Position numbers and translations under genes: made by a program
Part shown: positions 1-64,000 of the stretch, one piece after another
How the letters are laid out: the number at the start of each line of letters is the position of its first letter
Position numbering within the stretch: position 1 is the first letter of the stretch
Notes under the pieces: model-generated
What the model saw: only the letters and a program-made list of their open reading frames with translations
The model's database searches: none
Told to the model about the DNA's origin: nothing
DNA from: Bilabrum cf. latius
Taxonomy: Eukaryota
Assembly: GCA_965178125.1 (NCBI GenBank)
Contig: OZ237756.1
Location: forward strand, 930,001-994,000
Direction: 5' to 3'
Length of the DNA: 64,000 nucleotides

Positions 1-503
1 AGATCCGTCGAGGTCGCAAGGCGGGGCAGAGGTGGACCCCTGACGGGACAGAGGTGCTAGGGAGGTATGTGAGGGCAATGGGGGGAGACCTCAGCAGGGA
101 TCACGCGCCCGCGCCGGTGGGATCGTGTGAGATGCTCAGGCTGGGACCGGGAGCGGACGGCGGCGAGGGTGCGAGCTGGGCTGCGAGCACTCTGCCGGGA
201 GATTGCAGCAAGGGCGGTGGATCGGATGGGGGTCATCGTGCGGGAGAAAGCGCCGGAGACTCGCAGGAGAGTGGGAAGGATTCGGCGATTCGGTGGGGGC
301 GGCTGGCGGGACTAGCGGTGGGGCTGGCTGGATCATCTGTGCTGCTGCACTACATGCGCGACCATTGGAAACCGAAGGGGGGTGGTTTGGCGGGGCGAGT
401 GTACGACGCCTGTGCCATGCCTGGACAAGCCACTGTGAAGGGTGCTATGGCTGCGAAGCAAGCAGCATTGCAGTTGACAGCCCGTGGAAGCAGGACAATG
501 TGA
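1..503 (+). CDS. 3' part of a hypothetical protein with a C-terminal hydrophobic segment (5' end outside the window or uncertain)
   Basis: GC-rich open frame ending in TGA at 501-503, hydrophobic stretch WGRLAGLAVGLAGSSVLLHY, followed by AT-richer intergenic DNA. Confidence 0.4.
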   Translation, partial: IRRGRKAGQRWTPDGTEVLGRYVRAMGGDLSRDHAPAPVGSCEMLRLGPGADGGEGASWAASTLPGDCSKGGGSDGGHRAGESAGDSQESGKDSAIRWGRLAGLAVGLAGSSVLLHYMRDHWKPKGGGLAGRVYDACAMPGQATVKGAMAAKQAALQLTARGSRTM

Positions 504-738
504 TCCGTTGCTTTAAAAACTCCGTTTTGAGATTTGTATGTCCTACGGATCCAGATACATCCGATATTGCACTCGATCCGGATTCCGGAGTCCAGAATGG
601 ATCAGGTTTAGACCCCAGCCTGAGGGCCTGCTAAATCAATAGTTTCCTCTCGTCTACTGTGATTAATCAGCCTAAGATTCCCTTGTGCGCGTCTTTGCCC
701 GCCCGTCTATGCCTTTCTGCCAGAATCATCAGGTTGGG

Positions 739-3700
739 TCACAAAACCCCTGGGCTACCGTCTGTGTTGCCTAGCATCGCGAGGTTTCCTCTGGCATGAC
801 CCCCTACAGTTGCTCTATCTGAAGCATCGGCTGCGACTGAGCCGCCACGACTGTACTGGCCGGTGTGCATGTGCCGGGCAGGGTCAGCTGTTCGTTCGCG
901 AACGTTCAGCTGATACTGGCGTGATCTTGTGATCGTCCGGCGAGGTGTCATTCCGGTTCGAGTCTACACTGGGGAAAGAGAGAGATCAGCCCCTGCGCTT
1001 GACAGGACTAGCAAAGAAATACAGAAGCCGCCTTAGCCAGTAGCTTTTGTCTCTCCCACCCACCCAAGACTCGGCCAAGGGGGAGGCAGCCAAGAGGGCT
1101 GCCTGGGGATGTAGTGATTTGTGTGAATTGATTGACCCATTGGCAGGGAGTCGTTTCTCTGAGACGACGGGGCGCACCGGCCGTGCCGGCAGGGTTGCGG
1201 GCCAGTGGACCAGGTGACTCCGAGGCGGGAGCCCACCCCAGGTCCTGTGCCCCGTCGCTCTCTTTCTCAGCACCATTAACTGGTGGGTCTACACATTTGT
1301 TAATGAACTCCGAGCAAGCATTACAAGATCTGTCGCAGACTAAGCAGGACCTTACCTCTACTAACTTTGACGTGACCCCCCACAGTTGCTCTATCCGAAG
1401 AATCGGCTGCGACTGAGCCGCCACGACTGTACTGGCCGGTGTACATGCGCCGTCGCCGCCTACCCATGACCAGACCTGTACTATCACGAAGAATACGACG
1501 ACGACGGCCAAGCCGTGGAACCGCCAAGCCAACTGCTTCATCAGCCGCACCCCCAGCCTAACCCGAGTCCTGACGGGGCATCCTGCATATAGGGCACGTA
1601 CTTTCCCTACCCCTGTGCCTCTGCGCCTCAAACCACCCCTCAATGCAGTCCTTGTGGAACACATGCCCGCACTGCAGCGCCATAGGCTCGTGCTCACCCT
1701 CAGCATCCTTCACGTCATCTCCCAGACACACCAAGCACACACGATCATTATCGTCAGGGTCTCGCCCCTCATCCACCTCGCACGTGTCGGTGGTAGGCCC
1801 CACAAGCGCCCCGAGACAGGCCGCCCCGCCAGCAGCTGCTACTGCTTGCTTCAGCTCTTCTGACCCTGCAGCAATATTCCACAGGGCCCCAGCGGCCCAA
1901 GCTGACTCGATTCCCGCTCTCGATCTTTGCATAGCAACAAGTGCAGCCGGAACACCTGCATCGACAAGAGCTTGCTTGATGTCAACATACCCACGAGATA
2001 GGCTCAGGAGAGACCTAGCTGCATGTTCAGCCCCCCTTCCGTGGCTTGACTCCAGCAGGTTCACCAGACCGGGCAACGTGCCTGCATCCACGACAGCCTG
2101 CTTGAGAGCGTTTGATCCGGTACCAACACTCATGATGACCCTTGCCGCATGTTCTGCCTCCTTCCCCTTGCTCGAGCCCAGCAACAGAACCAGCCCTGTC
2201 AATGCACCTGCATCCACGACAGCCTGCTTGAGAGCGTTTGATCCGGTACCAACACTCATGATGACCCTTGCCGCATGTTCTGCCTCCTTCCCCTTGCTCG
2301 AGCCCAGCAACAGAACCAGCCCTGTCAATGCACCTGCATCCACGACAGCCTGCTTGAGAGCGTTTGATCCGGTACCAACACTCATGATGACCCTTGCCGC
2401 ATGTTCTGCCTCCTTCCCCTTGCTCGAGCCCAGCAACAGAACCAGCCCTGTCAATGCACCTGCATCCACCACAGCCTGTCTCAGGCTGTCCGATCCAGAG
2501 GCAACGTTGAAAAGAACACGAGCTGCTTCCTCCACCGCGTTGCCCTTGTCAGAGCCCAGCAGCTCCACCAGCTGTGCCAATGCGCCGGCATCCACCACCG
2601 ACTGCTTCATCGCATCCGATCCAGCGGTGATGCTTACGAGCGCGCTAGCTGCCTGCTCAATCTCTGCGCCGTTGCTGGATTCCAGGAGTGCGGCCAGCTT
2701 GGGCAGCACACATGCCTGAACAGCTGCACGCCTAGCTTCTTCGCAGCTCGCACATACTTGCTGTAGCACGAACGCCCCCATCCTTGCGCCCAGCATACAT
2801 TCGTTATCAAGGCTCTTCACAATCCGATTCAATTCACCGTCTCTTGACAGCAGTTGCGCTGTTACAGCAGAGATGGTGCTATTCACGGCCTATTTTACCA
2901 CTGCAGGAGTTTCCTGGTCCGAACGACCTTTTGCGTTTGCGACCAGCCGCCACAGGATCGCGTAAATACCATCCCAGTCTCCCAACGCGCGAAGGCCATC
3001 CACCTGTTCTGACACTTTGGCAACGTCTGTCTCGCACATACCGCTGCCAGCCGTTACAGGAGACACGTGTGCGCTCACGCCCTGTGAAGAGTAATGCCCC
3101 CTCCTCGATCGCAGCACCTCCACAGCCTCTTCTACACTCGTCCTGTCTCCAGGGTCGATGCGCAGGAGGCCACGCACCATGTCAGCAAACCATCGAGGAC
3201 ACTTCACCAGTGCACCAATAGACGCCAGCGGACTGCATGACTGCAAATCACATGCCAGCTCTCCTGGTTTAGTCTTGGTGCCCTCCTGCAGTTCAGCAGG
3301 ATACGAGTCCCCGAACGGGTGCTGCCCTCCCGTGGCCAGCTCATGCAATAGCACGCCCAGCCCCCATGACGCCTGCTTGCCGAAAGGCACCACAGCTGAA
3401 TCATCACCTGCCGCCCCCTTGCTCCACCCGTCCAGCACCTCAGGGGCCAGATGGGCCTGGTTGCCGCCCAGCCCGTCACCGGTTGCCCGGAGATATCTGA
3501 AGGTGACCCGATTCAGCACCGCCTCCACACTAGGCCGGCCTGCAAACATGCTGGCATCACTACCTGCGCCAGTGGCCGCGGCAGTGGCTCTCGCAGGGTC
3601 AGATGAGGATGATGCAGCAGCCTCTGGATACACACGCAGCGAGCACCCCAGGCCAGTCAGCACCGCACGACCCACCCCTTCCGGACCCCCCTTCGAGTCC

Positions 3701-4375
3701 CACATCACGTTGTCCAGCTTCAGGTCACGGTGCACCACCCCGTGCTGGAGCAGGTGGTGCACGCCCTCCGCAATGTCAGAGAAGAGCTGGATCAGCACGT
3801 CGTCAGGCATGTATCCGGGCACATCTAGGCTCGCGGCTGGATCCTCCTCAATCACCTCCAGGTGGTCGCACACCCGTATCTTAAACAACTCCATGCCCAC
3901 CATCCTGGCCTTCCAGGGCCGCAGAGGGGCGGTACTAATGGATGGCCCAGCTTCGCCGATACTGCCACTGCCAGCATGGTTGCACACCAAACTCGGATCA
4001 GGCAGCATCTCCACCATCCACAGGGGGGGGCTCACACACGCACTCGAATAGGACGCGAGCCACGTTGCGGTGCTCGGGCACGCGAGCGAGCACGTCGAAC
4101 TCTTTCTGGACGTCTGTCATTTGCTGACTGGATGTCGGTCGATCCCAGTTGAAGACAGCGGCCACCTGCACTTGATCGGGAACGGGCAAACCATTGCCAA
4201 AGCTGTCAAGCGAGCTGCGTTTTGGAGTCTCAATGCGGTACACAGCCGCCTGCTGCGTTGTCCCGTCCAGCACGCTGTCGATATGCAGGACCTCCTTTCT
4301 GCATGCTGGCTCCCTGCACTGATCCCATAACCAATTCGAAAGCTGCTATGTTTGATGAATTCGGCCTTGTCTCAT
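739..4375 (-). CDS. PINK1-like (pseudo)kinase + armadillo repeats + RING-H2 fusion protein (UAG=Gln; apparent +1 frameshift at G8 run 4023-4030; 3' exons uncertain)
   Basis: HRDLKLDN and GGNQAHLAPEV kinase motifs in ORF 2890-4035. This ORF is joined in frame via TAG 2890-2892 to ORF 1558-2886, which has 42-aa ARM repeats and a C3H2C3 RING (CLVC...CGHVFHKDC...CPIC). ATG at 4373-4375 is in frame with ORF 3998-4273 through one TAG. ORFs 1321-1527 and 739-951 are in the same frame, with a probable intron near 1290-1355. Confidence 0.7.
2081..2470 (-). repeat. Three essentially identical 126-bp tandem units encoding 42-aa armadillo repeats
   Basis: CCTGCATCCAC recurs at 2081, 2207, 2333 and 2459; peptide LKQAVVDAGALTGLVLLLGSSKGKEAEHAARVIMSVGTGSNA is repeated. 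Confidence 0.95.
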
Positions 4376-4783
4376 ATGTCTGTGTACTTCTGTTACGTTG
4401 AGTGTTGATAAATGATCAAGCGACGTTGCACGATTCCTAGCACCATTGCATTGGCTGCCCTGGCCTAACTAAGTGGCTGGTCTAGGAGGACCGGTGCCAG
4501 TAGACGCACAACGTGAACTTAATACTCCCATTACAAATGCGCGCGGCGACTGTGGGCAGCTCAGAGTCCTTCTCTCTTCCCAGTTTTTGGGCCAAGAGTA
4601 GATCTAGTCTATGGGTGGAAACTTTAACCGGAATTCGAGCACTGGACAAAACACGCGATCCGCAATCCTTTTTTTTGGGGATACTAGCCTCATGAGCGGC
4701 TGATGACCCGATACGAAACGTTCGGTGTCTTTGACATCTGGTGGAAGGTATTCGCGAAGGGGCATGGCGATATGCACAATGCA

Positions 4784-6217
4784 TCAGCCCCGCCGGACCC
4801 TCAGCTTGCTCGGTACCTCGCCCGCCCCCAAGCCCCGCACAGCCCACAGCCGCTCCGCCCTCGCCACCGGCCTGCCGCCGCACTTGAGACCCCTCGCCTG
4901 AAGCTGCTGCTTGAGTCCCTCAGCACCCAGTGACTCCAGCAAAGCATCAGGGGAGCTGTATGCCATCAGATCCACCGGGTCGACTGCACTAGCGTGGCAG
5001 GCGGAGGGCTGTGCTGCATCGTGGGTGCCACTCTGGTCGGTCCTTGGCCGTTTGCTGGCCGGGGCGTCCTACGGCGGGGCTGCGCGTTTGGCACCGGCAG
5101 CCGATCCAGCGGTGGATTCTGCGGCTGATCCCGTGCTGGTGGATGCATCTGCTCCAGCAGGTGCTGCTACCGCTGTTGCTGAGTCCTGGCGAGCCTCCCG
5201 CCCGCTGTTCCCCACGGTTGCCGTTGCTGCTGTCCCTGCTGGTTCGCCTAGCTCAGCTGGCATGCCTTGCGCTTGCGGTTCTGCTTCTAAATTTGCCTTT
5301 TCTGATTGCGCTTCTGCTTCTGCGGGATGGCACGGGGCCCAGCGGCGCCACCCGCCCCCCGCTGCCATCACGGCAGGCCAGAACTGATCCGATCCCTGGG
5401 GCTGATCCGATCCACCAGAGCTCGACACCTCCCCAACTGCCATGCCCTGCTACGGGGGGTGGGCAAAGGGGCATAACCCCACATTGACCACCACCGCCTC
5501 CCCAGCCTCCACGGATACGGCAGGCCGCAAGGACACGCCCGGCCGATCCTCGCCCAGCGCGCCGGGGGCCCAGCCAAGCCATTCCCCCCCGAGACTGTAA
5601 CCCAGACGAGCACCCCGTCCACTCGTCACACCGTTCATGTCGACCCACACGCCCAGCACCTCGCCGGCACGCCACGGACGGCCGAACGGCACGGCGGCTC
5701 CTGCCGCCCACGCCTGTCCCCGGGCGGTGTCAAACCCGTGTGACGAGTGCCCGTCCCCCACCCCCTCCTGTTCCCTGCTGCTGCACTCCCGCGGCAGCTC
5801 GGGTGCCGCCCACCCCGCTTGGCACAGACCTCCCGTGAGCGATGTCACTTCGTAGTACCACCTGCCCGCGGGGGCTGCGCACTCGCCCGCCCACACCGTG
5901 GGGAAGGCACCAGTAGCGTGCACTTCTGCTACGCCCATGTTGCTGCTGCTCGCCGGCCCCTGCTCCCCCCCTTCGCTCGCTGCGGCACCAGCCCCATCAC
6001 CAGCACTTCCGCCAGCGACATCATCCTCATCGTCTTGCTGCCACGAGCCGAATCGAACATCCACATCGCACTCGTCACACAGGCATTCCAGCCAGGTTTC
6101 AGGAACCGAGGCAGGTGCCGTGCCAGCCGCACCACTGGAAGGTGCAGCAGCCTGGGCGCTGGAAGCAGAGGCACAGGCAGAGGATGCTGGTGCTGATGCT
6201 GCTGGTACTAGCGCTGG

Positions 6218-6273
<56 letters not shown>

Positions 6274-7267
6274 CCGAAGTCGAATCGGTGGGCAGCTGCG
6301 GTGCCAGGCCAGGTTTCGTATCCGAGTCCACGCCCCCCGCGACCAATTCCGGGTCCTCGAGACCTTCGATCGGGGCCAGCGAACCCGCCAGTGAACCTTC
6401 GTCCAGCGAGAGACTCTGCTCCACCCCCATCCCGCGCCGCACAGCAGCCAGAGTGGGGTGTTCCCTTGCCCCTGCCCCTGCCCCTGCTCCACCCACACCT
6501 CCCAGCCCACCGCCGGTCTCCATGCCCCTTGCCGCCTGCTGCACGTAGCTGTCCTCCGCCTGGAGACGGGCCGCCTTCCTCGCGTCTCGGTCAGCCTGCT
6601 TGCGCGCGGCGCCTCTTTCCTGGTTCCGCAGCAGCCTGGCTTCCCGGCGCGCCTCCCGCTCCCGGACTCTCGCGCCCGACCCATCGGTGGCCTTGCGACC
6701 CCCCACGGCCTCCAGCCAGCTGGGCGTACCGAGATGCCAGCCTTCGATCCCAGCGGTTCCTCTCGCCTCCGTGTAGGCGCTGCCTAGCTTCTTGCGCCGG
6801 TCCTGCTCCTCCGGTGAAGCCCACCGGCGCAGACGCACCTCGTTGTTCACGTGGCGCAGCCGCCGCCCGTTCAAATCTCTGCAGGCGCCAAAATCAACAA
6901 TCTTGCGAGCGAAGCCAGTTTTAGATTCCCGCTTCAGATTTGCCGCAAAACCGCCCTTTCCACCGAGAAGGCTTGCCCTCTCTGGCACGACTGATATGTG
7001 AGCACATCTGTAGCAACCACTAGTGTTCGAAGGGTCCGCGCTCGCTTCCTCGATGCTGTTATGAATTAACACCTTTAGTGCAACTTGCAGAAGGCCCCGG
7101 TCGGCTAGGAGCCGCCGCGCCAAGTCCAGAGCCGTAATGCGCAATACCTGCCTAGTGAGCGAAGCCACCTCTGTCCGGTGAAGCGATGGCTCATTGAGCA
7201 AGCCTTGAAGATCAATAAAGATCTCAGGCATGATTCGCGATAAATCAGTGGGGAATGTGGTGTGCAC
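4784..7267 (-). CDS. SDE2: SDE2-like replication-stress/splicing factor with internal SPRY-like domain and C-terminal SAP domain (5' end uncertain)
   Basis: LLGGKGGF...ACRDLNGRRLRHVN (SDE2 signature); GRWYYEV...CQAGWA...GVGD...SHGFD (SPRY-like); LGAEGLKQQLQARGLKCGG...RAERLW (SAP). ORFs 5450-7267, 5069-5443 and 4784-4975 are one frame joined by TAG at 5450 and 5069; ends TGA. Confidence 0.8.
6218..6272 (+). repeat. (GAT)n microsatellite encoding poly-Ser in SDE2
   Basis: perfect trinucleotide run. Confidence 0.95.
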
Positions 7268-7789
7268 GATGAAATCACGCGATTCGGTGCACTTTCTGAG
7301 GTCAATATCCGGAGTCGAAAATTAGCTTGGCCAACACCGACTTCAACCGCATAGACTACGCCAAAGGATGCCTCGCCGTGATAAGCGTGACGCGAAATAG
7401 TTCGAAAGCGTACTTCTCCAGCAGCTGGAATCGAAGGCTGGAACCCAGACTGTGGTTCTTGTTGCTAGGGCTGGTGTGAGACCATTGCAATTCACGAACA
7501 GCTTCAATTGCTCCTCCAACAATGCCTCACATCATCATGCATGCACGTATACAACCCTAAACGAGCAGTATGATTGGAAAAACATGCATAAATAGAGTTT
7601 ATCCTTCGTTGGAGAGATCTCTTCCGGAACTAGCGGAGCACCGAGCGCACTTGCAGTTCGCAGCAGCTGCAGCACTGCAGCTGCTGTCGCATCTGGCAAC
7701 TCTCAATGTGAACGTGAGCACGTATAAGCACGGACTGATGACTAAAATCGCTTGGTATGCCGCACCTAAACTTTCGAATGGTCCTGCAG

Positions 7790-9750
7790 TCTCTGCGGCG
7801 CAGTCCGGAGCGTGTCGGAGTGGTTCAACCTGCAGACTGCAACGAGTGCGTCAGCTGAACATAGCAAAGACACCACTTTGGCGTCAGGATCTCTTATGCC
7901 TAGACTTGTTCCTATGGCACCGGCAGGTACTGGCACATTGAGGGCCATTGCTGGGTCAGCCAGGCGCAATGCTGCAGTTGGTGGGCATTGCGGACCGACG
8001 GAAGCGCTGCAACACGCAGAGCCAACCTCAGCAACAGCCCCGAAAAAATCTGTCCGATTCGTGAAAGGCAGTGATGCGAAGTCCGTGACGGTAAAAGGAA
8101 AGAAGAGGAAACGAGATGAGGCCCTGGTCACCTCAACATCAAAGAAAGAATCTAAAAAAAGCAAACGATAGAGCAAAAAAGCAAGAACTAGCAGTTGATG
8201 AGGCATATTGTAACTGGGAATTGAAACAATGTTTATTCATTTTCAAGCTACATGGTTCGCGGTCACAAAGCATCAGGGTATCCATAATCATTTATTTGCG
8301 AGTCAATTATCTTCCATCGTATCTGCACATAAATAATTTTAATGAAGCCCCAGACGTTATTCTTGACAATGACTTTACTTAGTCACTACATCTAATACGA
8401 TTGCACATCTCGTTAATACTACAGATTGAACCACTTCGTACCATGATTTAGGCTGGTGGAACCTTGTCGAGAACTGTTGCCAGAAAAGTTCTGAGGGAGC
8501 CATTTGGTGTAAGCGGTGATCTTCTCATTGAAATTCTGACAACATTTGATTGATATCATCCACGAATTTTAATACATTAATGTTATGGAGACCAACTAAA
8601 TGAAAGCGGCGATCTTCTCCTAACACTTTCGTGACTTCGATTGGTATGGTTGAACAGCATCTTTACCCTTGTAACCGACAAACCTATGAACAAGTACCAT
8701 ACAAAATGCAGAACACAAATATTAATTGTTATAATATATTGTCAAACTTATTCCTTATTATCGTATACACAGTTCATGTTTCTTGTTAAATATCAAGTTG
8801 TTGTTATGATAAAAGCAGCTTAGGTTACTGATGCAGTGATGACACGAGCGGTCTTATGACGGTATCCTTATGCAGTTAAATTACAGACACCAAAGTATAT
8901 CGGTTTATTAGTACCAGTCTTGACTTAATATTGTGACTGCTTAATATATCGGTATAAATAAAATGGAGCGACTTCTTAACAAAGAAGAAGTATTTCCTTC
9001 ACATGATGCTAATGACAGATTGTGGCTTGTATTACAATGAGAACGAACAGCTGTTGCCGACACAATGACTTGCCAATAAATTGCTTTTATAGGTCAGAAG
9101 TTTGCTATGCCAGAGCTGATCGTTACCATTGGGTATTGGTGATACTATCTCTCAGCACAAAGGGTCGAGACATTCTCATGTACATCTCCATGACTTGCTG
9201 ACTCATCTAGGAAAGATTGAGCTCGTCAATATCGAAATTACAATATTTTTGATTTCAAATTCTTCTTTTATGAACAACCAAGAGAATAGACAGTAACATA
9301 GACAAGTATTATAATTTTGATATCTATATATGTTCAACTCACCAGAGCATAACATTCTCTGCGGCGCAGTCCGGAGCGTGTCGGAGTGGTTCAACCTGCA
9401 GACTGCAACGAGTGCGTCAGCTGAACATAGCAAAGACACCACTTTGGCGTCAGGATCTCTTATGCCTTAGGAAAAAATCTGTCCGATTCGTGAAAGGCAG
9501 TGATGCGAAGTCCGTGACGGTAAAAGGAAAGAAGAGGAAACGAGATGAGGCCCTGGTCACCTCAACATCAAAGAAAGAATCTAAAAAAAGCAAACGATAG
9601 AGCAAAAAAGCAAGAACTAGCAGTTGATGAGGCATATTGTAACTGGGAATTGAAACAATGTTTATTCATTTTCAAGCTACATGGTTCGCGGTCACAAAGC
9701 ATCAGGGTATCCATAATCATTTATTTGCGAGTCAATTATCTTCCATCTTA
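7790..9750 (+). repeat. Dispersed direct duplication (about 7790-7900 + 8042-8320 repeated at about 9356-9750) in an AT-rich island
   Basis: Identical text TCTCTGCGGCGCAGTCCGGAG... and GAAAAAATCTGTCCGATTC...CTTCCATC in both places; the second copy lacks about 140 bp of the interior. Confidence 0.9.
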
Positions 9751-10202
9751 TCTGCCGTTAATTTTTATACCATTCTAACAGTCTACATTCTTTGTCCTCC
9801 TCACAAGAGCATAAATGTAGTATTGCATTGGTTTGAGGACATCAATTGAATTTTGGAGGTGTTTAAGGGAGAAGATCGTTACTTTCACTCACTTGCTGTC
9901 CGGGACATGAATGTATGGTAATGTTTGCATGATATCAAACGTATATTGATTGGGCTTCCTAACATATTGGGATTATCAGCTGAATATCATTCTACTTGTT
10001 CCAAAATACAAAATGGTATCAAAATGGAACGCCATGTTTGATTGAATTCTACACAATGACAACACAACGCTGAAATATGACAATGTAATTTGTGGAATTG
10101 AACTTATAAATCGATAATCTAATTGTCCTCGGTGGTTGATTTGGAAAGCGAATTGCAGAACAACCATCAAATAAAATGATTCTTGTGCGTGCATTGCCAC
10201 GT

Positions 10203-13200
10203 TCATAGAACAGACTCTTCGTTTCCAGCTTCGTGGTGACTATGAGATCCTGATATGCCAGCAGATACTGCCTTTGGATCTGAGGCTGCGAATCCTACAT
10301 CACTGGCTCCTGTTGCTGGCGACCCTCTTGATACGCCACTAGCGATGAGTCTGGATTGCTTATCTCCAACGCTGCGATCGTGGCTCGTCCCAGCGCTTGC
10401 AGCCGGAGAGCCATCAGTAGTCTTCGGTTCCTTGGCAGCCTGACTGGGTCCCCTCCGGACATTGCGGGCTCGAGCACTGGCCTCTCGGTCGATCTAGGAC
10501 ATGCGGAGGGGTCGCACCGCACTGCTCCCGGTCCCCCTTGATGTCCCTGAGACCGATTGCTATTGCTACGAACTCCATGTCTCGACCGGCGACTAAAGAC
10601 CCTGTTCACCGGAACCAGTAGCGCCGTGGATAGAGGGTAGGAGCACACCAGCCCCGCTATTGGTTGGCTGTGCTACTCCACTGCCTGCCTTGCCCTCATC
10701 TTCGCCATTGACCTTGTCTCCGTCCCCGTCTGCCCCCACCCCCAATCGGCGGCCGCTCCGGGTCACGATGAACTTGGTTGGGGGTGCCGGGAGCCGAGCG
10801 GAGCCTCCCTATGACGCAACGTGCTGCAGGAACTTGTCCAAGTGGGCAGGATTCTCCCCCTCCTTCCCACCTCCCATGGCTTGCATACTGATCGCCCCTC
10901 TCCCCCGCTCCTCCCCACTGCCCTTCACTCCGCCTCGCGGGTTGCCTCCATCCGGACTCTCAGTTGAGCCGTTCGGGCCGGTTCGCGCCCCCCGTGCAGA
11001 AGCATCCACCGCGATGCCCCTCCCACTAGGGGACGCACCGGAGCGACTCGGAGGGGGGGTGTCCTGCTGCGACCTGCTGCGGCCGTGTCCCTGCTCCTGC
11101 GACCCGCTGCCCCCCTGTGACCGCATCAGCGTGGCCTGCGACGCTACGGGTGCACTGGGATCCGGCTCGTCCTCATCTTCATGCGGATTCGTCCCCTCTC
11201 CCGGGTCCGCCGTGGAGGCATGGCCCTGGCTGCTACCCCCGTGGGAGACCCTTGACTCCGATCCCGTCACGGATGCACCAAGTCCGCCTCCCAAAGCCCC
11301 TGCGCGCAGTCTATCCTCCTCCCCTGGGTGATCTCTCACCGGGGTGGCAGCGCTGTCCACACGACTCCTGGAGCCTGCTAAGCGAGGTCCTGTCGCATCG
11401 TCTACACCCGCCTCCTCCTAATCATGGCCCTGACCCTGACCCTCTCCTGGCGCGCCCTGTTGTTGTACATGTGGCCTGGGCTGAGACGGAGACACGACGT
11501 CCTGAATGCGGGAGGTACCGGTATCTCCCAAGTCCAGGCGGGGCTGGTGCCCCTTTCCCGAGTCCTCGCCCGCCCTCTCCTCATCTGCCTGCTCCTGATG
11601 CTGCTGGAGCCGGGCCTGGCGCACGGCAGCTGCGGCCCCAGATGCATCTCCTGTGCCCTTGCTCGAGATCCGCTTGTTTAGCTGCTTGCGCACCAGCCTG
11701 GCGCGGAACAACTTCTCGATGGCTTTGGCTGCCAGGAAGTTGTCCAGCCCAAAGCCAGTCATCTCGTCCGACGGCCGCCGTCGGAATGCGCGCCTTGCTT
11801 CCCGCCTTAGGCTGGAGGGTTCGTCTGGTGGGACGAAGGCGGGCTTGCCGTCCGCCGCCGATGTGACCACGAACACGCGCAGAGCGAGGGCCTTGACCAC
11901 GTGCTCGAAGTGCACATGCTTTCCCCTCAGGAGGGGGATGCGCAAGGAGGCAGCCCGCATCCTGAGCTCAGAGTCGGTGGCTTTGTAGTTGAGACCGAAC
12001 CCCATAGGCTCCGGCAGCCGCTGCAGCAGCTCCAGTAGCTAGTCAATCTTGATGCTCTCAGTGGCGTGTGGATCGTACTTCATCCACATGTGCAGGAACT
12101 GCTTTAGATGTCCCTCACCGAGGCGCATGCTGTCCTACTTGCCGCTCTCCTCGAAGCCCTCGATCACCACCGCCACGAACAGGTTCAGGAACACAAATGT
12201 GATCAGCAGAGTGAAACTCAGGAAGTAGGCATAGGCAGCTGCAATGGAACCACAACCGTCCACCGGCTCGCAACCCGGCTCTGCACCACTGTACTTGCAC
12301 ATGTTCAGCTTCTCATCGTACGGGATGTCCGCTAGATCTCTGCAACCATCCGGCTGCGCCCCTGCCGAGTACATGATGGCGTTCCATCCCTCTCCTGTGC
12401 TGGCCCGCATGAGGGTTAGCATGGCGCGGAAGAAGGTCTGGAAATTGGCCTGCTCCGTCAATGCCCCCTGCAGCTGCACGGTGGCGAACAGCTGCACCCC
12501 CATCACCGCGTAGATGAAGAACAGCAGGAACAGCAGGCCACCAATATTACCGAGGGATGGCAGGATCCAGTACACGGCACCAGCCAGCTGCCGGATCTGC
12601 TTGGCTCGCTTGACCAGCCGCACCACACGAGCGATGCGGAAGGTACGCACAACCGTGGCAACGCCACCCACGTCCACCCCGATGGCCGCCTGCTGCAGTG
12701 CGATGCCTAAGAGAGTGCCAACCACCACGGTGAAATCGAACGAATTCCACGCCCCGTCCGCCCCGCAGAAGTAGTCTCCCGCCCCGAGCCCAACGAGCTT
12801 GATGGCAGCCTCGACCGTGAAGATGCCCGCGAACACGTAGTTTATCACATCCAGCGCCACTGCGTACTGATGCGGCTGCCCAAAGAAAGCGATGGCCATG
12901 AAGAGGGCGTTCAGCACAATGCAGACAAGGATACCAGCCTCGAAATTCTCGCTCTCAGCGATCGACCGGCAAGTGCGGACACAGGCATACTCCGACGGCT
13001 CCGGCGCTTTTATGGGCCGGATGCGGATCATTTCCCTGCGGGTGCGAACCCACTCCCTCTGCTCAGGCGTCATGAAGATGCCACCCGCATCTCCGAGTCT
13101 CTCTTTTTCCCGGTTGAAGTTCTCGATGATGATTCCCACGAAGAGGTTGGTCACGAAGAAGGCACCTGCGAGGGTCGGGTGGGAGTGAAGCAAGGAAGCA

Positions 13201-16200
13201 GAAATGGTTGAGCAGGCAAGTTGTTCCACACAAGTGCTGTCATGCATTGATCTAAGCGTATGCGGCAGGCAGGTCGTCTCACCGATCACCATGAAGCCGA
13301 TGAAGAAGAAGACCCACAACGGGGTAGCATCCCGCACCGGCTGCATCTCCACTCCTGTGGCGTCCACGCCTGCGTACATGATCTCCAGCCAGCCCTCCGT
13401 GGTGGCCATCTGGAACAGAGTCACCATGCCTTCCAGTACGTTGTCGAAGCCACTGTCCACGGGCAGGTCCCATTCGAAATCGAGCCATTCGCACACGTGC
13501 ATGCTACGGGGAGCCTCTGCCGCTCCCGAAGGGGGCATGGCCAGGCAGCACGAGCCGTTGGTCATGAGCAGCGATGCAGCACCCGCAGCACTGTCCACTG
13601 CTCCCCGCGTTGCATTCACACCGCCGGGGGGTGGGGCTCGCCACGCCGGGTATAGCAGAGCAGCTGCATCAGCACCGCGCTCGCCCGCCCTGTATGCGTC
13701 CAGCCGGCCGGGGATGCGCCCAAGGAACGCGCTCGCTGGAGCTGCCCATTCAAGCAACCCAAGACCTGATCCACCCTCCCCCGTCCCATCGCCTGCACTC
13801 AGGCTCTCCAACACTGACAGCTGGTCCTGCACAGATAGCCTAGGCCCCTGCAGCATCAGCTCCTGCGCAGCATTAGCAGTGCTACCACCGTCATCACGAG
13901 CCTCCAACACATCCCTGTAGGGCACGTACACTGCACCAGCTTCAAGTAGCAAAGCCTACTCGGCAGCATCAACAGCATCTAGCACGGCCTGCAGCGGGTC
14001 GACAGCAGCAGTGGTGCGACCCTCGGCGCTCCCGCCCCACGCCAATCGGGCCTCTTCCCTTCCTTCCGCGGTACTTGCATTGAAACTTTGCAGCCCTGCG
14101 TTGAAGTCGAACTTCAGCAATGCGTCCAAATTAGCGTCTACTGCGGCAGACGGCGCGGCCCCACCAAGACCCTGCCGCACTGCCAGAGCAGCCGAAAGAT
14201 CCTCCACAGAACCTTGCGCGCCCGCCGAAACCATCAGCGAGGCATGAATTGCTGCGATAGCCGCGGGGCTAAAGAGCTCGGCAAATGTGCCCGGGGTCTG
14301 GACGATGCCCTGCAGCACAGGGGACGCTTCCTCGAAGGCCTCACCCCCGCACGAGTGGAAGGAGCCCTTGAAGTAAGACGTTCCCAGGATGGAGAAGATC
14401 AAGAAAAACAGCACGCACACGAACAACACGTTGAGGATGGATCGCATCGAGGTCAGGAGCGTCTACACTACCAACTTGAGGCCAGGGTTCCTGGAGATAA
14501 ACCTGAGGGGCCGGAAGGCGCGCAGTGCCCTCAGCGAGCGAAGACTCTTCAGTGCCTGTCCCTGCCCCTGCCCAGCGGAAAGTGACAAGATGGAGACCAC
14601 CACGATGAACGCATCCAACACGTTCCACCACGAGCGGAAGTACGCATTCCTGTGGAGTACCACCCCGAGCACAATAATCTTCAGGGCCATTTCTACGGTG
14701 AATAGGCAGGTCAGTACGATGTCAGTCACTCGGAGAGCTTGCGCGGGCCAGCCATTGGGGTCCATGAATGGCGAATCCACCGCCAGCAGGATGCTGCTGA
14801 CTGCAATGAGCACCATCACCGTGCGGTCGAACCAAGGGTGCTGCACCACCTCGTCTAGAGAGGCCCGCACGCAGTTCTAGGGGGCAAGCAGACCCATGCT
14901 GTGTCCGTGCAGGCTGATGCGGCGATTGACCATCCGCGAGCTGCGCCCTGAGAAAGCTGACTGCGAGGGCATGGATAGGGCCGTGTCCACGGAGGAGCGG
15001 GCCCCCTTGATCATCGACTCGCGGGACTTGGGTGTGCTTGAGGCACCTGCGACCGCCGGACCTGCCGCCACCGGAGGGGGGCCGTATACGCCGCTGCTCC
15101 GCGCTTTACCTGCCGCGTGACCCTTGGAGTCAACTGCCCTGGCCAGCACTGGGGGGCCGCGGGAGGCAGCCGCCGAAGATGAGCCCCCCTATTCTGCCGG
15201 CTGTGTAGCTGCCCCTTCTTCCTGCTCCAGAATGTCCGGGGAGCCATGCCCTCCAGCCTAGGCATCGTTCCTGACCTTTGCTTGCAGGAAGGGGTGTCTG
15301 GCGAGCCGCCCAGCTGCCTCGCTAACGCTGCTCAGAACAGGACCACCTGGGGGGCTTCCCGTGCCGGTTTCGGGATTTGACACTGCTCGGCGATTCGGTT
15401 CTGCCTATTCCTATTTGGCCTAGCCACCTTGGGTATGCGGAGGAGGCTTCGCGGCGGCTACTGTCGCACTCATCGCACCAGACTAGCCTCTTCTGTTTGC
15501 CTCTGCCTCCCCTCCACCCAGCGAGGAAGGCGTGGGGACGGCAGAGGCATCACCTCGGCGACGGGACCCGCTGGCGTGCCCCTGTTCGGGCCTTCGCCGA
15601 GGGCTCTGTTCGCCCGACTCGCTACCCTCCTTGGCCGACTTGGTCGACCCCCCTATGGAAGCGAACAGCTTGCCAAGCGCCTGCACCGAATGCCTCAGGG
15701 GGGCCATGGGAGACAGCATGTCTTCCTCCTCCTCCGGGGTAAGGTGGTGGTACTTCTTTGCATCCCCCTCGTGCTCTGCTGCAATCATGGCCTGCACCTG
15801 CTGCTCGGCGCTGGTATCCTCACCAGCATCTTGCTTGCTGTCCTGAACCCCCGCGCCATCTTGAGATCGTGCTCGTATTCCAGCTGGACTAGCACCTGCT
15901 TGCTTCCCCCCTTCCCGCAGCACAGGGAGGGGCTCTGGTGCAACCTGGTTCGATGCGATACCGGAGCTGGGCCGAGCTTGCGAGACAGGCAACGCCACCA
16001 CACCCACTGGGTTGCTCATAGGGACAGGCGCCACCCGACTGCTGGGGCTGACAGGCTCCCCGGTGAGCTGATCCACGTCATCGAACGAGCCCAGCAGGAT
16101 GGCCAAAAAGAGGTTCAGCACGATGAAGTCGCCCATGATGATGAGAGCCAAGAAGTACACGGCAGCCGCCCACGAGGTGCCTCGGATGCAGTCGTACATG

Positions 16201-19200
16201 ACCGTGTTCCAGTTCTCCCCCGTCAGCACCTGGAAGACAGTCACGAAAGCCCATAAGAGAGTGTCGAAGTGTGACCGAGGGCGTTCGAAAGGGTCAGGGC
16301 AAGCCGCGGGGTTCTCGTCGAAGACCTCCGGGGCAACCTCGTCAGCGGGGCGACCCGTCTCGGGGTCGAAGCACAGTTCGTTGGCGAAGAGCTGCATCCC
16401 GACGAGTGCGAATATGAACATGAAGAGCAGCAGCAGTACCGCAAAGTTGGCCACATCCCTCAAAGTGGCCATGATGGTGTGCAGTAGGATGCGCAGGCTC
16501 TTCCACTACCGGGCAAGTGCGAAAACGCGGAACAGCCGGAATGTACGGAGGGCGGAGACCGCTGACTGCCTGGCCCCGGGTCCGTCGTCATGCTCCGCCG
16601 GGGTGAGGAATCCCGGCGGCACGACGATTACCTCGACGAGCGAGGCCACCACGATGACCGCGTCGAAGAGGTTGAATGCATCCTGCGCGTACAGCCAGGG
16701 GCCCAGCCCGATGAGCTTGAGCACCATCTCCACGGCGAATGAAAGTGTAAGCGCGAAGTTGACGATCTCCAGCTACCTGGCCAGGTCTTGGTTCATCGGG
16801 TAGTGGTCGATGGCCAGCACCACCGTGTTGAGCAGGATCAGCAGCATGATGCCCAGGTGGAAGAACGGGTGGCTTACCAGCATGAAGCAGCACAGTCGCC
16901 ACTGGGGAATACCCAGCTTTTCTGCCCGCAACCGCAGCAAAAACTCCGTGCTATACCCAGACATGCGGCGTTTCTTACCATGCCCAGCCACGATGTGCTG
17001 GGTAACTTTTTGCATCAGCTTGCGGCCGGACCCTCCACCCTCCTCCCCATTCTCTCCTTCAGTACCACGCTCACCCCCCTTGTGGCCACTCTTACCGGAT
17101 TTCTCTCGCTCGTCCTACTCGCTGGTGGAGCCTTTCGACTGGCGAGCGACGTCAGTCCCGGACGATTCCGCCGCGGCCCTTCCTGCATCGATAGCACCGC
17201 CTCCCGCGTCTCCGTGAGCGCCGATTCCCTTTTCATCCCCACTCTCGGCGGATATCTGCTTCACTGCGCCAATGATGCCATGCTCCCGGTTGAGGGCCAG
17301 CAAGGACCTCTTTGATTTACGGTTCTGCATCGGGGTGACTGGGCCACTGGGCTTGGCCCCTGCGCCCGCCCCGGCTCCGACTGGTTGCTGCCCCTGGTGG
17401 AAGACCATCTGCGATCTTCTCCTCTCCTGCTCCCGCCCCAGGTCACGCAGTCTCTGCGTCTCTGCGGCGGCCTCCTTCTTCTTCTTCTGCTCGGCATCCT
17501 TGACGGCCTCTCTCTCTTTCTCTGCAGCCTCCTCCTGGCCCTTGTTGTACTCGTCCCAAATGACCGCAAGGGTCAGCTGGAGCAGGAAGAAACTCCCAAA
17601 GATGACCAGAAACACGAAGTAGACCGCCGCCACCACCCCATTGTACCCGTCCATGATCTGGTACATGATATCCACCCACCCCTCCAGCGTTATACTCTGG
17701 AAGATCGTGACGAAGGCCTTGCCAATGTGGTCGAAGGTGGTCAGTCCGAAGTTGAGAGAGGACAGGTACGTCGCGGATCGTTGCACGAAGGAGCCCGCAA
17801 ACCGCTCGTTACCACTAGCATCGTAGTTGCTCCCGCACCACCGGCCCGCAGGACACTTGTAATCCCCAAGCTCCCACCCGGGCAGCGAGCAGATCCTCTC
17901 CAGTTCAGGGTCCACGGGCCAGAAACAGTCCCGGGCCCTGCGCCAGGGTGACGTCAGCTGCGTCCAGGAATCGTCGTTCACTGGTTCCCCCGGGAGACAC
18001 CTCTCTAGCACGTTGGTATTCAGCATGGCCGAAGCAGAGAACACGCGGGGATCCTCCTCGAGGCCGCCTGCTGCCACCGGGCTGTCCCTGGCTGCAGCAC
18101 CAATTGTTAGCACTGTGCCAGTAGGATCCAAGTCCTCTGCATCCAGCATGAAAGCGGCCATGCACTCCTCCCCAACCGGGTTAACCAGGCAAGGGGCTGG
18201 CACCCCGCCGGGCGGCCGCACCCGGACTGGGTCCGATGTCAGCCTGCACCTTGCGTGCTACACGCCGGCCCACAGCTGCACACCCAAGATGCCAAATATC
18301 ATAAACACGAAGCTCAGCAGCATCACCACTGACAGCAGCCCCGGAATGGACTTGAGCAGCGACTGCACCAGGAGCTTCATGCCCGGCACCGCGTTGAGCG
18401 AGCGCAGCGGCCGGAGCACTCGGATGACGCGGAAAGCGCTGACGTTTGTCACACCAGGGAGATTGGACAGGAGCGCTGTGGCTACTACGACGAAATCCAG
18501 TCTGTGCTTGGCGCAGACGGGGCAAATGAGTGGAAGCACACGTTAAGCAGTAGCGATGTAGCGATTCGGGTGCAGCCTATCAGTGGCGGGTGGGGCAGTC
18601 GAGCGATGATGACGGACTCACACATTCCACGGGTCTGCCAAGTACGACCCTTTGTCCCAGACGAACCCCATGGCGACAATCTTGAGCACCATTTCCGCAG
18701 TAAATATCCCGGTGAAGACCGGTTCTGACCGCTCGACAAGCAGGTTGCGCCAGCTGCCCGACGTGTCTAGGAAACCGTCTGAGTCCACGTTCCCGTAATC
18801 TGACAGGGCCAGTACGATACTATTCAACACGATCAGTGTACTGCGATACATTCGATTCGCAATTCTCGTTTTGCAACTCAGTGCTTCCAGCACACGGCAA
18901 GCGCGAGGCGCAACGGACGGATAACTCACAGGATAAATGCGTCGAACAACCAGTGCTGTGTAAGCCACACCGCAGATTCTCGCACTACGTTCCCAGGATA
19001 CAAACAAAATAGTGATACCTCCGAGAAACGAAACGACTTGCCGTGAACATGAAAGTTGGGAACAGAGGTGGCGGAAAGTCTCCCGTCTCGAGCGGCGCGC
19101 TGAGCATCCTTCGCTACTTTTGCCAGCGATGGTGACCCCAAGCTACCGAATGATACCTAAGAGCCACCTGATGATTCCTAGCTCGTCATGTTCGAGGCGC

Positions 19201-19309
19201 GACCGGCAGTGGCACTCAAGCGGCTGTTGGGAGCTTCTCCTTGGGATGGCCGAGGTGCACCCCCAGCCTGTGGCTCGTATCCGACTAGCTCCTAGCCGTC
19301 ACGTGACAT
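10203..19309 (-). CDS. Four-domain voltage-gated cation channel alpha subunit, Cav-type (EEEE selectivity filter)
   Basis: Four S4 segments (e.g. FRVIRVLRPLRSL, LRSLRALRAFRPLR); pore loops ITLEGW, LTGENW, ATTEGW, STGEGW; C-terminal EF-hand-like (WMKYDPHAT) and IQ-like (AAKAIEKLFRAR) motifs. Continuous through more than 15 in-frame TAGs. Introns at about 13166-13282, 18501-18624 and 18839-18927. Stop TGA at 10203-10205. Confidence 0.92.
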
Positions 19310-19993
19310 ATGAGCGATACACCTTTGTTCGAAAGCTGGGAAAGTCTCCTTGTACTCGGGGCGTCACAAAATATATGACCAGGAGCGCAGCGCCTCACCG
19401 CGCGGCTTTTGCAAAGCAGATATGCTGGTACGTTGCAAGGCGATACCCGCTTAATAGCGGCAGAAAAACTGTGATGTTCATTTCAAAACAATTATTGGAA
19501 TAACGATTGGGTACAGCCACCATAATGGATCATATCAACAGCAACAAAGAGCACGCAACGGTTCACCGCGCAACACCCATCATTTCGGAGCAGCATGAAC
19601 GTACAACCGCTCCATCGCACCAAATATCAAACTTAGGCCAAACATCATACGCTTTGCATCTCACATTGGACGATAGGTTGCCTGGACGACGGATGGATAC
19701 CGCAACCACCTCGCAACTAGCCGCTGGCGCTCATTGGTCGCAAGGTTCGGCCAAGATTGCCGAAGGTTCATGAAATCGAAAATGTGCACGCGAGGAATGT
19801 TTATCTGGCGATAAGTACTGTACACGATGGTCGATTCTTTGTACGCAACATCGTTCGGGATGGAAGAAATTATCGCTGCTGATTTTCCCGCTTGGTCCAA
19901 TGCATCGATTCCATTTGCGCGTGAGCACGTTCAAAGGGATACTATGTCCCGCAGTACCAACGCAGCAGCATAGATATCTGCACAGAGCCTCTT

Positions 19994-20572
19994 TTGTTTC
20001 CGTACGTATGCGCAGGGGTTAGTGTTGCGGTGGCTAGCAGTCCTGCATTGTCGGCTCCAGGGGATTGGAAGGGAAATCCAGACCTGCTAGACGACGCGAA
20101 ACGAGAAGCTCTTGGAATAGGTCAGGCCGAACCGGATAATCCGCGACAATATCCTCGAATGGCAGGTGGAGATGCAGTAGGAGGGAGCATAGCATCGATG
20201 CAGTCTGTCGAGGAGCTGGTGCGTGCCGGCACAGCAACGGGGTTCAGCGGCAGGATGGAGCTTCGCGCCCGCGGCCAGGAGGAACGAGCCGGAGCACTGC
20301 ATCGTATGCATCAGCGTGCGGCCTCGGGTCTCGCTTCAACTGATGGGGAGGGATATCACTTGCTGGGGCTGCCGCGCCGACGGAGTCAGGCGCCCGCGGG
20401 TGACGATGGAGGAATCCCGCTGCGGGCCGCGTACGTGCACACTGGGGCATCCGCGGGTACGGGAGCGGCATAGGCAGTCGGGGTGTCAGGCGGAGATCGA
20501 ATGAGCCCTGCATCGCTACTCCTGATGGAGGCCCCCGGGGAAGGGGGTACTGACGACGGCCCATCGTCTTGA
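19994..20572 (+). CDS. hypothetical protein (start uncertain)
   Basis: GC-rich frame continues through TAG 20471-20473 to TGA at about 20570; no recognisable domain. Confidence 0.3.
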
Positions 20573-20838
20573 GAGTCCCGCGCTGGAATGATGGAATGAG
20601 CAACAAATGCCTACACACGGATGCATCGCGATCGCCACCGCTTGCAAGTTGCGTCAAATAGCTGCCAACTCAGCAACCATCCGGGTTTGTTTGCACCTGC
20701 ACCCCACTGGTGGCACTGGCACGCGCTCGTCATCACCACCTGGTAGGTTGTGCTTGGATGACCATCCTCCGCCAGCCTAACAGCAACATTTGCGCTCATT
20801 CAAGGCGCAAACAGTTAAATTGAATGCCTTTCTGAGGT

Positions 20839-22074
20839 ATGGAGTCGGCCAAAGTACGCGATCAGCTTGCCAGGTTACGCAAGTTTCTGAAGTTGAAGCA
20901 CTAGCCTAGCACTGCGGGCAAGGCTACAGATCCGATCAGAGTGCTATGGGCAGCCCAAGCACTGTGTCAAGATGCTGGAATTAAAATACCTTCCGCTCGC
21001 ACCGAATGTGCTAGCGCTTCCACTTAGCTATACGATGCTTCAGCGGCTCGGTCCCACGCCGGTATAACAGCTCTCAAACCTCTTCTCCAGGGTCACCGGC
21101 GCCGTACGTTGTCAGCATTGCAATACAGGCGTGACGGATGTAACAGTGGTGAACGTGATTCGCTAGTGCCTGAAACGGCATTGCAGTGCGCACTTGATGC
21201 CGCTGCTGCGCCTTACCACCCTGCGGCAGAAGGCCTTGTCTCTGCTTCAACAGAGCCCATCTGCCGGCGCGAACTGCATCAGCAGAGATTGGCAGCATAT
21301 TCAGAGCTGCTATTTTGCCTAATCGAGCAGGTGCGGCTCGCCGAACAAGCGGCAATGCAGAGTGTGAAAGCCGCTGCCAAGGCTGTGCGCAAGCAAGGCA
21401 GTGATGTAGCCGGCGGCTCGGTCGGCTCTGCGAGGAGCATGCAAAAGGAAGCTGTGATCAGGTTTGCGTAGGCGGCATCCTCCCTGCGGAGAGAAAGAAG
21501 CGCCGCGCCCGCCCCGCCGGCTGCCGTGCCTCGGACAGAGCTCTCCAGCGACGGGGACGGCAGTGGCGAGCACAGACCCCGCGCCTCTCGTCCTGCGGCC
21601 CAGGCCGGCGACAAACGCCCTCGCCCAGATTATTTGCCTGAAACAGGGCCTTTGCACACGTAGGGCGTGGTGCTAAGCAATGGCCAAGGGGATGCATTCG
21701 CAGGTGGTGCCGTGCGGTCGAACGCGGGGCAGGCCCGAGGTCGCTCCCCGCAGGAAAGAGGGCCCGGCAGCGGCGAGGCCGGAGCGGACCAACCCCAGCC
21801 TGAACTCGGACGGCCAGCGCTGGCCAGTGGCAGTAATGCTTCCGAGGGGGGGGAGGCTGGAGCTGGGCGGGCAGAGGCCGCGTCTGTGGAAACTACCCGC
21901 GGTGGGACGCAGCGCCACCGCGGGGCCCGCCGGTTGCCGCCACACCGTCCCGCTCGCGGCTCGGCTCGGAGCCTTGGGGCATCTGGACGTGGAAGAGCAA
22001 GGTCGCGCGGGCCTTTTGATGCAACCCTTAAACTGAGTGAAGGTGGCCTGCAAGACGCTGTGTCGTTCTTTTGA
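20839..22074 (+). CDS. hypothetical protein
   Basis: ATG 20839 in frame with ORFs 21109-21471 and 21667-22074, interrupted only by TAG codons; ends TGA. Confidence 0.55.
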
Positions 22075-22367
22075 CAGTGTGTAAGGCTCGTGATGCGAAT
22101 ATGGTGCAGCAAATCGCGGAGATCTCGTGGGCTTTCATAAATGCGGCATGTGGAATGTTGCTCGGGCGGACTCCCCAATTCCAGGTCGAACACGTTGTAG
22201 CGTGCAGTGCACCAAAATACTTGATTTATCGGTTTGCCGCCTTCTGCCCACACGTTCCCCGCCACCAATCGTCTCGTGGACAGATATTGCACTAAATAAG
22301 GAGAATTTCTGTTCTTTGCTTGCTTGGAGAGGCATTGTTGACTTGAAATTTCGAGCTGTATCTCACG

Positions 22368-23441
22368 ATGTCGGGCCAATTAGACCCTAGTGCTGCGCCA
22401 TTTCAAGCAAGCAAGGGCTCAGGATCCACGTTTAAGCTGAGCGTTGATGCCAAGCCATTTGTACCTTCAGGGTCATTTGCACGTCCTGCAGTGGGAGCGA
22501 GCAGCTCTGCAGCAACTATGGCAGCTCCGGCGGCGTGGCAAGTGCCGATGGCTGCAGCTTCAGGCGCATCTGCGTGGCCCGGGCAAGGTTCATCAGAGTT
22601 CAGCATTGGTTTTGGATTGATGGCGTCACCACCACCCACGGGTGCGCCCGACGCGGGTGGTGGTGATGAGAGCATTGATTCTGACGACGATGCGTTCTTG
22701 GCTTAGCAGGAAGAAGTAGATCGTTTGCTGGCTGCTTCGGGATTGGAAGGTGCAAGAGCACTAGAGGAGGATGGAGATGTAGCAACGGATGGTGGCAGTA
22801 CGGACGACTATGAGGCAGAGGACCGTGATAATGGCGTTTTTGAGACATTCGTGCCGCGTCGCGCAGCTATTGCAGCAAGCATCGAGACGCCAGCAGATGC
22901 CCCGGGGCGATCTGCAGTAATGCTGTTTCCAAAGGTAGCCGATAATGAATAGGCGGAAGAGTTTGTTGCATCGCCTTTCGGGTACACTTCAATGTCTCCC
23001 GTGGCCGGGGCGGGACGCGGGGCTGGCCAGGAAGCGCCAGCTGGAGTGCCGGTCGGAGGTGCAGATGCTGCTACTGACGTTGCTGCCGGATATTCGGGCT
23101 CAGGGAACGCAGCAGACGCAGGTGCGCACAATCCAGCCCCCGCACCAGTAGCATCACATACCGCAGCCCCGGCACCAGCCAGCGGCACAGGTCCCAAGTC
23201 GGCCAGCGGGCTCTCCATGGTGCGGCGCAAGATGGGGAAGCAGGCGGCTGCCTCGGGAGGGCAGGCGCCAGCGATAGCACCTGCCCCGGCCCCAGCTCCA
23301 GCCCTGGCACCAGCCCCGGCACCTGCTCCAGCCCCGGCAGGTTCAGCGTCGGCATCAACCTTATCGATGATGCAGCGGGCGAAGGAGAGCCGAGCGAAGA
23401 AGGCAGCCGAGAAGGCAGCAGCACGAGGGGCCACGACGTGA
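22368..23441 (+). CDS. PAM2-motif (PABP-interacting) low-complexity protein
   Basis: Two PAM2-like motifs, QLDPSAAPFQA and KLSVDAKPFVPS. ORFs 22368, 22725 and 22992 are in one frame joined by TAG at 22704 and 22950; ends TGA. Confidence 0.65.
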
Positions 23442-23560
23442 GTTTAGGTGCACTGCATTGAACATCAACAATTCAAATCAATTGGCTATAAGTATGAGCG
23501 ATATTTCCCCGCGTCCCATCATGAGTGCAAGTTTGGCACCATACGAACGCAAGCGCAGCC

Positions 23561-26300
23561 TCAGCCGAGCACCAGCGCCACTGGGGCCCGAGGTGCCACG
23601 AGCGCGGTCAGGCTCTTTCCCGCCAGCACGGACTCGTTGGTCAGTTCCAGGGACCTGCGCTGCCACCGGAGCGGGGGCTGCCTCCGCCGAGCGGCCTGTG
23701 CCGCCTGGCTCGCCACCGATGCCAGCATCCTCTCGGCGCTGCCTGCAGGCAGCTGTATCCCCCCTTGAACGAACAAGCTGCCTCCCCCGCCTGCTTCCCC
23801 CAGCATGCCGGGCAGGCTGCACCGAAACACCGCGCGCAGGCCAAACCGCACTTTTCGCCCGATACCACCTGGCGCTGCAAACGCGCCCTGTGTAGTGTTG
23901 CACCCGCTGCTGTCCGCTGTCCCCACAGCGAAGGCAGCATCCTGAGCGACCTCACTATCAGCCCCTCGCCGGGTGCCTCGGCTCGTCACACCCACCGACT
24001 AGCTCACGACCGCGTCAAATTCACTCACGCGGCGCCTCTCCCCGCCACCTGCCCTCCGCCCCGCCCTCGACTGGGAACCGTACCCACCCGAGCCCCCGCC
24101 CCGGTGTGCTGGCCTCGGCAAAACCCCTCGCCCGCCACTGCCAGCGCCACTTACACGTGTGCTCCCCAGCCCTGCCACTGCCAGCGCACGGTCGTGAGCA
24201 AGTCGATGCCCGCTTTGCTTGGAGTCGTTTTTATTACCTGGATGCTTCCGCAGCAGCAATGCACCTAGAGCTTTGCGGGCAGCTACTGATACCACGATCC
24301 CCGATCCAGGGGCCAAGGGAACATCCGTGCTGCGGGTACTTGCGGATGCCTACGTCCACGCATCAACCACCACCACCAGCCGCAGTTCATACACGTCGGG
24401 CCTTGTGTCCACTCCTGCATGGCTCCCTGCCTCACCATCTTGCCGCGCTGGCTGTCCCGATACCACGGTCCGAAGCACCCGCACATCGTAGTCCAGCAGA
24501 CTGGCGCCGTAGCTGGCTAGCACAAGCCGCAGCATCTCTTCGACGTCAATGACCAGCTCGTTGGTGCGAGTTGCGCGGTGTGCCAACGGGAGAGCCCCGC
24601 GGCCGACCTGAGCCTGCACAGGGCCAAGGCCATGCCCGGCCCCATCGATACCCCTGCCAGCGCTTTCAAGCTCCTGCCGCACGTGCTCCCACTCACCGTC
24701 ATGCTCAAGGCATGCATCGTTACACCCGCCCAGCGGTGGACCTCGCGAGGGAACCAGGCCTCCCGAGCGCTAGGCAGCGGTTGATCTGCTTTCGTACAGA
24801 GTGCTAGAGGGAGAGGCGAATCCTGAAGAGCCATTCGGTCCATATCCTGGCCACCCTCGAGCACCCCTCCCCGTCCTTCTTCGCCTGGCTGTGGACCGCA
24901 CGCCTGCAAGTGACTCGTGCGATAATGCCCCGTGTCGCCTGGACCACGGGCAAACGGTGCCAAACGGATTCTGCGTGGGTGATACTACCAGCGACTGTTG
25001 TGGGCTATCCGTTGCAGTGGATCGAGCCCCTGGATGCATCGAGTCGATGGCATGGCTGCGAGCCAGTCGCACGGCTGCCTCAGCCAGGGGCCAACTCGTC
25101 AGCATGGGCAAGCCCCTGTCGTCCCACTGCCAGGCCCGGCCCCGAGGCGTACGTTCGAACTGGTCAGGCATTCCGGCAGTTGACAAGCGTGCGGACGATG
25201 CTGATGAAGTGGAGTCTGGCCTGGCAAATGGACTCCCCTCGGAATGTCCTGTCGTGTCAGACCCTCCAGAGCTAGGCGACACGGAAGCTGTGGGGCTCTC
25301 GGAAGCCCTTGGCCCGGCCAGGCCGTCGGGATGCACGGGGGATCTTGGTGGGCAACACGCTTGGCCCGGTCGCCGCTGGCCAGCCCAATGCAATGACTCG
25401 CTACACCTGAGAGGGCGGTCTATTGTGAAGAAAACCATGCGCACGCTGGATCCCGTGTTAAGTGACAGACAGAATCGCCTGGTGTCCGCTCCTCCAGAGC
25501 ACTCTGCGAGCTCCACGAGGGAGGGCCTCGGGTACGGGCTGGCCACCTCGAAGTGGGAGTGGATAGCACCGGCGGGAGGCGCGGCACACTGATGCATCGA
25601 CAGGAGACCCCCGCACTTTCTCAGAGCCGCAACATCCGGAGTGCGCCGAGGCCCGCGCTCGTGCCCTGCTTTGCCACTGCCACTGCCACTGCCACTGGGC
25701 CTGGCTCTCCCCACGACCGCAAGATGCAGCCTCCTCCACACGTCCGCCGGCTCGGCTGCCACGGGCACCACAGACCAGAGCGACAGAGCCACGGATTCCG
25801 CTGATGCAGCAGATCGTCTCCCTTCTCGATCCTACCTACCACTCCTATGGCGATGGTCCCGAGCCGCAGCTCCACTAGCAGCAGCAGCAGTGGGCCTGTC
25901 AAACCCCTGGACGGCACTCCTGCTAGCTGCAGTCGCGCAAGCCGCCCTGTCCCTGGCGTGCACCAGCAGCATGCTCCCGCATGGAGACTCCCACACCTAC
26001 ACGCGGAGATGGGCCGCGACCGACTGGCTCAAAAATAGGTGCCTGGCCCGGTTCCCTCTGGCCCCATCGGCTGCCCATTCTTGCCGGAGAGCCCCTAGAT
26101 CAGCCGAGCATAAGATGCGCACATCCTAAAGGAGCACCAGCGGCCATCCCGACCTGAAAGACCATATCTACAGTCTGCATTCCAAGGCAGCTGAACTTGC
26201 AAGGGGGTCCAGGAACTGGGCTTGTGGAGGCTCTGATCTGTCCCCGTCATCAAGCTGATGGCCAATGGAATAGCTGATGACCGCAGCCCCACCGCGTGTA
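23561..26300 (-). CDS. large hypothetical protein (5' end uncertain)
   Basis: ORFs 24770-25792, 24350-24682, 23999-24316 and 23561-23995 share a frame and are separated by TAG only; ends TGA at 23561. Confidence 0.5.
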
Positions 26301-26976
26301 AACCCTAAGAATACACAGCGCTACGCGCCCAATGTGAGTGCAATTGACGCCTTCAAAAGCTATCGCAGCTGAATCGGAACAGATTTAAACCACTTCGACG
26401 GCCGAAACACCCAGCCGGAAGAGGTCCCAATTCGTCCTGTGCACCCGCAGAGCTACTCCGGTTTGGTTGCATCCACGAGGTTTTTCCTATAATAGAGCTA
26501 TATTCCTAGCTTTCTCCGCCGCAAACGATCAACCAAACTCATGGTTTCCGCCAGGGACAGCTATTACGCAACGAAGCAGGTGCCTATTGGACCCCTTCTC
26601 AAATATGGAGCCTATTTCTGGCCACTCTGATCTATCTCCTCAGTACATGTACAAGTTAAGTTGTATTCCAGCCGGATTCGTATCTCGAATAGTCACGATG
26701 CACGCAGAGGTAGGATGGATTGAAGAATCTTTCAAACGTGATAATTGGTTTTTCACACGTTACATATCGATGGTCTGTTTTAGGCCACAGCGATTGCCAA
26801 CATTTACTGGTGTTGACATCGCTTAATCGTAGCCAGGGCAACTGCACTGATACACTAACGTGTGATTAATTGTTTGTAGCCGGCTGGCACCCCGAGGAAA
26901 GGATCTAATTTATCGCGTACTAGACCATTGGAAGCTTCGCATTCCGAAGAAGGCCCGGCAATAATCAGTTCATACT

Positions 26977-28287
26977 ATGGAGCCTTCTCTCCAATCGCTG
27001 CTAACACGCTTTGAGATTGAGTGCACGAGGCAGGCACAGCTGCTGCTAGGCCAAGGACTCACAGGCACGCAGATTGAGGCTGTGCTTATTGAGCGAATAC
27101 GAGATGATGCCTCGCGGCTTCGTCCGCATTCAATTGCATCAGCTGCATCAACACATGCGATTGCAAAATCGCTAGGGGTCCCTACGGCCGCGGCTTAGAG
27201 AGCCCTCGTCTTGATGAATGTTGTGCAGAACCTTCGACAGCAGGGCCTTAGTGTAGAGCAAGCAATAGAAACAGTTTTGTCTCGCCTGCAGGCATCGAAT
27301 GCACAGCAGGAGGTGAATACTGAACCTTTGATTGAATCTCCGTCTAACCGTGCTCCGCGGCTACCTGCTAAAGCCCCTGCACAGCCCCTAGGGGTGTCTG
27401 CAGGCACGCCCAAGGTTTGTAGCGCCACAAGGCCTGCCAGTGATGCAGGTTCAACAAATGTGGAAGGCGTGAGTCCGGCGGATTTGTCCCATGCTCAATC
27501 AAGAGCTGGTCTGGGCTCGGCAACCCAGGGACAGGCGGCCTTGTGCCCCTCGTCCTCCACGCGGGCCGGGGACAGCAGCTCCAGCTCCAGCTCGGCTGCG
27601 TCCCGCCAGCCCGCATCCTAGAGAGTGACTGACCAGGTGGCGGGGCTTCAACGCCAGCATTTTAGCCATTCTACGTCGCCAGGTTGCAGAACCGTTACAT
27701 GGGCGGCCGCGGGGCCTACAGCAAGCAAAGGCAAGAGATTGGGCACTGGCAGGGCTGTGCCGGGAAGAAAGCGCAATCGCTCAGGGGGGCAATCCGCCTA
27801 CCGCGGTATGGAGCAGGGACTGGAAGTGCACGTTACAATGGGAATACCGTCGTCCCCTGGTCGGGCTGATCGTAGGCCGCATGGCCCCGATGATCTATTG
27901 GAGACTGGCAGTGGCTCACATGCCTTGGATTTGCACGATGGTGTGCAACAGGGACAAGGACCAGGGTGCCGTCGAGCTTCGGAGTGTGACGCAATGGAAC
28001 ATGGCTCTCGTCACAGGGCTCGGCAATAGTCAGCAGAGGTCGCCGGCCCCAGCGGCACTGCCGATAGTGGTGTAGGGCCACGGCATGCGTTGGAAAAGGC
28101 AGCGGCTGGACTGGCAGTGGCTCGGGGCCGCAAGAAAAGACGCGTCTCTCAGCCTGCGAGACATGCCCCGATAGGGGCTGGCCATCCCTCTAAATCCACC
28201 TCCAATAGTATGCACGGCACCGCGCTGACATCGCGGCGCATGCACCCGGGGGGCGGCCGCCTGGATGGCTCGGCTGGCTCGCAGTGA
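26977..28287 (+). CDS. hypothetical protein (helical N-terminus, low-complexity C-terminus)
   Basis: ORFs 26977, 27211, 27625 and 28090 are in one frame linked by TAG; ends TGA. Confidence 0.6.
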
Positions 28288-28510
28288 AGACCGAGCTCGT
28301 TTATTGTCGAAATAGTGCCTGTCTCCATGAATAAACCAGTACAAAAAATCCACCATTCACTTGAGTAGAACCACTCGGTGCTCACAGTACTTCTGGCCGC
28401 AACCTACTTTCGCCCTAGGATCAGGTAAAAGGCACCTTGCCGCATCGCACTTTCTCAAGCAGATCTGTCGAAGACGTTAATTGCCTTGCGCTGTGCTGCC
28501 CCCGATGTCT

Positions 28511-30475
28511 TCAATATACCTTGCCCGGGTTCAATATGTTCTTCGGGTCGACCGAGGCCTTCACAGCCCGCATCACAGCCATCCCCGCTCCCCCCGCCTC
28601 CCTCCTCAGCGCCCCCATCTTCCCAGTCCCGACCCCGTGTTCCCCAGTGCAGGTGCCTCCGAGGTCCTATGCCCTCGAAGACATCCTTGCGGTTAGCCCC
28701 TCCATGCAGGCCTTCTCCTCCTCGTCCTCGGGGTCGTACACCAAGAAGCAGTGAAAGTTCCCGTCCCCCACATGCCCCACGATGGGCGCCCTTCCATGCA
28801 GCACAGACGCAGCAATGTCCTCCTTGGTCAGCCGCACCATGTCCGCCAGTCGAGACACGGGCACGCACGCATCCGTGATGGCCACCCGGCACTGTCTCTC
28901 GCTGCCATCCGCCCGAAGCTCTCCCTCCCGCATCGCACCTGCGCTCCACAGCGCCACCTTGCGGGCCTCCCACAGCTGCGAAATAGTGGCCGGATCACTG
29001 GCACGCCGCATGGGCTGCAAGGCCCCAGATGCAGCCGCAAGCCGCTCGCTCCTGTCTGCATCAGCCTCCACCTGGGCGGAGGAGGCGCCTGCGAACCGGA
29101 AGAACAGGTGCGGTGCCGGGGGCAGCTCACACCCGCTTTGCTCGTTGAGGCAGGTCACCATGGTGTCGTCCAACAGCTCCACGCACCGCAGCCGCACCCC
29201 CTCCTGGAGCAGTCGCACCACACAACTAGCGGCGTCCTCCACGTTTCGGAACGGCACTGTGCCCACCACCTCGGCAGCGGGCCGCGGTTTCAGCCGCAAG
29301 GTGGCCTGCGTCACGACCGCCAGCGTCCCTTCCGACCCGACGAGCAGCGACTTCAGGTCCAGCCCGGCGCTGCTCTTGCGGGCGCGGCCCCCAGCGGTGC
29401 GAACTACCCTCCCGTCAGCAAGCACAGCCGCTAGTCGCAGCACGTTGTCCTTCATCGTCCCCTCGGACACCGCGTTGGTGCCGCTGCACCCCGTCGCCAC
29501 CATGCCCCCGATGGTGGCCCCCGGGCCCGGGTCCACGGCGAACATGAGGCCGCTGTCACGCAGTGCCGCCTGTTCGTTGAGCTCTTCCCAGCGGACTCCG
29601 GCCTGTACAGTGCAGTCCATATCATCCGCACGCACCGCCACCACCTCCCGCATGCCGGACAGGTCCAGCACCAAGGCCAGCTGTCCTGTCCTAGCCCCCG
29701 CACATGGCCCCTTCACGGGGTTGGTGTGCCCCTCCAGGCTGGTGCCTCCTCCATACGGAATCACCGCGATGTTGTTCTCCTAGCAGACCCGCAACACCCT
29801 GGATACCTGCCCCGTGCTCCTGGGCCTCACCACGGCCGAGGGAGGCACGCCGGCATGGTGGGACCAAGCGTCTGCGGCGACTCTCTCTCTCGATGCGGTG
29901 TCCAGCAGCAGAGCACCAGAATTACCTACCGCAAGTGGGGTGCCATTCACTTCTGTTGAGGAACTGCCTCCAATGCTCGCCCTAAGCTGAGCTTCCCAAT
30001 CGCCGTCGGAATCGAGTGCACTCTCCAGAGCAGCATCGCCAGCATGCGGTTGCAATGCTTCCAATAGCCTCTAAACGATTGCATCATCCAATCTGTCGAA
30101 ACTATCCATATCAGTCGTGCCTTTATTCGAGCCCACGTACTTGATAAATGCATCTGGCGAGTCATACCACCGTCGTGTGACTGGATCCTTCACGGTGAAG
30201 TGGCTGTCGTTCGCTTGGTCGTGTGACTGCGTTCGAATCTACTCCATCCCACCAATGCGATCATACACAACATACGATACTAGTATGCAGGCAGACACCC
30301 AGGCGGCATTCATGCTGCTTTCATCACAGCTTCTGGAAACCCGAGCATACTAGACCTAGCCTGAGTAGCCGCGATCCGATGCCGTCCGCAAAGCTGCAGA
30401 CCTCTGCATGAATGCCGTCCAGGATCTCGCCCGTCTACCAAACCTTTGAAGTGAGGTGCACCATCTATAATTCAT
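28511..30475 (-). CDS. LDHD: mitochondrial D-lactate dehydrogenase (FAD-linked oxidase family)
   Basis: IPYGGGTSLEGH, DPGPGATIGGM, SGTNAV, RKSSAG, GSEGTL, GHVGDGNFH, GGTCTGEHGVG, DPKNILNPGKV; Arg/Ser-rich presequence from ATG 30475; several in-frame TAGs (28667, 29780, 30071 and others); TGA stop. Confidence 0.9.
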
Positions 30476-30593
30476 GTCTTTTCAGTCTTTGACGCGGACG
30501 CTCCCCGGGCCCCGACGCATCATTAGTTCGTGCAGTTCGTGAAGGTTCGCACGAGGCCAAGAAAATGTGTAGAGGCCTCACCCTCGAATAGCT

Positions 30594-30995
30594 ATGGCAA
30601 GCGTAACCGTTCCAGGAGAGTTCAACTTCAAGGATGCGAAACCGGCAGAACCGCTCCAGTTCGTCGAGGTTGAGCTGGAGTCGCCGGCGGAAATGACAGC
30701 TGATGCAAGCACTGATATTCGAGGGAATCCGTCGTGGGCTGGTGGCACGTTCTCAGCGACCAAAATCTACTTGCACGATTGCACGCTGCCAAATGGAACC
30801 GCTCCCACTGATAAGGTTGTTTAGCTCGCTAAGGACGCCGCGAAGCGCATTGATCCGACGGCTGGAGGTACCCGCGTTCTGGTTGAGAAGGGTGCTTTGA
30901 GTATTGCCATGCCAGGGAAGGCGGGGGGCAACTTCTCTTTCAGTCGCAGGCAAGCGGATGGAAAAGACTATTTGGTTGCATTGAAATGGACATAA
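30594..30995 (+). CDS. small hypothetical protein (~133 aa)
   Basis: ATG 30594, one in-frame TAG (30822-30824), ends TAA 30993-30995. Confidence 0.55.
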
Positions 30996-31586
30996 TTACT
31001 CAGGCCTACTATCCTACCATGCATGTTGATCAAACAGTCGCCACCGTCTAGATGTTGCTCTGGAAGCAAGAAACAACGCGAAACCCCCATCAGTAACCTA
31101 GGATTGCCCCCTAAATGTGGCAGTCTTCTTCGCTTGGCGTTCTAGCCTCCCCCCCCCCCAACTGTGCACCCTACTGAGGCCGCGGCATATTCGTTGACTG
31201 CATCCTCGCCCCGACACTCGCATCAAAAGGAGTGTTACTGCCCATATTCCAAGCGATGTACTACTAAATACACGTAATGATTACCGTACCATCGTGACGG
31301 GTTAACTTCCGGCGGGTACCCGTCGGCGAACCCCTACACTCGCTCCTCAGGGTTCAATGATGGGGCCAGCCCACTTTGGCTGGACAAGGAAGCCGGTCCG
31401 TATGTACTCCACGCAATTAGCTAGTAACTACAACGGGACACTGCGTTTTACCCATTCCACCGAACGTTAGCCAGTCCGACGTACACTGCCCCGCTGTGCG
31501 GCCACGAAGCTCCTGGCGGCAGGTAACCGCGCGGCAAGGCAACAAAAGTGCGATCATTCGGATGTGCGTGATGAAGTTGTGATGCA

Positions 31587-32049
31587 TCAGCCATGCCTTA
31601 AAGCTGGTAACTGAGGTGATACAACTTTCTTCCAGTCGCCAGATGCTTCCTTTTCCTCGTCCAGCTCCGCAACCGCCGATCTGCAGCAGTTACGACCAAA
31701 GAAATTGCTTGCAATGAATGAAAAGTAAGGCAACTGGGATTAGCGGTCATATCTTCCTAGCTTACAAGTTGTCTCCTCGAACCATCTGCGTGCCGGCGGG
31801 ATCAACCTCCACGGGGCCATCATCTCCGTACACGCGCTCCACCGAATCCTTTAAAATTAGGTTAACCTTTTGGTCAAAACCTTGAAGTGCACCCTGCGAT
31901 TTAATTTGCGTGCACAGTAGCGGGGACGTATAGCAATACAATCATGCATTTGAAACACGTGACATGTAGTCTCTCACCACTAAGACCCGTCCATCGTTGG
32001 TCACAACCATAACCATTTTGCCAACCAACTCGCGCAAGAACTGCGACAT
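31587..32049 (-). CDS. LSM8: U6 snRNA-associated Sm-like protein LSm8 (3 exons; introns about 31894-31977 and 31681-31765)
   Basis: Spliced product MSQFLRELVGKMVMVVTNDGRVLV-GALQGFDQKVNLILKDSVERVY...VRGDNL-SAVAELDEE; canonical GT..AG introns; TGA stop. Confidence 0.88.
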
Positions 32050-32218
32050 CGACGATTTGGGCTGCAGCTTGTTGGGCTGCGCAACTGCACCCCAGTGCGA
32101 TACCCCTCCCCACGCCGCGCATTTTGCGGAACCGGTGTCCAAACGGAACTATTTCAACTTCACCGATTCAACAGCCAGGATCACAATTACTTTAATTTGA
32201 CAGACTGGCGTGATCGAA

Positions 32219-34051
32219 ATGTCTGGACGTTTAGGACTGACTGTTGGGGAAATTAGGCGTGGTGGGACCAGTATCCACAAAAGCCTGGGTTCGCGCCTCG
32301 ATCTCACGGACGAGGAAGAAGATCAGGTTGGGGCATTGATTGTCCAGATTCATAGAGCCGCTGAGGTCAGAGGCTTACACATGAAAAGTTTCTTTGAGAG
32401 GTTTGATCAGCAGAGACACGGTGTAGTGACAGTCCCGTAGTTTCACCGCGGGCTGCAGGATGCTTTCTCCGGATCGCTGAGTGAGGACGAGCGAGGCCTG
32501 CTAGCCCGTGCATTCACGTATGGGGAAGGTACGGCAGCTCGTGTATCGTACCGCGAGTTCCATTAGGCCGTTGGGGTCGCGCTCGACGGGCTATCCACGG
32601 GGGCCGGCGTGTCCGCCGAGGACGCCGCTGCCACAGCCAAGATGCGCGCCAGCGCCCTGGCAGGGGCAGCGGCCACCGGCATTGGGGCTGGGCGCAAGAA
32701 AGGCGCCTTATCCCTCACGTCTGTGACCATCGGCGCAAGCGGGGGCACTGGTCTGGGCGGGGATGAGCAGACCAAGGCGGAGATGGAGGAGATGCACCGG
32801 GCCGCGGGCCTAGGGGGCGATGCTACTGCCATGGACCTGGTCATGAAGCACGCGAGCGAGAGGAGGGTCCGAGTGGCAGATCAGTTCGTGGACTATGATC
32901 CCTTGAGGAAGGGTCTGTGCACGCGCAACCAGTTCCTCAGGGGACTCGCGAACCTTCGCTTCACCGGGGTGGGCCCCACGGAGAGGGAGGAAATCGCGGA
33001 CATGTACGAGGCAGACGCGACCAGGGGCACGGGGCCCATGGGGGGCGCGTATGTGGACTTTAGGGCCTTTTCAGACGACGTGGAGGAAGCGTTCGGCACT
33101 GTGCGGGGGCTGGAGAGGAACCCAACCGCTCCTCAGGAGACGCGGGCCCATGCGCTGGCCATGACAGGGGGCGCCGTCCCTGGCCGCAGGGCAGTCCCAG
33201 AGGACATGCAGCCCGTGCTGGACCGGGCCGTGCGCCGGATCCGGGACCAGGTGCGCAAGCGAGGAATCGAGATGGTGCAGGCATTCAAGGACTTCGACAG
33301 GGCTCACGAAGAGCACGTGACCATCGACCAGTTCCTGCGTGTGCTTCGCATGCTGAGCCTGTACCCCGAGGACGAGGAGGAGAGGGCGGCGCTGGTTACG
33401 AGGTACAGGGGCCTTGGCACTCGTCACAGGATGGTTTGGTGGCGCGGGCTGAAGGACGACACAGACCCCCCGGAGGTGGTGGACGTCACGGCGCAGGCCC
33501 TGACGGAGGCACAGGCGGCGGCAACTGCCCGGAAGGCCGTGGAGCTGTCGGTGAAGCGGGGGGCGGACGGTGGCGGGGACAGGCGCCGGGCAGACGCAGC
33601 CATGGCGGCGGGAGTGCCCGGCGGAGGGTCGGCAGTCATGGGCGGGGGGCTGGTGCGGAGGGCGGACGCGGCGGACGTGATGATGGAGGTGAAGCGGGCG
33701 GCAGCTCTCCACGGGCTGCGGATGGGTGACTTTTTGATGGAGCACGACAAGCTGCGCAAGGGGAGAGTGACCCCACAGCAGCTGCAGACGTCGCTGACTG
33801 CGGCTGGGCTGCGCTTCAGTGAGGCGCAGAACAAGGCGCTGTTCGAGGCATACGGGCGCAGTGAGCTGGGGCTGGACGCTGCGGGACGGCCCATGATCGA
33901 CCGCTGGGCCTTCGAGGCTGACGCAAACGCGGGCGTCGGTGTACACGGGCTGGAGAAAGACCCCGACAGGGATCCGGATGCCGAGATGAGGGACGCCATG
34001 GCGGGGGCCGCAGAGACGCTCAAGGGGAGGAAGGTGGTTGCGGAAACTTGA
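32219..34051 (+). CDS. multi-EF-hand-like repeat protein (possibly flagellar)
   Basis: Four repeats: FD..RHGVVTVP*F, YDPLRKGLCTRNQF, FDRAHEEHVTIDQF, HDKLRKGRVTPQQL; TAG at 32438 and 32564; TGA stop. Confidence 0.75.
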
Positions 34052-34306
34052 ATCCGGCCTGCAAATGTACCTGCGTTCCAATCCTTTGACTCATCTGCCT
34101 CAAGACTCTTAAAAGCGTGGGACCCCCCCCTCCCACGCTTGGGCACGGGAGGGGGACGGAGTATTCTGGGATCTCGTTCGTCACGTCGCGGCGCGACGGC
34201 TGCCCGAAGTCCACGGGAGGGACGTGCACTCCAAAGAGATACAAGGGAAAGGTACGATAATCTGAGTACTTGCTCTCCCCTGCGTGTCATTCAGGTAGTG
34301 TTTGCC

Positions 34307-37219
34307 ATGCTTAGATCGCTATTACGATGCCGTCCTTCGCTGCTTGGTGCTCGACGGATTCTACAGCCCAGTTCTTTACCTTTCAGAGTTGATTTCAGCA
34401 AGACGAGTGATTCGATCGTTTGCTCCAGATATATGTCTAGCAATCATGGGCTAGAGATGCGACACAATCCGATCGGGGTAGATTATGCGTGCCAGGAAGC
34501 ACAGCGCAGGTGTGCTGAGGCCATAGTACCGGAGCCAATGGATCCATTTCCGGAAGATTCCAATGCAGTTGACTCAAATGCCAACAGTGTGTCGACACAG
34601 CCCGCGGAGGATCCTATTGTCGCCGGCATTGTGAGGGATTCCGATGCTTCGACTTGTGGCCTATCGATCGCGTCAGGCATCTCCGTGGGCGCAGGATGGA
34701 CCGCCATCGACTTGGGCAAGCTAGTGGCATGTAGAACTATACGATTTGGTTTGCTTCGGTTGAGTGGCTCTGCATCATATCCAGCACCCGCACAAGGGGA
34801 GCCGCCAGCATCTCAACGCGCTCTTCCTCACGAAACGGAGCTGAGGGAGGCCGCAAGGCGCATCTACTGGCATAGCGCGGCACACTTGCTGGGTGGCGCT
34901 CTAGTCAAGCTACTCGGGGGAGATAGTAACGAAAGCATTCGGCAGCTGTGGCTGTGTGACGGTCCTGCGCTGGTGTCAGGCGAAGGCGGCTTCTTCTACG
35001 AGTTCTACAGGCCTGCTGTGCAGGAGCTTCCCACCGGGGCTGATGCAGCAGACACACTTGGGACCACCGAGGCGCCGCCGCTGCCTCTTCCTACGAGTAC
35101 CTTACGCCGGCTCGAGCGAGACATGCTCAGCGCCGCCAAGAAGTCCACCAAGGCCGTCAAGAAGCTGGCGCGACTGGGGCACGGCAGCAGCAGCGCCAGC
35201 GAACTTGATACGATCGGCACAGCCCTGGATGTTGATGGTGCTGATCCAAAAGGGCTCGCATGCATCGGTTCCAGGTAGGTAAGCGAAGGTGAGGTGCACG
35301 AGCTGCTTGGGACCGACCCGATCAAGAGGGTAATGGCGGGGGAGATCGCAGCGAAGACGGATGAGCCGCTTACGGTGTACTAGAGCGGGGATTTCACTGA
35401 CCTGTGCAGGGGCCCACATCTACCCTCCATGGGAGGAGCTTTTGGTGCCATCGAGCTGTACAGGGCTGGGGCCAGCTTTGCTGAGTCGTCTGCTAGGCAA
35501 GTGCGGGAGGCCTACGTTATGCTGGGGCGAGCGGCCGAGTGCCCTGCCTAGCCGCAGCTGGAGCGGGTGTACGGCATTGCATTCCCGACTAAGCTGCAGC
35601 TGAAGCGATGGAAGCAGCGCGTGGCGGCAGCCTAGGACCGGGACCACCGCCGGATCGGGCACCGTCAGAAGCTGTGGGCGTTCAGCGAGGAAGCCCCAGG
35701 GTCCCCGTTCTGGCTGCCTGGCGGACAACTCTTGTTCAATACGATCGTGGACTATGTGCGAGGAGTCGTGACGAGAGACGGTTACAGCGAGGTGCAGACC
35801 CCTTAGCTGTACCGCCCCTCGCTATGGAAGGCATCTGGGCACTGGCAGTACTACCAGGAAGACATGTTTGGTGTGGCTGCTGCCCATGAGGTTGCCGAAG
35901 GGTTGGCAGGGGGGCCATTGCCTGACTCCACCACGAGCAGAGCAGACGATAAGGCTAAGCACTCCCATGAAGAAGACCATGGAGATATGTTTGGAATCAA
36001 GCCAATGAACTGTCCTGCTCACTGCAGGATATTCCAGGCATTGGCACCCACCCGGCGTGAAATGCCGCTTCGACTGGCCGAGTTCTCAGCCTTGCATCGA
36101 AACGAGGCATCGGGAGCCTTGTCTGGAATGACCAGAGTGCGACGATTTCATCAGGATGACGGGCACATATTTTGTCGGGATCCCACCGAAGAAAAGGCGG
36201 AATGGGACGCGCGTAGACAAGGCGACGATGTCAGTTCAACGCCAGTGGCTTTCGTGTCCCAGATCGAGCGGGAGGTGCTCGGCTGCCTCAGGCAAGTAGA
36301 GGAAGTGTACACGAAACTCGGATTTAGCACAAGTACGCTCCGATTCAGGCTGGCCACTCGGCCGCACGATGGATCTGTGGGTTCTGATGAGGTTTGGCAC
36401 GAGGCCGAACGAGCACTGATGGTGTCGCTGCGATCCGTGGTACCCTCCATGCTGGGTAAACGGCCAGCTAGTCACGGCGAACCCTTGGATATCGGCTTAG
36501 GGGAGCACCCGCATGACTCGCTGTACGAGGTAGATGACGGTGGTGGTGCATTCTACGGGCCGAAGATTGACGTCGCATTGCGGGACGCGCTTGGGAGAGA
36601 GCATCAGTGCGCTACGATCTAGCTTGACTTCAACTTGCCCAACCGCATGGGGGTGAAGTACCCTGCTTTTTCTGTGCCTAAATCCGAGACGGGTGGACTC
36701 GAGTCCCTGCAGTCGCAATCGGATCCAACGATACGGTCCGAGATGGCTCCGGTGCTGGTGCATCGCGCCATTTTGGGATCGGTGGAAAGAATGCTGGCCA
36801 TCCTGGCAGAGCACCACGGAGGAAAGTGGCCTTTTTGGCTCTCCCCCTATCAGGTTGTTATTTGTGGCGTGGCAGACAGGCATGCGGACGCTTGCCATGC
36901 CCTTGCATCTCGACTGCGGGCTGTAGGTGCATAGGTTCAGTTGGACGTCTCACAGCGCACTGTGGGCAAGCGCGTGCGCAAGGCACTGTTCGAGCAGGCC
37001 GCATGTGTCGTGGCTGTGATAGGAGACGAGGAACTGGAAGGTAGCAGCAGCAGGGATGATGGGCTGGTATCCGTACGGTTTCGCGATCAGAGCGTGGTAG
37101 CAGATCTAGGTGCCCAAGAGGTCGTGAAGGCCGTGAATGACAGGCTTGAGGCTGGGAGAGTGGGTTGGAAGGTGCTGGCGGACTGGGTACAGGCTGGACA
37201 AAGCAGCAGTGTGGCATGA
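34307..37219 (+). CDS. TARS2: threonyl-tRNA synthetase, probably mitochondrial
   Basis: YWHSAAHLLG, GFFYEF, DLCRGPH, LERVYGIAFP, RDHRRIG, KPMNCPAHC, HRNEASGALSGMTRVRRFHQDDGHIFC, AFYGPKID, QCATI*LDF, HRAILGSVERM, WPFWLSPYQV. One frame with 7 in-frame TAGs (35276, 35381, 35549, 35633, 35804, 36620, 36932). N-terminal presequence MLRSLLRCRP. Confidence 0.95.
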
Positions 37220-37300
37220 ATATACAAGCTAGGTGAATAGAACAAGCAGCACAACTCTACATAATCAATTAGCGTGGGCTTACATCACAGGCCAGCCTCG

Positions 37301-40300
37301 TTACTAGCGCCCGCCGCGTTGTTGGATACCACGCTGCACCCCCCCCTGTTTCAGTTCTCGCATGGGAATTCTTAAAGACCCTGCTGCGCGGCTTTCCGCC
37401 GCGTTGGACTTGCTCTTGGATGAATGGCTTCCCTGGGCTGGCTCGAAGCGCAGAGTTCGCTTCCACGACTGTGGGGACTAGTTGGCTCCGCTGCTCCGAC
37501 CCTCTCGCAGACTGTCTAGCGTGCCTTCCCCGGCAGCGACAAGCATGGCACGAGTTCGTCCCTCCCTGCCTCCTGACGGGGAAAACATGCTGGCGAAGGC
37601 AGACAGTAGATTGCTTGCAAGCGATTGCTTAGACGCAGACCCCGCCCGCTGCACGGGTGTGTGGACAGCGCGATCATGACGAGGAGAGGCTCCAGCGTCA
37701 CGCGAAAGGCGAGACACTTTGCCTCGCAGTTGGGACGTTTGTCGTTTGACAGCAGTTCGGGACTAGAGCAGTGCTGGCGCTATCGGGATGGGGCTGGTGG
37801 TAGGAGCTATCTGCCGGCCCACATGTGCAGCCATCAGAGCAGAAGCAGAAACCGGCTCTGAGCTCGAAGGCCGTTCTGGTTCATCATGACTTGACTCCTG
37901 CCCGGCCTCTAGGTCCTGGAGCTCCTCATTGATCGTTGCAATGCGCTTGGGGCACCTTGACCCGAAAAAGAAGCGCCCAGCAGCGTGCCGCAGGCGGTTG
38001 CATGCGCCCATGTCGATCGCACACACCTGATAGCTTTGACCAACAGCCGCACCGCCCTTTGAAACTGACCAGGTCAGCACATCCTCAAACCATGCATGGC
38101 AAATTGGCATTGTCAGGCTACTATCGCTGTGGCCGGGGCCAAGTGGGTGCAGCCCCGCATACTTGCGAGGACTCGCGAATCCAGCTGCACCTGCTGATTG
38201 GAACCTTGTCCGGATGCCACTTGGACTAATTACAGCGCCGACGCCCTGAAGCTTTCTTGTCCTGGCCACAACCGAAGTTTTAGCAGGTGGAGATACTAGC
38301 TCCGATGGTGTCTGTAAGGCCTTCTTGGTAGAAGCAGGGGTACTGCTGCCCTCCGTGACCCTTGCACCAGAACTGCGCCTCACAACAGAGGACAAACGCG
38401 AGGGTTGGCCAGCTGGCAAGAGAGCAGATGGCCGTCGCCCAGTCGCCTTCGCCGAGGCGTTGGGAAGCTGCAGCGGCGGGAAAAGCTGGGGAGAATCCCT
38501 GGACATGGCTCGCATGTCGGCCGGTGTGATCGGTGAGGACGAGCCATGAGCTCGACCTGACCAGTGAGACCCATGTTCTGATGGATCGGCCGCACCTTTC
38601 GGGCTGCCTGTCCGTACGCCCTTCTCAGCGGCTGCTTCGCGCCGCAAGGCACTTATGATGGGAGACATGCCGGTCGGGCGCACTCCAGTAGTCACAGTGC
38701 GAACTGGGCTGAGCAACCCAGTCGTGCCGTCCTACAGTGCGCCGCCAGCAGCCCCAGCTATGCTGTCTACGACGGCATCTGCAGTTGTACGGCCCGCAGG
38801 GTCAGCTTGGATCTCAACGGCGCCAAACTGGCTAGAGCCTGCAGTGATTTGTACCTCATGCAGACTGCTGGCCAGTGAGAGGTCCGACTGTGGCGCCCTG
38901 CTCCGGCCGCGACCTCCCTGCTTGGAGGAGCCATGCGTGGCAGCCACCAGACCGCACCCCTCAGCCCATGCCCTCTGCGCCTACGGGGCGGGAAGCAGGC
39001 ACCTGGGGCCAATGGACAGCCTCAGCAACTACCGCCCGCTGCACAGCTGCTCGCCTGCCTGCTGGATCACGCCCACTGCTGCAGCGAAGGCTGGGCCCTG
39101 CAAGTCGACGGGGATCCCGCGCTGCGCCCAGCCAGTCACCGCAGCAGGGTCCTGCAAGCTGCACCGAGGCTCAGACTCTTTCATGGATGCCATGCTCGTC
39201 GATGGTAGCACGGGGCCGCGCGATCCAATCGCGTCCCGGACAGCCCTCAGGATGGCTGCCTCCCGGTGGCACAAGACGCCCACAGCCACCTGGAGCAGCA
39301 CGCGAATGCCCGCACCGCCGCACAGGTCGCTCTCGCGGGCAAGTGCCCCAGAGGTGCTGGCCGCCCCGGACATGCCCCAGGTACTTGCAGCAAGAATGCT
39401 GGCATCCCACACGCGCAGAGCCACGGGGGCTGGCATGGCACTCAGGAAGCCGCACAGCAGCCATCGAGGCAGCACCATGGCGAGGGGCAGCTGCACTGCG
39501 TCCAGGACTGCTTTCGCGGCGGGTATGGCCTGGCGACCCATGGCGCTGGTGGCGAACTCTGCCACGCGCAGAGCCGCCAGCCCGGGTGCATGCAGGCCGG
39601 GCCACACCCTGGTGGTCATGGCATGCACCAGCACCATTGCCCGGGGCTCGTCCCCTCCCGTCAGCAGCAGCATAGCGGCGGCCATGAAGTTGAAGGACTA
39701 GACGTACCCGACGGGTCGGTTCAGTGCAGCGAGACCAAGCAGCACCCGACGCAGCGCTGGTCGGTAGTCAGGCCAACTGCCACTGCCAGTGAGTGCATCC
39801 TCCTCCTTCCCACCCGGTTGCTCTATCCTAGGATCGTCGTTTTCTCTGGGACAGAAGCTCGGGTGCTCTCTAAAGGTGCGGGGCACATCCACCTCGATCT
39901 GATGCACCTCCCGAGGACTAAGCAAGAGCTCGCCAGGAGCCTGTGGGAGATCATCCACTTCCAGGTCAGCACGACTGAAGCTGCGAGAGATACTGCCGGG
40001 CGAGTCCTCAGACTTGGCAGCTGCCTCCCCCAGACTGACCAGAGCCTTATACCCAGCAACGCCCCCAATGGCATCAAGCACATCGCTTGCTCCCGTAAGT
40101 TTCATCCAAAGTGCAACGCGAACCGGCTGGGCCGTGCCTTGTTTGCAGTCAGGTACTAGGGGAATCTGGAATGTTGGGAAGCCGTGCTCTGCTACAAGCA
40201 GGGCAAGTTGTGCGGCGTCTAATGAGCTGAGAATTGAAGCGACTATTGTGTCTACTTGGCTAGTGGAGTGAACGGGGTCACTACTACCAGAAGTCTGCGC

Positions 40301-40420
40301 TATAGCAACCTTGCCAAGCACACGGGCCCACGCATACTCAGAATCTCGTTTCTCCTCCTCAAGTTTCGCCCACGCTTCCGCAGGGAGGCCTGAATACGCA
40401 AATCCCAATGAATCTCTCAT
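37301..40420 (-). CDS. TBC-domain Rab GTPase-activating protein
   Basis: QIEVDVPRTF (Arg finger), LRRVLL...VGYV*SFNF (Gln finger encoded by TAG 39698-39700), ALRVWDA. ORFs 39698, 39029, 38732, 37763 and 37478 are in one frame; ends TAA 37301. Confidence 0.8.
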
Positions 40421-40629
40421 GCTGCGCCACCACGCAAACTTGAATGCTCAGTGGCAACCATTTCAGCGGCAGCAACACCAACGGCTATCAAGCCGTGTGA
40501 CCAGTGGCGACGGTGAGGGTGACATGTGCTGCCATTTAGAGCTCACACAAGAAAACGAGGTGTACAATCCGAAAGTGTGTAATACATCAAATTGAAAGGG
40601 TCCGCTAGGATCGTTTTGGGCTCTCCGTG

Positions 40630-41358
40630 ATGGCAACATGGCAGGATTCGAAGGCAAACCTGGAAGAGTTGGTCGCTCTTCTGAAGGAAGACGATTCAGA
40701 GTAGAAAGCGATAGAGGACCTGACAACGGCAATATCAGATCTAGGGGCTACTTTCGAGACGGGATTTGGCGATGTTCGAACAGCCATACGAGGTAAGGTT
40801 TTGCAGATGCATTCGAGCAATTCCTTTTTTAGGGTAGCCGACCAAACATCAAAGTTTCTGCATCTATTCGTTGCCTTCATTATTATTGCAGCATTAGGTA
40901 GACGTGTTGAGTCTGCAGAGCATGCTGCATCCAACACTGGCGACCTTCGGCTCCTTGACTCTGCAATTCGAGACGAGCAACAACAGCGGGAGAAAGCACT
41001 GCATATACTAAAGGAGATCATGGATGCAAAAGATAGTGCCAAGGATAGAGCTGAATCTCTTCGATAGGCGGCCGCTAGTGCGCACGAGGCCAGCCGGCGC
41101 GCCATCGCGGCTCGTGAAGCTGCCCTTCCCCGCCTCAAGCACTCCATGTCGCTCTTTGCCGCTGCCTCCCACATCCGGTTTGACATCGATGCGCCTGGCG
41201 GGCATATCAAGGGTGTGGTGGCCCCTCCCTCGGGAAGCGAAGGCGCGGGCCCGCTGGCCTTCGATCTGCAGCCCAGCAGCGAGGGACTCTCTGAAGTGGA
41301 TGTGGCGGACCGGCTGTGGGACCTGGTGGGAGCGGCCACTGGTGTGGGCGCCCAGTGA
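40630..41358 (+). CDS. SPC24: Spc24-like kinetochore (Ndc80 complex) protein; one intron at about 40793-40890
   Basis: Coiled-coil N-terminus then SLFAAASHIRFD...IKGVV...LAFDL...SEVDVADRLWDLV, resembling the Spc24 RWD tail; two in-frame TAGs; TGA stop. Confidence 0.6.
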
Positions 41359-41510
41359 TCGGGGTGCGATCTGTCTCCAAGCGTTCCCCTGCACCATGCA
41401 TCTGGAGCGGGGCCATCCCTGCCAGTGGGGGAAATGGAGGGCTGGTGGGTATCGCACTAGGCCTGCACGACTGAGGCTGCTTGAGCTGCTTTGCAATGAA
41501 CTGGAATGAA

Positions 41511-42197
41511 TTACAGCCGTACTTTTCGCACAAACATGGAGTACATCGTGTACAGCTGCCACGCCCCCAACCCAATCGTCACGAGAAGTTCAGCGATGCA
41601 GAACCACATGACGCGCTCGTTCGTGCTCTCGGCCGTATTGCGAGACTGCCTCTCCCGCGACCAAAAGTAGCGCTGCTCGTCCTGTATGGCTGACAGCGAC
41701 TCTTGCAGTTTCACAATCTCCTACTCGAGCGGAGTAATGTGCTCATGTGTCGCAATGTCCTGATACAGCTGGTCGCCGACATGGATCGTAAAAGCTAGCT
41801 GTTTCACCTGTTGCGAGGAAATTCTGTTCTCGAAGCATAGTTTGTACAATCCGTCTCCGGTTGCTGTCGATTGAAAGTGCCCCATAGATTTCTTGTCTTG
41901 CTGGACAACTCGCTGACCAGAGGGATCAAACAGCTGCAACCAAGAGGGGAAGAACCACCAATCATGCGTCACGGATTTCCTAACAGCAGGCCAACGGTTG
42001 TAAACAAATCAACTTTTTCTCACCGTCACATCGATATCATGCAGTCCGCCGGAAATAACATCGTAGCTTGCAGCAACCTTATTGTGTGCTTGCACGGGCT
42101 GCAGCACGCACTGTGATCCAGTCGCAGGCACTTCCATCTATATTCCTACGCATTTTCGTACCAATATCAAAATGAGGGACAGTCCTACTATACGCAT
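41511..42197 (-). CDS. p24/emp24 GOLD-domain cargo receptor (TMED2-like); one intron at about 41933-42023
   Basis: Signal peptide MRIVGLSLILILV, GGLHDIDVT, GLYKLCFENRIS, EQRYFWSRERQSRNTAESTNERVMWF, TM segment, tail FVRKVRL; two in-frame TAGs; ends TAA. Confidence 0.9.
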
Positions 42198-42344
42198 TAT
42201 TTTCTAGTGCCAGCCGAAACGAAAACACAAATTGGCGGAGAGTTGTGACGAGTTGCATAAAGTAACGCGTACTTTGAAAGAATACATCGCGATGGCCCGA
42301 TTCGCGGCGGCTGGATCCCGCTGGCGTCTCCACCTTCTCGTGCG

Positions 42345-43349
42345 ATGGAATACATAGGCTTTGGTTCCTCGCAGAATCCCATTGAAGCTACTCGGAGGAG
42401 GCGCCAAATCTACCTACTTGTCTCCGCATTCAGCTTGGCTCTGATCATTGGGTCTGTGGCAGGTGACAGATGGGTTGCGGGCATCAAGGAAAGGTCTGAC
42501 ATCCAAGCAGAGGATTTGGCAAAGGACTGCCCGGCCTGCTTGTCTGACTATCAGGCTATGGAGGGAACGGAGGAAACGCCACCTTTGACCTTTACTGATC
42601 ACAATGAGTTCAGCTTCGGGCTCTGGGAATACCGCCAACACCGCCTCGTTCGCTATGATGTGTAGGGACAGAGCTTTGAGTTTGAGAGCACATGTTTCAT
42701 CAAAGTTGAGAACATGGAGCGGCTCTGGAACCGGCAGGCGCAGTACTCAGACGATCCTGATGTCCAAAACGCTCCAACCATGAACGCAGAAGACTTTGAG
42801 GACCCCGCTGGCCTCATGGTTGCTACCCTGGCCTTCCAGCTCATCCTGTTTGTCTGGGCTATCCTTCTCGCAATGGGATTTTAGCTGTTCTGCTGCAGCG
42901 GCAGCACCCCCCAGTACGTGGGAGCCTCCCTGCAGGCCCTCACGTGGATCCTGCTCGTTTCGGCAATGGCGAAGTTTAGCAGCGCCAAGGTCGCCTAGAT
43001 CGTGTGCGGCCTCGTAGACCCCGACCAGGCAGTCAAGTGCGGTTACGGTGCCGGGTTCAAGTGCGCCGGGGTGGCCATCATGTTCATGCTGTTCGCCTGC
43101 GTGCTCTCCTTCTGGGCCTTCTCGGACGTGGACTCGGAGGTGAACAGGGCGGCTACCGGAGGGCTGGCCGATGCGGCTGCCGTTGCGGTGGGCGTGGGGG
43201 CAGGAGCGGGGTCATCGGACCCTGCCGCTGCCTACAAGCCCAACCCGTCCGCCTTCAGCGATGACGCAGCAAAGGAGCCGCCGCAGGACGGGGCAGCGAG
43301 CGCTCCCGCGGATAGCGCGGGCGGGGTCGGGTCTTACCAGTCGCTGTGA
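42345..43349 (+). CDS. claudin/PMP22-like tetraspan membrane protein
   Basis: TM1 followed by FGLWEY motif, three more hydrophobic helices and CGYGAGF before TM4; frame interrupted only by TAGs (42663, 42741, 42882, 42996); TGA stop. Confidence 0.6.
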
Positions 43350-43673
43350 TTGCGACTGCCCACAGATGATGGGATTGGTATTTCATTCGACGGCTCTTCG
43401 GTGGGCTCTCGCGCGGGTCTGCTGGGCCAAAGTTGTCCGAATACCCGGTGCGAGGCCGTCAACTGCAGACTACTCGATCTACGCCAAGATTGAGGGTAGC
43501 GTTGTTTGACAGGGTCCAGATTGCTTATGCATGCTTGTTCAGCTATAGTGTATCGCATCCTCCGTATTTACATGCAACATTTCAAAACCGTCAGGTGGGC
43601 CCCTGGTGATGCGGCGCCGCACGACCAAGTCTCAGGTGGCATAGCGGAAGAGTGCACCGCGCCTCTGATCTGA

Positions 43674-46600
43674 TCAGCCCTCTGGCTGCTTGGGAGGGCG
43701 CGGGGCTGTCCTTCCCTTCTTGCTGGGGGGTCCGGGCCGCTTGCTGGCCCCGCTGGCAGGCCGGGACACACCCCTGCCACCGGGCGCACCCGACGCTGCC
43801 CGGGGCCTCACCTTGGTGCCTGGCTTGGGCACCTTTGGGCTCGCCTTGGATGCCGGAGGCGCGGAGCCCGACGAACCTTGGGCATGGGTATGGGCGTGGG
43901 CTGCATCTGCGCCAGCCGACACGCTCGCCCTAGTGCCGGGCTTGGGCTTGGGAATGGCCTTGTGGCCTTCGGCGGGGCCCGACTGGCTGCTGCCCGCTGC
44001 TACTGCCGGGGCCGATGGAAGCAGCGCTCCGGGCCAGTGCCTCACGCTTGCTCCGATCAAACCCGCTCGATCGGCCTCCCCTTCGTCGGCCCCTGCTTCT
44101 GTCTTGCCAGACCGCCGCGCCCCGGCTCCACCCCCGATTCCCCCCTCCTAACCGGTCTGATACTGCCTCAGGGGATTCTGCTTCACCCGCAGCTGCGCCC
44201 CCTCCCCGCCCAGAGAGAAGCTGCTGCCGGGCACCTGGCTGCCAACCAGCGATACGCTGGCTCCTTGCGACCCCCTTGCAAGCTGCACCGGGTTCATAGA
44301 TCGGCGCGCGCCCCTCCGTCCCCGACTCAGGGCCCGCCCCCTGCTTAGGCCACCGGACCCCGACCCCGCCATGCGACTCGCTTTGCCACCGGAGACCCGC
44401 ACTCCCAGCGAGGAGGGCCCGGCCTGCACTCCGCCTCGCCTCGCGGCCGCAATCGCTGCCCGCAGCAGCCTGCCTAGCCTCGTGTACGCCTCTGAACCCA
44501 GCAGCACCCGACAAGGGGCCTCCCGCAGCGTGGCTGGGTCAGCCCGCGGGGCAGAGGCGGCGCTCTCCAGTGCGCTTAGCGGGTTCCCCTCCTCCTCCTC
44601 CTCTTCCTCTTCCTCCTCGCCGCCTGCTTCGCCCCTTGCAGCAGCCGCCAGCACCGCCTCCAGCACTGGCACCGCCGCCTCCACTGGGTCTTCACTGGAG
44701 CCATGGACCACTTGTGCAGCCCCCTTCTTTCCATGCGGCTGCTTGCGCTGCACCAGGGTGGGGAGCAGCAGCGGGAAGTAGAACGTACCTCCTTCCTGCT
44801 CCTCCTCATCCAGCACTTCCACCCACACACCGATTCCCGCCCTTGCCTGAGCCGCGTGGGAGACAGGCGGACCACCTGCGGCCTCCAGCAGTGCGCCCGT
44901 TTGTGCTCTCTGCGCCACCAGCGGGTCCTCGATGTGCTAGGCCTGCGACGAGTCCGATGCCGGGCTGGACGAAGCTGCAGCACCTCCACTGGCACCGGAC
45001 ATCTGAGAGAACAATGACCCGAAGTAGCTGTGCACGCGAGACCGCCGCGTCGGCCCCGTGCTGGAGCCGGTCTGTGGTTCACTCCCCTGTGCCCCCGGGC
45101 CAGCATCGGCTCCATCACCGCGCATCAGCTCCCCCTGCTCCAGCGCAGCCAAGTCCACGTCGTTGAGAAGAAGGGCCTCCTCGTCTTCTCCCTCCTCGTC
45201 TGCCTTGGTCTCCTGCTCCTGACCCCTGTCCAAGCCCTTGCCCTTGCACAGGCCCTTGCCTGCGACTTCCACCATCTCCACCGCTCCCGCTGCCCCCGCC
45301 CTCCCCACGCCCTCCTTCGAGTCGGCACCCAGGCCCCCATGCTTGCCCACGCCCCCGGCGCGCTTCCCTGGCGGGCCCTTCCCCGGGGGGTGCTTGCCCA
45401 CAGCACCCGTGCCCTCCAACTGCTCCCGCTTCTGCCTGAGCATGCGCTTCTTCGCGGCGCCTCGCTTGCTTGGGGGCAGCGCCTTGATCTTGGCTTGCTC
45501 GGCCGGAGTCAGAGATACCTCCACGGGGTGCCCTGCCTCGGCTAGGGCCCGGCGCTTGGCCTGCAGCAGCTTCTTCTTGGCCGCCCCTCGCTTGCTGGGG
45601 GGCAGCTTGGCGAGCCTTGCTCTCTCCTCAGGGGTCAGCTGCAGGGGGTCGGCGGTCTACACCTCCTTGCTTTCGCCCGTCCTGCTGCCTGCTCTCTATC
45701 GCCCCCCCGCTCCCGCACCGCCCCCGCCCTGCTCGCCATCGGCCCCCTTTGCCTCCCCCTGCCTCGCCATCACCGCGCACAGGATCGCGATCGAGACTAG
45801 CTCGAACACCTTCTCCAGCACCTTGAGCCAAAACCACAGCCAAGGGTCGTCCTCGCTCGCGTCCTAGAATGCGGTCTGCCGCAGACCAAACACGAGCGCA
45901 AGCAGCAGCAGCACCACCATTTCCCCGATCAGCAGCTGCGTCATGCGCCACGCCTGCTGCGCTCTTCGACCCGCCTGTGCACCTCCCCCACCGATGCTCT
46001 GGATCTTGCAGATTAGCTGACCGCCATAAATGGCGGCGACAATCATGACACCTAGGTAAATCAGGAACGATACCACGCTTGTCACTGTTGCTGGCCAGGA
46101 GGGCTCGCGGATTGCTAGCTCAAAAATAGCATTGAGAGTTCGAACGCTGGAATACACGCCTAAAACGGCGTACAGGACTGGCTTGTATGCATCAATGTTG
46201 CTCCTTTGCGAGATGCTGCTCTAGAGCTCGACCCAGAACAGCACGATGAGCAGGAATGACATCAAGAAGCAGACGTCCTTGATGCACCTCAAGATCTCTT
46301 CGCCGATGCAGCCATTGTATAAGGCCGTGAGGTCAATAAATGACAACGCTCGCACTACAGCTCCTAAGGTAATTGTAGCTAATACCACTGCCCGGTTATT
46401 GTCGCATATATTCACCCGACGGCCTGGAGCTTTGGCTTGCATCTGCCCGTATATCAGGTATGTCCCGTACATGGACCAGACAGCCACAGCTGCGTACCCC
46501 AACCAGAATACTACTTGATACCAAATGTACCCGGGCGATTCTTCGACTTGCCGCTTCGCATTGTCAACCTCACACGCTCCGACGAACTCGGGACCAATCT

Positions 46601-46919
46601 CAGTCTAGTTCGGGCTTGAAGAGTTCGATCCATCTTGCAAGCGCCTTGACAGATTTATCGGGATATATGTGTACGCTTTCATGCGCTTCAACCCGGCCGC
46701 CTCCCATGCAATCGAGAAGATGCTGGAAATCGATTGGGTCCCAAGCGTTCCTTTCGCTTGGCGGCCACGTGCCATTCTAAGCTCGCCTGCGATGTCCCTA
46801 TGCGGACCCCGAAGATGATCTGGAATACTAAAACGGTTCGTGTCCGCACCATGCGAGGCGGCAAACCCTGGCAGCCCGACCACTATCACACTGAACACCA
46901 TAAGAAGAGTCTGCAGCAT
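43674..46919 (-). CDS. signal-peptide, 7TM-like (THH1/TOM1/GPCR-like) membrane protein with long cytosolic tail
   Basis: ORFs 46605, 46221, 45864, 44937, 44148 and 43674 share a frame linked by TAG; multiple TM helices (e.g. FLLIVLFWVEL); duplicated LTP.E.A....LPPSKRGAAKK motif in the tail; TGA stop. Confidence 0.6.
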
Positions 46920-47180
46920 GACTGCAAACCCCAGGCTCAGTCCGAAGCAGCTTCTCTTGATGCACGAACCGTAAAACAAGTGAACGAAGCCGGGGGCTGA
47001 GAAGCACTCGAAGGCGAAGTTCTGGCACAAGGCGCTGTATGCCTGAAACGAGATCGCCGCGGCGCTGGCACAAACAGATTTGGTCGCAACGTGATGGAGA
47101 TGCTGGATTGTTGTATTTAAGTTGCCAAGACAGAGCGAATGGTTTAATTAAAGCATCTACATTGCTTTGCATGTACTTGA

Positions 47181-47537
47181 TCATTTCTTAAACAACTTCC
47201 AAACTCCACCGTAGCGATAGTACGGAAACCTTGATTTATCTCCGTCAACCACTCCTCCAGATACCCTTGGCCAGCACTTTGTGCACACAAACTTCCAATC
47301 TCTTGATGCGTCTATTTGGCACCTAATGAGGTGCGGGTGCTTTCCTCCGCACAAGTGGCACGGCTTCATCATGTCTTCCGGTGTTCTGCTTCGCTTGGCT
47401 CGTGCTTCCTATTTTGCCGCTTTCTTACGCCGCTTCCGCTCAAGTTTCTTGGAGATTTTGGAAGAGTCGGTGCTACAGGTTCTGCTAGGTGCGCGGTCCA
47501 CATGCTCGGAAACCCAAGCACTGGAAGACGATGCCAT
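47181..47537 (-). CDS. small conserved hypothetical Cys-rich protein (CxxC...RC...W..VCxxCW...YRYGG.WK)
   Basis: ORFs 47409-47657 and 47181-47372 are in frame through TAG 47409; TGA stop. Confidence 0.65.
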
Positions 47538-47777
47538 AGAGCTACAACTGGGATGCAAAAAACGACGGAGCAGATTGGCTGATAACCACTTGTTATTCAT
47601 TCCATGGCCACTAGCCCAAATCAAGTCCTTGTTGTTAGGTAGCAGCAGCCACGTCATCGAAAATCAACGAGCCTGAACGAACTTCAGTTGAACTTTCTCT
47701 CCCCGCGGCGGCGCCCCCAACGGATCCATCGGTGCGCGCAAAGCACTCCTTTCCAATTTACTGAATAGGCTAAAATC

Positions 47778-49052
47778 ATGGCTGCTGCAGGAGGCATGGT
47801 AGCTGACCCTACCTTACAGAGTAGGGTAGATGCCTTAGAGGCCAGGATTCGATCCAAAATGGAAACGGAGACCGGATTCGGCACCGCGGCCGACCAGGCA
47901 TCGCATCTGAACAAGGTATTTAGGTTCTTTAACACTGACAAGGTAAGACAGTTGATACTCTTGATATGCACTCCTTTGCATTTTTCTCTCTCACTACGAA
48001 TGGCTGAAGCTATGGACTCAAGCTTTGTGTAGATCGCGGTAGTCCTTTTCTTCTTGTGTGCTTTTGCTTGCGCTGATGGGACCGCATTGACCTCTATGCT
48101 TCGAGTTCGAGCACCGCAGGATGGTTTTCTCAGCTTTGAAGAGTTTAGTGCGGCCATGGTGCGCTTGAATTTTGTGGGTGTGCAGAAAGAGCTCAGGACT
48201 TTGTTCGACCGATACGACAGCGACGGCAGTGGATTCCTTGCGTACGAAGAGTTCAGTGCGGGTCTCCTCGGCCTAATTCCCAATCCCAAGGGAGATCCTG
48301 TGGTCCGATCAGCGATCGACCGCATCCGGCACAAGATGGCCGAGCGCGGCTCTCTGAACTGCATCCGCAAGATGGGGCGGGCCTTCCGCATCATGGACGA
48401 CTCGAGGGACGGCCGGCTGGACGAGGAGGAGCTTAAGACGGGCCTGAGGGACTTTGGGGTGGACCTTCCAGACAAGGACATCCACGTGGTGATCAAGACC
48501 TTCGATCGGTCCGGGGACGGTCGGGTGAACTACGACGAGCTGCTGCGAGGACTGAGGGGCAACCTGAGCGCACGCCGGCGGGCCATGATCTAGCTGGCCT
48601 TTGACGTGCTGGACAGGGATGGCAGCGGGCAAGTCACGATCGAGGACATCCTGAGCGTGTATGATGCCTCGCATCACCCCGACGTGATGGACGGCAAGTG
48701 CACGGAGAAAGAGGCCCTGGGGGAGTTCCTGGACCAGTTCGACACGCTGGAGAAGGACGGCATCGTGACCAGGGAGGAGTTCCTGGACTACTACCGGGAT
48801 GTGAGCGCGAGCATCGACTCGGACGACTACTTCGAGCTGATGATCCGGAATGCCTGGAACATCTCGGGGGGAGAGGGGGCCATGGAGAACACGTCCAACC
48901 TGAGGGTGCTGGTGGTGCATGGGGACGACTCGCAGGACGTGGTGGAGGTCAAGGACTCGTTCGGGCTGGACCGCAGCGACGTGTCGGCGATTCGCAAGAA
49001 GCTGGAGGAGCAGGGTGTGGCAGACATCAAGGAGATCAAGCTGACTGCGTGA
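47778..49052 (+). CDS. calcyphosin-like EF-hand protein (intron about 47943-48119)
   Basis: Multiple EF-hands; GRAFRIMDD, LDRDGSGQVTIEDI...YDASHHPDV, EEFLDYYRDVSASIDSDDYFELMIRNAW (calcyphosin signature); TAG 48591 read through; TGA stop. Confidence 0.9.
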
Positions 49053-49923
49053 GGGCTTGCATGCACTCTGTGGTTGGTTAGCTGCGGGTGCACGTGCCTT
49101 GCTGCGCGTGTATGGACTATATGGACTCGGTGTGATTGCTCCACACGTGTCATACATCATGATAGACGACTTCGGTCATTCATACTCGTGCCCCTCGTCA
49201 CGGACCAGCAGCGCCCACGTCGGCCAGCTCCTGCTCGCCCGGGACACATGCTATATTTGTCCAACAGTGCGGTCAGGGTGGTGCTGCCACGAGCTTGCCG
49301 CCTCTATCCGGCGTCTTGTCGCTCGAGATGCCTCCAACCAGTCATCGCCTGTCCCATCCTAGCCGACACTTCGCCCCCGCTTCACGCCGAGCTGCCACTC
49401 AGGGGGTATCGCTCCGGCAGTCTCGCCGCACCTAACTCTTGCTATCTTGGACCAAGACTGCGTCCCGGCACCCGATTTGTATGTATCCGTGCATACTCTT
49501 GGCAAAGATATGGCACGAACCCCGCTAAGCGCTTCCATCTGTCGAACGACGGAAATTCCAACAGTTGCAGCAGCTGGAGGTACCATATCGGGACTAACAA
49601 ATGACAAAATTGTGTTTGTACTAGCTACATGAGCTGCGCGCCCATTGCTCTTGTCAATAGCCGAGGCAGAGCTTGCTGCAGAGCTGCCCTGGTCCGTTAC
49701 ACTGTTGCTCTCCGGCTTACCCTTCGTTGTATCAGCTTCGCTGGCACTTTGAACACCCTATCGACGGCGAGTCTACCGGGGCATTCGCCCAGTTCATGCA
49801 GAATCTAGTCAAGGACGGACGGATGGTTGCTTCGTCCGGCGGCGGAAGATTCCGAATCGGCCAGATTTGCCGGTCCATGTCCAGGAACAGTACTCGCCCG
49901 GCCGGAATTCCTCAAGGTTTTCC

Positions 49924-51320
49924 ATGAGCATTAGAGGGTGAGAAGAGTTGTACGGTCTATATATCGTTACTCTCGCGCAATGCTGTACATTTGTGATGCA
50001 ATTACCCTACCGTGTACCCGTGCAGTCGTGATGCCCAAATCCAAGCGTTCAAGGCAAAACACCCATATGCCCAATCCGAGGTCGGTCAGGATGGTGAAGA
50101 TGTTTTCGTGCTTGGTATAATCCTGAGCAGAAAACCGCCCGGCTGGAACCCTGCAGCTCAGTGCATCGGAACCTTCAGAATGTGAGTATACCCAGCTTAT
50201 CTGCACTGGCGGGCGTGCGAGCAAATAGCAGCTGCGATGTTGTACCAACTCTTTATTTATACCTGCAGATCATTGCCACCCTTGTTCCCTTCTGAGAGAC
50301 CTCGGATTCATATCCAAGCTCCTGATGGATACGGTCTTAGCCATCCAAATATTTCCCGTGGCATGGTTGTAGGAATACGAGAGCTGGACAGCTGGAACAT
50401 ATCCAAGAGGCTAATTGGTAAGGTTTAGGCATCGGCAGCATGCTGTCGACTCATGTTATTGTCACAGCCGCGATGAAACCCCCGATTTGCCTGTCGACTT
50501 CGCAGATGTCGTCCAAACTGTCTTTCGGATCATGTGCCAGGAACAGCCACCAAACGTGTTTCCCGCTGCTGTGCATAGGTCCCCTCCGGGTTGGTTGGCC
50601 GCTCCAGCGCCTGCCCCTACCCCTGCCCCTGCCCCTGCCCCTGCCCCTGCCCCTGCCCCTGCCCCTGCCCCTGCCCCTGCCCCTGCCCCTGCCCCTGCCC
50701 CTGCCTACCGCCCGATGCCGTCCACCAGCCGGTCTGTCCCCACGGGCCCCGTGCATATGCCCCCCTGTCCAGATCGCTTTGTGGGCGTGGACAGCATGGA
50801 GCCTGCCGTGCTGCAGGTGCTAGCCGTGGATGAGGGAGAGGCGGACAGGACGGTGCACCGGCAGGAGCCCGGGATCCGTGGGCTGCGAGACAGGCTCAAG
50901 GGGCTAGTGCAGGCCAACAGGGACATGGCCGGTCGGCTGGTATAGGGGGCAGATGGACCCTCGGGGCACAGGGTCCGGCGAGAAACCCTCGAGTCTCAAC
51001 TGGCGGTGCGCCAGGTAGAGGGGGCCCAGCTGGAGGAGAGGCTCAAAGCGGCGCTGCGCAAGAGGGACCAGGCAGGCGCGGGGCAGGGGGGTGATGCCGC
51101 TGCGCTGAGTGCCAAACTTGGGCGCCTGGAGGAATAGGCGGGGGATGAACTGGATGTAGCTCGCGAGGAACTGGTCGATGGGGCTTGGGAGAGCGGGGAT
51201 GGAAATCGACGGCAGGCCATCAGCAAGGTGTGCGACAGGATCCTGGCCGCTGCCACCCGCAGGGCCGAGATGCACGGGAAGAGGCTGCTGCTGGATGCGT
51301 TTGGACTTGCCACCGAATGA
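49924..51320 (+). CDS. VPS37-like ESCRT-I subunit (UEV-like N-terminus, Pro-Ala linker, helical C-terminus); about 3 introns
   Basis: Spliced RDAQIQAF...ISLPPLFPSERPRI...LSHPNI...LDSWNISKRLI, (PA)n linker, coiled C-terminus with in-frame TAGs; TGA 51318-51320. Confidence 0.5.
50610..50706 (+). repeat. (CCTGCC)n hexamer repeat encoding (Pro-Ala)n
   Basis: near-perfect hexamer run. Confidence 0.95.
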
Positions 51321-51513
51321 TCGGCTGCAACAGATATACGTGTAGGACGCCACTCACTCGTCATGCGGCCAACTGATTGTCGGCCTGACCGAGCGACACA
51401 AAAATTTAGCCCGCGCCACATCTACTCGGAGCCTCAGGAAATCCACGTGCTCGAAAGACGCCTTCCAAGGCTCCCAATCAGGTGTGTTTGGAATGGCATT
51501 CTAAGCATTAAAT

Positions 51514-53382
51514 ATGGATGCGGTCAGTAGTCCTGCCAGGCGGGCTCGTAGACGAAGGAGACGGAGACGCGGTCCAGGCCAATCGGGTGCACAGACTGGT
51601 GCGCCTGCTCTGACACTTGGGGGTTTACTATCCAGCTCTCTGGCTGGGCATGATAAACAACCTGCAAAGGTGCACGATTCCAACCTGTCCAGACCCCATG
51701 GCTTGGCAAAAGCACCGGCGATTCCGAAAGGTGGCTCAAGCCGGTTTCGAATCAAACCAGCGTCTGCAGAAAAGCATGGTGGTCACGGCGGTAACCCTGG
51801 CAGCGCCTCGAGAGTAGTTGTCTAGTCCAGACGCAGGAAACGCGCATCTCCTGTTGCAATCGATATGCTCCGAGAGAGGCTCAACAGGTGGGCGACGAAC
51901 AATCCAAAAGCAATGTCAGCTGCGCTAGAGCACTTTGCGGGCAGGCCTGCGGACTCGCGCGGGTGCCAAGAGCTCCGTGAATCTATGGCTGATGTCGACC
52001 GGACAGATTCTGAACAAATTGCCAAGGTTGTTGCATGCTTACTGCACTATGGTGGTTTGACGAGAAGTACCAATGTGGCAGCAGTCCGATCGATCGTTCC
52101 TTGGATCCCTACTGCTGGCTCAGATTAGCGGGATGCCGTGTCACATCACCCACCAGATATGTACATGGTGGGCAGTGTGAACATTGAGGTGGCAGCTGCT
52201 GCCTCATCTGGCCCTACGAAGCCAGCCGGAGTCAAGTCTACCCGTGGAGTTCACGCTGCATCAAACAAGCTGTCCCTGCACCTACCTGCCTCAGTCATTC
52301 GCCTAGAATCGGAGGCGCTCATTGCCGCAGTGCAAGGTGTATCGTCCACTAAACCGCCGTGTGCGACCGTTTGTCTGGTACATGCAGGAAAGCCCACTGC
52401 AAGCGCCGCCCCAACTGTGCCGTGTCCTAGCCCCCATGCAGGGTCATCGGGCAGTGCGCCTGCTGGTCCAGCACTGGAACTGCAGCCGAGCACAGGAAAG
52501 GAACTATGCATCCACATGCCCCTGCAGGCCCCGCTGCTGGCCGCCCCGTTGCCCCCGCACCAGGTGCGACTCCGGTGTCCCCATCAGCTGTCCGCCGCGC
52601 TGGATGCCGCCGTCGAGGCCATGCTGCGGAGGGTCCGTCGGTTGCAGTGGAGGGCGGAGCAGAAAGACCTGGCGGCAGCGAGGCTGAAGCCAAGGTACGT
52701 GGCTGGGCTGCGGCAGGCGTGCAGTGCTGTGAGAACGGGCCGTGCTCTGCTGGTGGTGCTGGCTCCAAACACCAAGGGTGGAGACGGGAAAGGAGCCATC
52801 GGGAGCGGCCCAGGAGATGGCGCCGAGGCAACTGGAGCAGCTTCTGGTGCGGGTGCATCTGACCCGATGCATGCCAGCCTGGGTGCAGACCCAGGTCCTC
52901 CTCAGCAGCCTCCTCTAGCAACGGGTGGCATGGATGGCAGAGTCCGTGCCTTAGTGCAGTCCATTGTAGCAGCGCAAAACGACGAAGCAGCTACGGCTGC
53001 CTATGCTCTGTCGACCGGCAAAGGTCGTGCTGCTGCCCTGCGCAAGGGCACCGAGTGCATTTGCGCCCTCTCAACGAAGCGAATCGCTAGGGCGCTGCAG
53101 GACGTAGGAGGGGGAAGGCGTGCAGGAGATGCGGCTGCGGGCAGATCAACAGGGGGAAGGCAAGCAGGAGATGCGGCTGCGGGCAAATCAAGGCGAGGCA
53201 GCCGCAAGCGAAGCGGGCCTGAGCACGTGTCGGCGATTGCTCTGCTGTCAGAGGAGCAGCTGGGCGCCCTGCCGCAGGTTGTGCGGGCCCTGGCTCGCGC
53301 CCTAGCTGTGGGTGGTGGTGGGCTCGCTGGCGCTGACGTCCCGGGTGCGCCGGTTGGTCTGTGGGTACACCACAAACTGTGA
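51514..53382 (+). CDS. SECISBP2: SECIS-binding protein 2-like (L7Ae domain)
   Basis: CPHQLSAALDAAVEAMLRRVRRLQWRAEQKDLAAARLKPRYVAGLRQ...LLVVLAPN...CALSTKRIARAL...VSAIALLS parallels the SBP2 RNA-binding domain. ORFs 51514, 51865 and 52138 are in frame via TAG; TGA stop. Confidence 0.75.
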
Positions 53383-53488
53383 CCTTGGCGATGGTGCTGT
53401 ACAGCAGATTGCCGTGGATACGTCTAGCGAGTAAATCAACTAAATCTTCGACTTGACTGAAAGTACGCGTTTCGATCTCTCCAGGTCA

Positions 53489-55435
53489 TTACGCGAGCTC
53501 GCACTTGCCACTGATGAGCAGCTGCAGCAGCTACTTCTTGTTCACCTTTCCCATAGCGTTGCGGGGAATTTCTTCGACCCAAACAACTGCTCGGGGGCTC
53601 TTGTACGGAGCCATCTGCCCCAGGGCCCACTCCTGCACCTCCTGGGCGCTTGCATTTGTGCTAACTGGGGCCCGCACCGCTAGGGCAAGCACCGTCTCAC
53701 CCATGCCTCTAGCCTCCAGTGCGGCGATGGCATGCCCACACGGTTCCAGCCCGCTACTGTCCCACTTGTCTCGCAGAGCCTATCGCACAGCTGCTGCATC
53801 TTCGTCTGGAATCCCGAGCACTGACACATCGCCGACAGCCTCGTGGTCCAGCATAACCGTCTCGGCCTCGAGCGCCGACACCTTGTACCCTCCTACCTTA
53901 ATGATGTCCGCCGATGCACGCCCCAAGATGCGCCAGCGACCCTTCAAATCCCGCGCCACCATATCACCGGTCTGGAACCACCTTGGGACCGCTTGCACCT
54001 GCTCCTGCGACATGGCGCGCTGTGCCGCCGGGCCATTGACACCCTCATAGGCAACCGTGCCAGCGGGCAGCTGCGACCCCTTCTTGAAGGCCTCTGCAGT
54101 CGCCTCTTCCCTGCGCCAATAGTGATCAAACACGCTGGGCCCAGCAAGCCACAGTTCCCCGGTCACTCCCCCCTCTTCCCCATCCCCATGCTGCACATCC
54201 TGCGGTCTTGCCTCGCGGTCAGGAGCCACTGCCGCCATCACCCCCGGCAGCGGCCAGCCCACCGACCCGAGCACCCTGCCTTCCTCGGGCTCGAATGGAT
54301 TGGACAGCGCCATGCCCACCTCCGTCATGCCATACCTCTCTAGCAGGCGGCCGCCCGTGCGCTGAGTCCACGCCCGGCCAAGGGCTGCTGGCAGTGGCGC
54401 TGATCCACTGAAGCACTACACTGCTGGGCTACGACCCCGGACATGCTCTTCTTTCAGCACATTCCCCGTCTACTGCAAGAGCTTGTGGTACATGGCTGGC
54501 ACTGCCATGAAGCGCGTGGGGGTGCACTGCACTGCAGGTGCATTGTCCTCCTGCCCTGTCAAAGCGCTCCACACCGTGTCCGGAGAGAACTTGCCCCTGC
54601 GCATGTCCACAGTGGCCCCCGCCCACATGGCGCACTGCAATCCGTTGATCAGTCCGTGCACGTGGTGCAAGGGCAGTGTGTGCAGCACGATGTCGCTGGG
54701 TTGCCACTGCCAGGCGTCCACCAGGGTGGAGGTCATGGCATCCAGGGAGGCATGTGTATGTACGACGCCCTTTGGTCGACTGGTTGTGCCAGAGGTGAAT
54801 ATCATGAGTGCCCCGCTGCCAGATTGCGCAACATGATCCGGCAAATCGTCATGTAGCGGGCGGGCGCTTACATGTGCAGCGTGCTGCTTATTCCACTGCC
54901 GCACTGACACATGCTTCGCATGCAGGTTTCGGGCAAGATCCTTGGCTTCATTGTAGCTGTTGCTAAGATCAAGAATGATTCCACTGCCCGAAGAAATTGA
55001 GGTCGTGGATGCAACTGTGCTCACCGGCACTGGAAGATTCAGATCCCAAACTCGGCTTGCAAGGGAACTGCTGCAGATAACCATAGCAGGATCTGATGTT
55101 GTTATCGCATACCCCAACTCAGATTGTGGGTGGGAGTCACACAGTGGGACTACCATAGCGCCAGCTTGCCAAACTGCCCACTGCGCTGCAACGAAGTCAT
55201 ACCCAGTTGCCAAAACACATACTCTTGGTGTCGCCTGCGCTGACATTTGTTCACTCTTCTTGATTCTAAGGTACTAGCTGATCTCTACGGCAAGCTGCGC
55301 CGAATCAGCTCCCAAGTGCTAGTAAGTAAAGGCATGGGTACGATCCAAATCAAGAATAGCTATTCTCTCCGGTGAATGCACCTGAGACAGTTTAAAGACA
55401 GTAGACATAGGTCTTGCTGGTGATTTGCAGAACAT
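53489..55435 (-). CDS. ACSF3: AMP-dependent acyl-CoA synthetase, malonyl-CoA synthetase (ACSF3)-like
   Basis: FTSGTTSRPKGV, LPLHHVHGL, SGSAPLP, LERYGMTEVGMALSNP, WFQTGD, GRASADIIKVGGYKVSALE, IPRNAMGKVNKK; several in-frame TAGs; ends TAA 53489. Confidence 0.9.
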
Positions 55436-55865
55436 ACCATGTCGTTCTGCAGAATATCTAGTCAGGTGAGAGCATCGTCCGAACCGCCCGCTGCGATGCA
55501 AACAGCAACTCACAATTGCATGTATATTCGAGTACAGCAGAAATCAGTCACGTCTACCTATAACCTTACTCTACTCACGCTTTAGAGATAGCTCGAAGCA
55601 TACAAAATTTGTGTACGTGTAGCTGACGCACCTGCATAAATGTAGATCTAGGAGGCACCATGAGTGGTGGCTCCGGATCCGAACGCACACGGACCTACCT
55701 AACTTGATAGATCGACGTGCAATACTAATTTGGTACTGTAAAGTCATGCTATTGCTTAACACAATCTCATATATCGTGCCCACAAGGCGCCAGCGGCACC
55801 CTCCAAACCTCATCCGTGGCGCTCTCGTCTAGCCTCCGGTACATGTTCGTGAGGCCAAGGATAAT

Positions 55866-56745
55866 GGGTTTAGGGTTAGGGTTAGGGTTAGGGTTAGGGT
55901 TAGGGTTAGGGTTAGGGTTAGGGTTAGGGTTAGGGTTAGGGTTAGGGTTAGGGTTAGGGTTAGGGTTAGGGTTAGGGTTAGGGTTAGGGTTAGGGTTAGG
56001 GTTAGGGTTAGGGTTAGGGTTAGGGTTAGGGTTAGGGTTAGGGTTAGGGTTAGGGTTAGGGTTAGGGTTAGGGTTAGGGTTAGGGTTAGGGTTAGGGTTA
56101 GGGTTAGGGTTAGGGTTAGGGTTAGGGTTAGGGTTAGGGTTAGGGTTAGGGTTAGGGTTAGGGTTAGGGTTAGGGTTAGGGTTAGGGTTAGGGTTAGGGT
56201 TAGGGTTAGGGTTAGGGTTAGGGTTAGGGTTAGGGTTAGGGTTAGGGTTAGGGTTAGGGTTAGGGTTAGGGTTAGGGTTAGGGTTAGGGTTAGGGTTAGG
56301 GTTAGGGTTAGGGTTAGGGTTAGGGTTAGGGTTAGGGTTAGGGTTAGGGTTAGGGTTAGGGTTAGGGTTAGGGTTAGGGTTAGGGTTAGGGTTAGGGTTA
56401 GGGTTAGGGTTAGGGTTAGGGTTAGGGTTAGGGTTAGGGTTAGGGTTAGGGTTAGGGTTAGGGTTAGGGTTAGGGTTAGGGTTAGGGTTAGGGTTAGGGT
56501 TAGGGTTAGGGTTAGGGTTAGGGTTAGGGTTAGGGTTAGGGTTAGGGTTAGGGTTAGGGTTAGGGTTAGGGTTAGGGTTAGGGTTAGGGTTAGGGTTAGG
56601 GTTAGGGTTAGGGTTAGGGTTAGGGTTAGGGTTAGGGTTAGGGTTAGGGTTAGGGTTAGGGTTAGGGTTAGGGTTAGGGTTAGGGTTAGGGTTAGGGTTA
56701 GGGTTAGGGTTAGGGTTAGGGTTAGGGTTAGGGTTAGGGTTAGGG
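55866..56745 (+). repeat. telomeric (TTAGGG)n tract 1 (~880 bp)
   Basis: perfect TTAGGG array, G-strand pointing toward the window end. Confidence 0.99.
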
Positions 56746-57880
56746 TATCTAATATAAAGTCAGGGACAGGGTCGGGGAAAAAATATTTTCATCTTCAATA
56801 TTTGTCGAAAAACGACGTGCTACGATCTCGGTAACTACAGGTGATATGAAGACCGTTCAAACTGCATCGGGACGGCCTGGGGGCACAACATGGGCCAAAT
56901 GTTCCCCAGGTTCCGTTCTGGCCGCGTGGCGCCGATATGGGTGTATGAAGAATTTCACACCGAAAAACGACGTGCTACGATCTCGGCAACTACAGGTGAT
57001 ATGAAGACCGTTCAAACTGCATCGGGACGGCCTGGGGGCACAACATGGGCCAAATGTTCCCCAGGTTCCGTTCTGGCCGCGCGGCGCCGATATGGGTGTA
57101 TGAAGAATTTCACACCGAAAAACGACGTGCTACGATCTCGGCAACTACAGGTGATATGAAGACCGTTCAAACTGCATCGGGACGGCCTGGGGGCACAACA
57201 TGGGCCAAATGTTCCCCAGGTTCCGTTCTGGCCGCGCGGCGCCGATATGGGTGTATGAAGAATTTCACACCGAAAAACGACGTGCTACGATCTCGGCAAC
57301 TACAGGTGATATGAAGACCGTTCAAACTGCATCGGGACGGCCTGGGGGCACAACATGGGCCAAATGTTCCCCAGGTTCCGTTCTGGCCGCGCGGCGCCGA
57401 TATGGGTGTATGAAGAATTTCACACCGAAAAACGACGTGCTACGATCTCGGCAACTACAGGTGATATGAAGACCGTTCAAACTGCATCGGGACGGCCTGG
57501 GGGCACAACATGGGCCAAATGTTCCCCAGGTTCCGTTCTGGCCGCGCGGCGCCGATATGGGTGTATGAAGAATTTCACACCGAAAAACGACGTGCTACGA
57601 TCTCGGCAACTACAGGTGATATGAAGACCGTTCAAACTGCATCGGGACGGCCTGGGGGCACAACATGGGCCAAATGTTCCCCAGGTTCCGTTCTGGCCGC
57701 GCGGCGCCGATATGGGTGTATGAAGAATTTCACACCGAAAAACGACGTGCTACGATCTCGGCAACTACAGGTGATATGAAGACCGTTCAAACTGCATCGG
57801 GACGGCCTGGGAGCACAACATGGGCCAAATGTTCCCCAGGTTCCGTTCTGGCCGCGCGGCGCCGATATGGGTGTATGAAG
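56746..57880 (+). repeat. conserved leader + 155-bp satellite subfamily A (~7 copies)
   Basis: Leader TATCTAATATAAAGTCAGGGACAGGGTCGGGG...; monomer AAAACGACGTGCTACGATCTCGGCAACTACAGG... with 155-bp period. Confidence 0.95.
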
Positions 57881-58133
57881 ATTTGCATGTTTATTCAATA
57901 TGCATGGTTTATCTGTCAATTGTAGAATGGGTATGGTGTACATGACAGTTGTATTTGCTGTGTGGATTGCTTTGATCTAAGGTATTAACTGGTTGACACG
58001 TCAAGACTCAACAGAATGCCTCCCGGCTCCTAATGCTGCGTCCGAATGGGTCAATGGCAGACACTTTGGCAAACTCCTCTCACAAGCTGGCCCAGCTGCC
58101 ACTGACCTCAATTGCCGTCCCCCTGCCTGCCTC

Positions 58134-58280
58134 TCACTCGTCACCGAAAGCTGCTAGGAGCGCTTCCACAGCGTCGACGTCTGCCGCATTGAGATCTCCT
58201 TTCGCCGTCTTCTCGAGGGCCGTCATCAGGTTTGCGAACATTTCCAACTCGCGGTCCCTCTCTTCAATTGTTGCCTCGGT
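58134..58280 (-). pseudogene. truncated 3' fragment of a coding sequence abutting telomere repeats
   Basis: Reads TEATIEERDRELEMFANLMTALEKTAKGDLNAADVDAVEALLAAFGDE*; its 5' part is replaced by (TTAGGG)n at 58281. Confidence 0.45.
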
Positions 58281-58675
58281 TTAGGTTAGGGTTAGGGTTA
58301 GGGTTAGGGTTAGGGTTAGGGTTAGGGTTAGGGTTAGGGTTAGGGTTAGGGTTAGGGTTAGGGTTAGGGTTAGGGTTAGGGTTAGGGTTAGGGTTAGGGT
58401 TAGGGTTAGGGTTAGGGTTAGGGTTAGGGTTAGGGTTAGGGTTAGGGTTAGGGTTAGGGTTAGGGTTAGGGTTAGGGTTAGGGTTAGGGTTAGGGTTAGG
58501 GTTAGGGTTAGGGTTAGGGTTAGGGTTAGGGTTAGGGTTAGGGTTAGGGTTAGGGTTAGGGTTAGGGTTAGGGTTAGGGTTAGGGTTAGGGTTAGGGTTA
58601 GGGTTAGGGTTAGGGTTAGGGTTAGGGTTAGGGTTAGGGTTAGGGTTAGGGTTAGGGTTAGGGTTAGGGTTAGGG
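58281..58675 (+). repeat. telomeric (TTAGGG)n tract 2
   Basis: perfect array. Confidence 0.99.
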
Positions 58676-59984
58676 TATCTAATATAAAGTCAGGGACAGG
58701 GTCGGGGAAAAAAAAATTTCATCTTCACTTTTTGTCGAAAAAATGCGCGCGACGATCTCGGCAACCAGATGAGATATGAGGACCGTTCAAACTGCATCGG
58801 GACGGCCTGGGGGTACAATGTTGGGCAAATGTTCCCCAGGTTCCGTTTATACCGCGCGGCGACAATATGGCTGGACGAAGATTGTCATGCAGAAAAAATG
58901 CGCGCGACGATCTCGGCAACCAGATGAGATATGAAGACCGTTCAAACTGCATCGGGACGGCCTGGGGGTACAATGTGGGGCAAATGTTCCCCAGGTTCCG
59001 TTTTGACCGCGCGGCGACAATATGGCTGGACAAAGATTGTCATGCAGAAAAAATGCGCGCGACGATCTCGGCAACCAGATGAGATATGAAGACCGTTCAA
59101 ACTGCATCGGGACGGCCTGGGACCACAACAGGGGGCAAATGTTCCCCAGGTTCCGTTTTGACCGCGCGGCGACAATATGGCTGGACGAAGATTGTCATGC
59201 AGAAAAAATGCGCGCGACGATCTCGGCAACCAGATGAGATATGAAGACCGTTCAAACTGCATCGGGACGGCCTGGGGGTACAATGTGGGGCAAATGTTCC
59301 CCAGGTTCCGTTTTGACCGCGCGGCGACAATATGGCTGGACGAAGATTGTCATGCAGAAAAAATGCGCGCGACGATCTCGGCAACCAGATGAGATATGAA
59401 GACCGTTCAAACTGCATCGGGACGGCCTGGGGGTACAATGTGGGGCAAATGTTCCCCAGGTTCCGTTTTGACCGCGCGGCGACAATATGGCTGGACGAAG
59501 ATTGTCATGCAGAAAAAATGCGCGCGACGATCTCGGCAACCAGATGAGATATGAAGACCGTTCAAACTGCATCGGGACGGCCTGGGGGTACAATGTGGGG
59601 CAAATGTTCCCCAGGTTCCGTTTTGACCGCGCGGCGACAATATGGCTGGACGAAGATTGTCATGCAGAAAAAATGCGCGCGACGATCTCGGCAACCAGAT
59701 GAGATATGAAGACCGTTCAAACTGCATCGGGACGGCCTGGGGGTACAATGTGGGGCAAATGTTCCCCAGGTTCCGTTTTGACCGCGCGGCGACAATATGG
59801 CTGGACGAAGATTGTCATGCAGAAAAAATGCGCGCGACGATCTCGGCAACCAGATGAGATATGAAGACCGTTCAAACTGCATCGGGACGGCCTGGGGGTA
59901 CAATGTGGGGCAAATGTTCCCCAGGTTCCGTTTTGACCGCGCGGCGACAATATGGCTGGACGAAGATTGTCATGCAGAAAAAAT
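58676..59984 (+). repeat. conserved leader + 155-bp satellite subfamily B (~8 copies)
   Basis: Same leader; monomer AAAAATGCGCGCGACGATCTCGGCAACCAGATG... with 155-bp period. Confidence 0.95.
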
Positions 59985-60088
59985 GGGTAGGGTTAGGGTT
60001 AGGGTTAGGGTTAGGGTTAGGGTTAGGGTTAGGGTTAGGGTTAGGGTTAGGGTTAGGGTTAGGGTTAGGGTTAGGGTTAGGGTTAGGG
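59985..60088 (+). repeat. telomeric (TTAGGG)n tract 3
   Basis: perfect array of about 17 units. Confidence 0.99.
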
Positions 60089-63000
60089 TATCTAATATAA
60101 AGTCAGGGACAGGGTCGGGGAAAAAATATTTTCATCTTCACTTTTTGTCGAAAAAATACAACATAGGATCTCGGCAACCACAGGAGATATGAAGACCGTT
60201 GAAACGGCATTAGGACCGCCTAGGGGCACAACATGGGGCAAATGCTCCCCAGGTTCCGTTTTTGTCGCGCGGCGCCGATATGGATCGATGAAGATTTACA
60301 TGCTGCAAAAATACAACATAGGATCTCGGCAACCACAGGAGATATGAAGACCGTTGAAACGGCATTAGGACCGCCTAGGGGCACAACATGGGGCAAATGT
60401 TCCCCAGGTTCCGTTTTTGTCGCGCGGCGCCGATATGGATCGATGAAGATTTACATGCTGCAAAAATACAACATAGGATCTCGGCAACCACAGGAGATAT
60501 GAAGACCGTTGAAACGGCATTAGGACCGCCTAGGGGCACAACATGGGGCAAATGTTCCCCAGGTTCCGTTTTTGTCGCGCGGTGCCGATATGGATCGATG
60601 AAGATTTACATGCTGCAAAAATACAACATAGGATTTCGGCAACCACAGGAGATATGAAGACCGTTGAAACGGCATTAGGACCGCCTAGGGGCACAACATG
60701 GGGCAAATGTTCCCCAGGTTCCGTTTTTGTCGCGCGGTGCCGATATGGATCGATGAAGATTTACATGCTGCAAAAATACAACATAGGATCTCGGCAACCA
60801 CAGGAGATATGAAGACCGTTGAAACGGCATTAGGACCGCCTGGGGGCACAACATGGGGCAAATGTTCCCCAGGTTCCGTTTTTGTCGCGCGGCGCCGATA
60901 TGGATCGATGAAGATTTACATGCTGCAAAAATACAACATAGGATCTCGGCAACCACAGGAGATATGAAGACCGTTGAAACGGCATTAGGACCGCCTAGGG
61001 GCACAACATGGGGCAAATGTTCCCCAGGTTCCGTTTTTGTCGCGCGGCGCCGATATGGATCGATGAAGATTTACATGCTGCAAGGGGGGGGGGTTAAGGG
61101 TTAGGGTTAGGGTTAGGGTTAGGGTTAGGGTTAGGGTTAGGGTTAGGGTTAGGGTTAGGGTTAGGGTTAGGGTTAGGGTTAGGGTTAGGGTTAGGGTTAG
61201 GGTTAGGGTTAGGGTTAGGGTTAGGGTTAGGGTTAGGGTTAGGGTTAGGGTTAGGGTTAGGGTTAGGGTTAGGGTTAGGGTTAGGGTTAGGGTTAGGGTT
61301 AGGGTTAGGGTTAGGGTTAGGGTTAGGGTTAGGGTTAGGGTTAGGGTTAGGGTTAGGGTTAGGGTTAGGGTTAGGGTTAGGGTTAGGGTTAGGGTATCTA
61401 ATATAAAGTCAGGGACAGGGTCGGGGAAAAAATATTTTCATCTTCACTTTTTGTCGAAAAAATACAACATAGGATCTCGGCAACCACAGGAGATATGAAG
61501 ACCGTTGAAACGGCATTAGGACCGCCTAGGGGCACAACATGGGGCAAATGCTCCCCAGGTTCCGTTTTTGTCGCGCGGCGCCGATATGGATCGATGAAGA
61601 TTTACATGCTGCAAAAATACAACATAGGATCTCGGCAACCACAGGAGATATGAAGACCGTTGAAACGGCATTAGGACCGCCTAGGGGCACAACATGGGGC
61701 AAATGTTCCCCAGGTTCCGTTTTTGTCGCGCGGCGCCGATATGGATCGATGAAGATTTACATGCTGCAAAAATACAACATAGGATCTCGGCAACCACAGG
61801 AGATATGAAGACCGTTGAAACGGCATTAGGACCGCCTAGGGGCACAACATGGGGCAAATGTTCCCCAGGTTCCGTTTTTGTCGCGCGGTGCCGATATGGA
61901 TCGATGAAGATTTACATGCTGCAAAAATACAACATAGGATTTCGGCAACCACAGGAGATATGAAGACCGTTGAAACGGCATTAGGACCGCCTAGGGGCAC
62001 AACATGGGGCAAATGTTCCCCAGGTTCCGTTTTTGTCGCGCGGTGCCGATATGGATCGATGAAGATTTACATGCTGCAAAAATACAACATAGGATCTCGG
62101 CAACCACAGGAGATATGAAGACCGTTGAAACGGCATTAGGACCGCCTGGGGGCACAACATGGGGCAAATGTTCCCCAGGTTCCGTTTTTGTCGCGCGGCG
62201 CCGATATGGATCGATGAAGATTTACATGCTGCAAAAATACAACATAGGATCTCGGCAACCACAGGAGATATGAAGACCGTTGAAACGGCATTAGGACCGC
62301 CTAGGGGCACAACATGGGGCAAATGTTCCCCAGGTTCCGTTTTTGTCGCGCGGCGCCGATATGGATCGATGAAGATTTACATGCTGCAAGGGGGGGGGGT
62401 TAAGGGTTAGGGTTAGGGTTAGGGTTAGGGTTAGGGTTAGGGTTAGGGTTAGGGTTAGGGTTAGGGTTAGGGTTAGGGTTAGGGTTAGGGTTAGGGTTAG
62501 GGTTAGGGTTAGGGTTAGGGTTAGGGTTAGGGTTAGGGTTAGGGTTAGGGTTAGGGTTAGGGTTAGGGTTAGGGTTAGGGTTAGGGTTAGGGTTAGGGTT
62601 AGGGTTAGGGTTAGGGTTAGGGTTAGGGTTAGGGTTAGGGTTAGGGTTAGGGTTAGGGTTAGGGTTAGGGTTAGGGTTAGGGTTAGGGTTAGGGTTAGGG
62701 TATCTAATATAAAGTCAGGGACAGGGTCGGGGAAAAAATATTTTCATCTTCACTTTTTGTCGAAAAAATACAACATAGGATCTCGGCAACCACAGGAGAT
62801 ATGAAGACCGTTGAAACGGCATTAGGACCGCCTAGGGGCACAACATGGGGCAAATGCTCCCCAGGTTCCGTTTTTGTCGCGCGGCGCCGATATGGATCGA
62901 TGAAGATTTACATGCTGCAAAAATACAACATAGGATCTCGGCAACCACAGGAGATATGAAGACCGTTGAAACGGCATTAGGACCGCCTAGGGGCACAACA

Positions 63001-63904
63001 TGGGGCAAATGTTCCCCAGGTTCCGTTTTTGTCGCGCGGCGCCGATATGGATCGATGAAGATTTACATGCTGCAAAAATACAACATAGGATCTCGGCAAC
63101 CACAGGAGATATGAAGACCGTTGAAACGGCATTAGGACCGCCTAGGGGCACAACATGGGGCAAATGTTCCCCAGGTTCCGTTTTTGTCGCGCGGTGCCGA
63201 TATGGATCGATGAAGATTTACATGCTGCAAAAATACAACATAGGATTTCGGCAACCACAGGAGATATGAAGACCGTTGAAACGGCATTAGGACCGCCTAG
63301 GGGCACAACATGGGGCAAATGTTCCCCAGGTTCCGTTTTTGTCGCGCGGTGCCGATATGGATCGATGAAGATTTACATGCTGCAAAAATACAACATAGGA
63401 TCTCGGCAACCACAGGAGATATGAAGACCGTTGAAACGGCATTAGGACCGCCTGGGGGCACAACATGGGGCAAATGTTCCCCAGGTTCCGTTTTTGTCGC
63501 GCGGCGCCGATATGGATCGATGAAGATTTACATGCTGCAAAAATACAACATAGGATCTCGGCAACCACAGGAGATATGAAGACCGTTGAAACGGCATTAG
63601 GACCGCCTAGGGGCACAACATGGGGCAAATGTTCCCCAGGTTCCGTTTTTGTCGCGCGGCGCCGATATGGATCGATGAAGATTTACATGCTGCAAGGGGG
63701 GGGGGTTAAGGGTTAGGGTTAGGGTTAGGGTTAGGGTTAGGGTTAGGGTTAGGGTTAGGGTTAGGGTTAGGGTTAGGGTTAGGGTTAGGGTTAGGGTTAG
63801 GGTTAGGGTTAGGGTTAGGGTTAGGGTTAGGGTTAGGGTTAGGGTTAGGGTTAGGGTTAGGGTTAGGGTTAGGGTTAGGGTTAGGGTTAGGGTTAGGGTT
63901 AGGG
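60089..63904 (+). repeat. three copies of a 1306-bp higher-order unit: leader + ~6 x 155-bp subfamily C + G10 + (TTAGGG)n
   Basis: Leaders at 60089, 61395 and 62701 (spacing 1306). The third unit is 1204 bp (17 fewer telomere repeats). The same monomer variants occur at the same positions in each copy. Confidence 0.95.
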
Positions 63905-64000
63905 TATCTAATATAAAGTCAGGGACAGGGTCGGGGAAAAAATATTTTCATCTTCAATATTTGTCGAAAAACGACGTGCTACGATCTCGGCAACTACAGG
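63905..64000 (+). repeat. start of another leader + subfamily A unit (runs off the window)
   Basis: Leader followed by AAAACGACGTGCTACGATCTCGG as at 56746. Confidence 0.9.

What the first reader, a model, noticed from the sequence alone, without database searches (positions are those of the whole stretch)
739..55435. Non-standard nuclear genetic code: UAG is a sense codon (Gln) across the whole arm
Seen in sequence: nearly every recognisable gene (ThrRS, Cav channel, D-LDH, TBC GAP, calcyphosin, p24, SBP2, ACSF3, SDE2) is split only by in-frame TAG, with the frame and conserved motifs continuing on both sides. I saw no in-frame TAA or TGA inside conserved domains. Dozens of such TAGs in conserved housekeeping genes argue against pseudogenes or sequencing error. 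The conserved positions point to Gln (see separate findings). Established: UAG=Gln with UAA/UGA as stops matches NCBI table 15 and is rare in nuclear genomes (reported for example in the fornicate Iotanema and some ciliates). Inference: this genome (GC-rich, TTAGGG telomeres, roughly 80-180 nt introns) does not look like a ciliate, so it may be an independent reassignment.
Basis: partly seen in the sequence, partly recalled or inferred. Interest (0 to 1): 0.97.

Follow-up and report, generated by a model that had tools for sequence, protein, structure and literature searches.

The report
Nuclear genome reads TAG as glutamine
This chromosome end comes from a GC-rich microbial eukaryote that translates the stop codon TAG as glutamine while still ending its genes at TGA and TAA, a rare genetic-code variant that I could not find reported for this kind of organism.

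Summary
Reading TAG as sense raises the longest ORF from 623 to 2,779 aa. 17 of 18 gene models carry in-frame TAG: 83 in 12,907 codons, 14.5% of Gln codons, with no in-frame TAA or TGA.

Three runs hold spliced contigs of these genes. 21 of the 34 TAG sites in the laid stretch lie on listed pieces from those runs with no letter changed, and 4 of them are on demonstrably spliced contigs.

A syntenic 16.9-kb metagenome contig from a related species (L001) also uses in-frame TAG. TAG pairs with CAG/CAA in both directions, as often as true Gln codons pair with each other. Gln beats every other amino acid by 32-46 log units, and the same procedure recovers 60 of 61 sense codons. Selection on the protein continues downstream of TAGs.

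TGA (13) and TAA (4) end the 17 genes whose ends are seen. One TAA is followed by poly(A) 16 nt later.

The lineage is neither a ciliate nor Amoeboaphelidium. One gene tree hints at a stramenopile. The tRNA and eRF1 basis could not be tested. My searches found no paper describing this case.

The parts
1321..4116 (-). Kinase / ARM-repeat / RING-finger protein ORF; 2 in-frame TAG (2892, 1560); ends in TAA
   Evidence: Pfam; TAG positions and stop
4784..7321 (-). SDE2 + SPRY protein ORF; 2 in-frame TAG; ends in TGA
   Evidence: Pfam
10203..18542 (-). Main exon of a four-domain voltage-gated Ca/Na-type channel, 2779 codons with 21 in-frame TAG and no TAA or TGA; ends in TGA
   Evidence: Pfam Ion_trans E=4e-214; PDB T-type Cav E=8e-172
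18621..19298 (-). Upstream exon region of the same channel (domain I, S1-S3) in another frame; the TAA between it and the main ORF is therefore intronic
   Evidence: translation; Pfam Ion_trans E=1.4e-9
23561..26563 (-). 1000-codon ORF of unknown family, conserved in the relative L001 (39% aa); 12 in-frame TAG, 2 of them TAG in both genomes (26362, 25999); ends in TGA at the same aligned residue as in L001
26965..28287 (+). 440-codon ORF, weakly conserved in L001 (29% aa); 3 TAG; ends in TGA
28511..30481 (-). D-lactate dehydrogenase (cytochrome)-type FAD oxidase; TAGs at 30073, 29782 and 28669 in the conserved part; ends in TGA at the same residue as in L001
   Evidence: Pfam
30594..30995 (+). 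133-codon gene of unknown family with 1 in-frame TAG (30822). Its TAA stop at 30993-30995 is followed by poly(A) after 31011. L001 has TGA at the same aligned position.
   Evidence: (poly-A loose end at 31011)
31587..32049 (-). LSm-domain gene with two introns (31681-31765, 31893-31976); the only gene model without TAG; ends in TGA
   Evidence: spliced contigs in X5, X6, X7; Pfam LSM
32201..34051 (+). EF-hand protein, 81% identical to its L001 orthologue. Window TAGs at 32438 and 32564 pair with CAG in L001, and 3 L001 TAGs pair with CAG here. Ends in TGA in both genomes.
   Evidence: Pfam
34052..37219 (+). Threonyl-tRNA synthetase; 7 in-frame TAG. The TAG at 36620 falls in a column that is Q in 120 of 120 homologues and is CAG in L001. 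Ends in TGA.
   Evidence: Pfam
37301..40447 (-). RabGAP-TBC protein; 7 in-frame TAG, the last (37306) directly before the TAA stop
   Evidence: Pfam
40630..41358 (+). 209-codon gene with one intron (40791-40889); TAGs at 40702 and 41065 lie on spliced contigs of X5 and X7; ends in TGA
41541..42137 (-). p24/EMP24 (GOLD) gene with intron 41934-42023; TAG at 41723 on a spliced contig of X6; 3' end not covered
   Evidence: Pfam E=1.9e-38
42345..43349 (+). 334-codon membrane-protein-like gene; 3 in-frame TAG covered by X5 and X7 contigs; ends in TGA
43674..47147 (-). 1157-codon ORF of unknown family; 7 in-frame TAG; ends in TGA
47760..49052 (+). Calcyphosin-like EF-hand gene with intron 47941-47117+1000 (47941-48117). 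TAG at 48591 lies on spliced contigs of X6 and X7. The TAG at 48030 is intronic. Ends in TGA.
51505..53382 (+). Possible SECIS-binding protein 2 (weak support); 2 in-frame TAG; ends in TGA
   Evidence: Pfam L7Ae E=7e-4, below cut-off; PDB 7zjw E=6e-5
53489..55543 (-). ACSF3-like malonyl-CoA synthetase; 6 in-frame TAG; the TAA stop lies within 10 residues of the C-terminus of 119 of 120 homologues
   Evidence: Pfam
55870..63905 (+). Chromosome-end region: six TTAGGG arrays alternating with arrays of a 155-bp satellite

Best explanation
[quoted passage not shown] This is the pattern of NCBI table 15. A related species sampled in a metagenome shares the code, so it is a property of a lineage and not of one strain.

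Shown here:
- UAG is in frame in almost every gene.
- It persists in spliced mRNA.
- It exchanges freely with CAG and CAA between the two genomes.
- It does not end ORFs.
- UAA and UGA do end them.

Inferred, not shown: decoding is by a tRNA-Gln with a CUA anticodon, which by wobble rules would not read UAA, together with an eRF1 that has lost or weakened UAG recognition.
For: ORFs and genes:
- TAG read-through lifts the longest ORF from 623 to 2779 aa. TAA or TGA read-through does not (630 and 903 aa).
- Of 18 gene models, 17 have at least one in-frame TAG. There are 83 TAG, 375 CAG and 113 CAA in 12,907 codons, and 0 in-frame TAA or TGA.

Transcripts:
- Runs X5, X6 and X7 hold contigs spliced at five GT..AG introns, plus one poly-A end. 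No letter differs from the window in any of the four runs laid.
- 21 of the 34 TAG sites in the laid stretch lie on listed pieces of X5-X7, 15 of them in at least 2 runs and 4 on spliced contigs.

Relative L001 (16,859 bp, syntenic, 67-80% nt identity):
- Over six orthologue pairs and 3,735 aligned codon pairs, the window ORFs hold 32 TAG and the L001 ORFs 45.
- TAG's partner is a Gln codon at 20 of 69, 17 of 45 and 14 of 28 sites as the alignment filter tightens. True CAG/CAA codons give Gln-Gln rates of 0.29, 0.39 and 0.48 at the same filters.
- In the likelihood test Gln has posterior about 1. The next best amino acid (Arg or Lys) is 32-46 log units worse.
- The same procedure recovers 60 of 61 sense codons.
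- Gln stays first in all 6 leave-one-gene-out runs, in each direction separately, and by 14.7 units with all CAG partners removed.
- TAG/TAG columns: 2 observed, 2.2 expected under free synonymous turnover.

Selection downstream of the first TAG:
- EF1: 273 synonymous against 100 non-synonymous differences; differences by codon position 89/60/325.
- D-LDH: 244 against 175.

Stops:
- 13 TGA and 4 TAA end 17 genes.
- One TAA is followed by poly(A) 16 nt later.
- 4 of 6 orthologue ORF pairs end at the same residue, one of them as TAA in the window and TGA in L001. L001 has TAGs 9 and 13 codons before that stop, with conservation continuing past them.
- If TAA were Gln with the CAA/CAG ratio of 0.30, about 25 in-frame TAA would be expected. 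None was seen.

Distant homologues: the ThrRS TAG at 36620 sits in a column that is Q in 120 of 120 homologues.
Against: - The distant-homologue (Codetta-like) test is weak on its own. With 21 usable TAG columns Gln has posterior 0.996, but without the one invariant ThrRS column Ala (0.45) and Gln (0.30) are not separated.
- TAG columns are poorly conserved overall. Their mean Gln log-odds is -0.47, like CAA (-0.59) and unlike CAG (+0.75).
- Single sites disagree. ACSF3 TAG at 54418 sits in a column that is Leu in 117.7 of 120 weighted sequences. D-LDH TAG at 29782 pairs with TGG in L001. ORF1000 alone favours Ser by 1.6 units, and the 3-site small gene favours Lys by 1.4.
- No tRNA was found in the window or in L001-L003. 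No eRF1 gene is in the window and no whole genome is held, so the decoding mechanism is untested.
- The RNA nature of X5-X7 is the tool's guess, and X5 is flagged 'probably DNA'. Only 4 TAG sites are on contigs proven spliced.
- The evidence covers 64 kb plus 17 kb, not a genome.
- The 0-TAA count is partly by construction, because ORFs were delimited at TAA and TGA. Its weight comes from homology running uninterrupted through them.
- TBC ends ...TAG TAA, so occasional termination at UAG cannot be excluded.
Confidence: 0.9

Rival explanations
1. [quoted passage not shown]
For: The TBC gene ends ...TAG TAA, which could be read as a UAG stop backed up by UAA. Only 17 window gene ends and 6 L001 ends were examined.
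Against: None of the 17 window genes or 6 L001 ORFs needs UAG as its stop, and 4 of 6 orthologue pairs end together at TGA or TAA. TAGs occur close to true stops with conservation continuing past them: 9 and 13 codons before the stop in the L001 small gene, and 13 codons before it in ACSF3. Ambiguous codes usually deplete such codons near gene ends (my recollection of that literature, not read here).
Confidence: 0.05
2. Both UAA and UAG encode Gln (table 6, as reported for ulvophytes, hexamitids and Amoeboaphelidium), and TAA is merely rare because the genome is GC-rich.
For: This is the commonest variant in the literature (PMC5304391 and PMC11687900, passages read). GC-rich genomes disfavour TAA.
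Against: There are 0 in-frame TAA in 12,907 codons, against about 25 expected from the CAA/CAG ratio. TAA ends 4 of 17 genes: one is followed by poly(A) 16 nt later, one aligns with TGA in L001, and one lies within 10 residues of the C-terminus of 119 of 120 homologues.
Confidence: 0.02
3. UAG is read by near-cognate tRNAs without a dedicated suppressor, or inserts more than one residue. This would be leaky termination and not a clean reassignment.
For: No tRNA(CUA) was found. TAG sits mostly at poorly conserved sites. Some sites pair with Trp, Lys, Leu or Arg codons.
Against: 83 in-frame TAGs in 17 of 18 genes, up to 21 in one 2,779-codon ORF, could not yield full-length protein unless read-through were efficient. 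TAG's partner spectrum matches that of true Gln codons at every filter. One TAG occupies a column that is Gln in 120 of 120 homologues.
Confidence: 0.03
4. The TAGs are not translated as such: they reflect pseudogenes, assembly or sequencing errors, RNA editing, or splicing that removes them.
For: One TAG of the raw ORFs (48030) is indeed intronic. One X6 contig joins 36571 to 36824, which would skip the ThrRS TAG at 36620.
Against: No letter differs between the window and four runs from three studies. 4 TAGs lie on spliced contigs. A second genome has its own TAGs in the same genes, and selection continues past them. The 36571/36824 joint has GT..GA ends, 23-nt sides, a depth of 116 against about 7-11 for neighbouring X6 pieces, and unrelated loose ends on both sides, while an X5 contig runs straight through. 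It looks like another sequence sharing two short motifs.
Confidence: 0.01

Closest known systems
Iotanema spirale (Fornicata): UAG=Gln with UAA the primary stop (PMC5304391, passages read)
   Same: Only UAG is reassigned, its meaning is Gln, UAA is kept as a stop, and UAG is a minority Gln codon (about 8% there, 14.5% here).
   Different: Iotanema is described as an anaerobic endobiotic metamonad and mainly terminates at UAA. This genome is about 59-60% GC, terminates mostly at UGA (13 of 17), and encodes enzyme types that are mitochondrial in other organisms (cytochrome-type D-LDH, ACSF3). The mitochondrial localisation is my inference from the family names.
Ciliates Hartmannula sinica, Trochilia petrani and Protocruzia tuzeti: UAG=Gln, table 15 (PMC11687900, passages read)
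   Same: Same code table. UAG makes up 18.5-31.8% of Gln codons there, and about 80% of genes carry an internal UAG. Here the figures are 14.5% and 17 of 18 genes.
   Different: Those ciliates end 93.5-100% of aligned genes at UAA, and the paper notes ciliate telomeres of the CCCCAAA/GGGGTTT type. Here the telomere repeat is TTAGGG, the window is a conventional multi-gene chromosome arm, and UGA is the main stop.
Amoeboaphelidium protococcarum (Aphelida): UAR=Gln (cited in PMC5304391 and PMC11687900; original paper not seen)
   Same: A non-ciliate with stop-to-Gln reassignment. Some best hits here are to chytrid-like fungi.
   Different: UAA is reported as reassigned there too, whereas it is a stop here. 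Amoeboaphelidium genomes are 39.9-40.5% GC (PMC10608142, Table 1) against about 59-60% here. The Cav tree places this organism among stramenopile sequences.
Rhizarian exLh and the TARA phyllopharyngean MAGs: UAG=Leu with UAA as stop (PMC5304391, PMC11687900)
   Same: UAG is decoupled from UAA. Two TAGs here fall in Leu-rich columns (ACSF3 54418, D-LDH 28669).
   Different: Leu is not among the leading candidates in any test here. At D-LDH 28669 the close relative has CAA.

Membership tests
Table-15-type nuclear code (UAG=Gln; UAA and UGA stop) | In-frame UAG is frequent in conserved protein-coding genes and present in mature mRNA | tested here: met
   83 TAG in 17 of 18 gene models. 21 of the 34 sites in the laid stretch are on contigs of X5-X7 with no differences, 4 of them on spliced contigs.
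Table-15-type nuclear code (UAG=Gln; UAA and UGA stop) | UAG corresponds to Gln in orthologues | tested here: met
   Close relative: Gln posterior about 1, next best 32-46 log units worse, control 60 of 61 sense codons; jackknife robust. Distant homologues alone are inconclusive.
Table-15-type nuclear code (UAG=Gln; UAA and UGA stop) | UAA terminates and is not a sense codon | tested here: met
   0 in-frame TAA against about 25 expected. A TAA stop lies 16 nt before poly(A). The window's TAA aligns with L001's TGA at the same end. ACSF3 ends at TAA within 10 aa of 119 of 120 homologue ends.
Table-15-type nuclear code (UAG=Gln; UAA and UGA stop) | UGA terminates | tested here: met
   13 of 17 window genes and 6 of 6 L001 ORFs end in TGA, and 3 orthologue pairs end TGA/TGA at the same residue. 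Site-specific Sec use of UGA was not examined.
Table-15-type nuclear code (UAG=Gln; UAA and UGA stop) | UAG is not used as a terminator | tested here: inconclusive
   No gene end here requires UAG (0 of 17 window ends and 0 of 6 L001 ends), and TAGs occur 9-13 codons before true stops. The sample is small, and TBC ends TAG-TAA.
Table-15-type nuclear code (UAG=Gln; UAA and UGA stop) | A tRNA-Gln with CUA anticodon | not testable with these tools
   No tRNA in the window or in L001-L003. Rfam found nothing. No whole genome is held, and the record behind L001 is not held.
Table-15-type nuclear code (UAG=Gln; UAA and UGA stop) | Altered eRF1 stop-codon recognition | not testable with these tools
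   No eRF1 gene lies in the 64-kb window (Pfam searches cover the genes found).
Table-6-type code (UAA and UAG = Gln) | UAA occurs in frame at Gln positions | tested here: not met
   0 in-frame TAA in 12,907 codons and in 3,735 aligned orthologous codon pairs.
Stramenopila (lineage of the organism) | Genes branch within stramenopile clades | tested here: inconclusive
   Cav tree (FastTree, 75 rows): the window lies in a 34-row clade (support 97) whose named members are oomycetes, Triparma, a chrysophyte transcriptome and Cafeteria, and is sister to the Cafeteria group (support 88). ThrRS falls in a clade of unnamed environmental sequences. The nearest named D-LDH and ACSF3 relatives are scattered across supergroups.

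The most novel reading that the evidence does not exclude
This is an independent origin of the UAG-only-to-Gln nuclear code in an aerobic, GC-rich lineage that terminates mainly at UGA. The lineage is possibly a heterotrophic stramenopile, and my searches found no nuclear stop-codon reassignment reported for that group. At least two divergent species share the code, and one of them is known only from a metagenome. Such a lineage would also be a candidate host type for the giant virus with the same split code noted elsewhere in this scan. That link is untested.
Probability: 0.5. Interest if true: 0.82.

Novelty: new member of a known kind. Interest (0 to 1): 0.72.

Why it matters
Nuclear stop-codon reassignments are rare. 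Cases in which UAG and UAA have different meanings were listed as only a handful in 2024: Iotanema, three ciliates for Gln, a rhizarian and some ciliate MAGs for Leu, and Scotinosphaera for Ser (PMC11687900, passages read).

The reported Gln cases sit in genomes that terminate mainly at UAA. A UAG=Gln code in a GC-rich genome that terminates mainly at UGA would test whether the 'UAA is fixed as the preferred stop' argument is needed for UAG to be freed.

There is also a practical consequence. Gene callers using the standard code will cut almost every gene of this organism and its relatives into pieces. The relative's D-LDH is already stored as a 189-aa fragment in public protein sets. Its proteins are therefore under-represented in databases, and annotation should use table 15.

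Tried and rejected
- Whole genome: none is held for this window. Codetta, a genome-wide tRNA scan, eRF1 analysis and 18S placement were therefore impossible.
- tRNA and other RNA searches: ARAGORN on the window and on L001-L003 found 0 genes. Rfam at gathering thresholds on the window plus L001 found 0 matches.
- Scanning the whole 29-kb record behind L001 for tRNAs: the record is not held.
- Sequencing runs: no RNA holder is listed on record. X5-X7 are RNA only by the tool's guess plus the spliced contigs I saw.
- TBC (37.2-40.5 kb) and part of ORF1157 had little or no cover in X6 and X7, so those TAG sites are unverified in RNA.
- Two odd joints are treated as chimeric or foreign contigs and not as splicing: 35199 to 43743 (X5, 21-nt side) and 36571 to 36824 (X6, 23-nt side, GT..GA ends).
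- The distant-homologue column test (ThrRS 120, ACSF3 120, Cav 99, D-LDH 149 sequences) is not decisive by itself.
- Naming the organism: three cluster look-ups gave scattered or unnamed nearest relatives, and the ThrRS tree was uninformative.
- The aphelid hypothesis was rejected on GC content (PMC10608142, Table 1) and on the Cav tree.
- The ulvophyte hypothesis was rejected. Green algae are not among the closest hits for Cav or ThrRS, and TAA is a stop here.
- Pyrrolysine-like reading: Lys-type partners are 27-48 log units worse than Gln.
- Earlier scan notes: nothing for this genome or for look-alike sequence.
- Literature searches found no paper describing a UAG=Gln code in a stramenopile or any other GC-rich non-ciliate. 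Subscription papers and supplements were not visible, so a published description cannot be excluded.

Full report
**What is in the window.** The window is about 59-61% GC over most of its length. At its right end, TTAGGG arrays alternate with a 155-bp satellite. With the three standard stops the longest stop-to-stop ORF is 623 aa. If TAG alone is read through, ORFs of 2779, 1157, 1055, 1048, 1000, 931 and 845 aa appear. Reading TAA through gives at most 630 aa and TGA at most 903 aa.

The long ORFs are real genes (Pfam; PDB):
- a four-domain voltage-gated channel (Ion_trans E=4e-214);
- ThrRS;
- a cytochrome-type D-lactate dehydrogenase;
- a RabGAP-TBC protein;
- SDE2;
- an ACSF3-like acyl-CoA synthetase;
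- p24;
- a calcyphosin-like protein;
- an LSm protein;
- a kinase/ARM/RING protein;
- weakly, SECIS-binding protein 2.

The 12 large ORFs hold 78 in-frame TAG. In 18 curated gene models there are 83 TAG in 12,907 codons, in 17 of the 18 genes. There is no in-frame TAA or TGA.

**Are the TAGs in the mRNA?** Twelve public runs from seven studies hold at least part of this DNA. I laid four of them on 29200-49199.
- X1 behaves as genomic DNA, with unspliced 24-kb and 16-kb contigs.
- X5, X6 and X7 hold contigs that skip five GT..AG introns (85, 84, 99, 90 and 177 nt).
- X5 also has a poly-A extension after 31011.

No base differs from the window in any run. Of the 34 in-frame TAG sites in that stretch, 21 lie on listed X5-X7 pieces, 15 of them in at least two runs. 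Four (40702, 41065, 41723, 48591) are on contigs that are demonstrably spliced.

The run kinds are guesses by the tool, and X5 is flagged as probably DNA, so the four spliced-contig sites are the hard evidence. One TAG of the raw calcyphosin ORF (48030) is intronic. A single X6 contig joins 36571 to 36824 and would skip the ThrRS TAG at 36620. It has non-canonical ends, 23-nt anchors, a tenfold higher depth and unrelated flanks, and an X5 contig runs through the region. I read it as a foreign sequence sharing two motifs.

**Which amino acid: distant homologues.** I searched with TAG masked as X and aligned four homologue sets: 120 for ThrRS, 120 for ACSF3, 99 for Cav and 149 for D-LDH. Of 31 TAG columns, 21 are well occupied.
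- Gln ranks first with posterior 0.996.
- That ranking depends on one column, the ThrRS CATI-X-LDF site, which is Q in 120 of 120 homologues.
- Without that column, Ala (0.45) and Gln (0.30) are not separated.
- The same method recovers 59 of 61 sense codons. It fails for the rare codons AAA and CAA.
- TAG columns behave like CAA columns (mean Gln log-odds -0.47 and -0.59), not like CAG columns (+0.75).

So TAG sits mainly at weakly constrained sites. One TAG (ACSF3, 54418) is in a nearly invariant Leu column. On its own this test is suggestive and not decisive.

**Which amino acid: a close relative.** The exhaustive D-LDH search found an 87%-identical 189-aa fragment. It lies on a 29-kb metagenome contig. 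Its DNA (L001, 16,859 bp, 54.6% GC) is syntenic with window 23.5-37.2 kb at 67-80% nucleotide identity.

Six orthologous ORF pairs share 29-81% amino-acid identity and give 3,735 aligned codon pairs. The relative has its own in-frame TAGs: 45, against 32 in the window ORFs.

Pooling both directions, TAG's partner is a Gln codon at 20 of 69, 17 of 45 and 14 of 28 sites as the local-identity filter rises. Bona fide CAG/CAA codons pair with Gln at 0.29, 0.39 and 0.48 under the same filters.

I ran a likelihood test with substitution frequencies measured on the sense codons of the same alignments:
- Gln has posterior about 1, and the runner-up (Arg or Lys) is 32-46 log units worse.
- Treating each sense codon as unknown, the procedure is right for 60 of 61. 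ATG is called Ile.

Robustness checks:
- Gln stays first in every leave-one-gene-out run and in each direction separately.
- It is first in EF1, ThrRS and D-LDH taken alone.
- It wins by 14.7 units when all CAG partners are removed. CAA, two mutations from TAG, is then the commonest partner.
- The exceptions are weak: ORF1000 alone (39% identity) favours Ser by 1.6 units, and the 3-site small gene favours Lys by 1.4.

At D-LDH 28669 the distant homologues have Leu, Ile or Val but the relative has CAA. This shows how a lineage-specific Gln can mislead the distant test. TAG/TAG columns number 2 against 2.2 expected if TAG, CAG and CAA interchange freely. The reassignment therefore most likely predates the split of the two species.

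**Translation continues past TAG.** Downstream of the first TAG in each gene, differences between the two genomes concentrate at third codon positions.
- EF1: 89/60/325 by position, with 273 synonymous against 100 non-synonymous differences.
- D-LDH: 165/129/349, with 244 against 175.
- ThrRS: 338/271/606.

**Stops.** Of 17 genes whose ends are seen, 13 end in TGA and 4 in TAA.
- The 133-codon gene at 30594-30992 ends in TAA, with poly(A) 16 nt later.
- Four of six orthologue pairs end at exactly the same residue. One of these is TAA in the window and TGA in L001.
- L001 has two TAGs 9 and 13 codons before that stop, with identical residues after them.
- ACSF3's TAA lies within 10 residues of the C-terminus of 119 of 120 homologues.
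- If TAA were a Gln codon with the CAA/CAG bias of 0.30, about 25 in-frame TAA would be expected. None is seen.

The zero is partly built into how ORFs were delimited. Its force comes from homology running unbroken through 2,765-codon and similar ORFs, and through all the orthologue alignments. No gene end requires UAG, but 23 ends are too few to exclude rare use, and TBC ends TAG-TAA.

**Mechanism.** Shown: UAG is decoded as Gln, and UAA and UGA terminate. Inferred from the logic set out in PMC11687900 (passages read): a tRNA with a CUA anticodon reads UAG but not UAA, which allows the two codons to be decoupled, and eRF1 must stop recognising UAG. Neither could be tested. No tRNA lies in the window or in L001-L003. 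No genome is held. The rest of the relative's contig is out of reach.

**Who is it?** It is not a ciliate by genome architecture: TTAGGG telomere repeats, a multi-gene arm with spliceosomal introns, and high GC. It is not Amoeboaphelidium, whose genomes are 39.9-40.5% GC (PMC10608142, Table 1, read). I judge it unlikely to be Iotanema, which is described as an anaerobic fornicate (PMC5304391, passages), given the cytochrome-type D-LDH and ACSF3 genes. That last step is my inference.

A FastTree of the channel (75 rows, 1,425 columns) puts the window inside a 34-row clade (support 97). The named members of that clade are all stramenopiles. The window is sister to the Cafeteria group with support 88. 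ThrRS groups the window with L001 (support 100) inside a clade of unnamed environmental sequences. The nearest named D-LDH and ACSF3 relatives are scattered across supergroups. The lineage is poorly sampled. 'Stramenopile' is a lead from one gene and not a placement.

**Comparison with the known and novelty.** The code itself is known as NCBI table 15. As of the 2024 survey it was reported for Iotanema spirale and for the ciliates Hartmannula sinica, Trochilia petrani and Protocruzia tuzeti (PMC11687900 and PMC5304391, passages read).

This case differs in lineage and in genomic setting. The genome is GC-rich and UGA, not UAA, is the main terminator. The code is also seen in two divergent species.

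Eight full-text searches found no description of this case. Subscription journals and supplements were not visible, and the assembly is public, so its authors may already know. I rate it a new member of a known kind.

It is an untested lead that this kind of lineage could be such a host.

Noticed in passing
window 55870-63905: The chromosome end is not a single terminal telomere. Six perfect TTAGGG arrays (17 to 146 copies) alternate with arrays of a 155-bp satellite, and the last three units repeat with a period of about 1,306 bp. The window ends 95 bases past the last array, in satellite-like sequence. This could be a real subtelomeric structure or an assembly effect.
   Followed up: partly
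window 30594-31011: The 133-codon gene has a 3' UTR of only 16 nt between its TAA stop and the poly(A) site. Neighbouring genes are tightly packed: the EF-hand gene's TGA stop at 34049-34051 is followed directly, in the same frame, by the ORF that holds ThrRS, and one X5 contig spans both genes.
   Followed up: partly
window 54418 (ACSF3) and 28669 (D-LDH): Two TAGs fall in columns that are Leu or Leu/Ile/Val in distant homologues. For 28669 the close relative has CAA, so this is a lineage-specific Gln. For 54418 no close relative was available.
   Followed up: partly
window 51505-53382: A weak match to SECIS-binding protein 2 suggests the organism has selenocysteine machinery. If so, UGA would have a second, site-specific meaning besides stop.
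   Followed up: no
window 7400-10200: A lower-GC island (about 50% GC against about 60% elsewhere) holds duplicated segments: ORFs at 7770-8195 and 9274-9624 end in the same roughly 50-residue Lys-rich peptide, and 7561-7938 shares another stretch with 9274-9624. It is possibly a repeated or mobile element.
   Followed up: no
window 1321-4116 (-): The kinase/ARM/RING protein contains three consecutive, identical copies of a roughly 42-residue armadillo repeat, which suggests a very recent tandem duplication or an assembly collapse or expansion.
   Followed up: no
L001 1-16859: The related metagenome genome is less GC-rich (54.6%) and, over the same aligned columns, uses relatively more CAA (32 against 13) and slightly more TAG (27 against 22) than the window. 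Its D-LDH is stored in public protein sets only as 189-192-aa fragments, and the 189-aa one ends where the window's protein continues with Gln.
   Followed up: partly

What the first reader, a model, noticed from the sequence alone, without database searches (positions are those of the whole stretch)
37301..53491. UAA and UAG are decoupled: UAA still terminates genes
p24 ends ...FVRKVRL-TAA (41511) at the expected family C-terminus. ACSF3-like ends TAA (53489) shortly after GKVNKK. The TBC gene ends TAA (37301) and the small ORF at 30594 ends TAA. Most other genes end TGA. In the usual ciliate-type code (table 6) UAA and UAG are reassigned together. Splitting them implies an eRF1 that reads UAA/UGA but not UAG, or is outcompeted by a CUA-anticodon tRNA (inference).
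Basis: partly seen in the sequence, partly recalled or inferred. Interest (0 to 1): 0.8.

Follow-up and report, generated by a model that had tools for sequence, protein, structure and literature searches.

The report
TAG means glutamine; TAA still stops
This stretch of a GC-rich protist chromosome reads the stop codon TAG as glutamine while TAA and TGA still end genes, a rare split already known from a few other protists but apparently not from this branch of life.

Summary
The window is nuclear DNA of an intron-poor eukaryote with about 60% GC. Its only informative gene tree places it next to Cafeteria, among stramenopiles.

**TAG is sense.** Long conserved genes are open only if TAG is read as a codon.

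**TAG means Gln.**
- A syntenic contig of a related species (L002) uses TAG the same way.
- In orthologue pairs, TAG sits opposite CAG or CAA at 10 of 17 well-conserved sites.
- Gln beats every other amino acid by 28 or more log-likelihood units.

**TAA is not sense.**
- In homology-defined spans there are 49 in-frame TAG and 0 in-frame TAA in 7,841 window codons. About 12 TAA would be expected if the two codons were coupled.
- The relative has 30 TAG and 0 TAA in 3,301 codons, against about 18 expected.

**TAA terminates.**
- The 30594 ORF ends with TAA at the same residue where its orthologue ends with TGA.
- The p24 gene ends with TAA at the family C-terminus.
- The ACSF3, TBC and kinase ends do not discriminate.

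**No editing.** Spliced transcript contigs keep the TAGs unchanged.

**Known kind.** This is the code of NCBI table 15, reported in Iotanema and some ciliates, so it is a new member of a known kind. It differs in using TGA as the main stop.

**Not tested.** No tRNA gene, eRF1 gene or whole genome was available, so the proposed mechanism remains inference.

The parts
41511..41513 (-). TAA terminator of the p24/EMP24 gene. The last exon is 41511-41933, the intron 41934-42023, and the upstream exon runs to about 42140.
   Evidence: The Pfam EMP24_GP25L match reaches profile position 181 of 182 at residue 147 of 153. Reading through the TAA would add 307 codons. The intron is confirmed by spliced contigs of 3 runs.
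41721..41723 (-). In-frame TAG of p24 (...TPLE-TAG-EIVKLQE...).
   Evidence: Seen. It lies under spliced contigs of runs X5, X6 and X7 with no other letter reported.
30594..30995 (+). Small conserved ORF of 133 aa with one in-frame TAG, ending in TAA at 30993-30995.
   Evidence: The orthologue in L002 ends at the same residue (...VALKWT) with TGA. Reading through would add 93 codons. The window's TAG lies opposite a Gln codon in L002.
53489..55490 (-). ACSF3-like malonyl-CoA synthetase gene (main exon) with 6 in-frame TAG. It ends TAA at 53489-53491, directly followed by TGA at 53486-53488.
   Evidence: Pfam AMP-binding and AMP-binding_C match. Homologue alignment and tail lengths are, the tandem TAA-TGA, and the 5' intron 55491-55578.
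37301..40447 (-). TBC RabGAP gene frame with 7 in-frame TAG, ending ...GGR-TAG-TAA.
   Evidence: Pfam RabGAP-TBC match. The tail is not conserved in L002, and the next stops come 6 and 11 codons on. This end does not discriminate.
1321..4116 (-). Kinase/ARM/RING gene frame with 2 in-frame TAG, ending in TAA.
   Evidence: The next in-frame TAA comes 6 codons on, so this end does not discriminate.
10203..18542 (-). Four-domain voltage-gated Ca channel frame of 2,780 codons with 21 in-frame TAG, no TAA or TGA, ending in TGA.
   Evidence: (Ion_trans E 4e-214).
34052..37219 (+). Threonyl-tRNA synthetase frame with 7 in-frame TAG, ending in TGA. One TAG lies at the invariant Gln of ...CATIQLDF...
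   Evidence: That column is Q in 41 of 41 homologues. The orthologue in L002 has CAG there.
28511..30481 (-). D-lactate dehydrogenase (FAD oxidase) frame with 6 in-frame TAG, ending in TGA at the family C-terminus (...NPGKVY).
32201..34051 (+). EF-hand protein gene with 2 in-frame TAG, ending in TGA. It is 81% identical to its L002 orthologue.
   Evidence: One search shows five TAG-to-CAG exchanges between the two species in well-conserved context.
23561..26563 (-). Unnamed 1,000-aa gene with 12 in-frame TAG, ending in TGA. It has an orthologue in L002.
   Evidence: Two TAG positions are shared by both species.

Best explanation
The window comes from the nucleus of an intron-poor, GC-rich protist. 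It is probably a heterotrophic stramenopile near Cafeteria. Its translation system reads UAG as glutamine and keeps UAA and UGA as terminators, which is the code of NCBI table 15.

Shown here:
- TAG is an ordinary sense codon. It makes up about 15% of Gln codons in the window and about 21% in a related species.
- TAG stands for Gln.
- TAG is present unedited in spliced transcripts.
- TAA and TGA never occur in frame inside homology-defined coding spans.
- TAA ends genes at orthologous or family-typical C-termini.
- TGA is the commoner stop, at 15 of 20 gene ends.
- The code is shared by at least two species that are about 70% identical in DNA, so it is not recent.

Inferred, not shown:
- UAG is decoded by a tRNA-Gln with anticodon CUA. 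A C at the wobble position pairs with G only, so UAA is left untouched.
- eRF1 has lost efficient recognition of UAG, or is outcompeted there, while still recognising UAA and UGA.
For: **TAG is sense.** The longest frames grow from 624 to 2,780 aa in the window and from 525 to 1,105 aa in the relative L002. Pfam domains are spread across these frames.

**TAG means Gln.**
- The TAG at the ThrRS column ...CATI-Q-LDF is Q in 41 of 41 homologues.
- In four orthologue pairs between the window and L002, 45 sites have TAG on one side only. The partner is Gln at 16 of 45, and at 10 of 17 where the flanks are at least 70% identical. True Gln codons are conserved at 68% in the same context.
- The log-likelihood for Gln exceeds the next amino acid by 40, 39 and 28 units at the three thresholds.
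- In 17 deep-homologue columns Gln also ranks first, by 5.8 units over Ser and 7.3 over Leu.

**TAA is not sense.**
- The window has 7,841 homology-defined codons with TAG 49, TAA 0 and TGA 0.
- The expected TAA count is 11.9 if TAA:TAG followed CAA:CAG, giving P(0) of 7e-6.
- Out-of-frame TAA counts in the same DNA are 20 and 31.
- L002 has 3,301 codons with TAG 30 and TAA 0, against 18.5 expected, giving P(0) of 9e-9.

**TAA terminates.**
- The small ORF ends ...VALKWT-TAA in the window and ...VALKWT-TGA in L002.
- p24 ends 6 residues after the end of the Pfam profile, and reading through would add 307 codons.

**No editing and not intronic.**
- Contigs of runs X5-X7 skip 7 stretches bounded by GT..AG that the DNA run X1 keeps.
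- 13 of 16 in-frame TAG codons in six genes lie under the listed pieces of those contigs, and no other letters are reported.

**Mechanism.** Passages of PMC5304391 and PMC11687900 state that a CUA anticodon reads UAG but not UAA. They report CUA suppressor tRNAs or eRF1 changes in other UAG-only lineages.
Against: **Deep-homologue columns that favour other residues.**
- The ACSF3 TAG at residue 341 falls in a column that is Leu in 43 of 44 homologues. The query also departs from the two neighbouring near-invariant columns there, so the segment is divergent.
- Ca-channel residue 95 is L in 24 of 46.
- ThrRS residue 26 is L 25, N 13, Q 3. The relative has CAG at that site.
- D-LDH residue 469 is L 24, I 15, Q 8. 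The relative has CAA there.
- In orthologue pairs, 7 of 17 well-conserved TAG sites face non-Gln residues: L 2, S 2, W 1, E 1, R 1.

**Limits on the TAA evidence.**
- Only 2 of the 5 TAA ends discriminate.
- The tally rests on 64 kb plus 17 kb, not on a genome.
- The expected TAA count assumes that TAA:TAG would mirror CAA:CAG.

**Not seen.** No tRNA, eRF1 or peptide evidence was available.

**Weak placement.** The taxonomic placement rests on one gene tree made with FastTree. The best D-LDH hits scatter over many eukaryote groups.
Confidence: 0.87

Rival explanations
1. Both UAR codons are reassigned to Gln, as in the ciliate-type code of table 6. In-frame TAA is simply too rare to be seen in a GC-rich genome, and the TAA 'stops' are read through to a nearby TGA.
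For: The genome is about 60% GC and A-ending codons are the minority (CAA/CAG 0.24). Three of the five TAA ends are followed by another stop within 0-6 codons, so they would tolerate read-through.
Against: There are 0 in-frame TAA against 11.9 expected in the window and 18.5 in the less GC-rich relative, giving P(0) of 7e-6 and 9e-9. TAA is present out of frame, at 20 and 31. The small ORF's TAA aligns with the orthologue's TGA at the same residue. Reading through the p24 TAA would add 307 codons to a protein whose family ends there.
Confidence: 0.03
2. UAG has a double meaning. It is Gln inside genes and a terminator in some contexts, for instance near the 3' end as in Condylostoma-type codes. 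The code would then be ambiguous rather than cleanly reassigned.
For: The TBC frame ends ...TAG-TAA, so TAG could be the real stop there with TAA as a back-up. With ORFs delimited under a TAG-sense reading, a TAG terminator cannot be seen by construction.
Against: In 5 of 5 orthologue pairs the alignments run to the TGA or TAA end, or within 10 residues of it, in both species. TAG occurs as sense 14 codons before the ACSF3 stop, inside the conserved GKVNKK-x-L motif. It also occurs 10 and 14 codons before the stop of the L002 small ORF. In-frame TAG is as frequent as out-of-frame TAG (49 against 52 and 49).
Confidence: 0.06
3. UAG encodes another amino acid (Leu, as in the rhizarian exLh and some ciliates, or Ser as in Scotinosphaera), or is decoded ambiguously as Gln and Leu.
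For: Several deep-homologue columns under TAG are mainly Leu: ACSF3 43 of 44, Ca channel 24 of 46, ThrRS residue 26 at 25 of 41, D-LDH 24 of 48. In those 17 columns Gln leads Ser and Leu by only 5.8 and 7.3 log units.
Against: In orthologue codon pairs Gln wins by at least 28 log units, and Leu is not among the six best. At two of the 'Leu' columns the relative has CAG or CAA. The invariant-Gln ThrRS column is 41 of 41.
Confidence: 0.03
4. The in-frame TAGs are not translated at all. They would be pseudogene lesions, assembly errors, introns, or sites edited to CAG in the mRNA.
For: None was found. Some apparent open frames do contain in-frame introns, for example 47941-48117.
Against: TAG-bearing frames are conserved in two species, and TAG alone among the three stop codons occurs in frame. 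Of 16 in-frame TAG, 13 lie in exon sequence of spliced contigs with no differing letter. The window's sequence matches the DNA run X1 with 0 other letters over 37000-50597 and 50713-55700.
Confidence: 0.01

Closest known systems
Iotanema spirale (Fornicata): UAG = Gln, UAA and UGA stops (Panek et al. 2017, PMC5304391; passages read)
   Same: It has the same code: only UAG is reassigned, to Gln, in a non-ciliate protist. A CUA-anticodon tRNA and a changed eRF1 are the proposed basis.
   Different: It belongs to an unrelated anaerobic metamonad lineage known from a transcriptome. Here the lineage is aerobic (mitochondrial-type D-LDH and ACSF3-like genes), GC-rich and stramenopile-like, with genomic evidence from two species. 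The eRF1 T32G change reported for Iotanema could not be looked for here.
Phyllopharyngean ciliates Hartmannula sinica and Trochilia petrani, and Protocruzia tuzeti: UAG = Gln (McGowan et al. 2024, PMC11687900; passages read); NCBI table 15
   Same: UAG alone is read as Gln and is widely used inside genes. Reassigned-UAG usage there is 18.5-31.8% of Gln codons, against about 15% and 21% here.
   Different: In those ciliates, 93.5-100% of aligned C-termini end in UAA. Here TGA is the main stop (15 of 20) and TAA the minority (5 of 20), in a genome of about 60% GC. The lineage is not a ciliate.
Rhizarian exLh and TARA phyllopharyngean MAGs (UAG = Leu); Scotinosphaera (UAG = Ser)
   Same: UAG is decoupled from UAA, and UAA is kept as a stop.
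   Different: The amino acid differs. Leu and Ser are rejected here by the orthologue codon pairs.
Table 6-type codes (many ciliates, Dasycladales, Hexamitinae, Amoeboaphelidium): UAA and UAG = Gln
   Same: A stop codon is reassigned to Gln, plausibly through a tRNA-Gln derivative.
   Different: In those codes both UAR codons are sense and TGA is the only stop. Here TAA is never in frame and it terminates genes.

Membership tests
UAG-only reassignment to Gln (NCBI table 15-type nuclear code) | In-frame TAG throughout conserved protein-coding genes | tested here: met
   There are 49 in-frame TAG in 7,841 homology-defined codons across 12 genes. The relative has 30 in 3,301.
UAG-only reassignment to Gln (NCBI table 15-type nuclear code) | TAG corresponds to Gln in homologues | tested here: met
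   In orthologue pairs the partner is Gln at 10 of 17 conserved sites, and the log-likelihood lead is at least 28 units. The invariant-Gln column is 41 of 41. Deep-homologue columns give only a moderate lead.
UAG-only reassignment to Gln (NCBI table 15-type nuclear code) | TAA is absent in frame and acts as a terminator | tested here: met
   In-frame TAA is 0 against 11.9 and 18.5 expected. An orthologous TAA/TGA stop falls at the same residue. The p24 end agrees.
UAG-only reassignment to Gln (NCBI table 15-type nuclear code) | TGA is a terminator, not Trp | tested here: met
   In-frame TGA is 0 against 169 and 154 out of frame. 15 of 20 gene ends are TGA.
UAG-only reassignment to Gln (NCBI table 15-type nuclear code) | A cognate tRNA-Gln(CUA) is present and no tRNA(UUA) | not testable with these tools
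   The window and L002 hold no tRNA gene and no Rfam match. No genome is held.
UAG-only reassignment to Gln (NCBI table 15-type nuclear code) | eRF1 N-domain altered (GTS, NIKS, YxCxxxF and neighbouring positions) | not testable with these tools
   eRF1 is not encoded in the window or in L002, and no genome is held.
UAG-only reassignment to Gln (NCBI table 15-type nuclear code) | The reassigned codon is present in mature mRNA (no editing) | tested here: met
   13 of 16 in-frame TAG lie under spliced contigs of runs X5-X7 with no other letters. These are contigs, which drop rare variants.
Table 6-type code (UAA and UAG = Gln) | TAA used as a sense codon in frame | tested here: not met
   0 in 11,142 codons of the two species combined.
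UAG = Leu codes (table 16-like; rhizarian exLh) | TAG corresponds to Leu in close and distant homologues | tested here: not met
   The partner is Leu at 2 of 17 conserved orthologue sites, and Leu is not among the six best by likelihood. Some deep columns are Leu-rich.
Ambiguous stop/sense codes (Condylostoma, Blastocrithidia type) | The reassigned codon also terminates, depending on position | tested here: inconclusive
   No gene needs a TAG stop, and 5 of 5 orthologue pairs end at TGA or TAA. The TBC frame does end TAG-TAA, and the sample is small.

The most novel reading that the evidence does not exclude
This would be the first nuclear stop-codon reassignment in stramenopiles. It would be an independent and old origin of UAG = Gln, since two species that are about 70% identical in DNA share it. 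The lineage is free-living, GC-rich and a sister to the Cafeteria group, and TGA rather than TAA is the main terminator. That combination is the opposite of the AT-rich, UAA-preferring ciliates with this code. [quoted passage not shown] Such a lineage would also be a candidate host group for the giant-virus genomes that read TAG as Gln and whose hosts are unknown.
Probability: 0.4. Interest if true: 0.7.

Novelty: new member of a known kind. Interest (0 to 1): 0.55.

Why it matters
Nuclear codes in which UAG and UAA differ in meaning are rare. The papers read here list a rhizarian, Iotanema, Scotinosphaera and a few ciliates. They are used to test why the two codons usually change together, the candidate reasons being wobble by a UUA anticodon and recognition by eRF1.

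A further independent case differs from the ciliates in three ways:
- It lies in a distant lineage.
- The genome is GC-rich.
- TGA is the main stop.

This widens the comparative set for finding eRF1 changes that discriminate G from A at the third stop-codon position.

There are practical consequences too. Standard-code gene calling breaks this organism's genes. The only close relative found in the protein library was a 189-aa fragment that stops exactly where a TAG lies. Annotation and metagenome surveys therefore need table 15 for this clade. It may also help match recoded giant viruses to hosts.

Tried and rejected
**Whole-genome tally, eRF1 and tRNA.** None was possible. No genome is held for the window, and the record behind L002 is not searchable.

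**tRNA and RNA families.** ARAGORN found 0 tRNA genes in the window and in L002. Rfam at gathering thresholds found 0 matches in both.

**Amino-acid identity from distant homologues alone.** The result was ambiguous: Gln leads by only about 6-7 log units over 17 columns, and several columns are Leu-rich. I therefore switched to orthologue codon pairs with the syntenic relative.

**TBC C-terminus against the relative.** The tails are not conserved (best local alignment score 63), so this gave no information on that TAA.

**Transcript 3' ends after TAA.** Only contigs were available, and contigs cannot show RNA ends. The p24 contigs of X5, X6 and X7 stop at different places (41505, 41540, 41564).

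**RNA runs.** No RNA holder is listed as such. The 'RNA?' labels of X5-X7 are the tool's guesses. I treat those runs as transcript-derived only because of their 7 GT..AG joints that are absent from X1.

**Taxonomic placement from D-LDH and ThrRS.**
- The best named D-LDH hits scatter over Vitrella, Closterium, a red alga, fungi, Syssomonas and Capsaspora at 42-49% identity.
- The ThrRS hits are oomycetes, chytrids and fungi at 44% or below.
- Only the Ca channel gave a coherent signal.

**Literature.** Four searches for a stramenopile or bicosoecid nuclear code change and one for 2025-2026 protist UAG reassignments listed no such report. Only the listings and abstract starts were seen. Subscription journals and supplements are outside the library.

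**Earlier scan notes.** There are none on this genome and no look-alike windows.

Full report
**What the window is**

The 64-kb window is about 60% GC and has no tRNA gene. No whole genome is held for it.

Under the standard code the longest stop-to-stop frame is 624 aa. With TAG read as sense the frames reach 2,780, 1,158, 1,056, 1,049 and 1,001 aa. Making TAA sense as well lengthens them only marginally.

Pfam finds eukaryotic domain architectures spread along these TAG-containing frames:
- a four-domain voltage-gated Ca channel (Ion_trans E 4e-214, 21 TAG)
- threonyl-tRNA synthetase
- an FAD-linked D-lactate dehydrogenase
- an ACSF3-like AMP-binding enzyme
- a TBC RabGAP
- p24/EMP24
- SDE2/SPRY
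- a kinase/ARM/RING protein
- EF-hand proteins

Genes lie on both strands and have a few short introns.

**The cited ends**

- p24 ends TAA at 41511-41513 on the minus strand.
- ACSF3-like ends TAA at 53489-53491.
- TBC ends TAA at 37301-37303.
- The small ORF starts at 30594 and ends TAA at 30993-30995.

A fifth TAA end is the kinase/ARM/RING gene at 1321.

Of the 20 gene ends I delimited under a TAG-sense reading, 5 are TAA and 15 are TGA. A TAG end is excluded by construction. Three of the 15 TGA-ended frames have little or no support beyond the open frame. These are 20836-22074 and 22347-23441, which have no homology, and 26965-28287, which has only a weak orthologue.

**A related species with the same code**

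A sensitive search with the D-LDH protein returned a 189-aa fragment that is 87% identical (P0369). It sits on a 29-kb metagenome contig. I fetched 16,850 bases of that contig as L002.

L002 has these properties:
- It is 54.6% GC.
- It is syntenic with window 28.5-36.6 kb at about 68-80% DNA identity.
- It needs TAG as sense as well. Its longest frames grow from 525 to 1,105 aa.

The library fragment ends exactly where L002 has a TAG opposite a window CAG (D-LDH residue 502/524). This shows how standard-code gene calling breaks these genes.

**Which amino acid TAG encodes**

Distant homologues alone are ambiguous.
- In favour of Gln, the ThrRS column ...CATI-Q-LDF is Q in 41 of 41.
- Against it, the ACSF3 TAG at residue 341 lies in a column that is L in 43 of 44, although the query also deviates at the neighbouring near-invariant columns.
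- Ca-channel residue 95 is L in 24 of 46.
- D-LDH residue 469 is L 24, I 15, Q 8.
- Pooled over 17 well-filled columns, Gln ranks first, but only 5.8 log units above Ser and 7.3 above Leu.

The orthologue pairs settle the question. Four pairs (ThrRS, EF-hand, D-LDH and the 24-kb gene) give 45 aligned sites with TAG in one species only.
- The partner is Gln at 16 of 45.
- It is Gln at 13 of 30 where the flanks are at least 50% identical.
- It is Gln at 10 of 17 where the flanks are at least 70% identical. The other 7 are L 2, S 2, W 1, E 1 and R 1.
- True Gln codons are conserved at 68% in that same context.

I scored each candidate amino acid with substitution frequencies taken from the same alignments. 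Gln beats the next candidate by 40, 39 and 28 log units at the three thresholds. At two of the Leu-rich deep columns the relative has CAG or CAA. Two TAG positions are shared by both species.

**Is TAA sense?**

I defined coding spans by homology, using Pfam or orthologue alignment limits rather than stop codons.
- The 12 window genes give 7,841 codons with in-frame TAG 49, TAA 0 and TGA 0. CAG is 215 and CAA is 52.
- If TAA:TAG followed CAA:CAG, 11.9 TAA would be expected, giving P(0) of 7e-6. Other A/G codon pairs give 5.8 to 20.3.
- TAA is not missing from this DNA. The two other frames hold 20 and 31.
- In the less GC-rich relative, 3,301 codons hold 30 TAG and 0 TAA, against 18.5 expected, giving P(0) of 9e-9.

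**Does TAA terminate?**

Two ends discriminate, and both say yes.
- The small ORF ends ...DYLVALKWT-TAA in the window, and its orthologue ends ...NYFVALKWT-TGA. Reading through would add 93 codons.
- p24 ends 6 residues after the last-but-one position of the Pfam profile. Reading through would add 307 codons, running antisense into the neighbouring gene.

Three ends do not discriminate.
- The ACSF3 TAA is followed at once by TGA.
- The TBC and kinase TAAs are followed by another TAA after 6 codons.
- The TBC tail is not conserved in L002.

**Transcripts**

Eleven public runs hold the stretch or part of it. I laid four of them on 37000-55700.

The contigs of X5, X6 and X7 skip seven stretches of 87-177 bases bounded by GT..AG, while the contigs of X1 keep them. 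X5-X7 therefore carry spliced transcripts, whatever their guessed labels. One of the joints is the p24 intron, 41934-42023, seen in all three runs. No other letters, insertions or deletions were reported.

Of 16 in-frame TAG codons in six genes, 13 lie under the listed pieces of those contigs. RNA editing and intronic location are thus not the explanation. The caveat is that contigs drop rare variants.

**Could TAG also terminate?**

No gene needs a TAG stop.
- In 5 of 5 orthologue pairs the alignments reach the TGA or TAA end, or come within 10 residues of it, in both species.
- TAG is used as sense 14 codons before the ACSF3 stop, inside a conserved motif.
- It is used 10 and 14 codons before the stop of the L002 small ORF.
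- The TBC frame ends TAG-TAA, which leaves a small doubt.

**Who is it?**

The Ca channel's best named hits are Cafeteria roenbergensis (1,393 and 1,363 bits, 44% identity). Oomycetes and ochrophytes follow.

I built a FastTree tree of 47 sequences on 1,476 columns.
- It places the window inside a 32-row clade whose named members are all stramenopiles.
- Within that clade it is sister (96, SH-like support) to a group of the two Cafeteria sequences and two unnamed ones.

D-LDH and ThrRS hits give no coherent signal, and nothing named is closer than about 50% identity. The placement is therefore a single-gene indication.

**Mechanism**

The mechanism is inferred. A tRNA-Gln with anticodon CUA would read UAG and not UAA. 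By contrast, a UUA anticodon reads both, which is the usual explanation for the coupling of the two codons (passages of PMC5304391 and PMC11687900).

eRF1 must also recognise UAG less efficiently, or lose the competition there. Panek et al. report L69A in the rhizarian exLh and T32G in Iotanema as candidate changes.

Neither component is encoded in the 81 kb in hand.

**Comparison with what is known**

This is the code of NCBI table 15. UAG-only reassignment to Gln is reported for Iotanema spirale, Protocruzia tuzeti, Hartmannula sinica and Trochilia petrani. UAG-only reassignment to Leu or Ser is reported for a rhizarian, TARA ciliate MAGs and Scotinosphaera.

This case differs in lineage and in stop usage. 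In those ciliates, 93.5-100% of aligned C-termini end in UAA. Here TGA ends 15 of 20 genes.

Five literature searches listed no stramenopile case. I saw only listings and abstract starts for those, and the library lacks most subscription journals.

The giant-virus catalogue paper states that all confirmed isolates come from standard-code hosts (passages of PMC13524828). A link to this lineage is only a lead.

**Verdict**

The decoupling of UAG from UAA is well supported in two related species. The proposed mechanism is plausible but untested. The code itself is a known kind, and the lineage appears to be a new member.

Noticed in passing
window 55870-63905: Blocks of perfect (TTAGGG)n (877, 393, 102, 305, 305 and 203 bp) alternate with arrays of a 155-bp satellite. 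The G-rich strand runs 5' to 3' toward the window's right end. The ACSF3-like gene is the last gene before these blocks. The layout looks like a chromosome end with nested telomere and satellite blocks.
   Followed up: partly
window 47941-48117 (+): This is a 177-nt in-frame intron without stops in the EF-hand gene, removed in spliced contigs of three runs. The unspliced frame reads through it, so ORF-based protein models here carry a false 59-aa insert.
   Followed up: yes
window about 13170-13290 (-), Ca-channel residues about 1756-1795: A 40-aa insert (GETTCLPH...PTLAG) falls where the majority consensus of the 46 aligned homologues shows no matching stretch. From the translation it appears to begin at a GTGAG-like donor and end at a CAG-like acceptor, but the DNA was not read. 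It is probably another in-frame intron and was not checked with reads.
   Followed up: no
window 40547-41528 (+) and 41505-42215 (-): A coiled-coil gene (intron 40791-40889, TGA stop at about 41356) and the p24 gene are convergent. Their transcript contigs overlap by about 24 bases at 41505-41528.
   Followed up: partly
window about 31700-32110 (-): This is an LSm-like gene with introns. The in-frame TAA after ...VRGDNL sits in a GTAAG splice donor and is not a terminator.
   Followed up: partly
L002 1-16850: This metagenome contig of a related species is 54.6% GC. It keeps the gene order TBC-like, ThrRS, EF-hand, small ORF, D-LDH and two unnamed genes, and it has the same TAG-sense reading. 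In the public protein library its D-LDH is cut to 189 aa at a TAG.
   Followed up: yes
window 49150-51320 (+): This gene has three short introns of 87-88 nt (49937-50024, 50182-50268, 50417-50504) and a long (Pro-Ala)n run. The DNA-run contigs break at the repeat at 50598-50712.
   Followed up: partly

Follow-up and report, generated by a model that had tools for sequence, protein, structure and literature searches.

Results

Telomere tracts alternate with truncated copies of one element

How does a chromosome end come to carry several telomeres in a row, and what is the DNA that separates them? The question is raised by a 64,000-nucleotide stretch of a Bilabrum cf. latius assembly (GCA_965178125.1, contig OZ237756.1, positions 930,001 to 994,000 of the forward strand), hereafter the window. 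A preliminary description had suggested either a telomere-targeted non-autonomous element or telomere extension by recombination or rolling circle. We found that the chromosome end is built of perfect TTAGGG tracts alternating with truncated copies of one repeated element, all in a single orientation. Ordinary genes reach position 55273 and the telomere begins right after them, with no subtelomeric repeat between; all cassettes therefore lie distal to the normal telomere start. No cassette-like sequence was found in the remaining 55.8 kb of the window. The features are as follows.

55866-55869, plus strand: variant first repeat of tract 1, TTTAGGG
55870-56745, plus strand: telomere tract 1, 146 perfect TTAGGG repeats, adjoining unique genic DNA
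56746-58285, minus strand: cassette A1, the longest copy, 5' truncation at about 58277-58283
56746-56777, minus strand: fixed 32-nt terminus (the "leader"), read as the 3' end of the element
58134-58280, minus strand: ORF tail, last 48 codons and stop, 5' side cut by telomere repeats
58286-58675, plus strand: telomere tract 2, 65 perfect repeats, with an irregular GGTTTAGG ahead
58676-59992, minus strand: cassette B, 3' terminus and about 8 units of 155 bp, truncated within a unit
59993-60088, plus strand: telomere tract 3, 16 perfect repeats
60089-61100, minus strand: cassette C1, 3' terminus and about 6 units, truncated within a unit
61101-61394, plus strand: telomere tract 4, 49 perfect repeats
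61395-62406, minus strand: cassette C2, which together with tract 5 is an exact copy of 60089-61394
62407-62700, plus strand: telomere tract 5, 49 perfect repeats, equal in length to tract 4
62701-63712, minus strand: cassette C3, body identical to C2
63713-63904, plus strand: telomere tract 6, 32 perfect repeats
63905-64000, minus strand: cassette A2, cut by the window end, differing from A1 at 1 of 96 bases

After every one of the six pure tracts (146, 65, 16, 49, 49 and 32 repeats) stand the 32-nt terminus and a 155-bp array. The interleaving and the order A, B, C, C, C, A given in the preliminary description were thus recovered at all six positions of the assembly, and not one mutation was found in the 357 telomere repeats. 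All six cassettes are present, but only four of them count as independent: the 1306-bp unit formed by cassette C and 49 repeats (60089-61394) recurs at 61395-62700 with 0 mismatches, and the third C has an identical body as well, so the three C copies are not independent insertions. Since several tracts follow one another, the first TTAGGG tract (55870) is not the end of the chromosome, and such "telomeres" in a row are a practical matter for genome assembly.

The centromere-side end is fixed and the telomere-side end varies

The identical 32-nt word starts at 56746, 58676, 60089, 61395, 62701 and 63905, exactly where a leader had been placed, with 0 mismatches in each case; it had no match in 100 shuffles. 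All six tracts end in one hexamer register, ...TTAGGG|TATCTAAT (four of these junctions being independent), and the left junction is accordingly precise to the base, as claimed. The terminus is also the longest block identical across A, B and C; within the units, perfect conservation extends over about 22 nt at most. For 32/32 identities in the terminus a naive P of ~1e-3 per pair is obtained, but this figure overstates the case, since each unit is itself a mosaic in which perfectly conserved blocks lie beside hypervariable ones. On the minus strand the terminus holds three C-rich telomere-like hexamers, TTTCCC, CGACCC and TGTCCC, identical in A, B and C and ending 17 nt before the junction. 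The 32-nt word gave 0 matches in viral contigs.

The right junctions proved as variable as had been described, with three different distal ends in the window: cassette A stops after a 400-bp non-repeat stretch, B and C inside a unit. Each distal end carries an irregular first telomere repeat (TTTAGG, GGTAGGG, and G10 followed by TTAAGGG). The junction reads ...AAAAAATG|GGTAGGG in cassette B, and in cassette C a ten-G run precedes TTAAGGG. These irregular repeats resemble the native subtelomere junction (TTTAGGG at 55866), and the distal ends therefore look like former chromosome ends that were healed by telomerase. The end points of B and C fall within ~5 nt of one phase of the 155-bp unit; under random truncation this is expected in about 6% of cases, and it counts against the retroelement reading proposed below. 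An intact 5' end is not present in the window, where the junctions are single irregular repeats and not TTCGGG(TTTGGG)n.

The arrays are an abundant satellite and the longest copy ends in an open reading frame

The arrays that follow each leader have a 155-bp period, with 99% matches inside an array and 79-84% pairwise identity between types A, B and C. Each unit contains a hypervariable block of ~15 nt that is specific to its subfamily. The unit is a very abundant satellite in the sequencing runs, and many subfamilies of it were seen in contigs of public runs, while its conserved 22-nt core gave 0 matches in metagenome contigs. The cassettes have no poly(A) tail. Rfam returned 0 matches at E<=1 over 55500-64000 on both strands, hammerhead included, and the hammerhead core CUGANGA...GAAA was absent from the leader and the units, its only match lying in the ORF tail; minimal dimeric hammerheads might escape both tests. 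Nor was an RNA-structure signal found in the unit or the 3' end (z-scores 0.14, 0.19 and -0.50): the 98-nt 3' ends folded no better than shuffles, and the consensus fold of the A, B and C units had no covariation support (2/35 pairs compensatory, covariation term +1.45).

The preliminary picture of a leader followed by satellite holds as far as the satellite goes, but cassette A also contains a unique region (57882-58285) with the end of a minus-strand ORF. From the centromere side, A1 begins with the 3' terminus and continues with about 7 of the 155-bp units (56806-57881), a 3' UTR of unique sequence (57882-58133) and the ORF tail. GC content by codon position is 0.69/0.38/0.65 in the ORF tail, the coding pattern also seen in five genes of the window, and flat in the A-type UTR (0.44/0.49/0.50). 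Logan contigs of two public runs (X4 and X2) continue past 58277 by 255 and 94 non-telomeric letters, and the frame stays open there for 10 more codons (manual reading, 30 letters); 48 + 10 open codons in DNA of 60% GC are weak evidence when taken alone. In one X4 contig, read manually, an 18-nt in-frame insertion appears directly ahead of the last two codons and the stop, and the contig diverges past the stop.

Other contigs join 57810 and 57987 straight to TTAGGG-type repeats, adding two further truncation points, and satellite or UTR is joined to telomere repeats at further positions in contigs from three runs. Summed word depth in run X1 reached 13039 in bins of the ORF tail against 913-951 over the A-type UTR, and 2e5-1e6 in bins of the 155-bp unit; parts of the element are therefore repeated in the organism. 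A fraction of 0.53 of the words of 54000-58285 occurred in run X5, which carries a different organism code; none was placed on 57727-58285, possibly a false blank. None of the 15 listed runs is recorded as RNA, and this carries no information on expression.

Because at least one copy ends in an ORF, the copies look like truncations of a coding element and not of a purely non-autonomous one. No Pfam domain was recognized in the ORF tail, with only 48 codons to search. A word search with the 48-aa tail among proteins of 85-2000 aa yielded 101 candidates, none at E<=0.01. HMMER against 1.84 billion representatives gave 2 hits only (E 1.5e-6 and 2.2e-4), which we took as spurious, each being broken into 6-8 short stretches, in proteins whose Pfam matches are unrelated. 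A peptide-pattern scan of metagenome contigs matched 600 stretches, of which tblastn confirmed none. Neither reverse transcriptase (RT) nor Rep/helicase, integrase or endonuclease was seen in the window, where the coding part of the element consists of those last 48 codons, and an element based on Rep/helicase or integrase was set aside on these grounds. RT was likewise not found among 100 of the 195 window frames of at least 110 codons left of 55800. We attribute the missing RT to the fact that no full-length copy was reached.

Discussion

A proposed telomere-specific retroelement and competing explanations

We think it reasonably likely that the cassettes derive from a telomere-specific retroelement, as copies truncated at the 5' end, with the minus strand of the window as sense strand, and the element is probably another instance of a type that is already known. 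The copies lie in telomere repeats and share an orientation in which the 3' end faces the centromere, their sense being given by the ORF tail and the fixed end. One 3' junction recurs and the 5' ends differ, the window supplying three of them and run contigs another two; the ORF tail lies on the distal side, and sequencing reads hold longer copies. The telomere-targeted element of the preliminary description thus fits the anatomy, but only when read on the opposite strand, the leader becoming the 3' end and the variable right junctions the 5' truncations.

We infer the following route. An element RNA ending in ...CUUUAUAUUAGAUA, probably with read-through CCCUAA repeats, would pair with the TTAGGG 3' end of a chromosome, presented by a natural G-overhang or a nick in a tract. 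RT, supplied by the element's own ORF or by another enzyme, would then lengthen the G strand, with the RNA as a template read from its 3' end, which would explain the constant centromere-side junction. Copying might halt at the RNA 5' end or sooner, leaving variable telomere-side ends. Telomerase would re-cap the new end, laying down an irregular repeat first, and the next addition would land on the new telomere, so that repeated cycles could produce a head-to-tail stack with telomere tracts between.

The C-C-C block calls for a further step. Its exact duplication fits recombination (break-induced replication, D-loop or rolling circle) or an assembly error. We suppose that cassette C and its 49 repeats may have been copied twice more after insertion, by D-loop or break-induced replication, rolling circle or unequal exchange. 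Recombinational or rolling-circle extension, as put forward in the preliminary description, thus fits this block, the one place where a whole unit was seen amplified together with its telomere tract, but not beyond it, the distal ends of A, B and C being different.

Recombination could also be asked to explain the whole structure, as in the Y' elements of yeast or alternative lengthening of telomeres (ALT). The block of leader, satellite and gene would then be ordinary subtelomeric DNA, in which ends erode to varying extents before telomerase heals them. Strand invasion by a telomeric 3' end into an interstitial TTAGGG tract, either of the sister chromatid or of a different chromosome end, would lead to copying of the adjoining block, by break-induced replication or by rolling circle on an excised circle, and the proximal junction would be inherited in each round, not re-made. 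Such erosion, healing and break-induced copying between ends can suffice for every feature except the orientation of the ORF and the conserved terminus. It accounts directly for the exact duplication of the C unit with its 49-repeat tract; the absence of mutations from 357 telomere repeats suggests very recent copying, RT was not seen in a window that holds only the last 48 codons of the ORF, and the 155-bp unit is a very abundant satellite in the sequencing runs, as subtelomeric satellites often are. In MoTeR arrays such a duplication is described as the signature of D-loop or break-induced replication or rolling circle (PMC7367193). The origin of the first TTAGGG|leader junction, which this explanation needs, is left unexplained by it, as are the ten-G run at the C junction and a terminal 32 nt that is identical in three subfamilies differing by ~20% elsewhere. 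It also gives no reason for a constant fixed end on the centromere side combined with an inward-pointing ORF, an arrangement that, to our knowledge, all described telomeric retroelements share. As a full account we regard recombination as possible but rather unlikely; the two mechanisms are not mutually exclusive.

Two further explanations do without a retroelement. The assembly may have chained reads of several ends through their TTAGGG tracts, or over-expanded a shorter repeat, in which case A-B-C-C-C-A would not be one molecule. The structure sits at a contig end built of repeats, the C units, and likewise two tracts, show no difference at any base, and the run data are k-mer contigs, among whose listed pieces none spans the 559 bases examined. 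Chaining presupposes reads that already run from TTAGGG into the leader, so that one interstitial junction or more must exist; contigs of three runs also show satellite or UTR abutting telomere repeats at additional positions, all cassettes share one orientation, and four independent junctions keep the exact register. The tracts measure only 96-876 bp, short relative to usual long reads, and we consider an artefact improbable. Alternatively, telomerase itself might have read past its template boundary or switched to an RNA with a CCCUAA-like end, and no element enzyme would be needed. The junction at a constant hexamer position, the telomere-like C-rich hexamers near the inferred 3' end of the RNA and the lack of RT in the visible parts would agree with this. 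A telomerase RNA would, however, not bear six to eight 155-nt repeats and the end of a coding frame, nor would it be expected to form three or more subfamilies, and we know of no evidence that telomerase copies kilobase RNAs. We judge read-through very unlikely.

The retroelement reading can be carried further, into a model that we hold to be distinctly unlikely as a whole. Here the 155-bp unit, as the most abundant satellite of the organism, would not be an ordinary subtelomeric one but would serve as the 3' UTR in an RNA whose copies are added to the chromosome ends of a telomerase-positive alga or protist by repeated reverse transcription, telomerase alternating with a second RT, possibly telomerase itself working with element RNA, and the ~15-nt blocks would mark competing template lineages. 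If true, it would represent a natural intermediate between telomeres made by telomerase only and the retrotransposon-only telomeres of Drosophila; we know of no such intermediate in the lineage concerned.

Comparison with known systems

Telomeric retroelements that coexist with telomerase are known from few lineages (Magnaporthe, Fusarium, rotifers, some fungi, a diatom, silkworm, Giardia and Chlorella) and are models for relations between telomerase and retrotransposons and for chromosome-end instability. The host studied here seems to be an alga or protist; as a weak lead, a channel fragment of the window lies closest to clusters with few known members, most of them haptophytes, followed by oomycetes and chlorophytes. 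A clean case in another microbial eukaryote would be a useful data point and a tractable system. We found no prior description of the element or of a 155-bp telomere-interleaved satellite in open-access papers and preprints; excerpts of papers on Auxenochlorella and pelagophytes mention TTAGGG telomeres and no comparable structure.

The RT of the MoTeR and FoTeR elements is accompanied by a restriction-enzyme-like endonuclease; neither enzyme was seen here, where only the last 48 codons are visible. These elements, MoTeR1 and MoTeR2 of Magnaporthe (Pyricularia) oryzae and the FoTeRs of Fusarium oxysporum, are telomere-targeted non-LTR retrotransposons of the CRE clade (PMC10088271). MoTeR arrays run head-to-tail with 5' ends toward the chromosome end and TTAGGG tracts between, and include truncated copies with de novo telomeres; identical interstitial tracts in them were ascribed to D-loop or break-induced replication or rolling circle rather than to serial transposition (PMC7367193). 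Our locus shares with them the head-to-tail arrangement within TTAGGG, the fixed 3' and variable 5' ends, the de novo telomere caps, short copies without RT and internal tandem repeats (PMC7367193; PMC12857005). It differs in several respects. Variant repeats (TTCGGG, TTTGGG) mark the 5' end of MoTeRs, whereas the telomere-like hexamers here are at the 3' end; interstitial tracts count 16-146 repeats here and from half a repeat to little over 20 there; a 155-bp satellite array forms the 3' UTR here; and gene content, a weak lead, indicates a host other than a fungus.

Athena, of bdelloid rotifers, and Coprina, of fungi, a diatom and a spike moss, are endonuclease-deficient Penelope-like elements. 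They are found at chromosome ends only, with telomere repeats on both sides (PMC8557442; PMC13159263). Endonuclease-less elements of this kind carry reverse-complement telomere-like (NNNCCC)n near the 3' end (PMC8557442), and pairing with the G-overhang, reverse transcription and re-capping by telomerase have been proposed for them (PMC8557442; PMC13159263). Coprina was reported from the diatom Phaeodactylum (PMC13159263), so a telomeric retroelement of this type is known from algae. The three NNNCCC hexamers near the minus-strand 3' end are a clear likeness, but 17 non-telomeric bases separate them from the junction here. Nearly all Penelope-like elements, those without endonuclease included, are reported to have a hammerhead ribozyme motif; none was found here (Rfam E<=1; core motif in the leader and units), neither a Penelope-type RT with its DKN motif nor a thumb domain is visible in the 48 codons present, and the 155-bp arrays are unlike the usual pseudo-LTR.

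The Y' elements of Saccharomyces cerevisiae, like ALT, involve tandem subtelomeric coding repeats with short telomere tracts between, amplified by recombination when telomeres are compromised, and the exact C-C-C duplication can be modelled on them. Both ends are fixed in Y' copies, whereas here only the centromere-side end is, and no helicase or other domain is visible.

Drosophila, the host of HeT-A, TART and TAHRE, has no telomerase repeats. These elements, as well as SART and TRAS of Bombyx, end in poly(A) tails and belong to the Jockey and R1 clades by their gag/pol ORFs; neither poly(A), gag/pol ORFs nor a loss of telomerase repeats was seen here. All are telomere-specific retrotransposons, SART and TRAS lying inside telomerase-made repeats (PMC10088271), and one-orientation head-to-tail arrays with variable 5' truncation are common to them and our locus. 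The locus itself combines long perfect interstitial tracts, a satellite-bearing 3' UTR and a visible tandem amplification after insertion.

Telomeric tracts and cassettes alternate at the chromosome end

In the final 8.1 kb of the window, TTAGGG tracts and cassettes, each consisting of a leader and an array of 155-bp units, strictly alternate, six of each. The six unbroken (TTAGGG)n tracts (n = 146, 65, 16, 49, 49 and 32) reach 99-100% matches in Tandem Repeats Finder, and none of their 357 repeats carries a mutation. Since the G-rich strand runs 5' to 3' toward the right of the window, the chromosome end lies on the right. To the left of the stack, genes extend to 55273 and comprise the following:

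multi-domain ion channel
ARM-RING
SDE2-SPRY
FAD oxidase
AMP-binding enzyme

About 600 bp of unique DNA separate the last gene from the first tract. No subtelomeric repeat precedes that tract and no cassette-like sequence was found in the other 55.8 kb of the window, which places the whole stack distal to an apparently normal telomere start. The first repeat at this native junction (55866) is irregular, TTTAGGG.

A complete TTAGGG directly precedes each of the six cassettes, which all open with one 32-nt terminus, TATCTAATATAAAG..., matched six times with 0 mismatches and 0 times in 100 shuffles. The preliminary description of telomeric tracts each followed by the same leader and a 155-bp array, joined on the left with single-base precision, is thus borne out at six of six termini.

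Features of the gene-bearing region

Within 12138-19142, several long minus-strand frames with Ion_trans domains appear to be the exons of a single gene, which lies 37-44 kb from the telomere and would encode a multi-domain voltage-gated cation channel:

12138-13955 (-), Ion_trans frame
13959-14462 (-), Ion_trans frame
15486-16505 (-), Ion_trans frame
17118-18257 (-), Ion_trans frame
18621-19142 (-), Ion_trans frame

An armadillo/RING finger frame (1561-2889, minus strand) encloses a 126-bp tandem repeat (2081-2607, 3.2 copies, 99% matches), a sign that repeat units in this gene were duplicated very recently. A 2.2-kb island of 33-44% GC (8000-10250) inside a region of about 60% GC contains an 81-nt imperfect inverted repeat. 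Directly repeated copies of some 400 bp, 99-100% identical and 1.4-1.6 kb apart, flank it. A transposon relic or an insertion whose flank was duplicated might account for the island.

7787-7901 and 9353-9467, island direct repeat
8042-8326 and 9471-9755, island direct repeat

Cassette types and their distal ends

Three cassette types, distinguished by their units, follow one another in the assembly as A, B, C, C, C, A, in agreement with the order initially proposed. Units are 99% identical within one array, and whole cassettes of different types are 79-84% identical; A, B and C share no longer identical stretch than the initial 32 nt of the cassette. Within a unit, invariant blocks of up to 22 nt are combined with a single hypervariable block, about 15 nt long, in which most differences fall. 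This block, located just upstream of GATCTCGGCAAC (units 56806-63695), is uniform per array and different in A, B and C, and at least three further versions occur in loose ends of contigs assembled from public sequencing runs. To judge from its sequence, it behaves like a subfamily tag.

The right junctions had been described as variable, and the distal ends of B, C and A indeed all differ:

B, 59985-59992, inside a unit, ...AAAAAATG then GGTAGGG
C, 61078-61100, 62384-62406 and 63690-63712, ...GCTGCAA, ten G, TTAAGGG
A, beyond the array, after 400 bp of unique sequence, at about 58277-58283, then TTTAGG

The cut in C lies about 5 nt from the phase of B within the 155-bp unit; a common phase might reflect a transcription start or processing site in every unit, as opposed to random truncation. 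The ten-G run may be an untemplated addition at a cDNA end or a homopolymer error. Because the first repeats at the right ends are irregular, as at the native junction, these ends look like former termini where telomerase restarted.

A minus-strand open reading frame and longer copies

Read on the minus strand, cassette A has in its unique part an open frame of 48 codons running from the telomere junction to a stop at 58136-58134 (the ORF tail). Its GC content by codon position (0.69/0.38/0.65) follows the pattern of five window genes; the next 250 bp, the A-type UTR, are flat (0.44/0.49/0.50).

We compared 57727-58285 with contigs of three runs (X1, X4, X2) carrying the same organism code; the runs come from one study, possibly the one behind the assembly itself. 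Beyond 58277, two contigs continue with 255 and 94 letters of non-telomeric sequence, and in the 30 letters read there the frame stays open for 10 more codons (manual reading). In one contig, 18 nt are inserted in frame immediately ahead of the final two codons, and the sequence diverges once past the stop. In others, telomere-type repeats directly adjoin 57810 and 57987. In X1, the summed word depth was 913-951 for the A-type UTR, up to 13039 for the ORF tail and 2e5-1e6 for the 155-bp unit. Taken singly, these points carry modest weight. Open frames of such length are common in DNA of 60% GC. Together, the longer contigs, other junctions, word depths and unit versions indicate a family that is repeated, has diversified and includes a coding part; its window copies, as read from sequence, are cut at differing points on the coding (5') side and constant at the opposite end.

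Of the words sampled from 54000-58285, about half were present in X5, a run coded as another organism; the A-type UTR and ORF tail were blank, possibly falsely. If real, this would be a relative with the subtelomere or satellite but without that part of the cassette.

Proposed reverse transcription onto TTAGGG ends and its alternatives

A constant centromere-side end in fixed repeat register, telomere-side ends that vary, one shared orientation and an inward-facing ORF together form the signature of reverse transcription primed by TTAGGG 3' ends. The chromosome's 3' end, reached as an exposed overhang or through an endonuclease nick, would prime copying of the element RNA; the new strand would be the G strand, its start complementary to the 3' end of that RNA. 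Copying would halt at or before the RNA's 5' end, after which telomerase would re-cap the new end. On the minus strand, all three cassette types carry the identical hexamers TTTCCC, CGACCC and TGTCCC, a series that stops 17 nt short of the junction. For endonuclease-less Penelope-like elements, the relevant sections of two reports propose that (NNNCCC)n near the 3' end pairs with exposed G-overhangs before a telomerase cap is added (PMC8557442; PMC13159263). The boldest extension, dual end maintenance with satellite RNA as a regular template alongside telomerase, is improbable.

A purely recombinational, Y'-like module, shaped by erosion, healing and break-induced copying, is an unlikely but serious competitor. 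It gains from the lack of any reverse transcriptase or endonuclease seen within the window, of relatives of the ORF tail or its DNA in protein libraries, metagenome or viral collections, and of any hammerhead or other Rfam family, poly(A) or RNA-structure signal in the cassettes. The C-C-C block bears on it directly. Positions 60089-61394 equal 61395-62700 at every one of 1306 bp, so that truncation point, G run and 49-repeat tract all recur unchanged. The body of the third C matches as well, but 32 repeats follow it. Such exact identity excludes independent insertions as the source of the C copies. Identical interstitial tracts in MoTeR arrays are interpreted, in the part of PMC7367193 dealing with them, as D-loop/break-induced replication or rolling circle rather than serial transposition. 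By the same reasoning, C-C-C would have been copied in one of these ways, unless the assembler over-expanded a repeat. That an assembly artefact underlies the whole pattern, as the C-C-C identity could be taken to mean, we regard as very improbable. Recombination or rolling-circle extension, suggested in the preliminary description, fits only C-C-C. The stack is young, given that A1 and A2, the first and last cassettes, differ at 1 of 96 bases and the telomere repeats are free of mutations.

Comparison with known telomeric elements

No description of this structure was found in the open-access papers and preprints searched, and membership of the MoTeR or Penelope-like families cannot be claimed; the hammerhead, one defining feature of the latter, was looked for in the cassettes and not found. 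In anatomy, the structure appears to work like a MoTeR or Coprina/Athena array. In Magnaporthe, MoTeRs lie head-to-tail with 5' ends nearest the chromosome end, neighbouring elements are separated by TTAGGG tracts, and truncated copies carry de novo telomeres (PMC7367193); FoTeRs have asymmetric junctions (PMC12857005). In contrast to MoTeRs, which carry telomere-like hexamers at the 5' end, the hexamers here are at the 3' end. This host seems, on a weak lead, to be an alga or protist and not a fungus or animal. Compared with the described cases, the interstitial tracts here are very long and perfect, and the 3' UTR is made up of a 155-bp satellite with extreme abundance among the reads of the organism.
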